Assembly: GCF_947568905.1 (NCBI RefSeq)
Contig: NC_079171.1
Coordinates: forward strand, 52,824,001 to 52,888,000
Source: Ostrea edulis
Taxonomy: Eukaryota
Reading direction: 5' to 3'
Length of the DNA: 64,000 nt
The notes below the pieces were generated by a model, which had not been told where the DNA came from, did no database searches, and saw only the letters and a program-made list of their open reading frames with translations. Position numbers and translations under genes: made by a program. Positions 1-64,000 of the stretch are shown here, one piece after another; position 1 is the stretch's first letter; the number at the start of each line of letters is the position of its first letter.

Positions 1-3000
1 TAACACCAAGGGCATACAAGGATTATTATGCCTTGTTCACTCATGTCCTTTCTATGAACTGAATACAACTAGCATTCTCACACTTGAAAATGTATCTAAC
101 TATTATTAAGACATGGAAATCAAAAAATAAAGAAAAGAGGCCCATCACCAAGGACATACATGGATTATTATGCCTTGTTCACACATGCCCTTTATATCAA
201 CTAAATGTAAACAATATTCACACATGAAAATACACAGATTTTGGTTGGATGCGTGTTTTCTGTGTGGTCGGTGTTTGAATAGATGTAGGCTTATTACCTG
301 TGTAGTGATGTTGTTGGGGTTTTGTGCTCAGCGCTTTCGGGAGTCCGTGGTCGTTGGGATGTGAGGATTCAGGCTGTCATTCGCTTCGGTATTGTTTGGT
401 CTGTTTATTGCCTGTTGTTTGTGTGGTCATCTTAACTACAGATTGCTCCGCTTGCTTGGTAGGGATATGGGACTTGGTGGCCGCTTTTTCATGAATTGAA
501 TGCAATTATTCACACAGGAAAATAATGAAGTCTTAGGATAAACAAGGATTATTATGCCTTCTTCACTCATGCCCTTTCTATGAACTGAACACAACTAGCA
601 TTTTCACACTTGCAAATGTATCTAATTATTATTAACACATGGAAATAAAAAAAAAATAAAGAACAGAAGCCCATCACCAAGGACATACAAGGATTATTAT
701 GCCTTGTTCACACTTGCCCTTTATATCAACTGAATGTAAACAATAATCACACATGAAAATACACAGATTTTGGTTGGATGCGTGTTTTCTGTGTGGTCGG
801 TGTTTGAATAAAGGTAGGCAATTTACCTGTGTAGTGATGTTGTTGGGTTTTGTGGTCAGCGCTTTCGGGAGTCCGTGGTCGTTGTGATGTGAGGATTCAG
901 GCTGTCATTCGCTTCGGTATTGTTTGATCTGTTTATTGCCTGTTGTTTGTGTCGTCATCTTAACTACAGATTGCTCCGCTTGCTTGGTAGGGATATGAAA
1001 TTCGGGGCAAGCAGGGACGGTGGCCGCTTTTTCATGAATTGAATGCAATTATTCACACAGGGAGATAATGAAGTCTTAGGACAAACAAGGATTATTATGC
1101 CTTGTTCACTTATGTCCTTCACATACACTGACTGTACACGAACTGAAAAATAAAAACCTTTAACACCGAGGGCATACAAGGATTATTATGCCTTGTTCAC
1201 ACTTGCACTTTATATAAACTGAATGTAAACAATATTCACACGCAACTAGTATTGACCCACGAAAATACACAGAATTTAGTTGGATGCGTGTTTCCTGTGT
1301 GGTCGGTGTTTGTTTCAGTAGAGGCAGGCTGTGTGCCGCTTTTTCGTGAATTGAATGTAACTATTCACACAGGAAAATAATGAAGTCTTAGGACAAACAA
1401 GGATTATTATGCCTTCTTCACTTATGTCCTTCACATACACTGACTGTACACGCACTGAAAAATAAAGACCTTCCACACCGAGGGCATACAAGGATTATTA
1501 TGCCTTGTTCACTCATGTCCTTTCTATGAACTGAATACAACTAGCATTCTCACACTTGAAAATGTATCTAACTATTATTAAGACATGGAAATCAAAAAAT
1601 AAAGAAAAGAGGCCCATCACCAAGGACATACATGGATTATTATTCCTTGTTCACACATGCCCTTTATATCAACTAAATGTAAACAATATTCACACATGAA
1701 AATACACAGATTTTGGTTGGATGCGTGTTTTCTGTGTGGTCGGTGTTTGAATAGATGTAGGCTTATTACCTGTGTAGTGATGTTGTTGGGGTTTTGTGGT
1801 TAGCGCTCTCGGGAGTCCGTGGTCGTTGTGATTTGAGGATTCAGGCTGTCATTCGCTTCGGTGTTGTTTGGTCTGTTCATTGTCTGTTGTTTATGTCGTC
1901 ATCTTAACTACAGATTGCTCCGCTTGCTTGGTAGGGATATGGGACTCGGGGGAAGCAGGGACGGTGACCGCTTTTTCATGAATTGAATGCAATTATTCAC
2001 ACAGGGAGATAATGAAGTATTAGGACAAACAAGGATTATTATGCCTTCTTCACTTATGTCCTTCACATACACTGACTGTACAGGAACTGAAAAATAAAGA
2101 CCTTTAACACCGAGGGCATACAAGTATTATTATGCCTTGTTCACACTTGCCCTTTATATCAACTGAATGTAAACAATATTCACACGCAACTAGTATTCAC
2201 CCATGAAAATACACAGATTTTGGTTGGATGCGTGTTTTCTGTGTGGTCGGTGTTTGAATAAAGGTAGGCAATTTACCTGTGTAGTGATGTTATTGGGGTT
2301 TTGTGATCTGCACTTTCGGGAGTCAGTGGTCGTTGTGATGTGCGAATTCAGGCTGTCATTCGCTTCGGTATTGTTTGGTCTGTTTATTGCCTGTTGTTTG
2401 TGTGGTCATCTTAACTACAGATTGCTCCGCTTGCTTGGTAGGGATATGGGACTTGGTGGCCGCTTTTTCATGAATTGAATGCAATTATTCACACAGGAAA
2501 ATAATGAAGTCTTAGGATAAACAAGGATTATTATGCCTTCTTCACTCATGCCCTTTCTATGAACTGAACACAACTAGCATTTTCACACTTGCAAATGTAT
2601 CTAATTATTATTAACACATGGAAATAAAAAAAAAATAAAGAACAGAAGCCCATCACCAAGGACATACAAGGATTATTATGCCTTGTTCACACTTGCCCTT
2701 TATATCAACTGAATGTAAACAATAATCACACATGAAAATACACAGATTTTGGTTGGATGCGTGTTTTCTGTGTGGTCGGTGATTGAATAAAGGTAGGCAA
2801 TTTACCTGTGTAGTGATGTTGTTGGGTTTTGTGGTCAGCGCTTTCGGGAGTCCGTGGTCGTTGTGATGTGAGGATTCAGGCTGTCATTCGCTTCGGTGTT
2901 GTTTGGTTTGTTTATTGCCTGTTGTTTGTGTGGTCATCTTAACTACAGATTGCTCCGCTTGCTTGGTAGGGATATGGGATTCGGGGGAAGGAGGGACGGT

Positions 3001-6000
3001 GGCCGCTTTTTCATTAATAAAATGCAATTATTCACACAGGGAGATAATGAAGCCTTAGGACAAACAAGGATTATTATGCCTTCTTCACTTATGTCCTTCA
3101 CACACACTGACTGTACACGCACCGAAAAATAAAGACCTTTAACACCAAGGGCATACAAGGATTATTATGCCTTGTTCACTCATGTCCTTTCTATGAACTG
3201 AATACAACTAGCATTCTCACACTTGAAAATGTATCTAACTATTATTAAGACATGGAAATCAAAAAATAAAGAAAAGAGGCCCATCACCAAGGACATACAT
3301 GGATTATTATGCCTTGTTCACACATGCCCTTTATATCAACTAAATGTAAACAATATTCACACATGAAAATACACAGATTTTGGTTGGATGCGTGTTTTCT
3401 GTGTGGTCGGTGTTTGAATAGATGTAGGCTTATTACCTGTGTAGTGATGTTGTTGGGGTTTTGTGCTCAGCGCTTTCGGGAGTCCGTGGTCGTTGGGATG
3501 TGAGGATTCAGGCTGTCATTCGCTTCGGTATTGTTTGGTCTGTTTATTGCCTGTTGTTTGTGTGGTCATCTTAACTACAGATTGCTCCGCTTGCTTGGTA
3601 GGGATATGGGACTTGGTGGCCGCTTTTTCATGAATTGAATGCAATTATTCACACAGGAAAATAATGAAGTCTTAGGATAAACAAGGATTATTATGCCTTC
3701 TTCACTCATGCCCTTTCTATGAACTGAACACAACTAGCATTTTCACACTTGCAAATGTATCTAATTATTATTAACACATGGAAATAAAAAAAAAATAAAG
3801 AACAGAAGCCCATCACCAAGGACATACAAGGATTATTATGCCTTGTTCACACTTGCCCTTTATATCAACTGAATGTAAACAATAATCACACATGAAAATA
3901 CACAGATTTTGGTTGGATGCGTGTTTTCTGTGTGGTCGGTGTTTGAATAAAGGTAGGCAATTTACCTGTGTAGTGATGTTGTTGGGTTTTGTGGTCAGCG
4001 CTTTCGGGAGTCCGTGGTCGTTGTGATGTGAGGATTCAGGCTGTCATTCGCTTCGGTATTGTTTGATCTGTTTATTGCCTGTTGTTTGTGTGGTCATCTT
4101 AACTACAGATTGCTCCGCTTGCTTGGTAGGGATATGGGACTTGGTGGCCGCTTTTTCATGAATTGAATGCAATTATTCACACAGGAAAATAATGAAGTCT
4201 TAGGATAAACAAGGATTATTATGCCTTCTTCACTCATGCCCTTTCTATGAACTGAACACAACTAGCATTTTCACACTTGCAAATGTATCTAATTATTATT
4301 AACACATGGAAATAAAAAAAAATAAAGAACAGAAGCCCATCACCAAGGACATACAAGGATTATTATGCCTTGTTCACACTTGCCCTTTATATCAACTGAA
4401 TGTAAACAATAATCACACATGAAAATACACAGATTTTGGTTGGATGCGTGTTTTCTGTGTGGTCGGTGTTTGAATAAAGGTAGGTAATTTACCTGTGTAG
4501 TGATGTTGTTGGGTTTTGTGGTCAGCGCTTTCGGGAGTCCGTGGTCGTTGTGATGTGAGGATTCAGGCTGTCATTCGCTTCGGTATTGTTTGATCTGTTT
4601 ATTGCCTGTTGTTTGTGTCGTCATCTTAACTACAGATTGCTCCGCTTGCTTGGTAGGGATATGAAATTCGGGGCAAGCAGGGACGGTGGCCGCTTTTTCA
4701 TGAATTGAATGCAATTATTCACACAGGGAGATAATGAAGTCTTAGGACAAACAAGGATTATTATGCCTTGTTCACTTATGTCCTTCACATACACTGACTG
4801 TACACGAACTGAAAAATAAAAACCTTTAACACCGAGGGCATACAAGGATTATTATGCCTTGTTCACACTTGCCCTTTATATAAACTGAATGTAAACAATA
4901 TTCACACGCAACTAGTATTGACCCACGAAAATACACAGAATTTAGTTGGATGCGTGTTTCCTGTGTGGTCGGTGTTTGTTTCAGTAGAGGCAGGCTGTGT
5001 GCCGCTTTTTCGTGAATTGAATGTAACTATTCACACAGGAAAATAATGAAGTCTTAGGACAAACAAGGATTATCATGCCTTCTTCACTTATGTCCTTCAC
5101 ATACACTGACTGTACACGCACTGAAAAATAAAGACCTTCCACACCGAGGGCATAAAAGGATTATTATGCCTTGTTCACACATGCCCTTTATATCAATTAA
5201 ATGTAAACAATATTCACACATGAAAATACACAGATTTCGGTTGGATGCGTGTTTTCTGTGTGGTCGGTGTTTGAATAGTGGTAGGCTTTTACCTGTGTAG
5301 TGATGTTGTTGGGGTTTTGTGGTCAGCACTCCCGGGAGTCCATGGTCGTTGTGATGTGAGGATTTAGGCTGCCATTCGCTTCGGTGTTGTTTGGTCTGTT
5401 TATTGCCTATTGTTTTTGTGGTCATCTTTGTGAAATCAAAAAATAAAGAAAAGAGGCCCATTACCAAGGACATACATGGATTATTATGCCTTGTTCACAC
5501 ATGTCCTTTATATCAACTGAATGTAAACAATATTCACACATGAAAATACACAGATTTTGGTTGGATGCGTGTTTTCTGTGTGGTCGGTGTTTGAATAAAG
5601 GTAGGTAATTTACCTGTGTAGTGATGTTGTTGGGGTTTTGTGGTCAGCGCTTTCGGGAGTCCGTGGTCGTTGTGATGTGAGGATTCAGGCTGCCATTCGC
5701 TTCGGTATTGTTTGATCTGTTTATTGCCTGTTGTTTGTGTCGTCATCTTAACTACAGATTGCTCCGCTTTCTTGGTAGGGATATGAAATTCGGGGCAAGC
5801 AGGGACGGTGGCCGCTTTTTCATGAATTGAATGCAATTATTCACACAGGGAGATAATGAAGTCTTAGGACAAACAAGGATTATTATGCCTTGTTCACTTA
5901 TGTCCTTCACATACACTGACTGTACACGAACTGAAAAATAAAAACCTTTAACACCGAGGGCATACAAGGATTATTATGCCTTGTTCACACTTGCCCTTTA

Positions 6001-8640
6001 TATAAACTGAATGTAAACAATATTCACACGCAACTAGTATTGACCCACGAAAATACACAGAATTTAGTTGGATGCGTGTTTCCTGTGTGGTCGGTGTTTG
6101 TTTCAGTAGAGGCAGGCTGTGTGCCGCTTTTTCGTGAATTGAATGTAACTATTCACACAGGAAAATAATGAAGTCTTAGGACAAACAAGGATTATTATGC
6201 CTTCTTCACTTATGTCCTTCACATACACTGACTGTACACGCACTGAAAAATAAAGACCTTCCACACCGAGGGCATAAAAGGATTATTATGCCTTGTTCAC
6301 ACATGCCCTTTATATCAATTGAATGTAAACAATATTCACACATGAAAATACACAGATTTCGGTTGGATGCGTGTTTTCTGTGTGGTCGGTGTTTGAATAG
6401 TGGTAGGCTTTTACCTGTGTAGTGATGTTGTTGGGGTTTTGTGGTCAGCACTCCCGGGAGTCCATGGTCGTTGTGATGTGAGGATTGAGGCTGCCATTCG
6501 CTTCGGTGTTGTTTGGTCTGTTTATTGCCTATTGTTTTTGTGGTCATCTTTGAGAAATCAAAAAATAAAGAAAAGAGGCCCATCACCAAGGACATACATG
6601 GATTATTATGCCTTGTTCACACATGTCCTTTATATCAACTGAATGTAAACAATATTCACACATGAAAATACACAGATTTTGGTTGGATGCGTGTTTTCTG
6701 TGTGGTCAGTGTTTGAATAGATGTAGGCTTATTACCTGTGTAGTGATGTTGTTGGGGTTTTGTGCTCAGCGCTTTCGGGAGTCCGTGGTCGTTGGGATGT
6801 GAGGATTCAGGCTGTCATTCGCTTCGGTGTTGTTTGGTCTGTTCATTGCCTGTTGTTTGTGTCGTCATCTTAACTACAGATTGCTCCGCTTGCTTGGTAG
6901 GGATATGGGATTCGGGGCAAGTAGGGACGGTGGCCGCCTTTTCATGAATTGAATGTAATTATTAACACAGGGAGATAATGAAGTCTTAGGACAAAAAAAA
7001 GGATTATTATGCCTTGTTCACTTTTGTCCTTCACATACACTGACTGTACACGCACTGAAAAATAAAGACCTTTAACACCGAGGGCATACAAGGATTATTA
7101 TGCCTTGTTCACACTTGCCCGCTATATCAACTGAATGTAAACAATATTCACACGCAACTAGCATTCACCCATGAAAATACACAGATTTTGGTGGGATGCG
7201 TGTTTTCTGTGTGGTCGGTGTTTGAATAGAGATAGGCTGTTTACCTGTGTAGGGATGTTGTTAGGGTTTTGTGGTCAGCGCTTGCGGGAGTCCGTGGTCG
7301 TTGTGATGTGAGGATTGAGGCTGTCATTCGCTTCGTTGTTGTTTGGTCTGTTTATTGCCTGTTGTTTGTGTGGTCATCTTAACTACAGATTGTTCCGTTT
7401 GCTTGGTAGGGATATGGGATTTGGTGGCCGCTTTTTCATGAATTGAATGCAATTATTCACACAGGAAAATAATGAAGTTTTAGGACAAACAAAGATTATT
7501 ATGCCTTCTTCACTCATGCCCTTTCTATGAACTGAACACAACTAGCATTTTCACACTTGCAAATGTATCTAACTATTATTAACACATGGAAATAAAAAAA
7601 AAATAAAGAACAGAAGCCCATCACCAAAGACATACAAGGATTATTATGCCTTGTTCACACTTGCCCTTTATATCAACTGAATGTAAACAATAATCACACA
7701 TGAAAATACACAGATTTTGGTTGGATGCGTGTTTTCTGTGTGGTCGGTGTTTGAATAGAGGTAGGCTTATTACCTGTGTAGTGATGTTGTTGGGGTTTTG
7801 TGCTCAGCGCTTTCGGGAGTCCGTGGTCGTTGTGATGTGAGGATTCAGGCTGTCATTCGCTTCGGTGTTGTTTGGTCTGTTTATTGCCTGTTGTTTGTGT
7901 CGTCATCTTAACTACAGATTGCTCCGCTTGCTTGGTAGGGATATGGGATTCGGGGCAAACAGGAACGGTGGCCGCTTTTTCATGAATTGAATGCAATTCT
8001 TCACACAGGAAGATAATGAAATCTTAGGACAAACAAGGATTACTATGCCCTGTTCACTTATGTCATTCACATACACTGACTGTACACGCACTGAAAAATA
8101 AAGACCTTCAACACCGAGGGCATACAAGGATTATTATGCCTTGTTCACTCATGTCCTTTCTATGACCTGAATACAACTAGCATTCTCACACATGAAAATG
8201 TATCTAACTATTATTAATAAATGGGGAAAAAAATAAAGAGGCCCATCACGAAGGACATACAAGTATTATTATGCCTTGTTATATCAACTGAATATAAACA
8301 ATATTCACACGCAACTATTATTCACGCATGAAAATACACAGATTTCGTTTGGATGCATGCTTTCTGTCTTTATGCCTTGTTCACTTATATCCTTCACATA
8401 CACTGACTGTACACGCACTGAAAAATAAAGACCTTTAACACCGAGGACATAGAAGGAATATTATGCCTTCTTCACTCATGCCCTTTCTAAACACTGCATA
8501 CAACTAGCAATCACACACTTGAAAATTTATCTAAGTAGTATTAACACATGGAAATAACAGGTTTTGCGTTTTTGGGATCAGTGACACGCATGGGGTCGGG
8601 GTTTCGGTCCTTTATATTAACTGAATGTAACTACATGTAG
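1..8640. repeat. Complex higher-order satellite array (sub-motif GGATTATTATGCCTTGTTCAC; nested periods ~527, ~1122 and ~3139 bp), truncated by the window start and degenerating at ~8150-8640
   Basis: Position 1 recurs at 3140 (ORFs 170 and 3309 are identical, offset 3139). Block ~3560-4085 repeats at about +528. ORF pairs 4630/5752 and 5084/6206 are offset 1122. GT-rich core alternates with AT-rich modules. Confidence 0.97.
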
Positions 8641-9327
8641 TATTAACACACAGTAATAAATGAGACATATAAAATATACATATACACCATAATTGAGCAT
8701 TGTGTTGAAGCTGTTTGGTCCGAATTACAATATTTTTGTTCTATCTCGTGAAAACGCTATTAAATCATCGCACGTATGTAATTATGAGGCTGTACGACAT
8801 ATTATAAATTATTTCACCTGTTTTAACCCAAATAATTTGATTTTAAATCGATGTTTACAAATAACTGCGTCACTCTGCCATTTCAAATGACAGTCACGTG
8901 ACCAGTTCAAACTTTCAGATCATCGGTGGTCGTATCTGTGTATTTTGTTAAAACAGTACCGCACCATAATTTTAATAGAAATAAAAATATCAAATACCTC
9001 TTAGTAATTCGTTGTTTTACGCTCTTTCAGAACTTAAAACTAGACAGTTGCGTATGAGTTAATACATCATGTTGGGATTTCCCTGACGCGCGTGGGTCTA
9101 TTTATGGGATGGTTTATATATGTAGCCACTATATTTACTTTTCAAATAATATTCGCACTGTTTTCTTTTACATGCAGATGTTTTCAAGCATGTAACCTGA
9201 GTTTTGATAGCAATGACCTGTCCACAACTGCTATTTTCTTGTAATTCAATTGTTTTTAAAAAGACCCCTGAACAATATGCAATTTCAATATAATTGTAAT
9301 GTTTTCCCCTCTATATACCTGTACATG

Positions 9328-9606
9328 TTACACAATCAGAAATCAAACAATGATTTGCACAATAATTTCTAAAACTTGTAACCTATTGAAATACATGCAA
9401 GGTAATTTATGTCATCAATTTATGATACTTCTATATTTATAACAGAAATTATATGTACATGTGCATATATTATAATGTACATGTATTATAAATTACACAA
9501 TCAGAAATCAATCAATGATTTGCACAATAATTTCTAAAACTTGTAACCTATTGAAATAATTTATGTCATCAATTTATGATACCTCTATATTTATAACAGA
9601 AATTAT
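9328..9606. repeat. Two-copy direct duplication of a ~115-125 bp AT-rich segment
   Basis: TTACACAATCAGAAATCAA...ATAACAGAAATTAT occurs at 9328 and again at 9493. Confidence 0.85.
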
Positions 9607-9663
9607 TCATTGAGTCAATGACAGAGAGAGAGGGGGGATGGGTGTAGAATGTGTGTCAGCTAC

Positions 9664-9746
9664 CCTTAGGAATACAACCATTATTCAAAACTATGGCCAC
9701 AGAAACTCTGCAGAGGTCACTGAGACAGGTCCTGTGTATATCAAAA
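9664..9746 (-). other. Candidate internal exon of an unidentified minus-strand gene (xFDIHRTCLSDLCRVSVAIVLNNGCIPKG)
   Basis: CTTTTATAG acceptor, open 83-nt phase 2-to-1 frame, weak GTAGCT donor, locally higher GC. No recognisable homology. Confidence 0.25.
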
Positions 9747-10749
9747 CTATAAAAGAGCAGGGACAGGTAGATTTCTACCACCTTTTGTCTCTGTGTGTTT
9801 CTTTGAGTGTCATGAAAATTTACGCATTCTAATGTTTAAAAAACATAATGACCGTACGGTCATGAGATGGGTCTTTAAGGGAAAGTCAATAACTTTATAA
9901 AGTAATTAATCTGCTTTAAAGTAATTATGTACAAAAATAATACATCAACATCGGGTCATACAGCTTTAAATGTACTTTGGAAAATTCGAAATTATTAGAA
10001 GCCGGTTTCGATATTTACTATTGTATGGAAATAGAGTAAACACAAAAAAAAAAAAAATCTCTATTTACTTCGAACCTAGTACATTCACTCTCTATGTTTA
10101 CAAAGATGACAGGCAAGGTATTGTTTCTTAATAGTATCCTGTTTCAATGTTTTAAATTATTCAAACGTGTAGTAAAACGAGTCAATTGACATTTTGTTGG
10201 ACAATACGATGTTTTATCTATACAATCGTCACCAAGTCCGGAATATCAATAACTTTATGTTAGATAAATAAAACCTACAACGTTCTATATATTCTTTTTT
10301 TTTTAAATAATCAGTTTTAGAAATAGTAATTACTTAAAATTTACGCATTCTAATGTATATAAAACATAATTATCATTAATATTCGATTATATTCGAGATT
10401 GTATTATGAAGTAAAATTAATTAAAATGGAAACAAGCTACCGTGTCTCACATTGTCTGTTAACTTTAGATTGTATTTTGAAATTTAAGTCTCGGTGTAAA
10501 TTCATAAATTGATAGCTATTCTAACACATTGAATTATTTCTTATATATTGAATGAAAAATTATACAAATCCAATTGAGGGTTTTGGTCAGATACTTACAA
10601 GACTGCAGGGAAGTTCTCCTGGTGGAAAGTAACCGTCAACTGAGGAAATTCAAAGCCGTAACAGTTATATTTGTCACGGCCAATTAGAAAACGCTCACCC
10701 AAGGACTCAAACCCAATAATTATCACGACTCATATCACCGATGTCTTAC

Positions 10750-10808
10750 CTGTAGTATTCGTTAATTACTTGACGGGCGTCCCACTTGGAGTAGTACTGG
10801 ATAAACAT
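10750..10808 (-). other. Candidate first coding exon of an unidentified minus-strand gene (MFIQYYSKWDARQVINEYY)
   Basis: ATG at 10808 and a strong CAG|GTAAGA donor at 10750/10749. A further 41-nt exon-like segment lies at 10599-10639 (CCTCAG acceptor, GTAAGT donor). Confidence 0.25.
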
Positions 10809-11463
10809 CGGACAGATGGCAGACTGAGTGATCCTTGTAATTAAATGTCAGCAATTAGGTGGATTAAAAAATATCTTGAGGATCAATGCCACTTCCCGCA
10901 ATAATTAATAAACCCTAATGCCGACAACGTATGCCCTCCGGGAAAACATATCTATATGAGTGGTGTATTTGTTGTATATTTAAAATGAAATTAATTCGTA
11001 TTCATCTAAAATTATCTTTTAAAACTTCAACATATTTCCCCCAAAATACGTTGATTTAAAAAATCTTTATTGGACAATCTTTCATTGCAACGGTAAAATT
11101 GTTTATTTATACTGAATATCACAATTTTCCACTGGGTTGCTGTGTTTTTAGAGTATCGTCCCCTTTTAATGTTGTTTATATAATATTTACCGGCTGCACA
11201 AGAGCGCTAACTGTTTTGATACTGATTTTCAAACCAAGTACGTTTCTGCAGAATAATTTTTTTTTTTCATTTCTGTAGTAAACTCGGTGTGATGTAGATA
11301 TATTTTTTGGAAAATTATTTCCAAGATTAATGTAAAACATTCTTAATTTGGGATTGAAGTTCATGCTCATATTATAACCTCGAAGTTTAATGTATAAGAC
11401 ATTGTTTGTAAACATTATCGAATTATTTACGAATAAATATTGTTTAAACTAACCTCGAAGTTT

Positions 11464-11672
11464 ATAATGTAAAACTTACACGGCACCAATGTTGATGCAC
11501 CAGATCCGTATTTCCATAAATAATGTCTGTTCAGTGATGCTCAACCGAAATGTTTGAAATTCCAAATAACGATAAACTTGCTAGAGCTATTATAGGGGAA
11601 AACAGAGTTCCAAAAAGTGGAGTCAAATTCGTCTAAGGATAAGAGTTATGCAAGAGGGAGATAATCCTTAAT
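11464..11672 (-). mobile_element. Partial non-LTR retrozyme / Penelope-related element, degenerate hammerhead
   Basis: Homologous to 21525-21781. Its hammerhead core is mutated (CTGAACA instead of CTGANGA; helix II broken). Confidence 0.7.
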
Positions 11673-12599
11673 ATCTCTCAAAACAAATCAAGCGTGTTAA
11701 CAGAAAAATTCTAATCAACATTAGAGCTGCGTCTGATTAGGGTTCAAGTTATTCCATTTACATGTATTACTTTTATTCATTCATGAAATACAAAAATGAT
11801 ATGCAGTTGGGTTTTTTTAATTGATGCAGGATAATTTTTGCGGATTCATGCAGTACCAACCAGACCCAACCTGACAGAAAGCAGTCCCACAGCAGTCCAG
11901 TCCCACAGTAGCCCCAGTAAACAAACTAAAAAGCGGTCCCAGTAGGCGGGATTAAAATAACTAGTGGGAGGAGATAAGCCGACAGTGAGATTATCAATAC
12001 ACATTGTCGATAATCGCTGGAGCGCGCCAATACGATAGTCGAAATTGAAGATAATGACTTACAATGTAATTAAAGAGAAAACAATACATTATACATGAAA
12101 ACAGCACATATTCAAAATACTTATGCGACACTTCTTCATGAATTTATAACAAAATGATTTATGAATAGGAGTGCAAAAAGATACATGCAGAGTTTATAAG
12201 TCTGATAACAACAATTTCACAGCGTAAAATTAACTGACGTCCATGTTCTCTCAGGCAATTTTGTGGTTGTTATTCATTATTTTTTTTAATATTTCATAGA
12301 TGTGAAGTGTATCTTGAGTTCTGAAAATTACGTTGCAAAATTATATTTATTTCTTGACTGGGTTATTGAAATAAATGTGTTTAAAGTCGCCTAAATGATT
12401 AATTCACTTATCGTCTATATTAAACTAGCAAAAACGGCTTTCCACTTACGTGTACACGTATTTTTAATTTGTAAATGATTGGTTAGATATGGGTTACTTA
12501 TTGCCAACATTGAAAAATTGTTTAATTTCACCAAAACATTTAGACAGATTTAAATCATTATGAAGATTCCAATGAATGTACACCTGTTTTAACTTGAAC

Positions 12600-12616
12600 T
12601 ATATATATATAACTTG

Positions 12617-12666
<50 letters not shown>
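12600..12666. repeat. (TA)n microsatellite with a duplicated AACTTGAACT leader
   Basis: Direct reading. Confidence 0.95.
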
Positions 12667-12669
<3 letters not shown>

Positions 12670-13564
12670 CACTGAAAAGGCCACGACACTGTTGGTTATT
12701 TAAAACTCGAATTTTCGACGCAACCCGCGTCTTTATCAAGAGACATATATTACATAAACAAATAACATGCAAAAACAACAAGTATCGATAAACTACATTG
12801 ATGACAAGAGTGATACACTGTTGTACTGAGTGATAAAAATGGTGGTGGTTTAGTTGTAAAACGTGTTTACTGACTATGGTTTAGAGAGTTTGTACCATGG
12901 TCGGGTCGGGATGAAAATAGAATTATTCTTGAAAATTACAGAAATCAGATAAATTTAGAGGGAAAACTTACAAAACAATGTGATTATGGAGTAAAATGGT
13001 GGGAAGATAATGATATGGACTTATTAAGTTCAAAATATAAATATATATATATATGGTTTATTTTAATTTTACATGAAAATATCACTGAAGTACACATACT
13101 TTCAAATTGTTACGTAAAATCATACTTTAGTGGAAAAAGAACCAGTCGAACGTGATGACCTTCCCTCACGCTATTCTTTCTGATACAATCTCGGGTGGAA
13201 ATGCCGTATCGTGTATTGTATTGTTTTTAGGTACATTATGTAACATATATTACAATAATAACATAAGTGAAGAAGACATCATTAAGTTATAATAAAGAAA
13301 AAGGTTAAGCACAAAATAGAGCATGTGTCTCAAATATAAAGGACATGTTTATTGCTATGTTGAGGATAAACCTCTTTATGGTGTGACCCCGTGTAACACT
13401 GAATTCGTAGCCGCAAGAGTAGCGCTCACCTCCGCACTCTCTAAAGACTGTTCGCTACATGTACTGCTATTGTCCTTTTTAGATCCAAATTTCCCATTTA
13501 TTTTCCTTGTGGAAGCCACTAAAAGTTATACGTTGGCTATAACCCGATAAAATCTATATATAAA

Positions 13565-13626
13565 AGCTCACCAGCAATGATGATGTCTCCATATGAGTGA
13601 GAAATTCTCGCTATACAATCAACCAA
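13565..13626 (+). mobile_element. 3' tail fragment of the SINE family seen at 14402 and 17586
   Basis: CACCAGCAATGATGATGTCTCCATATGAGTGAGAAATTCTCG...ACAATCAACC matches those SINE 3' ends. Confidence 0.75.
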
Positions 13627-13790
13627 GCACTGGAAAATAAAAAGGTGCATCACCAACGGAAAACAAGATAACTGTGCCTTGTTCACTTGTATCCCTTTTA
13701 TAAACTGAATGTAACTAGCATTCATACATTTTAATAATACTGACACGTGAAAAAAACACCAGGTTTTGCGTGGGAGGGGGAGGGGCGTGT
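13627..13790 (+). repeat. Dispersed single copy related to the AT-rich module of the 1-8640 satellite
   Basis: CATCACCAA..., TGCCTTGTTCAC, AACTGAATGTAACTAGCATT and CAGGTTTTGCGT are shared with the array and its right end (8540-8630). Confidence 0.7.
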
Positions 13791-13864
13791 TGTGCACCTT
13801 GCCATTTTTTTTTTTTAAAAATGCAGATAGGCAGGCGTAAGGTTGATTGAACTGACGCTACATG

Positions 13865-13941
13865 TTTGTCGCAGCCGGGATTCGAACTCCAGCCTTCCGC
13901 AGGCGGGACGAACGCTCTAAACTCTAGATCACCGCGGCGGT
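13865..13941 (-). mobile_element. tRNA-derived SINE head (same family as 17586)
   Basis: Reverse complement ACCGCCGCGGTGATCTAGAGTTTAGAGCGTTCG...GGAGTTCGAATCCCGGCTGCGACA carries A and B boxes. Confidence 0.85.
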
Positions 13942-14401
13942 CAAACAATATTGGGAGATAAATGAATACAAACTTAATATAAATTTACCCCCCCCCCCCA
14001 AAAAAAATCAAACAAACAAACGATGCTAGTGTGTGTATAGATTTATATATGTTGATGATATTTTGAGTAGATTTATAACTCTTGATTCTAGCGCTAATTT
14101 CCAGTAATAAATACGCATATACAGATGTTATTATTTATCTATTTATTTTTACATAATTGTAAGGCCTAAACGTAGCTAAAACAATAATTCATTAACCCAA
14201 GACTTGAACATTCTATACATTCATTTCTTTAAAAAAAAATATCCATTAAAGTATTGAATTTATCACAGATATTAATTTTTATTATTGAAACATTGACTTG
14301 TTTATTTATGCAACATATTTTAAAAAATGGTCTAGAACATGCAGACATCAAATGTTGATCCGTACTGCACGTTGTCAATGTAAACAAAGTTCATTAATCC
14401 T

Positions 14402-14672
14402 GTGAGGACCCGGGTTAGAATAGGTCCTCAGTATCCCCTTGCTTGTCGTAAGAAGCGACTAAATGGAGCGGTTTTTCGGATGAGACCGCAAAACCCGAGG
14501 TCCCGTGTCACAGCAGTTTTGGCACGATAAAGATCCCTCCCTGCTCAATGGCCCTAAGCGCCCAGCATAGGCCTAAATTTTGCAGCCCTTCACCGGCAGT
14601 GGTGTCGTCTTCAAGTGAGTGAAATATTCTCGAGATGGACGTTAAACAATATAATATACAATCAATCAATCA
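14402..14672 (+). mobile_element. SINE-like element with a structured non-tRNA head and (CAAT)n tail
   Basis: Further copies at 31747, 45399 and 58855. The 3' ~150 nt are shared with the tRNA-SINE at 17586. Ends ...GACGTTAAACAA...(CAAT)n. Confidence 0.85.
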
Positions 14673-15442
14673 TTTGATGTGTATTAAAATGCTGGGTTAA
14701 GTTGTATATACTTTTAAATTAACCTTAATTCTCTCGATTATGTCCATCGTATATTCTTTGTTAAAAGCTTTTATATGATTAAAACCCATTCAAAGATAAT
14801 ATTTTAAAAATAATGTGACATTTACTAATCAGCATGCTATGCAACTATGTTTAAATCGTGTAAAATTTGAAAGGATTAAATTGTAATTCAAGTCCTTTTC
14901 AGCATGTTTATTTTAATATTTTTTTCTTTATTTGTGAAACAACATACTGTCACAATCGTGGTGGTGGTGGGGGGGGGGGGGGGGGGGGGTGACAAAGCCG
15001 GGGAAAACGATGGTACTCACAGTAAGTATCTGATCTACTTTTACCAGATTTATTATCATTAAACTTCAAACAATATATAAGTAAATAAAATGTTTATTGC
15101 ACTTACTTGTATGTAGATGTTAACAGAATGAACAAATGGCGGTGATTTCGTACAGTGTGTCAAATGAACAGTGTTGTAAAAACATAATTTAAAGAAACCC
15201 TACAGCTCAAATCCCGCTATAAGCATGGCATAGAAATTTTACTACAAATTTCCCAAATTTTTGTTGCATTGTTGAAGATATGAAAAGAGGTGAACATTGT
15301 AGCATGGCGTCAGCCTGTTAGACTTACACACCTACTTACAGATGTACACTAGTTCTGGGAAGGGGTAAAAACAGAGCGAGATAAAGCTTAGATGTAAACT
15401 ATAATTTACTTGGGAGATCAACACGTCCATTAGATAAACAAG

Positions 15443-16037
15443 AGCTAGGCGACACGTGCGGGACTTGCGAAGAAACTGGTTGATAAGCTAGCCTTACCAA
15501 GTGCCAAGTTTCAGCACATGTAAATTTCTTTATGAGATAGCACTGTTTAGTTACATGAAGGGCATAAGAGGGTTACCGTTCAAGTAATGATTGATTAATT
15601 ACCGGAAACGGGGGATAATCTCATAATTGGAATGGTGGGTATTCAAACGGAACACTTTTTTGAAAATAAAAATCAATATATGCACGAAGGGGTGCATGAG
15701 CCGAGTTGCATGGGATACATTGTAAAGTCAGGAATGATGTCGCACATTTATAATTGTGAAGAACTAATTTCAGTTTTTAACTTTTCGAGTTGCAATATAC
15801 TGATCAGAAACCATATTTGTCTGAAATTTTCAATCTATTTTCGGTCACTGTGACCTTGACCTTTGACCTATTTTCTCCAAAATCAATAGGGATCTTCCTT
15901 ACCTGGTACATAACAATATCTTTATGTATCATTTGATTCGGATTTAAACTTTCTGAGTTATCCGGAAACCAAATATTTCTGAAATTTTCATTCTATATTC
16001 GGTCACTGAGACATTGACCTTTGTTCTCCAAAATCAA
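15443..16037 (-). mobile_element. Degenerate Helentron-type non-autonomous element (HINE-like) remnant
   Basis: AAACAAGAGC terminus and repeated TGTGACCTTGACCTTTGACC...CCAAAATCAA monomers at 15847 and 16000. Confidence 0.45.
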
Positions 16038-16038
16038 A

Positions 16039-16280
16039 CTCTGTGGCCGAGTGGTTAGAGCATCGCGCTCAAAATCACCCGGCCTCTCACCTCTGGACGG
16101 CGCGGGTTCAAATCCTGCTCTCGCCGGTAAGTGAGAATTAAAGTTTCCCAGTTTACTTTCAGAAGATCGGTGGTCTTTTCCCAGATACATTGTTCTCTTT
16201 TCCACCAACAAAAACTGGGCGCCACCAGATATTAACTGAAAAATTGTTGAGTGTGGCGGAAAACTTCAAAACAAACAATC
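16039..16280 (+). mobile_element. tRNA-derived SINE, V-domain-like
   Basis: A box GTGGCCGAGTGG, B box GGTTCAAATCC, body TCGGTGGTCTTTTC...TCCACCAA. Second copy at 63156. Confidence 0.8.
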
Positions 16281-16304
16281 TTTTCCCGGATTTCTCATTT
16301 TCCG

Positions 16305-16510
16305 GCCCACTCACCCATTGTGACATAATTTTGTTTAAAAAAATAAAAATGATGAAAACGAATCATAAATATACTTGATTGAATATTGTTTAACGTACCT
16401 TGAGAGAATATTTCACTGGTACCAAGCTATTTGTCCTTGTGACCTTGGCCATCTTTGGAATTGACCATTATCGGAGGCATTTGTGTTTCACAAACACATG
16501 TACATCTTGT
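16305..16510 (+). mobile_element. 3' end of a HINE-like element
   Basis: Terminal hairpin TGTGTTTCACAAACACA followed by TCTTGTT. Confidence 0.5.
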
Positions 16511-16962
16511 TCAGTTCAGTGTTGATTCCGGGAGGTCGTTTCTTCTCTCGTTCTTTGACTAGGTTCATGAAATCGTTTTTTATGGTGACAGCCAGTAAAA
16601 AGTGTTAAAATTTGAAAAGTAGAATTATAATTCAAGTCTTTTACATTATATTTATTTTTAAAAAAATGCGTGTTTGCTTAATATTTCTCTTAATAAATTA
16701 TGATGATTTTAAGATGCATATACATTAGTATGCAGTATATGAAACGGTGGATTGTGTGTATGACTTCCCGTTCTCTCTGCAATCCCCCCCCCCTTGCTTT
16801 TGATTTTACAAAATCATGACCAATATCATTACACAAGATATGTCCGTGTTCCGTTGCCCGTTATAGCAACACCCCGATTCATAGATTTGTCTCTAGACTT
16901 ACTGCATATCAACATTAATTTCTAAATTCAAATAATATCTTACCGAATTGTACTCATATAAT

Positions 16963-17302
16963 GTGGTGGATTTAAGGGGGGGGGGGTGCACCCGCGCACC
17001 CTAAAATTTAAAAATAGATGTTGGAGAAATAAATGACAAAATATTCTACTCTATTGGGAGAACTTCTACTTTAAAAAAATCATCAAACTTTGTGCAATGT
17101 TATTAATTTCACCGTATTAAAATTGACAGAAAATAATAAAAATGACTACATAGGAGAGGTATCTCAGGCCCTATACAATCTGTAAAATCCATGAGCTTCC
17201 GGTGGCTTCGCCCCTAGACCCACTGGGGCCTTAAGGCGCCCCGGATTCCCTGTCTAATGAAGTTGCCCCGCCCCCTCTAACCTTAGTGCCTTGATCCACA
17301 AC
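16963..17302. mobile_element. MITE with degenerate terminal inverted repeats and a subterminal poly-G
   Basis: GTGGTGGATTTAAGGGGG... at the left and ...GATCCACAAC at the right. Confidence 0.5.
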
Positions 17303-17585
17303 ACATAATATGACACTATATAATTTTTCCATAATTGAAAGTACTCGCACCAAATCAGTTAAAAATAAAAATAAGATGTTACGTCTCCCATCTTTTCAAC
17401 TTTCTCAGACACCAGCTTCTTCAAACAGTGTTTGATGCTAACTGATGGACCGCTTAAAAATGTACCAGTCAATTCAAAAGACTAAACGTATGTGATAACT
17501 TTCACATAGGCCCCGGGATGCTCGTCCATATTACCATATTTATTACAGTTAATGAGTTTGGTTATACAGTTTCGTTAGATTGAGT

Positions 17586-17982
17586 ACCGCCGCGGTGGCC
17601 AAGAGGTTAGAACGTTCGCCCCGCATGCAGAAGGCCAGGGTTCGAATCCCGACCGCACCGCCGCGGTGGCCAAGATGTTAGAGCGTTCGCCCCGCATGCG
17701 GAAGGCCGGGGTGCAAATCCCGGCCGCGACAGACCTAAGTCGTTAAAACAGGTAGTGACAGTTCCATCGCCAAAAGCTCGGCATCAGGTGTGAATGTTAC
17801 GGGTCGTCGGAGATGACCTTAAAAACGGTTGCCCCGTGTCACAGTAGGTGTGGCACGCTAAAGACACCCCCCCCCCCCTTGATCAATGGCCGTAAGCGCC
17901 GAGCATAGGCCTAAAGAAGCCCTTCACCGATCTTGGTGACGTCTCCATATGAGTAAAAAATTCTCGGACAAGATACAATCGA
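17586..17982 (+). mobile_element. Full-length tRNA(Ala-like)-derived SINE with a tandemly duplicated 71-bp head
   Basis: Heads at 17586-17656 and 17657-17727 with A box GTGGCCAAGAGG and B box GGTTCGAATCC (first copy). Body and tail end in ...ATTCTCG...ACAATC. Confidence 0.9.
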
Positions 17983-18119
17983 TAGATTTTGTTTCAAATC
18001 GTTTCGCACTTTACAGATGCCCATGTTTTCGTCTATGTTTACAATCCCTGTTCAATGTAAGAATTGAAAAAATGTAATACATTCTCAAAGAATTTACATT
18101 ATCACAAATCTCAGTTAAC

Positions 18120-18275
18120 GTACACAAGTAAGGGATAGTGTGGTACGTTTATTTTGGTGTATCTTGATTTATTTGAACGAAGGTTGGTGATGAGTGTGAA
18201 GCACGAGTCTTCGCCCTTCGTCCAAATAAATCAAAATACACCGAAATAAATATTCCATGCTTAACTTACTTGTAT
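18120..18275. mobile_element. Foldback (palindromic) MITE-like element
   Basis: TTATTTTGGTGTATCTTGATTTATTTGAACGAAGG (from 18149) pairs with CCTTCGTCCAAATAAATCAAAATACACCGAAATAA (to 18249). Outer arms are ACAAGTAAG / CTTACTTGT. Confidence 0.75.
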
Positions 18276-18981
18276 CATTACCAAATAGTACCTGTCGTAT
18301 GACCAGTGGTTATTGCGTGATTTTTAATTATCCCAATGAGATCGCATGAGTATTTTGAATATGTTCATCGCGCACTATTTTTATTCAACGATGACCACGA
18401 GGATTTGATTTTATCACCAGCATGTTATGAATCACACATTTCGCGAAATAATGATACATACAAGATGGATATATATCGACACGACCGCGGGCCTAGATCT
18501 CGTGAATTTTGATTTGAACCTTACCAATTTCAAAAAGGAATTGCCAGATGATGTTCTATAATTTATTTACACAGCACAGGTTAAAAGATATGCAAATAAT
18601 GGTTACGCCCACTGATTTATCTCCAGTTATTATGCAGTTTTTATAAAAGGAAAAACACCACGATACAATTAATACATACATAAAGCTCTTTAAAAATGAA
18701 ATACTAATGTATGTTACATGAATCTACACTTGGCCATAGAACTCAAATAAAGGTACTAGTAGTCTATAGCAACGGGAAATTGTGCTGAAATATCTACACC
18801 CGTAAATTGTGGTGGTGGAAGACGCGTTCACTAGGAGCCTCGCTCTCATTCCTCTGACAATAAGGGGTGATCAATCCTTGACACTTCAGACAGCAAATAC
18901 TTCTTTTACTCAAGACATGATACTACACTGTCAGCTGTTTACGTTAAACTATACATACATTCACGATTTCAACACACTACA

Positions 18982-19110
18982 GTGTAACCGGTCAACAGGG
19001 AATGCTTCCTCCTCCAAGACACCTCTTGTGTGTCCAGGTGTCCGTGTTTGTACTCTGTCGATTCGCACGTTTAATAGGAGGTATGAGACTTGATTATCGT
19101 TACCTTTTCA
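18982..19110 (+). mobile_element. 3' fragment of an abundant retroelement (Penelope-like by recollection)
   Basis: ATGCTT(A/C)CTCCTCC..GCACCT...GTGTCCAGG.GTCCGTGTTTG...ATGAGA is homologous to 22467-22670. The class is not verified. Confidence 0.5.
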
Positions 19111-19227
19111 CAACATGTACACTGTATACCCTAGAATGAAAATGTCTGGTGAGTTTGAAATGCTTTTCAAAGATTATCAACCCTATTGTTTTGACGTATA
19201 TCTGCAATATGTTAAAAAGCTTTACGA

Positions 19228-21446
19228 TTACACATCATCTCGGGATTTTAATGTCTCTCCAAGTTTGGCTCTAAACGCTACAATTTCTTCTTCCTTCTCT
19301 CCTTCCGGGTACTCTAAATATGATTTACTTTCAACAAGGTCCATCAAATGAAGAGGAAGATCTCTCATAACTCTGCTTTGTAATGTTATTAGAAACAGAA
19401 CATTTTCACCGTTACGAGAATAAATCGCTTCCATTCGCGCCATGTTAAGTTCAAACATGCACCAGTAAGATGTTAGGAAATGTGACGTCATAATACAGAC
19501 TGTTTGTCTGCTGTTGTGAATGGCGTTTGTAATGTTTTCAGCGATTCCTGTCCCTGGAATAAAATCTCAATGATTTTAGCAAGCCTGATCACAAAGGTTC
19601 TATCAAGATCCGCGTATGAAATAAACACGTTGTATCGATATGAACCTGGACAATTGACGTCATCGATGTTGACACGACCTTGATATTTTTCTCTGACGAC
19701 ATAGTACATGTAACGGAGCTTCCATCGATATCTATATATAATGCGACTTAGTAATAAAGTCGTTGAAATAATGATTAGTGACGTCATAACCACTATAACA
19801 AGTGTATATGAGGAACATTTCTTCTCCAAGCTCTGTAAAAGGATATCGATATCAGTCATAGGGAAATGTGATGAATTTCCAAATGCGCAGGTATAATTTC
19901 CAAAGAACACAAATTTAAGTGTCTCCGAGTCTTGCATCCATTTCAGAAAATCCAAATTTTCACATGAACATTTCAAGTTGTTTCCAATTAAATTGACGTG
20001 CACTACTCTGCCACGAGATACCGTATCTAAAGCGTCTCTGGTGGATGATTTGAGACTGGACAGATGGTTGTAAGATAAATCAACCAAGGATAAACTTTTC
20101 ATGTGATTAATTTGTACGTGAAACTCAGTCATAGAATTATAACTCAAATTCATGTATATGATGTTGTAATTATTTTGAAATATTTTCGCAGGAAGTCTAA
20201 CGATTCTGTTAGAAGACAGATCGAGGGACGTCAGCTGATATTGTTCCGAAAAAAGTTCGCCGTTGGTGTCTTTTTCAAACACCTGCCCAAGTGCATTGTT
20301 TGACAGATTTAGATTTCGAAGAGCTCTGAGAGATTTCAGACAAGACTTTTCAATGTAGCGGCAGAAGTTTCCAGATAAATCAATGTATTGAACATTATCC
20401 ATGCCTGTCATTGGGCCAATCAACTCGTATAGGATGTTTCTTTGTCCAAAAATGTGCGTTAATTTGTTTTTCTTTCCAAGGGGATATTATCATGATAGTA
20501 AAGATAACGCAGATTTTCAGGTAAATAAATCGTGTAATTTTTAATCCACCCTCCAACATTATCCTTTCCTAAACGGGATTCGCTTAATGGAATGGTTTGG
20601 TTATTATGCTCAGTTCCTGAGACATGCGCATCCAGTCTAAACATTGGAGGTTTTCGTGCATCGTTGCATTTTTTTAAAGAAATCGCCATCCATGCCGACT
20701 TGATGAAAAGATGATTGGTAGCTGATATTCAATATCTCCAGATTGTGCAAAATTGCGAACTCCATGATGTACAGTCCAAAGCTCAACACATTATCTGACA
20801 AATTAAGGATACGCAAAGATCTCGGTAGAGACGTGAGCACACCCAATTCCAAACTATTTATTCTGTTTGATGCTAAATTAAGTTCCAGTAAATTAGTTTG
20901 TTTCAAATTAACGACATGGTCAACAGTGACTATGTGACTCGCTCCATAAGTGCAATGAAGTTTTTCGAAATTCAGCGTTTCGATCTTCTTTGAATTTTTC
21001 AGGTCCATCGATATGTTGTATATGACATCAATGGTGAGAACATCGTTCTTCGAAACGTCAAGATGTTCAATTTTTGAATTCCTGTTGAACGTGCCTATGT
21101 GAACTTCGGAGAGTTTGTTCTGTGAAACGCTGAAGTTTTTGAGTTGTCCATACCTGGACAGTGAAGATTGGTTTAAGTGCTGTAAATTGTTATGGGACAT
21201 GTCCAAGTACATCAATGTGCTAGGAAGATTCTGGGGCATCTCCGAAAATTTATTCCTGGCAAAATTTATGGCAATGACATCATCAGGAAAAGTAGGTGAC
21301 GTTTGGAGACCACGGTTGGAGCAGTCGGCGTAAACTTTCTTTCCCCGTGATGTACACGTGCATTGCTGGGTTGATGGGCAATTATATTCTGTTCCCATAA
21401 CAACGGCAATCAACATTGAGATTGGGACCAAACGTCTTGTTTCCAT
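19228..21446 (-). pseudogene. TLR: Toll-like receptor (signal peptide, LRRNT, LRRs, LRRCT, TM, TIR), single coding exon, disrupted
   Basis: Four consecutive ORFs give LRRNT CPSTQQCTC..ADCSNRGL, LRRs, LRRCT NNLKCSCENLDFLKWM, TM LVIVVMTSLIII, TIR box 1 YNVFISY and WCMFELNMA. Frameshifts lie at the A7 run 20669-20675, at ~20480 and at ~19575. TIR box 2 reads H*DFIPG (TGA at 19569-19567). Acceptor TTTTATTACAG lies 2 nt before the ATG. Confidence 0.9.
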
Positions 21447-21524
21447 TTCTGTAATAAAATGTTAGATGAATACATGTATTTTAATAATGGTGATGAGACG
21501 ATGATTATGATGATGATTACATGT

Positions 21525-21781
21525 ATAATGTAAAACTTATACGGTACCAATTTTGATGCACCAGATGCGCATTTCGACAAATAATGTCTCTTCAGTGATG
21601 CTCAACCGAAATGTTTGAAATCCGAAATAACTTTTAGATCTAAATATAGCCAAAAACAGCGTGCCAAAAAAGTGGAGCCAAATTCGTCCAAGGATAAGAG
21701 CTATGCATGAGGGAGATAATCCTTAATTTTGAAATGAATTTCAAAATTTTATAACAGCAATTAAATATACATCCGTATTTT
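21525..21781 (-). mobile_element. Partial non-LTR retrozyme / Penelope-related monomer carrying an intact minimal hammerhead
   Basis: Homologous to 11464-11672 and contains the ribozyme at 21558-21601. Confidence 0.75.
21558..21601 (-). ncRNA. Minimal type I hammerhead ribozyme
   Basis: Minus strand GCATCA-CTGAAGA-GAC(ATTATTT)GTC-GAAA-T(GCGC)A-TC^-TGGTGC: complete core, 6-bp helix I (one GU), 3-bp helix II, palindromic GCGC helix III loop, AUC cleavage triplet. Confidence 0.85.
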
Positions 21782-21916
21782 ATAAGAAAAATGCTAAGAA
21801 TATATATGTAGACGTTTTTGAAGTATAAAGTATAATAAGAAATATCTATTAAAAGATACCCTTTCTACTAGAAATGCAAAAACGAAAGAAAAACAAACAT
21901 GACCGATTTAGTTTAT

Positions 21917-22082
21917 TATAGGATTAAACATTCTTTTTGAAAAAATTATCGATGTGTAAACTCCGGATATTTTACTCACAAACTGAATAAAAGTGCGAAT
22001 CACTTTTATGTTAAGTTTGTGAGTAAAATGGCCGGAGTTTACACATCGATAAATTCTTCAAAAAGAATGTTTGATTCTTATA
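21917..22082. mobile_element. Near-perfect foldback MITE with TA ends (Tc1/mariner-like)
   Basis: ~68-bp arms TATAGGATTAAACATTCTTTTTGAA...CTCACAAACT / AGTTTGTGAG...AAGAATGTTTGATTCTTATA, with an inner hairpin ATAAAAGTG/CACTTTTAT. Confidence 0.85.
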
Positions 22083-22466
22083 ATTCCAATTCATTCACTT
22101 CATTAACAATTGCAAAAATTTGAATAGTTTCCCCGCACTATGTTATTTGTTTTAAGGCGTGTATGAATACATCGCGTTTTCGGATTTATTGATGTATAAA
22201 CTCTTGTTCAGCTTTATTTTTGTCCAATCAAAACACTTGTAATAAATAACATTGGAATTATAGTCTTTTAACCGTTAAATATATCATTTTAACCTATATA
22301 GCATATTACGGCTAGCATGTGTTTAATGCAATTTCATAAAAACATTGAAAACAACATGGCGTATGCACGGTATGTAGGCATCACGGACACTTTCTATTGA
22401 AACGGGTCACTTTCAGAGGAAAAGCGATGGACACTTTAAAATGAAACTGCCGTTTCTGCATAACAA

Positions 22467-22670
22467 GTTTCATACCGATTGTTAGACCGTTTTTGGCACA
22501 CTGATTTTGACTACGGATAACTCCGTTTACTTAATCAGGATATCCTTGGCACTCCTTACTATGCTTACTCCTCCTAGGCACCTGATCCCACCTCTGGTGT
22601 ATCCAGGGGTCCGTGTTTGCCCAACTCTTTATTTTGTATTACTTAAGGGATTTATGAGATTGATCACCAC
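22467..22670 (+). mobile_element. 3' fragment of an abundant retroelement (Penelope-like by recollection)
   Basis: ATGCTTACTCCTCCTAGGCACCTGATCCCACCTCTGGTGTATCCAGGGGTCCGTGTTTGCCC; homologous to 18982-19110. Confidence 0.55.
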
Positions 22671-23531
22671 ACTCATTGTGAACCACGAAAGATAACTCTT
22701 TCATCTCTATTTTACGGGGGGAAAAGAGTTACACTCCTTTCTTTCCGTCAGAAGGAACTATGGGATATGTTGTCAAATGGCGCTCTCTTCGAAGAGAAAC
22801 GAGATGTAAGCACACATTTTATGCTTTGGTTTTAGCTTTTATTCACTTACAGAATTATTTTAAGGAATACTTATATACTACAAACTACAAACAAGAGAAA
22901 TCATCGATTTTAACCACGACCTTTATAAACAGAGGCGAATGTTTCCCCGACTAACCGCGACACGGAAAACATGTCAGCACATGCAGAGTAGTGTCCGATT
23001 TACTTTGGGATTTAAAACTCTTCACGTTGAAGCACGACTTGTTGTTTGTATGAAATCGAATGGGTTTTGTTTTTGGTCGAAGCTGTGATTATTTTCGGCA
23101 CGGTAAGGTTTTCCAATATCATTGATGGCATATATAACACTGTATAAACATTCTGCACAGTTCAATATTGAAAAGTTTTTAGCATGTTCAAGAGAATTTT
23201 CCGATTTCCCTTCGAATCTTTTAATCTACATGATCTAAGAGAAGGGAGGGGATTGCTAGAGATAACTGTAATATAAAGGCAAGATTTATTTTGTAAACTG
23301 ATGCCACAATATGAATTTGACATTAGTATTTTGGTCAAAAATATCTAGCAAAAGAGCTTCAATAGGCTAACAGGTCTATTTTGAACTATATATCTTGTTA
23401 ACTTTGATTTTGCTGAGGATTCAATGACTGTGTATTGGTTAGATGTCTCATAATCTGATATTTTTATGTGGACCGCATAGTAAGTGGAGGAATCAGTAAA
23501 TGAATTAAGATCTCTTCAGATTTCAATGTTT

Positions 23532-24691
23532 TAGTGTTAAATATAAAGCAAACTAGCATGGTGCCGCGCCATGCCCTTTTTGGCTGGCGCCATGCCCTTT
23601 TTATTTCAGTCTTCACAAAAATATTTAAAACTTGCTGGCAAGTCGGACCAGTGAACTGTCTGAATTTACTGGCCCACAGTGACATTTACTGGCCCCCAAA
23701 TTTTCATAGTACATGTTTATCACATACATTATGGAATGCATTGTAAAACTGTACAATTAATTTACTGAAACTATGCTTATTACTCATATTCATATCCACC
23801 CTAAGACATCCTTTCTGTCGATACCAGAAAAACAACACCGTACATGGTATTTTCTCTCTCTCCGCAAGACTACAAATTCACGTATTTTTCACAAACATGA
23901 AAACAGTCCAAGTGCACCTTAGGAAGTAACCTTCTCTACCAACATCAAATGTAAACGATTGCTTAATTCTATAAACTATAGAAATTGCATAAAATCAGAG
24001 ATTTTGTAATTGACGAAGTTCATTTTAATTTGATAATGCAATAAAGCAGCAGTTACCGGTGTGCAGTGCGATACAGAACGTGGCCATTTTTGTTGTTTCA
24101 AGAAGTTGTTCGTTGACTATTCACGTGATGAAGTACAAGTTATCTTGACAATTACAAGTATAGTTGTCGTTCTTTACTTTAAAGAAATAAACAAACCACG
24201 ATGTCAAAACACTTACTTTATAAATGTGCTATTTTATATTGATTTATTTTCATTTTGATGGTAATATAAGTAAAATAAGACGTTTAGAATATCTAAATCC
24301 AACATTATATTTAATGTGACTTACAAAAAGTCTACAAGCCCATCAGACTTCCTGATTTTTTTTTTCACTGACCCGACCGTAAAATTCACTGGCCTTGGTC
24401 TTCGGACCACTGAGTCTTCGTAAAGACTGTTAATTGCGCCATGCCCTTTTTTCTATAAATTTTATAAAGATATTTGTTAATATATAATTGTTCTTTATTT
24501 CACAAGGTTGATTGAAAGTTTTAAAATCAAGGCAGCAGACCTGTATTAACTTTTAAAGAGGCTAAATGATCATTCTATTACTATCATAGTATGATACAAT
24601 GAAAGTGCCCCAAAATTGTCTTACCGCGACGAAAAGTGCCCTTTTGAACATATGATATGTGTGCCCTCTCTAGATCCTAGATTTAACACTA
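23532..24691. mobile_element. Non-autonomous TIR element containing a nested element
   Basis: TIR TAGTGTTAAATATA / TAGATTTAACACTA (13/14) and subterminal GCGCCATGCCCTTT and TGCCC repeats. Confidence 0.6.
23607..24429. mobile_element. Nested non-autonomous TIR element (CAGTCTT...AAGACTG)
   Basis: Imperfect TIR CAGTCTTCACAAAAA / TCTTCGTAAAGACTG with ACTGGCC subterminal repeats. Confidence 0.55.
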
Positions 24692-24983
24692 TGTTTGCTG
24701 TGTAATTTAACTTCTGGTGAGGATGCTGACTGGCATTAAGATTCGGTTCAGGGCTCAGGATTTATGTTAACAAGATTGTCTGTTAAATCTATTGAAGAGA
24801 TGAATATTGTTCACAACCTATCTGTGGATACATTTCATACAATGCAATATTTACACATGAGGCGACTGAGGCGATGTTGGATATACATATATATATATTT
24901 CTTTCATCCACATTTTTCTCTGAAAAAAAAAAATGAAAATTGTAGTAATTAGTGTAGTAGTTATCCACAGACTGTGGATATCA

Positions 24984-25056
24984 GCCTGGATAGTTCAGTG
25001 GTTAGAGCACCTGACTAGTAATGCAGGGGTACCAGGTTCGATTCCCGGTCCCGCCA
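24984..25056 (+). pseudogene. tRNA-Thr(AGT)-like pseudogene or SINE head
   Basis: A box TAGTTCAGTGG, loop CT-AGT-AA, B box GGTTCGATTCC. Acceptor stem pairs 5/7 and the anticodon stem has a bulge. Confidence 0.6.
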
Positions 25057-26439
25057 CAGATTATCTCCTTTCTCCTATATATATTTAGTACACAATGAAC
25101 AAAATGAGTGTTTAAACTTTTTATATCTGCAAAAAAAAAGCATCTCAACTAAAGCTTCGAAATTGTCATCTAATTGAAAACAAAAATGCTATTTAACTGA
25201 TTGAGGAACGTTCCTAAAAACACCATATATTTCGGAAGAGTGGAAAATGGATGTTTTCTTTGTTTGTTATGTATAGTTTGTAATGATTTGTTGTTTTATT
25301 ATAAATTCTGAAGACCACTGGGCTGAGTTTACAAGTAACAATTTCGTCAGTCAGAATGTTATTCTATCACTAATGTTATCAACAATTACATTTAATGCAC
25401 ACTGATTCCTCTTTATAATGAGACCTGACTTTGTGTCGTGAATATCTACGATAACAATGAACAGCTATGCATGTCTTGTTATGTATGAAGGTAACGGTAT
25501 ATCGTTTCACCGGTCAGAGGACTTGTTTTCACAAAATCATTGAAATTATTACTTAGTTTTTATGGACAATGTTAGTATTTATATAATGAAAAAAGAAAAT
25601 TTTCAGTTAAATCGTAGTTTAAAAGTATTATCTAAAGCAAATGCACGTTCAATAGATTGATCAATGTTGATGTGAAATGTCCATGCAATAAATTGCAATA
25701 TTTTGCTCAATTTACATGGATTTAGGAAATATAAGATTGTTTCTTCATTTTAAGACCAGACATCTAATTGAGTTAGAAAATTCATTTAGCAATGTTAGAA
25801 TTGAGTACAAGTATATGCAATGAAAATTTTTTGAAGTACGGTATTTGAAAATTGAGAATGGACAAATACTTGTGTATGGAAAGTGCGTAAAAGTTTGATT
25901 TTGCAGGGAGTGTACTAATTTTCATGTTGAACCAGTGATTCAAGGTCTCGCTAATTCCAGGGTTATCAACATGATCAAGTTCTCGTGGAAGAATTAAATA
26001 CCTGTAGTGTTTATAGTGGAATTTCTTATGAAAGCAAATATTGTAATCCTTTTACCAATGTGTGATTGTGTAATGCCTATTTATGTGTCAGAATAAAAAT
26101 ACAATTGAAGTCCAACTTGCAATAATATTTTCATTTATAACGTACTCCATTCATACCTCTGCAGAACTGGGGGGGGGGGGGATTTTCGCACAAGCCCTAC
26201 CAACATTGTTGATAATGATTAAGAAACACAACTATCATGGGTCAAGCATCATGGGTAAAGTTCGTTATTTCCTGAATATAAGCAAAAAAAAAAATCCTTT
26301 TAAATCGTGAAAACTAAAACTAGATGTGCTGTTTTTATCATGATTTTTTTTATCATGGTTTATATTGAAAATACAGTTATATAGGTTTCCAAAGCAGAAA
26401 CACATTAGGTTGATGTGCATGTGAAATAGCATGTTTGAG

Positions 26440-26580
26440 CACATTCAGACTGGAAATCTCAACATTCTGACTAAAGCCAGCCCCTATTAATTCACTTCAA
26501 AGTCAGACTAGAAATCTCAACATTTTGACCAAAGCCAGCCCCTAATAATTCATTTCACAGTCAGACTGGAAATTTCAGTA
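26440..26580. repeat. ~62-bp tandem repeat, about 2.3 copies
   Basis: TCAGACTGGAAATCTCAACATT...AAAGCCAGCCCCTA recurs. Confidence 0.8.
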
Positions 26581-26701
26581 TGTTCAATGCAGGGTTACAT
26601 GCTTAAATACATTCTCTTTCATTTTAAATTTAGTTTTAAGTGTGACACAGTGGCAACGGGGTGTGTATAGATTTACTATTCAGGCTGCATATGAAGATTA
26701 A

Positions 26702-27110
26702 AGGCATAGCCTAGGGTCTATCTTTTATCTAAAAATTGACAGCACAATATTTTGCAAGAACTCCAAAATACAAATTTGTAGTATTAATTTTGAGTTATCT
26801 ATCGCTGCAGTGCTTTGAAATTGAAGTCGTTTTGACGTTTTAGCCCTTTATAAAAATTTTGTCTGGAGGACAATATATCAAACTGGTACCCCGCTAATTG
26901 GTGGCTATACACACAAACATAAGAGATGTGAAGTCAACAGGGTACCAGTTTAGGCAAATGAGAACAGGGAATTATTTTGTAATTACTATCATATCCAATG
27001 TGTTTGCAAACATTCTGAAGAACTTTTTGTGATTTTTTTAGTTATGATCTTAAATTTCGCCACCTTTTTGGAACATGCAAAATTTCACCAATATCTTAGA
27101 CCCTATGCCT
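26702..27110. mobile_element. Kolobok-like non-autonomous DNA transposon
   Basis: TTAA on both sides (26698-26701, 27111-27114), RR...YY termini, TIR AGGCATAG(CCTAG)GGTCTA / TAGACCCTATGCCT, internal IR ACTGGTACCC/GGGTACCAGT. Confidence 0.75.
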
Positions 27111-27659
27111 TTAAGTTTTCATTATTGTACATGCATCATGGATTTTTGTGTACATGATTGAGTGAATCGTGACAGAGTTTGACGGTAATCTAGAAAACTG
27201 CTGTACAAGTAAAAATGATGGGACTATAACTGTTATTGGTACTATGTGATAGAAGTTAGACTTATAGATATAAAGCCGCTATACATCAAGTAAACAAACA
27301 GTCAGACAGAAATTATCTGTGGTCAATGGGGAGAGGGGTTGTGTCACTGTGAACATATAGGGAACATGGATTGCTTTAACAATATTTACATTTCCTTGTT
27401 ATTTCTGTGATAGCCCTCTGTGTTGATTTTCCCATATACATGTATATACTTTCTCACTTGAAAATGAATGACATCAATGGGCAGGGACAATGGAATGCCA
27501 GGTGTATTTCAATTTGTTGGCATGCAGTATTTTTAATATACATGTATCAATTTTATATTTCAATTAAATGGTGTAAATATAAGGAATCATTTGTACTTCA
27601 TTCTACCAATCCTCACTGCTTGTTTTTGAAAATAAAATCAAACAAAGGTTTTATCTGGA

Positions 27660-28070
27660 CGTCACAAATGGAGCATGATGCATCCCATGATACTTTAATC
27701 ATCAATTTATATTTTTTTTAAATCAGGAAATTTAGAAGTATTATTAATTTTCTGTGGGTGTTAATTTAGATGAGGAAGTAGAGCAATATCAGATGCCTAT
27801 GTTGAATTGTACAGTAAACATGGTAAACATTCAATAAGTAAATTGTTTGTTTTTAGAAGTGAAATTAGACAAATGGAGCATGATGCACCCCATAATAACT
27901 TAATCATTCATTCATTTTTTTTTTTGAAAATTGGGGAAATTAAGAAATATTATCAATACTCAGGGAGTGTGAATTTGAATTTAGGAACTAGAATGGTATC
28001 TGATGCTAAATGTAGAAATATTATCAATGATCAGTGGATATCAATTGAATTTAGGAAGTAGAATGGTATC
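27660..28070. repeat. Degenerate ~210-bp direct duplication
   Basis: CAAATGGAGCATGATGCA.CCCAT recurs at ~27665 and ~27870. Confidence 0.7.
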
Positions 28071-28079
28071 CACATGATC

Positions 28080-28473
28080 CAGGGCTCGAAATTAACATAT
28101 GCCCGTCAGTCTGTGACCGGTTAAAAGTATTGCGGACTGACTGACATTTGTTTCAGTCAGTCCGACGGGACTGGTTAATTTTCTAAAGCATCATTTTGGA
28201 AAATATACTTATGAAATTTTATACACACATTTGGTATGCTTCGATCTGTAGATATCGGACGAATCTGATTCGTAAATATAAATCCCACATTTATGTGTTA
28301 CAATATTGTCTGAGGCATATTGAGTTTAATTTCATTTTAATAACATTAACGAAATATGTTTAATTATATCTGGAAAACTCTGTTGGACTGGTAAAATTTT
28401 CTGTGGACTGGTTGAAATTATACCCCATCAGTCCAACTGGACTGGTGACATAAAAAGTTAGCTTCAAGCCCTG
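28080..28473. mobile_element. MITE with CAGGG...CCCTG termini (hAT-like)
   Basis: TIR CAGGGCTCGAAATTAAC / GTTAGCTTCAAGCCCTG with ACTGGT/CAGTC subterminal repeats. No clean TSD seen. Confidence 0.75.
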
Positions 28474-28604
28474 GTATCAGATGTTAAATATAGAATTCTG
28501 CAGTAAACATGCAATAAGTATTGTGTTTTTACGTGTATTTTTAGATTGACATGAGCAATGTGAAACATGAAGCTCAAGGTCGTTGAAAGAGGTCAACGTA
28601 CAAG

Positions 28605-28724
28605 ATGAGTACAGACCGTAGCCCGCTCAACACTGGGCTTAGTATGATGAACTTTGATGGCCTTGACCTTCAGAGTCAGCAGGAAAAAGAACTACAACGA
28701 GAAAACGAACAGCAACAAAATGAG
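28605..28724 (+). CDS. CEP152: CEP152 coding exon 1 (MSTDRSPLN...QQQNE)
   Basis: Acceptor at 28544, 40 codons, GAG|GTCAGT donor. Start could instead be the downstream MM. Confidence 0.8.
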
Positions 28725-31700
28725 GTCAGTATCATTCTGTGGTTAATTAAGTCAGTATCTGTGGTTAATTAGATCAGTATTGGGGTTAATTAGGTCAGTA
28801 TCTGTGGTTAATTAGGTCAGTATCTGTGGTTAATTAGGTCAGTATCAGGGTTAATTAGGTCAGTATCTGTGGTTAATTAGGTCAGTATCGGAGTTAATTA
28901 GGTCAATGTCTGGGGTTAATTAGGTCAGTATCTGTGGTTAATTAGGCCAGTATCGGGGTTAATTAGGTCAGTATCTGTGGTTAATTAGGTCAGTATTGGA
29001 GTTAATTAGGTCAATGTCTGGGGTTAATTAAGTCAGTATCTGTGGTTAATAAGGTTGGTATTTTGGGTTAATTAGGTCCGTATCTGAATTAATTAAGTCA
29101 CTATTGAGAAGAGGTCTTTTTTATTATATGTATTAGATGTGTGTTTATGTGGCCTGTAGTTTTGGTTTTGATTATAGACATGAAGGTCAACATGGTCAAA
29201 GGTTGTGGTTTGTGGATATTTGTCATTGGTAGGAGTGCACCATGATATACAATTTAGTTGTTTACATTTAGCCGTTGTTTACATCCAGTGGTTGTTGTTT
29301 ACATTCAGCGGTTGTTGTTTACATTCAGCGGTTGTTGTTTACATTCAGTGGTTGTTGTTTACATTCAGCGGTTGTTGTTTACATTCAGTGGTTGTTGTTT
29401 ACATTCAGTGGTTGTTTACATTCAGTGGTTGTTGTTTACATTCAGTGGTTGTTGTTTACATTCAGTCGTTGTTTACATTCAGCGGTTGTTGTTTACATTC
29501 AGTCGTTGTTTACATACTGTGGTTGTTGTTTACATTCAGCGGTTGTTGTTTACATTCAGTGGTTGTTTACATTCAGTGGTTGTTGTTTACATTCAGCGGT
29601 TGTTGTTTACATACTGTGGTTGTTGTTTACATACTGTGGTTGTTGTTTACATTCAGCGGTTGTTGTTTACATTCAGTGGTTGTTGTTTACATTCAGTCGT
29701 TGTTGTTTACATTCAGTGGTTGTTGTTTATATTCAGTCGTTGTTGTGTAAGTGTACCGACTCATGAGAAGTATTGAAGTTAACTAAACTGATGCCCATCG
29801 GTTCTAGATCTGAGGTGATGTGGGACGTACTCATGAAGTTCAGTAGTTGTTTTACATACAAATAGACCTTTACAGAGAAGTATTGAAGTTGACTAAACTG
29901 ATACCCATCGGTTCCAGATCTTTTGATGACATGCAAAGTATCATGATATATTGTATCGTATCGCAACTTGGGGATCATGATATATTGGCTTAGTTCAGTA
30001 TCGTCCCAGCTCCAGTCATTTGGGCATTTTCATTTTGAATTTTGTGTTTAGAATGAAGTTAGATTAATTAGGTAATTAATAAAGTAAATGTAAGTAAATA
30101 ATTAGGTAATTAATAATATGTTATGGTGATGACAGCTGCTAACGTTCATGAAAATTATTCAGATTTTGGGATTGGATATATTATTGTGTATCAAGTGGAT
30201 GGCAAACTGCACATATTTAACCTCTATCTATTTAATCTCTTTCTCGTGCCTTGTATAGAAAACTAAATGGTGGATGAATTATGAATTTATATATATGAAT
30301 TACAGATGAGGAATTCTCAGGGGAAAAGAATGATAATGTGTGTCACATTCCTTCATAATGACATTGGAAAACCATTTAATTTTGGTCTATGGAAATTTAA
30401 AAAATCTTTTAGAAAGTGCTGAATTTGAATGAAGCCCACACACGTACGGTTTAAACACATACAGAACCTGAATGTAACATTCAGTTATCGGCAAACTTTG
30501 CCAAAGTTTTGAAAACTTACCAGAGATTTTTGTGATTTTGTTGATATTTTTATAACTATATACAGGAAAATGTTGAAATATTTTACCAGTTCATAGCAAA
30601 TTTTACCTGGTTATAGTCTAGTGGTCTGGAGACTTTTGGATTGTGAAGCGTGTGTATACAAAATGCAAGAAGCAACATGTTTTTGTAAATTAACATACAT
30701 GCATGTGTCCGTACCTATATTTTTGATATGCTAAATAAACATTTAGATTTATTATTCATCTTTTTCAATTTGCATTACATCAATTGATATTTATATGTTG
30801 TGATTCCAAGCATGGCCTTATAAGAATGATAGTAGTGTATATTCTCCTTGTGGTGCGGCCATTACATTTTGTGTGAATGAGACGAGTTTAAGGCGCGAGT
30901 GTCCTCTAGCCAGTAACCCTATATATCATGTTGGTAGACTCTCTTACCTTAACTCACATACATACACTGTATATGTATGTTCAGCACTTGCAAAAATCAC
31001 CCCGTATTTCAATTTCATTTCGTACAAGTTTCTAAACATGTTGAAAACCCCGGTACCTTGGGCATTACGAGAGGGTGTTCTTAGTTGTAGGAACGTGTGC
31101 CCGATCCCTTTGTCTTTAATATCTTAACAATAGAATATGTTTAGCTCCGCAGGGAAAGTCAACAGATGTTTGGTGATAATGACTAAGTTGTCACTGATGA
31201 GCTTGGGGAACTTCACACGCTCTTTTTATATTCCTGATTGGCTCACAGTGCAAAGGCAGTGCAGTCTCACTCCAGTCCAGGAGGATGGGATCTTACGGGG
31301 GATTAGTGTCGTATCGGCAGTCACCACGACAACACCACGGCAACACGATGCCTGTTAATTCATCAGAGCTCAATCAAAATGATCGCCTTTTCCTAACTCT
31401 TTGTAGGATTAAAAATAATGCTCTAAGCATTGAAAGAGCAATCTAGAGAAAACAATTGATGTAGGAAGAATCCTAATTGGAATAGGGTATTAATGGTTTT
31501 CCTGGTGCTTGAGGTGACACGGAGAGAGAGAGAGAGATTTCTTGAGAGAGACAATTGGTACTGAATTAAGCCTTCCAGGTTATGATTGTAAAATTTCATG
31601 TAGTGTACAAATGAGAATGATTGGTTATTTTTCTTTTGGTGAATGATGCTGGGGTATGCAATGAATTCAGTTCAGTGTTTGCTGCAAGATTAGTGTGAAA

Positions 31701-34700
31701 AAAGAAGAATTGGAGAATTACAGAAAACACAGATGAACTGTTAGGATTGATTGATTGGATATTGTTTAATGTCCTGGGCATCTCAAGAGTTTCTCACCCA
31801 TATGGAGAGTCTGACATAACCATTGCAGGTGAAGGGTGCAAAATTTAGGCCCATGATCGGCGCTTACAGCCTTTGAGCAGTAAGGGATTTTTATCATACC
31901 GTACCTGTGTGACACGGGACCTCGGTTTTTGCGGTCTCATCCAAAGGACCAACCCATTTAGTCGCCTCTTACCACAAGCAAGGGCTACTGAGGACCTATT
32001 CTAACCTGAATTTCAATTGGAAAATGTGACAAAGTCGTGCTGGATTTCATACATGTATTTTCCCTGACATAAGTCATTGCACAAAGTCGGTTGAATTAAG
32101 TTCACCTGCTTCAATGTGTTTGATGGCCTCCGCGGAGTATCGTGATGTTCAGTATGGCACCGGAAATGACAACTTTTTCTTGAATCCTTTCCGATTAAGT
32201 AACCTTAGTGAGAAGTTGGAGTGGTGCCCATGTCAAGGTTATCTGCAGGTCAAAGTTCACCCAGCTGTTATTGAGGACATTGGTGATTTGTATTCTATGT
32301 TGATAAAGGTAGTGTAGATTCGGGGATTACTGTTTAAGATTGGTCAGTCCTGACGTTCAGTTTTGTAGTGTTTATTATTTAACCGGAATGAATTTACTGA
32401 TAAAGCTTATTTTTTGTTGTACACTGGCTGTGAAACTTGGCCTGACCCCCAGGCTATGATCTGAAATTTCATTCCTGCCTGAGGATTTGACTGTTTCTGG
32501 CTGTTAGACAAGTTATGATGTCTAACCCAGCCGGAGTCTTCAAGAATCCTTTGGTTCAAATTTATGCCCTGGGAAATTTCGAACTTTTCCCTAATTTCGA
32601 AAATAATCTTTCATTTCAGGAATGAGTAAAAGCCTTATGCCAATTTTGAGAAACATGTTTGCTAATCTTACACGCACCAATGTCTATTTGAGAAGAGTTT
32701 ATTTACAAGTGATTTTTAATTGCAACAGTTGAAGGCATTGCTAAAGGACGCTTTTGACGATTTAATCGATGAGGACGATGAGTTTTCCGTGACATCAGAT
32801 GAAGGAGGAGACTCGCGGAATCACAGCCTCCATTTCAAATCTAAGGATGAAACGTACGTAATAAAGAACAAAGAGGACAGAAATTTTGATCGTATTTGGT
32901 GTAAATAAAAATCGAAAGGGATCTCCCCTTTAAAAAACCCGCAGGATATATAAGATTTTTTCACCACGCAGAAGATGAACAATAATTTTTTTTGGGTGAA
33001 TTGGTATGATATTTCATCTTTTGGAAATCATGAAATGAAATCCTCACAGAATTAATTGTTGATGCCAAGCAGGAAACTATGCAGGAATTAAAAATTCTGC
33101 AGTGTGTCAAAGAGTCAAGTACTTGTTTGTGGTGGATTTTAAATGAATTTGGGGATAAAAAAAACTAATAATTTCACTTTGTTGTTGACAGGGAGCCCAT
33201 AGTGGAGGAAGATGAAGAACCGTCTGGACTTTTGTTTGCCAGGAACCGACGAACGTACCCCCTCCCCACCTCCACACCCCTCGGAGGTCTCCCCACCATC
33301 GCTCAGAGTCCCTACGGCTCGATGTCTTCACTGAGACAATCTCAGGACAGCCTCAGAGCATCTCAAGAGCAACTGAGATCATCTCAGGAAGGAGGTAAGC
33401 ACTTAGAGTATCTCGGGAGGACTTTCTGGAGATAACACAAAGATGAGAATCTCTACACAGTGAGTGGTGGAGCTTTTAAACTCCAGTGTACATGCTAAAG
33501 TTAATTCTTTCACAGGGAGGCTGACCTCATGGACCAGCAGGTTTCATTGGAGAGGGTCAGAATCAGAAATCACATTACATATCTTATTCTTGAACATGTT
33601 GTAATGTACATACAACATAAAAAAAAGTCACCATGTTTGGTAATGCTGTAACTTGATGCTACTGATGACCCTGTAGTTAGATTATATCGGATAAGCAGAG
33701 GCTTGGACTGGCATTATATTAGCTGACAACTCTCTCAGCACAGGGAGATGAGTTTTCTTTGGAACATAAGTTTATTCAGCATGATCAATTTTTATGACTT
33801 TAGTATTTGAAATAGAGATATATGATATAAACAAGTTCATTGTGTTGAAATTTTTGGTTTTGGATGGATCTTTAAAATTTATTGAGATGTGGGACTGTAC
33901 TGTACGTATAAATCGAGTCTGATGATTAGGAATAAGCTGGACTGTTTGTAGAAGTTCGACGGTCAGTTTGGATTTCTTTGGTGTACACCACAGCTTACTT
34001 AAGAGCGTGTAGGATCAACTTAGGAGAGAGTATTGTCCATCTGTAGGAATCTGAATCTCGGATTAATTGAATCTTGAGGAAGATATGGCGAGATGAAGAT
34101 TTGTTCTCCATGAGAGAACATCAGTTCCAGCGTGGAGATTGTATAACATCAGGGCTTAATATCCTTGCATACAGGTCCGGTAAATGAACCTGTTGGTCTC
34201 TTTTTTCCCCCCAGATTTCCCAAAATATCAGCTCACAAGCATAGTAAGAATGGGATCTGTGTTGCTGCGTAAAATCTTGGGAGAAAAGTCCGTATAAGGG
34301 GAATTTTTAGCGAGACACAAATTTAGCGATTTTCCCATAAAAATTGGTATATAATTTAATGAGAGCTAATTTTAGCGACTGTATAATTCCAGGAAAGATA
34401 ACTATGACCTCCAATATGGAATAAATTGTTAGCAATATTCAATTTTAGTGATCTCAACACCCTCGCTAATAATATCAAAATTAAATCCACGCTAAAAATT
34501 CTGCTTATATGGTAACAATTTTTCAACCTAAAATTCCCTATTGTATTGTATGGTACAGGGTCCAGTACCGTTTCGGTACTGGACCCTGTTCCAACAAGGA
34601 TCAATTATGAAGCCCTGAACATTGAGGCGGTTACTTTGATTTGAGTTGTGTCAAGAGTAGAAATGAATCTGAATAATGCGTATAAGCTTTTTCCATTGTT

Positions 34701-36201
34701 TTATATATATACACAAGACCGGTGTGCTTTCTTTTATTTGCAGTTTTGAGACGGTCCCAAGAAGGTCTGTTAGAAAGTGATGGATACCATAGTAACAGTG
34801 AACAGAGCAGCACCAAGTCATCCAATCACCATCATCGTCCCCAACACCATCGTCATCAGTTCCACCAGGTACCGGATTGGACCGGTCAGGACGTGTTCTC
34901 GCACCATGGTCAGCCGATCGTCTATGATCCCACTCATCACGGTAATCAGTACCTACCGCATCACGCAAACCACGAGGATCCGCATTACAGATACGGGGAG
35001 TTTCCCGAGCGGCAGGAAGCTGAGGGCGGGGCGGACGAACCTCCAACAGACATCAGACATTTACCCGGACATTATCATTATCAACATCTTCATCATTACA
35101 CTGGGTACTACAGGTCAGCGGGTTTCTTCATTATTTTCTGTGTTTTGTGCAGAGTAGAAGACACATAGTGATCTTTAACTGCAGTCTTTGTCTGTGTGTC
35201 TGTTTGTCTGTCTGTGCATCCATCTATCAGTCTGTCTGTAGTCAAACTTTACTGTAACTGTAGATCTGGAACCCTCTAGGAAAATATTTGGACTGATCAG
35301 ATGTAAGGCTTCAGCCGTGCACATTTTTTTCTGCACTGTATATGAAGTTTTTATAAGGGGTGGATCTGTATCTCCCTGATCTGTTCCAATATTTTCTCAG
35401 AGAGCTACAGATCTGCAGCTAACTTCACTGTGAAGTCACTAGAAGATGACACTCTTTATTTCAAATTTTGTAGACCCATGGCTCCATTTTTGATTTATGA
35501 AATGTAAATGAAACTTTGTATAAACTTATCTGACATTACATTTTCAGAGACCTGCCTGAAGAAGAGGATCATCCAAGGGCAGACAACCCATACATGCCAT
35601 ACACGCAACCACCACATTCTCAAGCATACCCACACAGTTTACAATCAGACCAAGGCTATGTTACAAACGCTACCTCAGTTTCACATGGGCATCCTGTTCA
35701 CCCTACCCCAATCTCAACAGGACATCCTGTTCATTCCTCACAAGAATATCCAGTTCATGATGCTCCGGAGAAGGATTTCAGGGGAGATTACCAAGTCACG
35801 TATAAACGCAGGGATGACCATGAAGAAAGTGAGAGCGAAGAGGAAGTGCCAGAGGTCAAAGAGAAACGCCCAAAACTGGAGGAGGGGCATGAGAGCACAG
35901 GATCAGGTGTGTATAGACGCTGATGTAGGAATGGGAGAGGATCCGAGATTTAGATCCTGTTACTCTGTATTCATGTCGGGAGGATCCAAGATCAAGCTGC
36001 CGAGTGTCCAATATCCGTTTATCTTGTACTGTAAAAGTGGTTATTTACGCTGGGGGTTTAGTACGTTGTTCCACATCCAATATTACGCATGGTGGAAAAT
36101 GCGTGGTAACTGAATATTATATTTATATTATATCAAAAATTTATAACTATACACATGGGGGAAAATTTACTTGCTTATTACATGACTGCGTAATTAGTGT
36201 A

Positions 36202-36239
<38 letters not shown>

Positions 36240-38558
36240 ATAGATAACCAATAATCACTTTTTTTACAGTATTCCATTCAGCAATTATTTTCTCAAACTT
36301 TACTGAGCTCTTTACTCTTGTGTCCAAAAAAAAAGAGCCCCCCCTCCTTCCCCCACTCAAAAAAAGAACCACATCAAAACTGCAAAAGAAATGAGATTAT
36401 GAATTAATTACAGCAGCTGTGTTTATGTAGTAGAGAAGTTTCATTCTGTTTTGAATGTGATGTAGTCTTATGCAAATACTTTTGCCCAAAATATTCCAGT
36501 TGGTGCTTTCGACAACAGACAGCTCGCTCAGCTTCAGATCTTGTACAAAGCCCGAGGAAGCAAACTGGAGGAGATGACGAGGGACTTTGAGCATTACAAA
36601 CAGGAAACAAGTCGGGAAATACGCATCCTGAAACACCAGATCTCACTGACTAAAGGTAATCTCACTGACTAAAGGTAATCTCACAGACTAAAGGTAATCT
36701 CACGGACTAAAAGTAATCTCACTGATTAAAGGTCATCTCACTGATTAAAGGTCATCTCACTGACTAAAGGTAGTGTAAGAAAGAAAAACACCAGTCCTCG
36801 CTGTCCACAGTTAATGTAAAAAACAATGACCAGAGTTCACTGGCTAAAGCATATAGCAAAATACATTCTGTACATATCTTGTTTTAGGTGAGAAAGAGGG
36901 GACGACCACCAGCTTACAACAGTCTCAGGATCTTCTGATTGAGGCGAAGACGGCAAACGCTCAGCTGAGGGGGAAACTACAGGCCACTGAGAATCAGGTG
37001 GAGGCCCTACACAAGGGGAAGGAGGAGGTTTGTAGCAGCCCATTAATAACGAGTCAATATAAGCATCCAATTAATAACGGGTCAATATAAGCATCCAATA
37101 TAACTATCCAGTGAGGTGTATAGCAGACCATTAATAACGAGTCAATATAAGCATCCAATTAATAACGGGTCAATATAAGCATCCAATATAACTATCCAGA
37201 GAGGAGGTTTATATCAGCCCATTAATAACGAGTCAATATAAGCATCCAATTAATAACGGGTCAATATAAGCATCCAATATAACTAACCAGCAAGGTGTAT
37301 GACAGCCTATTAATAACAGGTCAATATAAGCATCCAATATAACTATCCAGAGAGGAGGTTTATATCAGCCCATTAATAACGAGTCAATATAAGCATCCAA
37401 TATAAATATCCAGTGAAGCGGTTTATATCAGCCTATTAATAACAGGTCAATATAAGCATCCAATATAACTATCCAGAGCGAGGAGGTTTATATCAGCCTA
37501 TTTATAACTGGTCAATATAAGCATCCATTATAACTATCCAGAGAGGAGGTTTATAGCAGCCCATTTATAGCAGGTCAATATACACATCCAATATAAATAT
37601 CCAGCGAAGAGGTTTATATCAGTCTATTAATAACGGGTCAATATAAGCATCCATTATAACTACCCAGCGAGGAGATTTGTAGCAGCCCATTTAGAACTAG
37701 TCAATATAAGCATCCAATGAGGAGGTTTGTATCAGACTCAATATTAATTAGTCAATATAGCATCCATTAGAATTATTCAGTGAAGACGATTATAGCAGAT
37801 CATTAATAATTGGTCAATATAAGCATCAAATATTTCTATCTAGCAATAAGTTTTACACTGCAGCCCTATGATTTATCATCCTGGGTTCCTGTTATTTTCT
37901 TCTTGGTAATAACTAGTCAATAATTTGTAAAAAAAAAAAAATAACGAAATAAGATAATTTTTTTATTCTGATTTCCATGAGCCTCATTGATAAAGCTCAT
38001 TCTGGGTGACCTTTGGCATGTGTTTGACTTTTCTCATGTATGAATTTGAACCCCCTCAGTGAATCATGTTGATAATACTTGACGTTAGATTTCTTTATGA
38101 TATCTTTTACAGGCTGTAAAAAGTCTACAGACAGCCGAGTCCACCATAGAAACTCTGAACCAACAGCTTGCTGAGATGGGGGCCTCAGATAGTCTCAGTC
38201 GTGCTCGAGTTGAGCATGAACGAGTTCTGGCAGGCGTCCAACAGAGACATGACAAAGAGGTCAAAGTTCTCAAAGAAAAGATTGAGGATCTGACCGGGAA
38301 GTTGAATGATTCGGTGAGTCTCAAAGTCTCCTTTCAGGATTTTTCTCTTGTAAATTGTTGCAGGTGTTTTGACTTGAAAATGCGGTTCTCATATATTTGT
38401 ATACATATACACTGTATGTTATTTTGAGAAAGAAGAGAATTGTTATGTTTTGCTGATAAACGCATCAAGGCAAGGTCATGAAAATGCAGTGCTCTGAATC
38501 AAAGTCATTGATAAATACAGAATAATTCTAATAAATGTTGTCTGTAAAATTCATTCTC

Positions 38559-38592
<34 letters not shown>

Positions 38593-38657
38593 GTTTTCTG
38601 ATCAAAATTTGTCCGTTGTCTGTCGTCGTTATTGTCATTGTAAACTTTTCACATTTC

Positions 38658-38703
<46 letters not shown>

Positions 38704-41700
38704 CAAAAGCATCCTTGGGTGAAGGGCTTTCAAGTTAGTGCAAATGATGGGCCATATCCCTTTCAAAGGGGAGATAATCACAAAAATAGGGTGGGGTCAT
38801 TTAAAAATCTTCTTCTCAAGAACCACTAAGCCAGAAAAGCTGAGATTTACATGAAAGCTTCCTGACATAATGCAGATTCAAGTTTGTTCAAATCATGGGT
38901 GAGACCACAAGTGGGGGGGGGGGGGGGGGGGGGTTCAAAGTTTTACATACAAATATAGGGAAAATCTGTAAAAATCTTCTCAAGAACCATTAGGCCAAAG
39001 AAGTTGACATTTACATGAAAGCTTCCTGACGTAGTGTAGATTCAAGTTTGCAAAAATCGTGGCCTCCAGGGGTAGTTGGGGCCATAATAGGGACTAAGGT
39101 TTTACATGCAAATATATATGGAAAGTCTTCAGATATGGGCCAAAGTGACTCAGGTGAGCAATGTGGCCCATGGGCCTCTTGTTAAAGATATTTTTCACTT
39201 ATTGAAAATTACTAGAATGTTAAAACACCTTCATTTAGTAGAATTTGTGATAAATTTATTATGTCTTTCAAATTTTTTTGTTTTTGTTTTTCATCAAGAA
39301 ATATTTTACTTTATGATAATCATGTTGAAATCTGACCACATGAAACTTTGATTTCTTGCAGAATGCTGAAAACACCACACTGAGACAGAAGCTCAATGAG
39401 AGTTATAAAGAAGCGGAGAATTCTCAGATCTCGCGAGCCGACACCATTAATCGTCTCACTCGCAGTCTTGAAGATTCCCAGAAACAATGTCGCATGCTGC
39501 TGGAGTCAGGTAATTCTAATCTGTCAGGAGAATATTGTACAATGTGGAATGTTGCTGGAGTCAGTTAATTCTAATCTCTCAGGAGAATATTGTACAATGT
39601 GGAATGTTGCTGGGATCAGTTAATTCTAGTCTGTCAGGAGAATACTGTACAATGTGGAATGTTGCTAGAGTCAGGTAATTGTATTGTCTCCGGAGAAAAT
39701 AGCATGGTCTGCGTACGATTTTGTTGATATTTTGAACTGTTTAGATTTTGAGCAAGAGTGAATGAATATTTTATTTGAGTTGCTGTCATTTGAGCAGATA
39801 GAAGAATAAAAATGCAATGTATGCTATATTTGTGATTGTTCTGTTTTAAGCATCGTCGCATGAAGCGAGCCAGTTGAAGGTTCAACTAAAACAGTGCACT
39901 TCATCCAAGAAAATAGCTGACGATATGATTCTGTCTTACCAGGTAAATAGCTGACGATATGATTCTGTCTTACCAGGTACAGTAAATACCCTAAAAACAG
40001 AATTGTTAGCGAGAATTTAAATGTGGCATTATTAGGAAAAGGATGAGATTACTGAAACTGAATATCGCTAACAATTTATTGCACATCAGAGGTAGTAGTT
40101 TTCTTTCTAGGAATTGTAAAGTTGTTAAATTGGCTCTTGCAAAATATATATATATATCCATTTTTATGGGAAAATCCCTAAATTCGAGTGTTGCTAAAAA
40201 TTCCATTTGTGCGGTAAAATCCTAATTCAAATTATCTAGTGTTATTGTTGGTGATGTTTACTGTTTGTATTTATGCTTTGTGTTTTTAGGTTTAACGTTT
40301 TTAGACTTGCCTTTTTTTAGATTTAGTGTTTTTAGGTTTAGAGTGTGGTTATGCTGCTCCCTGGGACTACTCCCTCATAAATATTCATTTGTATTTTTAA
40401 CCAATCGAAATGCTTGGTAGGCAGAGCATTCTATGAATGATGAAATCTGTTATTAGCAGATGTCATAATACAATATAGGTCAGCTGTAATGATGGTGGAG
40501 GGAAGGTTTGAACAAGATCTACAGTCAATTATCAACAATAAATCAAGGCTGCGATTAAGACCACAAAAAATTTACTTGAAACTTATCTGAGTGAACAAAA
40601 TTCAGGAAATGTGAAGGATTTGACCATGTCTGTCAGATAAACAATCTCTTTCCATTACTTCGCATTTAATAAAGCCGTTATAGAATATGTAATTCGGGAG
40701 ATAGCGAATTTATGACCACGAATTTGCATTATTTCCCTCATAACCATTTTATGTATAATGTGTAATTTATGCTAAAGCAAACTGTTTTGTCTTTTAGATA
40801 TACATGTGAGTTTTAATTTTTTGCTATAGGATGAAATTAAAGAGTTAAAGGAGCAGCTGAACATGTTTGAGGCTGCGTCCTGTCTGGGCGTGCTCAGTCA
40901 GGAAACGACACGGGACACCATCCACGACGATTCCATGATGGACCTGGGAATCAAGAGGACTATCGACTTCGATGAGACGCTGGAACCTGTGAAGTATGTA
41001 AAGATCGAGGTTGTCTGAACCTGTAAATTATGTAAAGATCGAGATTGTCTGAACCTGTAAATTATGTAAAGATCGAGATTGTCTGAACCTGTAAATTATG
41101 TAAAGATCGAGATTGTCTGAACCTGTAAATTTTGTAAAGATCGAGATTGTCTGAACCGGTGAAGTATGTAAAGATCGAGATTGTCTGAACCTGTAAATTA
41201 TGTAAAGATCGAGATTGTCTGAACCTGTAAATTATGTAAAGATCGAGATTGTCTGAACCTGTAAATTATGTAAAGATCGAGATTGTCTGAACCTGTAAAT
41301 TTTGTAAAGATCGAGATTGTCTGAACCGGTGAAGTATGTAAAGATCGAGATTGTCTGAACCTGTAAATTATGTAAAGATCGAGATTGTCTGAACTGGTGA
41401 AGTACATAAAGATCGAGATTGTCTGAACTGGTGAAGTACGTAAAGATCGAGATTGTCTGAACCTGTAAATTATGTAAAGATCGAGATTGTCTGAACCTGT
41501 AAATTATGTAAAGATCGAGATTGTCTGAACCTGTAAATTTTGTAAAGATCGAGATTGTCTGAACCGGTGAAGTATGTAAAGATCGAGATTGTCTGAACCT
41601 GTAAATTATGTAAAGATCGAGATTGTCTGAACTGGTAAAGTACGTAAAGATCGAGATTGTCTGAACTGGTGAAGTACGTAAAGATCGAGATTGTCTGAAC

Positions 41701-44700
41701 CTGTAAATTATGTAAAGATCGAGATTGTCTGAACCTGTAAATTATGTAAAGATCGAGATTGTCTGAACCTGTAAATTTTGTAAAGATCGAGATTGTCTGA
41801 ACCGGTGAAGTATGTAAAGATCGAGATTGTCTGAACCTGTAAATTATGTAAAGATCGAGATTGTCTGAACTGGTAAAGTACGTAAAGATCGAGATTGTCT
41901 GAACTGGTGAAGTACGTAAAGATCAAGATTGTCTGAACCTGTAAATTATGTAAAGATCGAGATTGTCTGAACGGGTAAAGTACGTAAAGATCAAGATTGT
42001 CTGAACCTGTAAATTATGTAAAGATCGAGATTGTCAGAACGGGTGAAGTATGTAAAGATCGAGATTGTCTGAACCGGTGAAGTACATAAAGATTGAGATT
42101 GTCTGAACCCGTAAATTACGTAAGGATCGAGATTGTCTGAACCTTTAAATTATGTAAAGATCAAGATTGTCTGAACCTGTAAAGTACGTAAAGATCGAGA
42201 GTTTGAAAATGTTAAAAGTGTGTGGATGGGAAAGAAAGCTGTCTCAGTTTGAATATATTTTGGGTGTGATTAAGAACTGAGTCACATGAATATTTTGCAT
42301 TGATCTGGCTTAGAATTCTGGAAAAAAAATTCCATCTTAAGTTTGAGTTTTCTTCTACCTGAGCTGTCAAGTTTTGATTGAATTTTTTTTTTCTCGAGAG
42401 ATCCAGGCCAGGATAATAAATCATCAACAGAATTCCTGAACCGGAATAAAACGTATCTTAAAACGCTATAAAATAAATCATCAACAGAATTCCTGAACTG
42501 GAATAAAACGTATCTTAAAACGCTATAAAATAAATCATCAACAGAATTCCTGAACCCGAATAAAACGTATCTTAAAACGCTATAAAATAAATCATCAACA
42601 GCATTCCTGAACCCGAATGAAACGTATCTTTAAAAAACGCTATAAAATGCAGTGTAAACAGCAGATCCACGAAAGTTTAACTGCTAGCAATTTCTTTGTT
42701 TAAAAATTGCTTAAGAGGGGAAGGGGTATTATTTAAAAAAATTATTGTAATATCATTGAATTACACATAAATTTTCTTGAGCTACAACTTTTGATTTTTT
42801 ATTTTGTTGCGTGGAAACATTTCTAACTTGCAATTTTCAATCTGACAGTAGATATGTAACAACATACAACTACTTTAACAGATTTAGCTCGGGGCAGAAG
42901 GGAGCTGAGTCACATGACCTGGTGGCAAATCTAAAAATAGAACTGGAACGATGTCTCCTCAGCAACAAGGAAAAGAGAATCCAAGTGAACAAATTGCAAG
43001 AGGAACTTCGAACCTGCAAGAAAGATCTAGAAGAGTTCCGAATGCGTTGTGAAAGAGCTGAAAAGTCAGAATCTGATTTGAAGGTATATCATCACGAAAG
43101 AATTGTCTCTAAAACCCGGGTTTCTTCACTCACTGATGAAAAATTCTTCATTTTGGCAATACATTTGTAAAAATAAACAAAGTAAATGCATGTAGTTTCA
43201 AATCTCAAATTTGCTGCGAATTGCAAATTCCACTCAAACCATATGGTATCCCAATGAAAATGAAAACATTTGGTTTAATGCTTTAAGGCATGCATGCATC
43301 TTTCTAAAAGATAGACTTTTCATATTTACTGAATTTTGAAGGTCAAGCCTTAAGCCATATGACAACTCCAGGTCAAATTCTCCACCATTGCACTCAGCCA
43401 CGGACAAATACATTGTGTAGAATTTGCTGCATTAAGGCTTATCCACATCATATTAACACAAATTTGTTTAGTTGGTATAAAACACAGACATATCACTACT
43501 TCTTTTACCGTACTCTGTTCAACATGTACTTATGGACACTTTCAGTCCAAACTTCAGGAGTGGGAGGAGCTAGTGAGATCAGATGACAAGGTGTCAGCTG
43601 TTGAGGCCCGCCTACAGAAGGACATCAAAAACCTCAAACGGGAAAAAGAGATCCTCAGTGAGGATATAGAGGTAAGGGTTAGTATGGGAAAAGGGGGACC
43701 TCAATGAGGTTATTGAGAGGTATGGGGTGACAAGTGAGAAAAGTTGAGTCCTCTCGGACAAGGGAGAAACATGGGAAAATATGTAATCCTAGGTAATGCC
43801 TTAGATCTTTACATGTTCACCAAAACATTTCAGTGTGTGTAGGGATATGTCATTGTGTGAAGGGATATGTCAGTGTGTGTAGGGATATGTCAGTGTGTGT
43901 AGGGATATGCCTTTATTTTAACAGTGACATTTAACATGTGAAGCTAGGAAATATAGTATTTACAAGTACTCATACAGTGTATGCAGCATGTTCATTTATT
44001 TATAGCAAAGTCACTGGGTTTGAATTCTTCTAAAATTCGTTTAGGATTTGAAAAAGAGACTGGAAGAGGTGGCCTTTAGTGAAGAGAAACTATCTGAGAT
44101 TAACCAGCAGCTGACTCAGCAGATGTCTCAGATGGTGCGGGAATACGACCAGGACAAGCGAGAGGCGCTCGATCGCTGTCAGCGAGCCTGCAAGTCCGTT
44201 CACGAGACGGCTAAAGAGCAGCTGACGCTTCACTTGACCGAGGAGTACACAGCTGACAAAGCCAGTCTCATCACCAAGTACGAGCGCGAGTGCACTCAGT
44301 TAAGGTGTGTGTGTGTTTAAGCTTTCTGTCTGGAAATACAGTGTAGTTTATTCATTGTGTATCTGAATCTTGTGCTTTTGGTTGTAAGACCTTACTGTGA
44401 ACACTAATCATTACCCTTCTAGATTATTTCTGTAACATTGCTATTAGTGTGTGCTTCTAGTTGCAGATACAGGAAATTTTCTTTTAAAAATCAATATAAT
44501 CCCCCTCCACCCCACCTCCAATCACATCCTCCAGCCTATATAAACTAGATATAAATTTTTGGTATCACATTTACCTGTCTAAGAGATGTTGGTTGTGCTG
44601 TGCTCATCTCAACCAAGATTTGATGAAAAAGGGTCTTCACGAGGGACTTAAAAGATAATGAATCAGAGGCAATAATTTTATGAATTCCAAAATCCCAGTT

Positions 44701-47700
44701 TGTAACATTTTCTAGAAGTTTTTAATGTTTAGATGTTTTGTGAAGTTGCCATTATTTGTGGTCCCCTGCCACAGTGTGGAAGGGGACATAGAAATATTAT
44801 TGTCTGCCACACTTGACGTTGTGGACACAACTCCTCGGAAACCATTCAATGGATTTTGTAGCATAGTTAGTCACCATATGTAGTTGATCATATTGTGCAC
44901 TCGTTTTTATTTGACAAATAATACAGGAGATGTGGGACTTTGTTGAATTTGTACATAGTACACTATAGAACGTTTTGTGGATGCAACTCCTCGACACTGT
45001 GTGGATTTTGGTCAAATTTAGCATGTTTTTAGTCACAATATGTAGTTGATCATATTAATACACAACGATTTTGATTTGACAAATTTTCAGAAGTTATGGG
45101 ACATTTGCACTTCAACTTTTGTTGCGGCGGCGGGGGACAAATGGCTACGTGTAGCGATCTTGTACAGGCAGCCTGTAAATGACCTTTTTATGTTTTTTTT
45201 TTATAGAAATGAACTGAATTCAGCCATGCGTGAAGTTGACCAAGTCAAAGAGCTGTATGTGAAGGTGTGTTCAGACAAAGATGTTCTAGAGGAGAAGCTG
45301 AGAGAAGAGAACGAGGCTGTCGTTTCTCAGAAGTTACAAGAGGTAAGAATGATTGTGTTCATACAGTTACAGGTTAAGGACATGTTAGGTGACATATGTT
45401 GGTCGGTTGGTTGATTGTATGTTGTTTAATGCCCCGCTTGAGAATTTTTCACTCATATAGAGACATCACCATTGCCGGTGAAGGGCTGCAAAATTTAGGC
45501 CTATGCTCAGTGCTTACAGCCTTCGAGCAGGGATCTTTATCGTGCCACACCTGCTGTGACATGGGACCTCGGTTTTTGCAGTCTCATCCAAAGGAATACC
45601 CCATTTAGTCGCTCTTACGACAAGCAAGGGGTACTGAGGACCTTTTCTAACCCAGATCCCCACAGACCTGGGTTATGTATACGAGTTTCAATGAAAAAGA
45701 AAGGGTCATATTCTAGGCCTATTGTTTTAGTTCTGTTCAATACTTTTGTTTTAACTAGCTGAGTTTTTTTCTTAAATGTGTAATGGAAACTGGAAAAGTT
45801 TGATATTTTTTAACCATGATGATATAAGATTAAGATTTTGAAATCTGACCACTCATCCAACTCTGACTGTCTCTTTCACTATAAACCACTGAAAATTTTG
45901 TTTTAAGATTTATTTACAACATATATATAGAGAGAGAGGGATATAGAGAAATGATATTGCTAGCTTACTTATGTTTTCAAATGCTGTTTTGATTAGTTAA
46001 ATATTACAGTGAATTGGTCAGTAAATGTTATACTGAACAGTCAGTAAATGTTATATTGAATGGTCTGTAAATGTTATATTGAATGGTCTGTAAATGTTAT
46101 TGAATGGTCAGTAAATGTTATATTGAATGGTCTGTAAATGTTATTGAATGGTGTGTAAATGTTATTGAATGGTCTGTAAATATTATATTGAATGGTCTGT
46201 AAATGTTATAGTTGAAGGAAGAGCTCAAGACAGAAAAAGAGTTGGCTATGGAGAAAGTGAAAGTAGAAATGACAGCTGACGAGGAGAAAATACGATCAGA
46301 AGTTACAGAGTCTTTGCAAAAGAAAATGGGGGAAGACAATCAGAAATTACTGGAAACTAAGGTAAAGTAAAGTCAGGTGTTTCATTGGAGGGACTGAGAC
46401 ATGGTTACTAAGGTAAAGTAAAATCAGGCGTTTCATTGGAGGAACTGAGACAGGAAACTAAGGTAAAGTAAAATCAGGTGTTTCATTGGAGGGACTGAGA
46501 CATGGTTTTTTGGAGAAAAAAAGAATTAATTATTTTAATGTTGAACATGGGAAATGAGATGTTTTACGGTGTGACTGTTTAACACCCTTAATAATTTGCA
46601 TCATGACTTTAAGACATTTAATCCGCCTATTCCTTTAATGTGGGAAATCAGGGATTTTTTTAGGGTCTGTAGAGGGCCGAAATTCAGCCCCATTCCCAAT
46701 CCTAAAGAGCAGGTGTTTTTCCCAAAATGATGGATGCTTTGATGAGAATATGCCATGAGGCGCCATCCAACCTTAGTGCCACTCTGTTGCAAAACATTTT
46801 TGACAGTTTTTTCTCTGCCAAAGACCACAAATTAAAGCTTATTTAATCCACATTGATGTTGAAATATCAAATGGTTAACTCTTTTGCTTGTTTTTCTTAT
46901 TTATTTGTATGAAACTAATTTCCCAATTTCAATCAAATATTGTTATTTCTCCCAAACTTGAAGGCCCTGGCCCCTGGATTCAAGGGGTAAAAAAAAATCC
47001 CTGGAAATACAATGCAGTTGATGTAAACAGTAGATTTTGACATCGTATTAACTGCAATGTTTTTATATTTTTATTTTTTTTTACTGTCAAAGCAAACAAT
47101 GAACAAAATGTATGAAGGTACAAGAGAGCTTGTGTGGAATTCAATGTTTCTGGTACTTCCCAAACAATTTGTGTTTGGGGGTAAATCATGTCTCAGTCCA
47201 TTTAAGGTAGACCGTCCCTCTCATTAAGGGAGGTAACTCTAGAATTGCTATGAATTACATGTAGTAATATGCACACAGCCCAGGTCACATAATCCTTTAA
47301 CATTTTCTCACTACAGATCAGTTCCTGGGCACACTCTCCATCATTTGCCGTTTAAAATGTTCAGTGCTACATGTATTTACTAGGACAGTAAATGTATATT
47401 TATTTACGCCCCTTCCGATGGGAGATGATGATGAAATGGTGAAAATAAGATTGGGGTATTTGGAAGTCGAATAAAAAGTATTTTAGAGAGCTACTGAACT
47501 AGAGAAGCCCAACTTTTAATGAAGTCTTCCTTTTGCAATGAAAATTCAAGTTTGTTCAACTGAAAACTTCCTTATGTAATGAAATTCAAATTTGTTTAAC
47601 TGAAAACTTCCTTGTGTAACGAAATTCAAATTTGTTTAACTGAAAACTTCCTTATGTAACAGAAATTCGTTCAAGTTTGTTGAATTTAAAAGTTCCCCAT

Positions 47701-50700
47701 GGAACAAAAATTCAAGTTCAATTGAAAACTTCCTTATATAATGAATATTCAAGTTTGTTCAACTAAAAAATTCCTTATGTAACGAAAATTCAAGTTTGTT
47801 AACTGACAACTTCCTTATGTAACAGAGGTCGCACTTGTTTCATCGCCCGGGTCAAGCCGGTTGATACTTCCGGAAGCGGGCAAGTAACTTGTTTCAAGTA
47901 TAAAAATTTTAAGCCGCCGGTCGACCGAAAAGTAGCCCGGATCGGCCGAAAAATTTAGAGTGGGCACATGGAAAACAGTATGGCGGAAAATATAGATAAA
48001 CATTTTCTTGCTCGTTATTTATCCATTTTTCATTCATTAAAAGAGTTTAAATTTCAATTAGCATAAAGTAGTGAGGTAAGGGTTAAGTTTTTTGACATTC
48101 GATGATACGATCAACACCGCTTCTCTGTGGAAGTTACAGCCCAGTCTGCAGTGTTTATGAACAAAATGTTTGAATATAAAACTGATTATCAATGATGATT
48201 TTTAAACTTCCATGGGTTACATTTTATGAAATCTGTTATGCAGATGTTCTTTGAAAAATACATAATTTTTGTTTTTACATTTTGATATATATTCGGCCTA
48301 TTTCCCACTTGTTTCGCAAGACAAACCGGGTCAAAAAGTCACGTGATAAAAGTGAACCGGGTCGTCACCCGAATTTCTGAAACAAGTGCGCCCAGAAATT
48401 CAAGTTTGTTCAAATCTTGGTATCCATTAGGGTTCAATATTTTACATGAGAATATACATGAACAAATCTTTGATATCTTCTTCAGAACAACAAAGCTCCC
48501 ATTTGTAAAAAAAAAAAAAAACCATTATGTACTATGACTCCTTACATCGCATCCGTTTGGGGGGGGGGGGGGGGGGGGGGGAGGGGGGGTCTTTCACTGT
48601 TTTAGTTGATTGAATGTTTGGTATTCACATCGAGGCTGATTCTTTGTACCCGTTGTTGTCATGGTTTGTTGGTAAACAATTTAGGTCACCAGTATTACGC
48701 CCCTTTGATCAGAGATTCAGGAGTATATAGTCCGTTTTCTGTTTGGCCACAAAAACATATCTTTTGAATGGTTACTGATAGGGCATTCACATTTTATGTT
48801 GTGTATTCTTTGTGACAAGATTTTTCTCTGGGTACCAGAATTAATTGCTGTCACACTGGGGGCTTCAGTGTTTTACAATCCCATCCTGTTGTTCGTAACG
48901 CTGTATCTAAATCTAGTGCTGGATTTGAAAAAGCAGAATTTTTAGCGTTGATTTAATTTTCAAATTGGTATTATTAGCGAGAGTAATGAGATTACTAGAA
49001 TTGAATATCGCTAATATATATCGGAGAGTACAGAATTGAATATCGCTAACAATTCAATCCATATCGGAGAGTACAGAATTGAATATCGCTAACAATTCAA
49101 TCCATATCGGAGGGTACAGAATTGAATATCGCTAACAATTCAATCCATATCGGAGGTAAAGGTTATCTGTCAGGAATTATAAAGTTGTTAAAATTAGCTC
49201 TCGATGAAACTGACAGAATTCAAGGCCTTGTACATAAACATTTATGTAGAAGCTTTAGAGAGACTTTTACTGATGGTTTTAACTGGTTGGACAACACAGA
49301 CAAAATGCTATGTTTACTGTTTATGAAGAAAGCTTTTCATTTTAAGGAGGCATGCTACACCAGAGGAATTTGATATGAATACAATACATGTAGTTTGGAA
49401 TTGAAAACTTTCAAATTTACTTTATTTAGTCAAAAAATGCAGTTTTAGTAGAAAGCAATCTGGAAAAAAAAAAATCAAACCCCTGCTGGACTCGAACACG
49501 CGATCTACAGTTTAGCAGTCTACATGCTAACCTACTGAGCTACTCAGCAAGATGATGAATTTAGAAATAAATAGACAAATATTGCTAATATGTATATTTT
49601 TATGCATGTTTTAAAAGGAAGTCAGCCATTATGACCATGTAGAGTACCTCTTTAATTGTCAGATATTTTGACCAACAGAATCTATTCCTAAAACATTTTT
49701 ATTAAACATTGATATGATGACAATTTATTAATGGCAAATCCTACAAAACTGACATCTCCATATGTGATGGAGTGAAAAATTCTCAAGCGGGACGTTAAAC
49801 AATTATACAACCAACCAAAAGTGCCTTTTTTTTCAAGCACTTGTTAAAGTCAGTGCAAGGATTTCAACCACAGACCCCGAGTTATAATCCATGAGACCTC
49901 TGACTTATATATATTAAGCATCTTGCTCTAGAAATAAGTTTGATGACTATATAAGCATCTCGCTCTAGAAATAAGTTTAATGTAAATGGTTTGTAATATA
50001 AGATGACAGAGATAGAAAGGTTGAGGTAACAGAGTATAGTAAACTATTCATGGCCGTTCTATTGCTGTGGGTATAGGCATTTAAAAGATCAACTTCGACC
50101 TTGTGGCATTGTCATTTAGTCAAATCAATTTAAATTCCTGATGCTCAATACACAATCGACATGCATGGGTAACTTTGTTGTGTAAAGGGAACAATACGCG
50201 TTTTATTGGGTGACTGACAATTCCTTACCTGAATACACACACAACATATGCTGATATCGCTAAAGTGGAAGATGAATCGTAGTGGAATCGACTTGTCTGA
50301 TCACGCGCGCGCGAAGACGGGTTCACAGTTACCAAAACAGTGAAGCCACACACACAGAGAGGGTCTACAGCTATACATAGATAGGCATGAGATTGTAGTC
50401 AACAAATGGTGATCAATTCATTCTGGTCAACCTCACAATAATGCCCCTTTTATATCTATATCTACAATGAACTGGACTTTATAGGGGCTATCATGTCTAA
50501 ATCTACAGTGGGTTCCACTCAATCTAGTAGTGACGAACCGGGCTTATTCTTATAAATGTTCAGTATGATGAAATCTCAAAACTTTGTCTTTTATTTCTGT
50601 AAAAATAATCTTATTCCCTGACAGAGATATTGTGATTCAGAAAGGTTACATGATTAACATAGGATAAGGGACTTGGTATTATATGAAGTTTGATGACAGA

Positions 50701-53700
50701 TTCTAAATGTACAAGGAGCTGTGTTAATGTGATGTTTGTGTGATTATTGAGTTTGATTATTTTGAAATGCTTCAGAAAGATAGAGATCATACTGCCTTTA
50801 GTGCTGATCTATAATGCTGAGGCAGTAAACACGTTAATAGGAGACCCTACATACAAAAATCTATCTTCAGACCCGGACAGTAAACACATTAATAGGAAAC
50901 CCTGCAAACATAGAGCGAACTTCAGGCCCGGGCAGTAAACAAATTAATAGGAGACCCTACACACAAAAATCTAACTTCAGGCCGGGGCAGTAAACACATT
51001 AATAGGAGACCCAGACCCGGGCAGTACTCACGTTAATAGGAAACCCTGCATACAAAATTCTAACTTCAGGCCCGGGCAGTACACACATTAATAGGAGACC
51101 CTGCATACAAAAATCTAACTTCAGGTCCGGGCAGTCTTATCAATATGGGTAACTTTAAGTAATATTTCTGCATAACTAACACCACGGGAAATTCTTATTT
51201 ACACTACGACAAGGCTTTATAATTATATACACATTTAGTGATACTGCATGACAGCAATTTCTTTTTTAAAGTTTCTTTTTAATATTCAATGACATTGATC
51301 TAAACTGAACATGAGGCAGTGGAAGATACTCTCTTCATCAGGTCTACTCTGAGAAATGTCATAGTAAATGGCTTACAATTAAGGGCTCCCTTTGCTAGTA
51401 TTAATGCAAATTAGAAAAAAAAATGTTATGTAGTAAGGCCTAAGGGACATACCCCTTGCTTAATCTTTCCTTTGGTATTTCAGTACTTGTTGGGGGGGGG
51501 GGGGTGTCATGTGGCAGGTACTATGGAGTTCTATTGACTTACTGAAATTTAAAATGATGTCTGTGAGAACACTGGTGAGTTATGAGAAATAGCTTTTCTG
51601 TGAGTGCAGTAATAACCTGTGATAAATGCCAAAGTCGAATCACGTGCAAATTTAGAAAATCTAGATGGTGTAGATGATCGAGTACTCTGTAGGCGTGCTT
51701 CAAATATCTCAAATGACATTTTCTGCATGTGTTACTTCTGCATTGTTCTGAGCATTTTTAAATCTGTCTGGACACAGAGGAGATTTAATTAATGCATTGT
51801 GTGGCAGTATTCAATCCTAGTCAATTCTTCCTGCAGATTAACAGTGGAGGATTAAATTATTAACTTTATGGGAGAGAATTTTACAACCCCCATGGAATTC
51901 ACTTCCAGGAGTAGCAATGTGTTGAAGTTTACATGACTTTGCATTTAGTGACCGCGTTAGGGATGTGGTATTTCTATCTTGGACTGAGAGAGAGAGAGAG
52001 CATCTAGTTTCCACTGAGGACTTTGTAACAGACAAGGTCATTGTGAAGGATTGAATTCGCCTTGAGAGTTAGCCGAATTAGAAATTAAGTGCATTGATTG
52101 GAGGCAAAATTAATGCATAGTTATTCATGCTGGTTCTCGTATAATCAGGATATTTAATCCAGTGCATTAAGCATGAATGGAATTTTTATACTGATATGTG
52201 AATGGCAATCTTGACAGCTTTGAAATGTGTGGTTGAACTTTGACCTATGCTAAGTGAACTTTGAACTTGGGCACTTTCTCTGTGACAATGGATGAACTGC
52301 AGGACAGGTACATGTACAGTTGTGCTTGATGTCCGTATGTTGATTGCATTGATGTCAGTATGTTGATTGCAAGAGGGTATAGGTCTACAATTGTAACGAT
52401 CTTAATGGTGCATGGAAATTAGGGCTATGAGAATATATATATGCATGAATCCAATTTTTACAACATACAACATTGCCTCCTCTGCCACCCCTTCTTCCCA
52501 TCTCCATCTCTCGTCTGTCTGTAGGTGTCTTACTCTATCAACCCATTTCCTGTCTGTGTGTATCTGTCTTTCCATCTGTGTCTGTCTGTCTGTCTGTCTG
52601 TAGGTGTCTCACTCTATCAATCCATTTCCTGTCTGTGTGTATCTGTCTTTCCATCTGTGTCTGTCTGTCTGTAGGTGTCTCACTCTATCAACCCATTTCC
52701 TGTCTGTGTGTATCTGTCAGTCCATCTGTGTCTGTCTGTCTGTAGGTGTCCTACTCTGTGATTCCCTGCCACCTCCTCTCCATCTTTGTCCTGTCTATCT
52801 TACTACGTTGATCCTCTCTCCTGTCTGGTTAACTCTACAACCCCACCTCTCTGTGTCCTGTCTATCTCACTATGTTGATCCTCTCTCCTGTCTGGTTAAC
52901 TCTACAACCCCACCTCTCTGTGTCCTGTCTATCTCACTATGTTGATCCTCTCTCCTGTCTGGTTAACTCTACAACCCCACCTCTCCATGTCCTTCCTATC
53001 TTACTGTGTTGACCCTCTCTCCTGTCTGGTTAACTCTACAACCCCACCTCTCCATGTCCTTCCTATCTTACTGTGTTGACCCTCTCTCCTGTCTGGTTAA
53101 CTCTACAACCCCACCTCTCTGTGTCCTGCCTATCTCACTATGTTGACCCTCTCTCCTGTCTGGTTAACTCTACAACCCCACCTCTCTGTGCCCTGCCTAT
53201 CTTACTATGTTGACCCTCTCTCCTGTCTGGCTAACTCTACAACCCCACCTCTCTGTGTCCTGTCTATCTTACTACGTTGATCCTCTCTCCTGTCTGGTTC
53301 TCTGTGCCCTGCCTATCTTACTATGTTGACCCTCTCTCCTGTCTGGTTAACTCTACAACCCCACCTCTCCATGTCCTGTCTATTTGTGTGAATATTGTGC
53401 TGTGCCTCCCAATTTTCTGTCTGTCTTTGCATGTTACAACCCATCGATGTTTTGTGTATGTTTGTACATTACCCCCCTCCCTCCTCTCAAGTCTGTCTCT
53501 TTGGTTGAGTGTGTATAATTTATATTTTCTTCTCTAATATATTATAGATAATGATGTTGATTTATCTTATTTCAGGTCGCCATGTGCAAAATGGAATGGT
53601 TTGAGGAACAACGAGCCACTAAACAGGCTGCCGTGGATAATGCCATTAAACTGAACACCGCGGAGTGGAAGGCCAAGTTAGAGACCGAGGTGGAAACTCA

Positions 53701-56700
53701 GGTGGAAGCTAGACTCCAAGAAGGTAAAGAATGAATTATGAGAATTGGAAGTTATAGTCCACGAAGGTAAGGTCTGAATTCTGAGAATTGGAAGTTACAG
53801 TCCACGAAGGTAAGATCTGAAATCTGAGAAGTGGAAATTATAGACTCCACGAAGGTAAAAAATGAATTCTGAGAGGTGGAAGCTAGACTCCATGAAGGTA
53901 AGGTCTGAAATCTGAGAAGTGGAAGCTAGACTCCACGAAGGTAAGGTCTGAATTCTGAGAGGTGGAAGATAGACTCCACGAAGGTAAGGTCTGAATTTTG
54001 AGAAGTGGAAGATAGACTCCACGAAGGTAAGGTCTGAATTTTGAGAAGTGGAAGCTAGAATCCACGAAGGTAAGGCCTGAAATCTGAGAAGTGGAAGTTA
54101 GACTCCACGAAGGTAAGGCCTGAATTCTGAGAAGTGGAAGCTAGACTCCACGAAGGTAAGGCCTGAATTCTGAGAAGTGGAAGCTAGACTCCATGAAGGT
54201 AAGGTCTGAAATCTGAGAAATGGAAGTCATAGACTCCACGAAGGTAAAGTCTGAATTCTGAGAAGTGGAAACTAGCTATGTCATTACAGGAAAATGGGAC
54301 TGTGAGACCCAGATCAGAATTTTCTGTAATTAACACATTGCAGGAAGGTAGGGTTGTGAGAGCAAGTGAGATCAATCAAAATTTTCCATTCCTAGGCACA
54401 GACTGTTACAAATCAGCTGTTCGGTCAAAAATGTTGGGCTCACTATAAAAACATGCAGTTTACTCTCATTTGTTCAGTAGAGGTAAAGAATTGCTCTGTT
54501 TCTGAAACAGGTGCATTATAATAAACCTTTGCTGAATGTTTGTTGATTGATTTTAGCTCAGACAGAGTGGCTTACACAGAGAAAGGAAATCTTTGATTCT
54601 CAACTGACTCAGGAAAGAGAAAAGTGGAAAAAATCTTCAGAGAACGAACTTCAACAGAAAGTTGAGGAGGAAAGGGAGAAGTGGAAAAAGACATTGGAAA
54701 ATGAACTTCAGAAGAATGTAGAGGAAGAGAGAGAAAGGTGGAAGAAGACTGCAGAGAAGGAATTCCAACAGAAAGTGGAGGACGAGAGAGAAAAGTGGAA
54801 AAAGACGGCTGAAAACGAATTTCTACAGAAAGTGGAGGAAGAAAAAGAAAAGTGGAAAACGACATTAGAAAATGAAGTGAAACAGAAAATAGAGGAAGAG
54901 AAAAACACCTGGGAAAAAGAAACAGAGAGAATTCTGCAGGAGAAATTGGCAGTAGAAAGAGAAACACTGAGAGGGGAACTGGAGAAAGAGAACCAGATTA
55001 AAGTATCTGACAGAAGAGATTTGTGGGAAAAAGAGTCTCAAGAAAAGCTAGAGAGGGAAAAGTCAGTGTGGGAGAAACAAGCGGAAGTAAGGGAGAATTC
55101 TTATATTGATAAAAGATTTATTTACTCATATAAATATCAGTATTGACTATGATATAAAGCTGTAGGGTATTTATACCAAGCAAAATGTAGTATTTAAAGA
55201 TTCATTGAGAAATTTGAAGATGATTATAACAATGCAATAATTTTGATGTCAGAGAAATTTAATTGATGTAAATCACAGTCATGTAAAATGAATAAAGCAA
55301 TTGTTTCCAGTTCACAAGAATACAAATATATGCTTTGTTTCAGGAAAGACTAATGTCAGAAAAGCGTGCCTGGGAGAAAACTGCAACGGAGAAGCTGACC
55401 TCAGAAAAGGATGCGTGGGACAGGGATGTGGAAGAGAGGTTCCGAGAGGAGCGGGCAGAATGGGGGAAAGTGTCAGAAGTGGAAATACAGCGCAAGGTGA
55501 CGGAAGCCATAGAAAAATGCCAGAGAGAGACGGAGAAGGAAATGAGGCGGGCTGTAGAGAAGGAAAGGTCAAAGGTCACTGCCAAGTGAGTTTATAGCTT
55601 TTTCCTTCAGTTTTCCATTTTTTAAAAACTCATTTACTTCAGTTTGTGAATTTGGTGTGTTCATACATCTACGTATTGAATTACCACATAACCCTGTATT
55701 AAAACTTATGGGGATCATACTTGGCCTGTATGTTTTATATTCACTCCTTACAACATAAGAAGCTTATTAAGGTTGAAATGACCAGCAAAACTCTGTACAA
55801 TATTTTAATCGTCTTGCAGGACTGAGCTGGACAAGGAATTGAAGAAAGAGAAGGAAAAATGGCAGAGGAAGTGGGAGGTGGAATTACAGGAGAGGATTCA
55901 AAAGGAGCGTAAGGACTGGGAGGAAAAGACGGAAATCGACATTCTACAGAGAATCCAGACAGAGAAGGTAGTCAGATCTAGGTCAAAGAAACGCTTAGAA
56001 CAAAAGCTGCGGAAAAAGATCCAAGCCAAAGATGCACGAGTGTTGATCAAATATATTGCATTATTTTAATTTTTATTTCTACGGTCATGCATGAATGATG
56101 TGTGTTTCATTTTATCAGCATTTGCAATTTCTGACAATAGACTTCTGACTAGGCCTTAGATTTTACATGATGATATACTGAAGTTTTATATTTGTTTTAT
56201 ATCGTAAAATGTATGTGTAACGTTAGAACTTTTTATGTTCAGCAAAATTGGAATGATGCCAAGGACAAGGAGATTGAAGAAAAAGTTGAGAAAGAGCAGA
56301 AGAACTGGGAGCAGAGCTTAGAATTGCAGACCCAGGAGAGGATCGAAACAGAAGTGGAGGGGCGGATATCACAGGAAAAGACCCAATGGAAGGCAGCAGC
56401 AGACAGGAAGATGACAGAGGAAATTCAGGCAGCCTTGGAGCAGGCTCGCAGAGAATGGGAGGACAGTCACGAGGAGAATGTGCAGAAAATTCGAGATGGC
56501 ATGGAGGAATCGATACAAGAGCGTGTAGCTGCTGAAGTTAGTTTTCTTTTATGACTGAAAAATATTTGAAGAAAAGGTAGCTTTTATTTTTTTCATTTGA
56601 TGACATTATATGCAGGTTTAGTGGTCGCAAACAATTTTATTGGCAATATGTAAGTGGAGCCAACCAGTATTGACATTCTAAACTAGACAGAGGCTAAGTA

Positions 56701-59700
56701 TTCACTCAACGTTTTACTTGATATATACCTTTTATCTCATTGATCTGTGTTTTTGCATAAAATGTTTAAGAAATGAATATAATTGATGTTACGTTTTTGT
56801 ACTGGGTTACTATGACGTCACAATCAAAAGGCTTGCCTCTTGTAAAGGCTCATTTTAACTGGCTCAAACTTCAGTACAAGAACCAATCAAAATGCAGATT
56901 ACAAAGCAGGTGTATCAGAAATGATGTGTGTATGACAGACTGTTTCTGTTCCATTATGGATTGGATGTCTGTTAAGGAAGGAAATCTTGGCAACATTTAT
57001 TAATACAGATAAAAAAAAGCTTCAGGCAAAAGTGTTCAGAGTAACATATCTTGAAATCTTTGTATCATGAAATGCTTAGTACAGCTAGGCTACATCTTTT
57101 GAAATGCATGTAACTTTTTTTTTCTGAGTTATTGAATTGAATATGCAAATGAAAGCAGTAATAAGTGATTTGTGTGTGTGTTAGGTGTCATTGGCCGTGG
57201 ACGAGTCCAAACGACTGTGGCAAAAAGAACATGATGCGGAGATGTTGGCAAATAATTCGTCTTTTGAGATCTCCCAAAGTGTTCTGAAAGAAGTAAGTTG
57301 TGAAATTTCATCTTTTGAGATTTCCCAGTGTTCTGCTTTGTCAATGAAAGGTCAAAGACAGGTTAAGGGTCAAGACAGTAATCAACTGGATGGTGTTGTA
57401 GCTACATATAAATGTACAGGAAATAGAGTAAATGTAGGTGGGGAGAGAAAGATCCTTTTGAATTTCTGGGTTAACGGTCAAAAGTCAAGGTAACAGTAAA
57501 TACTAATATGTAATGCAGAGGGAATGCTCTATTGTGCTGTGTTTTTGTTTACACAGCAATGAATACCTGAATGTATAGAAAATTTACTAAAGTTATTGTA
57601 CATGTACGTATATATATATAATTTACAGGAGATTGAGACCCTAAAGAAGGACCTAGAGTCGCTGACAATACAACTGAAATCACGAGAGGAGAAATTCCGG
57701 AGGGAGAAGTCCGAGTTGATTCGACAGAAGGATGTGGAGAGGAAACGAGCCGTGGAAGAGGTACAGGATCAGTGTGAAAAAGATTACCAGCAGTTCACAT
57801 CCGACCACCACGACACTTTGACACTAGCACTGAAAACCGCACGCGATCAGCACAATAAAGAAAAGGTAAAACCGCACATGATCAGCACAATAAAGTAAAG
57901 GTAAACACAGTACCACTGAAAACAGCACGGTAAAGAAAAGGTTTATACAACAAACTGCCCGCAATCAGCACAATAAAGTAAAGGTAAACACACTGACACT
58001 AGCACTGAAAACCGCACGCGATCAGCACAATAAAAAAAAGGTAATGATACTGACACTAGCACTGAAAACCGCATGCAGGCAGCACACTAAAAAGAAGGTA
58101 ACCAGTGATTTATATTCTAACATTAACACTGCACACAGGCAGCACATTTACACTAGTATTGAACACCGCATACAGACAGCACATTTACACTAGCACTGAA
58201 CACCGCACACAGACAGCACATTTACACTAGCACTGAACACCGCACACAGGCAGCACATTTACACTAGCACTGAACACCGCACACAGGCAGCACATTTACA
58301 CTAGCACTGAACACCGCACACAGGCAGCACATTTACACTAGCACTGAACACTGCACGCAGGCAGCACATTACACTAGCACTGAACACTGCTGTAATAACA
58401 AGGAGTCAAAGTGAACACATACATTTAGTAGACTGGAAGAATGTACAACAAGGTTAATGGCACTAGCAAAATTAATGCTGAAAATTTTGTCACATTTTGT
58501 GTACAGTTTTGAATGCTGAAAAGTAGACCCACACACACAAATTAAAATTGTTGTCGGGAAAAAATGTCATTTTATCAGAAACAATGTTCCATAGAAACAT
58601 GGGTTCTGAGGAAAATTAACATCCGAAAAAGTTTGTATAACTTAGGGATAGCGAGTTCTGAAGTGTTATTTTACTGGTTTTGATGTGGGATGTGTTGCTT
58701 TTTACAGATGGAGCTAGAAAGGAGGCATGCTGAAGAGATCAAAAAGCACCAGTTTAAAGAGAACCAGATGAAGGAAGCTTTTAAAACTGCCACCTCCGAC
58801 AAGGTTTGTTTAAAAAACAAAATCTAAAAATTTATGAAATACTTTGTGTTTTTTGGTTGTATATAGATTAACTCAACAATTGCTCAACAAACTTTCACTC
58901 GTACATGTATGGAGATGTCACAATTGCTGGTGAAGGGCTGCAAAATTTAGGCCTATGCTCAGCACTTATAGCCTTTGAGCAGGTAGGGATATTTATCGTG
59001 CCACACCTGCTGTAACACAGGACCTCGGTTTTTGCGGTCTCATCCGAAAGACCGCCCCATATATTCACCTCTTACAGCAAGCAAGGGGTACTGAGGATCT
59101 ATTCTAACCGGGATTTCCACAGTTAACATACAAAAGAGTTATGTTTCAATACTGTTAATAAAACCTGTGACTGAGTGGCGTAACACAAATTCTCATCATC
59201 ATGCCTGTTAAATGTCAACAGTGATTGTAGACCTACATTTGTACAGGTTAACAAACTCATGTTGTGATCTTCATATTCATGAATCTTGGTCGTCAAAAGT
59301 CAACAGGCTGCATAGTCGTCTACTTCACGTAAGAAAATGACACAATTTGTTATCAAAATAATAAAATGCAGAGGTCTCTGCCCTATATGTAAGAAAAGGA
59401 CAATTTGTAGAAATTTCAGTGCGAAAAGGACATAGTACAAACCACAGTGTGACACTTGAGAGTAGCAGAACAAAGCATTTTCATTGATAACTCGAAATGT
59501 GCTTTATTCCTACATGGATCGCTACTTAAATAACGCTACTTGACAATTCTGCATTGGATTAATTATAATCTATGTACATTGTACATGGAGTTTCTCCTCA
59601 CAAAATTTTAGTCGCAACAAAATATCTTAATTATTTTCAGTTTTGCAAAAATGTTGACATTAATATAGAATGTTGAAATGTTATTATCTTTTTCAGACCA

Positions 59701-62700
59701 CAGGCCATCCTTCTGAGGAAGACGAAAAATACCAAAGAGAGAGAGAATTGTGGGAGAAGGAGAACTATCGACTGAAACAGGAAGTGATGGAACGTGATGA
59801 CCTACTGGAGAAAGCCGATCGTCATTTGGCACAGGAAGTAGATCGCCTACGCTCAGAACTGGAAATAGCTTATCAGAATCGACTAGACGCTGAAAAATTG
59901 AATTTAAAGAGAGAATTCAAGGAAGGACATCAGTCTGATGAGTCAGATCGCGCTAAACTGGAAGCTAAATTAATGGATCTCAAGCACGAGAAAGAGAGAT
60001 TCCGAACGGAGTTAAGTAAAGTCACGGAAGAAAACAAAAAAGTGATTGACGAGATCCACAAGGTCACGGACGAAAGTTACAAGGTCAAATGTCAGGTACA
60101 TAGACTTGGGGAGGAGAACCAGAGATTAAAAGAGGAATTGAAATCCACGAAGGAGCAGGGATTCGACGAGAGTAGACGGTATGTGAAGGAGATTCAGGAA
60201 CTCAGGGGGAAACTGGATAACCAGGAACAAGGGGTTGAAGTTCAAAAACTCAAGGCCGAGTGTGAGAAACTGAGGTCAGAGAATGACGGGATTTCCACGA
60301 TTCGGTTGGAATCTGAGAGATTAAAAACCAAGTGGCAAGAGATTCTGAGTGAAAAATCTGATCTGGAGACGAAGTTCTCCAGGCTGGAGTCGAGACTTCA
60401 GCAGAGTGAAAACGAGAAACAGGAAATGGTGGAGAATTATGGGATACTTAAGTCGCAGCTGGATAAAGTGGCCTCAGAGAAGGTTTTGTTCTCGGAAAAT
60501 ATTAAAAATCTGGAGATGGCTTACAAAAAAGATCTTGCTCAGCAGAAACAGAAACAGGACGAAAGTCAGGCCCGCCTAGCTCGCTCGGAGAAAATGCTGT
60601 ATGACATCAAACACTATTACAAGTATGATATATATCTAGAGAAACTTATTTAAATGAAGATTTCTACGGGATCTATGTATTAACATGCTGTTTGGTTATA
60701 GATAAGCATTTAATTAAATGAACATTTTACGGAATTTATAAGATTAACATGCTGTTTGCTTTTTCGATGCAACAAAATGCCATGAATCAAAAATTAATTT
60801 TTTTGAAGAAATTATTTTATTTCAAGATTTAAAATTTTCATTTAAAGTTTAGCATATATATTCTATCATTGCTATGCACCAACATGTTCAGAACTTGGTA
60901 ATATTTACGTTGGGGGGGTGTTGGGGGTTGGGGGGGTTAGAATAATTTTCCTTGTGACCTATGTGCATCTACCAATGTGTCAAAATTTTTCCCTTCAGTC
61001 GATACTTGACTAAAATATTTTGTGTGTAAGCTCAGTTATTATAGTCAATAGTGCTCATGTTTTAAATTTCATAAGAATTGTGAATGTTTTGTTCATTTTA
61101 TTTGAAATTGGGGATAATAATTTTAATTGGTAGGAAAAGGAAAAATGTCTTTTAAATGTATATAATGTCTACCTAAGAAATTGGACATTTTCTTCTTACT
61201 TTAAAATTGATTCATAAAGAATGAGTGGACTTCTTCTTTCCTAGCTGCAATAATGTAGCCCTATCCAATTTTTTCCTCTCCTAAAAAAACCTCAGATAAA
61301 AAAAAGTAGGAGAGAGCTATATTGCAGCTACATTGTACATTTATTTGTTTCCCAATGCTTCTTGCTGTCTGAAACCGCTTAGAGACATCAGCGTTTCATG
61401 ATTTTGTCCTGTGTCTTGTAGAAACGAGATCGATAAGGTGAAGAAGTCCTTAGAGAAGGACAACACCATTGCCATGGAGTCCATGAAGAACAAAATGAGA
61501 GAAATGGCCAAGGCCCACAACTCCGCGATGTCCTCCCTGACGCGTCAGTATAAGGAGGAAATCAGCGAGATGAAGGGGCACTCAACAGAAAAGTCGTGCA
61601 GTGACACGGAAGTGCAGGTACACGTGACTATTTAGTCTCCATCGAGCAGACTCTTTGAAGCATGACTATTACGTTTTTAAAAAAGTCTAATGTTGCCTTT
61701 TGTTTGAATTCATTTCCAGATCTTCCATGATTTTTTTCTCTATATCAAAATCAGTATTTAAATTGTTTTTAATGCACAAGGTTCAAACTTCTGGCCCTTA
61801 AACTTAATTCATTCAATGATCTTTTTTTTTTTGGACTAAAACTGTTTTTGTGCTGGTATTCTAGCAATTTAGATGTTGAATACTTTAAAAGCTAAACTGC
61901 GATGGGACATCTTGTGAAAATAAGGACTGACTAGATTATTAGGATGTATATATATGTGTACTGTACAAAGAGAGGTAACTCGTACCTCACACAGGATTAG
62001 TGATGGATTTTAAAATTTATAAAAGTGTTTAAAATTTCAGACTGACTCTGAGGACCTGAGTGATGACAGCATGTTTGAATTGAGGGACCAATACTTGGAC
62101 ACGGTCAACAAGATCAAAGGTCAGAGTTCAAAGTGACTGCTGAGGTATCAAGAGTCACTATTGTAGATTAATGTTCACCTTTAGAGGGGCCCTCGGATAT
62201 ACCTGTCCATTTTGCACACCTTAGAACTTTGCAAGATATCAGATATAAATGTTACCTTAGATCTGTATATGATATCAGATGTAAATGTCATGAGATCGCT
62301 CCATTGATTACACATATGAGTCACGTGATTTGCTCTTCATCAGTTGAAAAAAGATGAGTATCACCCATAATGCTTTCCGAAAAAATGTCGCCGTCACTGC
62401 GGTAGACTTCATTGATAAACCCGTAATTAAAATAATTAGATTGTTTAGAAAGTACCATAAACGTTTTTAAATTCCAGACAAGCTTTCTCATAGCTTCAAA
62501 CATTTTGTTTTTGCTTGGTTCGAAAGAAGAAGAAAAAAACATTGCAGCTAATATGACGTCATAATTTGTGACTGTTTACATCAAGCACGTTATATTTCCC
62601 GCGTCAAATGAAGAGGCGGATAAAAGTCGCGTTGCAAGATGTTAATGGGCTTTGCTCATCTCAACGGTCACACCGTACAACATATTATTCACTATGATCA

Positions 62701-63772
62701 GTGATGCTATGGGTGTTTTATAAGATATCAGATGACCATGATCACTGTTTTATAAGATATCAGATGACCATGATCAGTGATGCAATGTTGGGTGTTTTAT
62801 ACGATATCAGATGACCATGATCAGTGATGCAATGTTGGGTGTTTTATAAGATATCAGATGACCTTGATCAGTGATGCTGTGTTGGGTGTTTTATAAGATA
62901 TCAGATGACCATGATCACTGTTTTATAAGATATCAGATGACCATGATCACTGTTTTATAAGATATCTGATGACCATGATCAGTGATGCTATGTTGAGTGA
63001 CACATGATTATTGCATCCTCAGAATTTGTCATGAAAGTAATTGCTTGTATAATGCATTGTAGAATTATAGATGCAGTTTGAATGTATATTTTATGGTACT
63101 TACCAAGTCTGCTGTATATTTATATATATGTACATGTTTCTGCCATACACCAAAAGGGGCCTCCGTGGTCGAGTGGTTAGAGCATTGCACTCTAAATCAC
63201 ACGTCATATCACCTCTGGTCGGCGCGGGTGCGAAATCCGCTTGCGCTGGTAAGTGAGAAAGTTTCCCAGTTTACTTTCGGAAGGTCGGTGGTCTTTTCTA
63301 GGTACATTGTATCTGGGTTCTCTCTTCCACCAATAAAAAAACTAGGCACCACCAGATAACTGGAAAAATTGTTGAGTGTGGCGGAAAACAGCAAATCAAT
63401 CAATCATACACCAAAAATGATTGGATCTCTTCAACCCGTTCATTGAGCTTATGATATGCAACAAATAACTGTTATTCAAACTCATGACAAATGAAGCATA
63501 GAAGTTAATGTGATTCTAAGAGGAGAGAACTCATGGTTTGAGCTTGTGTTAATACATGCACTGAATAATTCACACAAACGGCAGTGTAATAATGTTTAAA
63601 GTATTTTTATTTTACTCGTAGATGATGTCATGAAACATATCACGGATACAAACATGCGAGCAGCAGAAACCGTCCGACAAGAAATGCAGAAAGAGCGTAA
63701 CACAACATTGGCTCAACTCAAAAAGATTTACATGGAGAATGTCCGCAAAGTGCTGCACAACGAAATCATCGG
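28605..63772 (+). CDS. CEP152: Centrosomal protein of 152 kDa (asterless orthologue), 28 coding exons in the window, continuing past the end
   Basis: All GT-AG junctions are phase-consistent (6107 nt). Recognisable CEP152 blocks: [89 protein letters not shown]. Confidence 0.93.
28720..29105. repeat. 22-bp minisatellite (AGGTCAGTATCTGTGGTTAATT)n seeded at the exon 1 donor
   Basis: The unit contains AG|GTCAGT; about 16 copies. Confidence 0.9.
29265..29748. repeat. 17/20-bp minisatellite (GTTGTTGTTTACATTCAGYG)n
   Basis: Direct reading; accounts for the three overlapping spurious ORFs. Confidence 0.95.
31747..32016 (-). mobile_element. Structured-head SINE copy
   Basis: Reverse complement matches 14402-14672. 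Confidence 0.85.
32729..32853 (+). CDS. CEP152: CEP152 exon 2 ([17 protein letters not shown]...)
   Basis: CAG acceptor, AC|GTACGT donor, phase 0 to 2. Confidence 0.9.
33192..33394 (+). CDS. CEP152: CEP152 exon 3
   Basis: GACAG acceptor, G|GTAAGC donor, phase 2 to 1. Confidence 0.85.
34290..34512 (+). mobile_element. Tc1/mariner-like MITE
   Basis: TIR CCGTATAAGGGGAATTTTTAGCG / CGCTAAAAATTCTGCTTATATGG (20/23), TA after the right end. Other copies at 39988 and 48925. Confidence 0.75.
34744..35113 (+). CDS. CEP152: CEP152 exon 4 (His/Gln-rich)
   Basis: TTTGCAG acceptor, AG|GTCAGC donor, phase 1 to 2, matching exon 5. Confidence 0.8.
35548..35906 (+). CDS. CEP152: CEP152 exon 5 (His/Pro/Glu-rich)
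   Basis: TTTTCAG acceptor, G|GTGTGT donor, phase 2 to 1. Confidence 0.8.
36500..36655 (+). CDS. CEP152: CEP152 exon 6 ([12 protein letters not shown]...REIRILKHQ)
   Basis: Conserved block, phase 1 to 1. Confidence 0.92.
36642..36772. repeat. 19-bp array (CTCACTGACTAAAG|GTAAT)n straddling the exon 6 donor
   Basis: About 7 copies. Confidence 0.92.
36888..37027 (+). CDS. CEP152: CEP152 exon 7 ([14 protein letters not shown]...)
   Basis: TTTTAG acceptor, GAG|GTTTGT donor, phase 1 to 0. Confidence 0.9.
37020..37830. repeat. ~60-90-bp compound array seeded at the exon 7 donor
   Basis: Units contain GAGGAG|GTTT.TAGCAGCCCATTAATAAC...TCAATATAAGCATCCAA. Confidence 0.9.
38113..38313 (+). CDS. CEP152: CEP152 exon 8
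   Basis: [12 protein letters not shown] block, TCG|GTGAGT donor. Confidence 0.92.
38561..39183 (+). mobile_element. Helentron-associated non-autonomous element (HINE) with ~166-bp Cg170-like satellite monomers
   Basis: 5' TTAGCTCACCTGAGC subTIR, GTC-microsatellite, about 2.5 monomers (TCTTCTC.AGAACCA..., AAGCTT site, TTCAAGTTTG), 3' CTCAGGTGAGC and GGCCCATGGGCC hairpin, then CTTGTT. Confidence 0.85.
39362..39509 (+). CDS. CEP152: CEP152 exon 9 ([16 protein letters not shown])
   Basis: Conserved block, phase 0 to 1. Confidence 0.93.
39495..39685. repeat. 55-bp array straddling the exon 9 donor, 4 copies
   Basis: Junction copies at 39510 (GT), 39565 (TT), 39620 (TT) and 39675 (GT). Confidence 0.92.
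39851..39942 (+). CDS. CEP152: CEP152 exon 10
   Basis: TTTTAAG acceptor, CAG|GTAAAT donor. The last 32 exonic nt plus GT are duplicated exactly at 39945-39978. Confidence 0.88.
39988..40217 (-). mobile_element. Tc1/mariner-like MITE copy
   Basis: Reverse complement matches 34290-34512. Confidence 0.7.
40830..40993 (+). CDS. CEP152: CEP152 exon 11 ([16 protein letters not shown]...DLGIK)
   Basis: Conserved block, AA|GTATGT donor. Confidence 0.92.
40983..42200. repeat. 34-bp minisatellite, about 36 copies, straddling the exon 11 donor
   Basis: Unit GAACCTGT(G/A)AA(G/T)TATGTAAAGATCGAGATTGTCT. Confidence 0.95.
42410..42650. repeat. ~59-bp tandem repeat, about 4 copies
   Basis: ATAAATCATCAACAGAATTCCTGAAC...CGTATCTTAAAACGCTATAAA. 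Confidence 0.9.
42882..43083 (+). CDS. CEP152: CEP152 exon 12
   Basis: LKIELERCL block, phase 2 to 0. Confidence 0.9.
43546..43671 (+). CDS. CEP152: CEP152 exon 13
   Basis: TTTCAG acceptor, 42 open codons, GAG|GTAAGG donor. Confidence 0.85.
44045..44304 (+). CDS. CEP152: CEP152 exon 14 ([18 protein letters not shown])
   Basis: Conserved block, phase 0 to 2. Confidence 0.93.
44752..45163 (+). mobile_element. HINE-like element with two internal ~160-bp monomers
   Basis: GTCCCC 5' and GGGGAC 3' motifs, repeated GTGGA..CAACTCCTCG...ATATGTAGTTGATCATATT, CTTGT end. Confidence 0.6.
45207..45342 (+). CDS. CEP152: CEP152 exon 15
   Basis: KELYVKVC block, phase 2 to 0. Confidence 0.9.
45399..45663 (-). 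mobile_element. Structured-head SINE copy
   Basis: Reverse complement matches 14402-14672. Confidence 0.85.
46010..46220. repeat. 22/24-bp array straddling the exon 16 acceptor
   Basis: Unit GAATGGTCTGTAAATGTTAT(AT)T. Only the last copy has ...TTATAG|TTGAAGG. Confidence 0.9.
46212..46361 (+). CDS. CEP152: CEP152 exon 16
   Basis: 50 open codons, AAG|GTAAAG donor. Confidence 0.88.
46356..46505. repeat. 50/51-bp array straddling the exon 16 donor, 3 copies
   Basis: ACTAAG|GTAAAGTAAA at 46356, 46407 and 46457. Confidence 0.9.
47500..47826. repeat. ~41-bp tandem repeat (AATTCAAGTTTGTTCAACTGAAAACTTCCTTATGTAA), probably derived from a Cg170-like monomer
   Basis: Direct reading; the sequence resumes after the inserted MITE at 48394. 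Confidence 0.8.
47827..48393. mobile_element. 567-bp MITE, PIF/Harbinger-like
   Basis: TIR GGTCGCACTTGTTTCA / TGAAACAAGTGCGCCC (15/16) and 3-bp TSD AGA (47824-47826, 48394-48396). Confidence 0.8.
48925..49210 (-). mobile_element. Partial Tc1/mariner-like MITE with internal 43-bp tandem copies
   Basis: Matches 34290 and 39988; AGAATTGAATATCGCTAACAATTCAATCCATATCGGAG recurs three times. Confidence 0.7.
49346..49651. mobile_element. Kolobok-like MITE containing a tRNA-like segment (49480-49548, minus)
   Basis: TTAA flanks at 49342-49345 and 49652-49655, TIR GGAGGCATGCTACA / TGTAGAGTACCTCT (10/14), internal A box TAGCTCAGTAGG and B box GTTCGAGTC. Confidence 0.7.
49740..49820 (+). mobile_element. 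SINE 3' tail fragment
   Basis: GACATCTCCATATG...GAGTGAAAAATTCTCAAGCGGGACGTTAAACAA...(CAAC)n. Confidence 0.75.
50820..51135. repeat. ~55-60-bp tandem repeat
   Basis: GGGCAGTAAACACATTAATAGGAGACCCT.CATACAAAAATCTAACTTCAGG recurs about 5 times. Confidence 0.88.
52500..53390. repeat. Two adjacent CT-rich minisatellites (~70-bp unit at 52500-52760; ~65-bp unit at 52790-53390)
   Basis: TCTGTCTGTAGGTGTCTCACTCTATCAACCCATTTCC... and CCTCTCTCCTGTCTGGTTAACTCTACAACCCCACCTCTC. Confidence 0.9.
53576..53723 (+). CDS. CEP152: CEP152 exon 17
   Basis: ATTTCAG acceptor, G|GTAAAG donor, phase 0 to 1. Confidence 0.88.
53702..54275. repeat. 43-bp array, about 13 copies, straddling the exon 17 donor
   Basis: GTGGAAGCTAGACTCCACGAAG|GTAAGGTCTGAATTCTGAGAA; period 43 measured at 54061, 54104 and 54147. 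Confidence 0.95.
54557..55086 (+). CDS. CEP152: CEP152 exon 18 (19-aa Trp repeats)
   Basis: Phase 1 to 0; [19 protein letters not shown] repeats. Confidence 0.9.
55344..55585 (+). CDS. CEP152: CEP152 exon 19
   Basis: Phase 0 to 2, AA|GTGAGT donor. Confidence 0.88.
55820..55967 (+). CDS. CEP152: CEP152 exon 20
   Basis: Phase 2 to 0. Confidence 0.88.
56243..56536 (+). CDS. CEP152: CEP152 exon 21
   Basis: Phase 0 to 0, GAA|GTTAGT donor. Confidence 0.88.
57185..57292 (+). CDS. CEP152: CEP152 exon 22
   Basis: Phase 0 to 0, GAA|GTAAGT donor. The exon end is copied degenerately at ~57305-57335. Confidence 0.85.
57629..57865 (+). CDS. CEP152: CEP152 exon 23
   Basis: Phase 0 to 0, AAG|GTAAAA donor. 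Confidence 0.88.
57820..58390. repeat. Exon 23 donor-seeded array grading into a ~37-bp minisatellite
   Basis: ACTAGCACTGAAAACCGCAC...AAAG|GTAA copies are followed by (ACACAGGCAGCACATTTACACTAGCACTGAACACCGC)n. Confidence 0.9.
58708..58803 (+). CDS. CEP152: CEP152 exon 24
   Basis: TTTTACAG acceptor, 32 open codons. Confidence 0.82.
58855..59120 (-). mobile_element. Structured-head SINE copy
   Basis: Reverse complement matches 14402-14672. Confidence 0.85.
59697..60622 (+). CDS. CEP152: CEP152 exon 25 (large coiled-coil exon)
   Basis: 926 nt open, phase 0 to 2. Confidence 0.9.
61422..61617 (+). CDS. CEP152: CEP152 exon 26
   Basis: Phase 2 to 0. Confidence 0.88.
62041..62119 (+). CDS. CEP152: CEP152 exon 27 ([13 protein letters not shown])
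   Basis: Conserved C-terminal block, phase 0 to 1. Confidence 0.9.
62695..63000. repeat. Minisatellite (TTTTATAAGATATCAGATGACCATGATCA...)n
   Basis: Direct reading; ~35-50-bp variants. Confidence 0.88.
63156..63404 (+). mobile_element. tRNA-derived V-domain-like SINE with a 12-bp TSD
   Basis: TSD CATACACCAAAA at 63144-63155 and 63405-63416; homologous to 16039. Confidence 0.88.
63622..63772 (+). CDS. CEP152: CEP152 exon 28
   Basis: DDVMKHIT...[14 protein letters not shown] block. Donor GG|GTAGGT is assumed; without splicing the frame ends at GGG TAG. Confidence 0.82.
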
Positions 63773-63990
63773 GTAGGTAGAATATTTCAAAGTCCTGCAC
63801 AACGAAATCATTGGGTAGGTAAAATATTTCAAAGTCCTGCACAACGAAATCATCGGGTAGGTAGAATATGTCAAAGTCCTGCACAATGAAATCATCGGGT
63901 ATTTCTCAATGAAATTGTCAGGTATGTAAAATATTTTGAAATCTTTCACATTGAAATCATTGGGTAATACTGTATGTAAAATATTTCGAG
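63747..63990. repeat. 42-bp array straddling the exon 28 donor
   Basis: AAAGT.CTGCACAACGAAATCATCGG|GTAGGTAGAATATTTC at 63747, 63789 and 63831. Confidence 0.9.
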
Positions 63991-64000
63991 GTTGATGATG

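Follow-up and report, generated by a model that had tools for sequence, protein, structure and literature searches.

Tandem arrays at exon-intron junctions of the Ostrea edulis CEP152 gene belong to a known class of splice-junction minisatellites

Minisatellites whose first unit lies across an exon-intron border have precedents in human and amphioxus genes. The human F7 intron 7 VNTR is a 37-bp minisatellite with its first unit placed across the exon 7/IVS7 border; the identical pseudo-sites in its downstream units are functional yet silent, as splicing takes the site furthest upstream (PMC1557585). In amphioxus, tandem duplications of exon-intron borders, termed 'mirages', leave splicing undisturbed and have been reported at the Adh3, troponin C, globin, and PGBD5 loci (PMC3087553, PMC3902484). 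A further proposal, the Rogers model, derives intron gain from tandem duplication across AGGT (cited in PMC3087553).

The tandem arrays in the CEP152 gene of the flat oyster Ostrea edulis belong to this mirage or F7-IVS7 class of junction minisatellites. Similar to F7 IVS7, their first unit consists of the exon end plus the donor, near-identical pseudo-sites follow downstream, and the most upstream site is the sole one used. However, F7 is a single locus, whereas in CEP152 the arrays are found at 12 of 28 donors, their units are unrelated, and copy numbers reach 36; the CEP152 case is known from sequence and contigs. With the amphioxus mirages, the CEP152 arrays share border duplications of variable unit length, undisturbed splicing, array edges that escape homogenisation, and an occurrence at several loci per genome. 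Mirages are described at 5' as well as 3' borders, and new introns have been suggested to derive from them, whereas the CEP152 arrays are strongly donor-biased and sit in introns that are old and common to molluscs. The amphioxus CEP152 gene itself has no such arrays. The Rogers model likewise involves a tandem duplication containing a splice signal, but it creates a new intron within an exon, while the CEP152 introns pre-exist, at positions conserved in up to nine species. We rejected a Rogers-type intron gain, as other bivalves and an abalone have introns at the array-bearing positions too, and amphioxus has some of them.

A full-text literature search returned no paper uniting oyster, minisatellite, intron, and splice site. 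An earlier note on this DNA was not aware of a description at such density in one gene. The class is already known; the unusual part is the density of arrays, at 12 of 28 donors within one gene, which may not have been described before.

Anatomy of the CEP152 arrays

The window analysed here, a stretch of 64,000 nucleotides whose letters are the same as in GCA_947568905.1 OX387711.1, carries on its plus strand the O. edulis CEP152 gene, which has 29 coding exons. A protein search with a 91-aa exon translation retrieved full-length mollusc relatives, and a word search from one of these relatives led to the 'centrosomal protein of 152 kDa-like isoform X2 [Ostrea edulis]' (P0060). Aligned exactly with splicing, P0060 gave 28 exons in the window with canonical GT-AG borders, and a longer isoform (P0172) yielded 28 identical exons plus the final exon, which lies past the window end (Table 1). 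As exon 29 alone is located outside, all 28 CEP152 donors are contained in the window. The assignment to CEP152 is based on the exact translation of the exons to the O. edulis CEP152-like protein, on full-length similarity to CEP152 proteins, and on relatives from molluscs to vertebrates with PF25770 or PF25769; in the word search, PF25770, the CEP63-binding coiled coil, was carried by CEP152 proteins across this range and by the O. edulis protein, to which NCBI gives the name 'centrosomal protein of 152 kDa-like'. Pfam searches with ten single exons matched no model and were uninformative for CEP152, and a search of Rfam at the gathering threshold returned two tRNA-like matches and nothing else.

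TRF reported 71 tandem-repeat rows in the window, which are richest in its second half, and many of the arrays, once printed in register, open with coding-looking sequence followed by GT. Among the 31 arrays in the gene with a period of at least 10, nine span a donor (exons 6, 7, 9, 10, 11, 16, 17, 23, and 28), three are intra-exonic, and one adjoins the exon 16 acceptor. A 20-nt junction probe (12 exon and 8 intron nucleotides, at most four mismatches) recurred in tandem at eight donors and at no acceptor. Local alignment with shuffle nulls provided a more sensitive test that is independent of TRF and counts any exon end recurring downstream as a copy, whether its donor is included or not. 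By this measure, 12 of the 28 donors exceed their own null, and the remaining 16 all fall below theirs. Strict criteria select nine donors (exons 6, 9, 10, 11, 13, 16, 17, 23, and 28), weaker copies are found at three more (exons 1, 7, and 22), and none of 27 acceptors passes under the same strict criteria. The resulting list of exons is identical to that of the earlier note, down to exon 13, which it had labelled degenerate.

The arrays consist of head-to-tail units of minisatellite size, as in mirages and F7 IVS7. TRF gave unit sizes of 19, 22, 34, 34, 42, 43, 51, and 55 bp, with array periods spanning 19-57 bp and copy numbers from 2 to 35.8, in agreement with the sizes and copy numbers (2 to about 36) previously noted. 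Sequence comparison revealed that the units of different donors are mutually unrelated, a relationship being seen only within the exon 23 pair (ex23/ex23b), and the arrays are independent, as had been claimed. Identity within arrays ranges from 84% to 100%, and the first copy is less alike than the interior copies; the higher likeness of interior copies is typical of concerted evolution.

Table 1. Coordinates of the CEP152 gene, its exon ends, and its junction arrays in the window
Feature	Position	Strand	Description
CEP152-like gene, coding exons 1-28	28605..63772	+	defined by P0060 and P0172 (exact spliced alignment)
Exon ends 1-10	28724, 32853, 33394, 35113, 35906, 36655, 37027, 38313, 39509, 39942	+	
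Exon ends 11-20	40993, 43083, 43671, 44304, 45342, 46361, 53723, 55086, 55585, 55967	+	
Exon ends 21-28	56536, 57292, 57865, 58803, 60622, 61617, 62119, 63772	+	
Exon 1 donor array	28725..29106	+	22-bp unit, ~17 copies, from intron base +1
Exon 6 donor array	36640..36772	+	19 bp x 7.0; unit = last 16 exon nt + GTA
Exon 7 donor array	37020..37831	+	complex 63/88-bp units
Exon 9 donor array	39484..39680	+	55 bp x 3.6
Exon 10 donor duplication	39911..39979	+	34 bp x 2, 100% identical
Exon 11 donor array	40983..42200	+	34 bp x 35.8
Exon 13 end and donor	43640..43727	+	one degenerate copy ~45 nt downstream, ~80% identity
Acceptor-side array, sole one	45998..46216	+	23 bp x 9.7
Exon 16 donor array	46351..46507	+	51 bp x 3.1
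Exon 17 donor array	53702..54275	+	43 bp x 13.3
Exon 22 end duplication	57250..57335	+	two degenerate copies, 57250-57286 vs 57303-57335
Exon 23 donor arrays	57833..58387	+	35 bp x 2.1; 57 bp x 2.6; 37 bp x 7.1, in this order
Exon 28 donor array	63746..63901	+	42 bp x 3.7

At the nine donors spanned by TRF arrays, the first unit lies over the authentic border, as it does in mirages. The three exceptions are exon 1, where only the last two exon bases are shared and every unit rebuilds (T)AG/GTCAGTAT, and exons 13 and 22, which are degenerate two-copy cases. The local-alignment scores are 27 against a null maximum of 17 for exon 1, and 34 against 27 for exon 13. The earlier description of the unit as exon end plus donor applies to most donors, but not to exon 22, where the exon end alone is visibly doubled and the donor has no clear copy. 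At exon 10, the unit comprises the last 32 exon nucleotides plus GT, and the exon 7 units each carry ...AGAGGAG/GTTTRT, which resembles the end of exon 7. The long exon 11 array has a higher-order period of 170 bp (five units). Intron 23 is mostly occupied by the exon 23 arrays, of which the 37-bp derivative retains exon-end sequence without the donor. The acceptor-side array runs up to the acceptor of exon 16 and takes in the first five exon bases, where it ends; the real site reads TAG, while the upstream copies read TAT and thus lack the AG.

Decoy donors and splice site choice

The downstream copies amount to 94 decoy junctions, 67 of which retain GT while 27 have lost it, which bears out the expectation of dozens of decoy donors. 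A match to the U1 consensus at least as good as that of the real donor is seen in 43 of the 67 GT-keeping decoys. At exon 17, GT is kept in all 12 decoys, and most of them (GTAAGG) match the consensus more closely than the real donor does (GTAAAG). The annotated exon 11 donor, GAA/GTATGT, is retained in 14 of 35 decoys, and an additional GTAAAG is located 4 nt downstream in the first 12 printed copies. Exons 9 and 11 have GT>TT in most decoys, and their nearest decoy lacks GT; at exon 9 this affects decoys 1 and 2, with decoy 3 intact. The nearest decoy is intact, however, at exons 6, 10, 16, 17, 23, and 28, so decoys have not been generally 'disarmed'.

Splicing was followed in contigs from X19 and X20, two runs labelled possible RNA, whose source is about 3% different from the window. 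Between them, the first X19 record, of 7,668 nt, and two contigs of X20 join exons 6-7-8-9-10-11; the stretch compared covers the joins from exon 6 up to exon 11. The X19 record is gapless and aligns in pieces at 36497-36653, 36886-37025, 38111-38312, 39361-39507, 39849-39940, and 40828-40993; its internal pieces add up to the exon lengths of the annotation. These lengths fit only the first copies, and therefore the first donor is used at exons 6, 7, 9, 10, and 11. No extension of +19, +34, or +55 was found in the spliced RNA contigs across exons 6-11. Five of the 12 array donors are thereby covered by RNA; at exons 1, 13, 16, 17, 22, 23, and 28, the RefSeq protein, which presupposes the first copy at each of the 28 donors, is the sole source for use of the most upstream site.

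The abundance of intact decoys could point to a selected function, either as an NMD-coupled dosage dial, as the earlier note had suggested, or as U1-binding enhancers that aid the donor or suppress premature polyadenylation. The GT present in 67 of 94 decoys and the superior consensus of the exon 17 decoys are in line with such a role. So is the in-frame stop that precedes nearly all decoys, among them those at exons 10, 17, and 28, where it had been noted before and is confirmed here. However, stops of this kind are the chance expectation for any 19-55 nt of intron and provide no evidence of design, the 27 decoys without GT follow no consistent pattern, and the RNA contigs contain canonical junctions only. 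Moreover, conservation of array positions between species does not exceed the chance level, weak donors are not favoured by arrays, and the pseudo-sites of F7 are silent (PMC1557585). We consider a selected function quite improbable, and the dosage dial in particular found no backing. Regulated unproductive splicing through poison 5' sites and NMD is not supported, given that the RNA contigs contain no decoy junction (a weak test, as contigs hide rare isoforms) and that arrays recur at orthologous donors no more often than by chance.

Donor excess in oysters and its possible origins

About 24% of the intron bases lie within arrays, so that under a naive per-base null a donor inside an array is unremarkable and chance would suffice as an explanation. 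We rejected this null, which is size-biased and ignores that a donor can occupy the first unit only. Since the functional donor is confined to the first unit, the proper null is a first unit that straddles the donor under uniform seeding. With a fixed 43-nt window, nine array starts are located within -40..+2 of a donor in O. edulis, where 1.06 would be expected (P = 6e-7). A seed-based null is more conservative: with the own best TRF period of each array and collapsed-array coordinates, it gives an expectation of 1.74 for the nine donor arrays. Like-for-like nulls in collapsed coordinates thus predict 1.1-1.7 arrays where 9 are seen. The acceptors, which serve as an internal control under like constraints, have 1 array in 28 by TRF count, against 9 for the donors, and 0/27 against 9/28 by strict alignment. 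An assembly or annotation artefact is countered by exon ends that were set by exact protein alignment and RNA contigs, and by DNA contigs from other individuals in two other studies (X2 and X5), which carry the array starts and show that the arrays do not stem from the assembly; these short-read contigs break inside the arrays. Chance or artefact therefore appears extremely unlikely as the source of the arrays, and the enrichment at donors over uniform placement is real in O. edulis CEP152.

We extended the comparison to the CEP152 locus of eight further species, for each of which the protein was aligned exactly, giving nine species in all (Table 2). All comparisons concern a single gene, in which each species contributes few events. 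A second protein search yielded no orthologue from Magallana or another close oyster.

Table 2. Donor arrays in CEP152 of nine species, with expectations under the seed-based null
Species	Donor arrays	Expected	Exons
O. edulis	9	1.74	
C. virginica	5	1.34	6, 7, 8, 13, 26
Mizuhopecten	4	1.43	8, 20, 21, 22
Haliotis	3	1.24	1, 4, 22
Pecten	1	1.80	24
Mytilus	1	1.12	15
Mercenaria	1	0.97	25
Pinctada	0	1.62	
Branchiostoma	0	0.24	

Under the seed-based null, a clear donor excess is confined to the two oysters, which together have 14 donor arrays against about 3.1 expected; the seven non-oyster species pooled have 10 against 8.4. For Crassostrea virginica, the expectation lies between 0.8 and 1.3 across both nulls. 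The array class as such is not restricted to oysters, a possibility that we rejected, as several arrays are found in Mizuhopecten and Haliotis, acceptor-side ones included (3 to 4 and 2, respectively). Across the nine species, 24 donor arrays compare with 6 acceptor arrays (P = 0.0014), and the latter number falls short of the 11.5 expected under the seed-based null.

The earlier note had taken the arrays to suggest a mutational process targeted to splice junctions, with survivor bias as a possible contributor. In such a process, aimed at 5' splice sites, DNA damage coupled to transcription or splicing (Pol II pausing, R-loops, or error-prone repair) would start tandem duplications more frequently at exon-intron borders than in other places, at least in oyster germlines. 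It is favoured by the excess in both oysters, by the independence of the units, and by duplications that are very young, namely the exon 10 duplication of O. edulis and a 183 bp x 2 duplication in C. virginica with two differences between its copies. However, the seven other species show no excess, although their CEP152 is spliced alike. When orthologous introns were matched by mapping their positions onto the protein alignment, nine pairs of arrays shared a donor across species against 7.2 by shuffling (P = 0.26), and no recurrent hotspot donor emerged. Donor strength shows no link with arrays either (P = 0.66 for the pooled species): in O. edulis alone, +5G is absent in 6 of 10 array donors against 3 of 18 others, but the signal is gone on pooling, and we rejected the idea that arrays compensate for weak donors. 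An excess at donors stands for two oysters, whereas a process targeting splice junctions in general does not follow, and we regard this mutational reading as rather unlikely.

On the whole, the CEP152 arrays are probably mirage-type splice-junction minisatellites that persist as a tolerated by-product of tandem duplication. Short tandem duplications straddling the exon end and the GT donor would have arisen independently at 12 CEP152 donors, and the arrays would later have grown or decayed via ordinary minisatellite slippage and unequal exchange. The splicing machinery would pick the 5'-most, authentic copy and treat later copies as plain intron, so that donor arrays would be harmless, unseen in mRNA, and able to persist. 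An equivalent duplication within an exon would break the frame, and one on the acceptor side would place false AGs upstream of the true AG; as duplications of both kinds would mostly be removed, the survivors would be mainly donor-side. If these genomes frequently undergo local tandem duplication, as we suppose, such duplication combined with tolerance would yield both the asymmetry between donors and acceptors and the near-expected counts in the seven other species. We infer the mechanism of duplication and expansion, as well as the selective filter, from this pattern.

The tolerance model does not account for the roughly 5-8-fold donor excess in oysters, which is absent in other molluscs. 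Mutation and tolerance alone would produce equal array densities at donors and inside introns, and the O. edulis and C. virginica counts contradict this. Mutation biased towards donors is one possible source of the oyster excess, weak positive selection another. Tentatively, a process specific to oysters (Ostreidae), whether mutational (tandem duplication coupled to splice donors) or selective (a benefit of extra U1 sites), may make 5' splice sites roughly 5-8-fold hotspots of minisatellite birth, with a quarter to 40% of the introns in some genes starting with arrays of their own donor.

In practical terms, gene predictors and short-read assemblers will trip at such junctions, and the arrays may well be length-polymorphic intragenic markers. 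The dozens of intact decoys that the spliceosome ignores turn oyster genes into a large natural experiment on how the true 5' splice site is told from identical rivals. A donor excess that holds genome-wide would raise the question of where minisatellites are born.

Repeats and genes upstream of CEP152

The first 8000 nucleotides of the window form a satellite-like or nested repeat region, lying upstream of the genes, with long repeated blocks, a 320-bp tandem and 77-aa open reading frames (ORFs) that are repeated at 1147, 4813 and 5935 as well as on both strands. Further downstream lies a Toll-like-receptor-type gene (see table), in which the ORF at 19491-20486, also on the minus strand, matches LRR_8 (6.6e-20). 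Of the two tRNA-like sequences, the first is tRNA-Ala-like and located within a 71-bp tandem duplication; it is likely a tRNA-derived repeat. A hammerhead ribozyme had been proposed at 21558-21601, and searching the whole window with Rfam at the gathering threshold gave no hammerhead match.

Features of the window and of the Mizuhopecten CEP152 locus (L007), used for cross-species comparison
Feature	Position	Strand	Location or basis
320-bp tandem	5143-5749		
Two tRNA-like sequences	17586-17731; 24984-25057		ARAGORN and Rfam (35 bits)
Toll-like-receptor-type gene	19231-21461	minus	ORF match to LRR_8
Neighbouring ORFs	19231-19566; 20640-21461	minus	
Very high-copy interspersed repeat	38556-39203		CEP152 intron 8
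Donor array, 34-bp unit	40983-42200		CEP152 exon 11
Acceptor-side array	45998-46216		terminates on CEP152 exon 16 acceptor
In-frame coding repeat, 57 nt (19 aa), ~5 copies	54613-54928		O. edulis CEP152 exon 18
Three consecutive arrays, 35, 57 and 37 bp	57833-58387		CEP152 intron 23; all derived from exon 23 end
Very long junction arrays	L007 48274-51728; 74158-78163		scallop orthologue (Mizuhopecten CEP152)

Other repeats within CEP152

The coding repeat of exon 18 is also found in exon 18 of C. virginica CEP152, where the same 57-nt unit is present in 3.6 copies. Intron 8 carries a repeat whose summed contig word depth reaches 1e4-1e6 in all four runs, compared with about 10-50 in its flanks, and hundreds of joints lead to other copies; its nature is probably SINE- or MITE-like. 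The introns of the gene also include a perfect 36-nt poly-C tract (36204-36239) and a 31-nt poly-G tract (48559-48589).

Arrays at exon-intron junctions

Very long junction arrays occur in Mizuhopecten CEP152, in which a 51-bp unit is repeated 68 times at exon 11 and ends exactly on the acceptor, and exons 20 and 21 have arrays on their donors, with 42 copies of a 36-bp unit and 45 copies of a 43-bp unit. In O. edulis, the exon 11 donor array also repeats at a higher order, every 170 bp: one unit in five preserves GAACCGGTGAAGTATG and its GT is intact, and the remaining four units of each period read AAATTATG. The final (37 bp) array of intron 23 retains the exon-end sequence, and the donor is gone; exon-end copies make up about two-thirds of this 842-nt intron (57866-58707). 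On the acceptor side, every upstream copy in the exon 16 array carries TAT, as opposed to TAG at the real site, and thus no upstream AG is offered.
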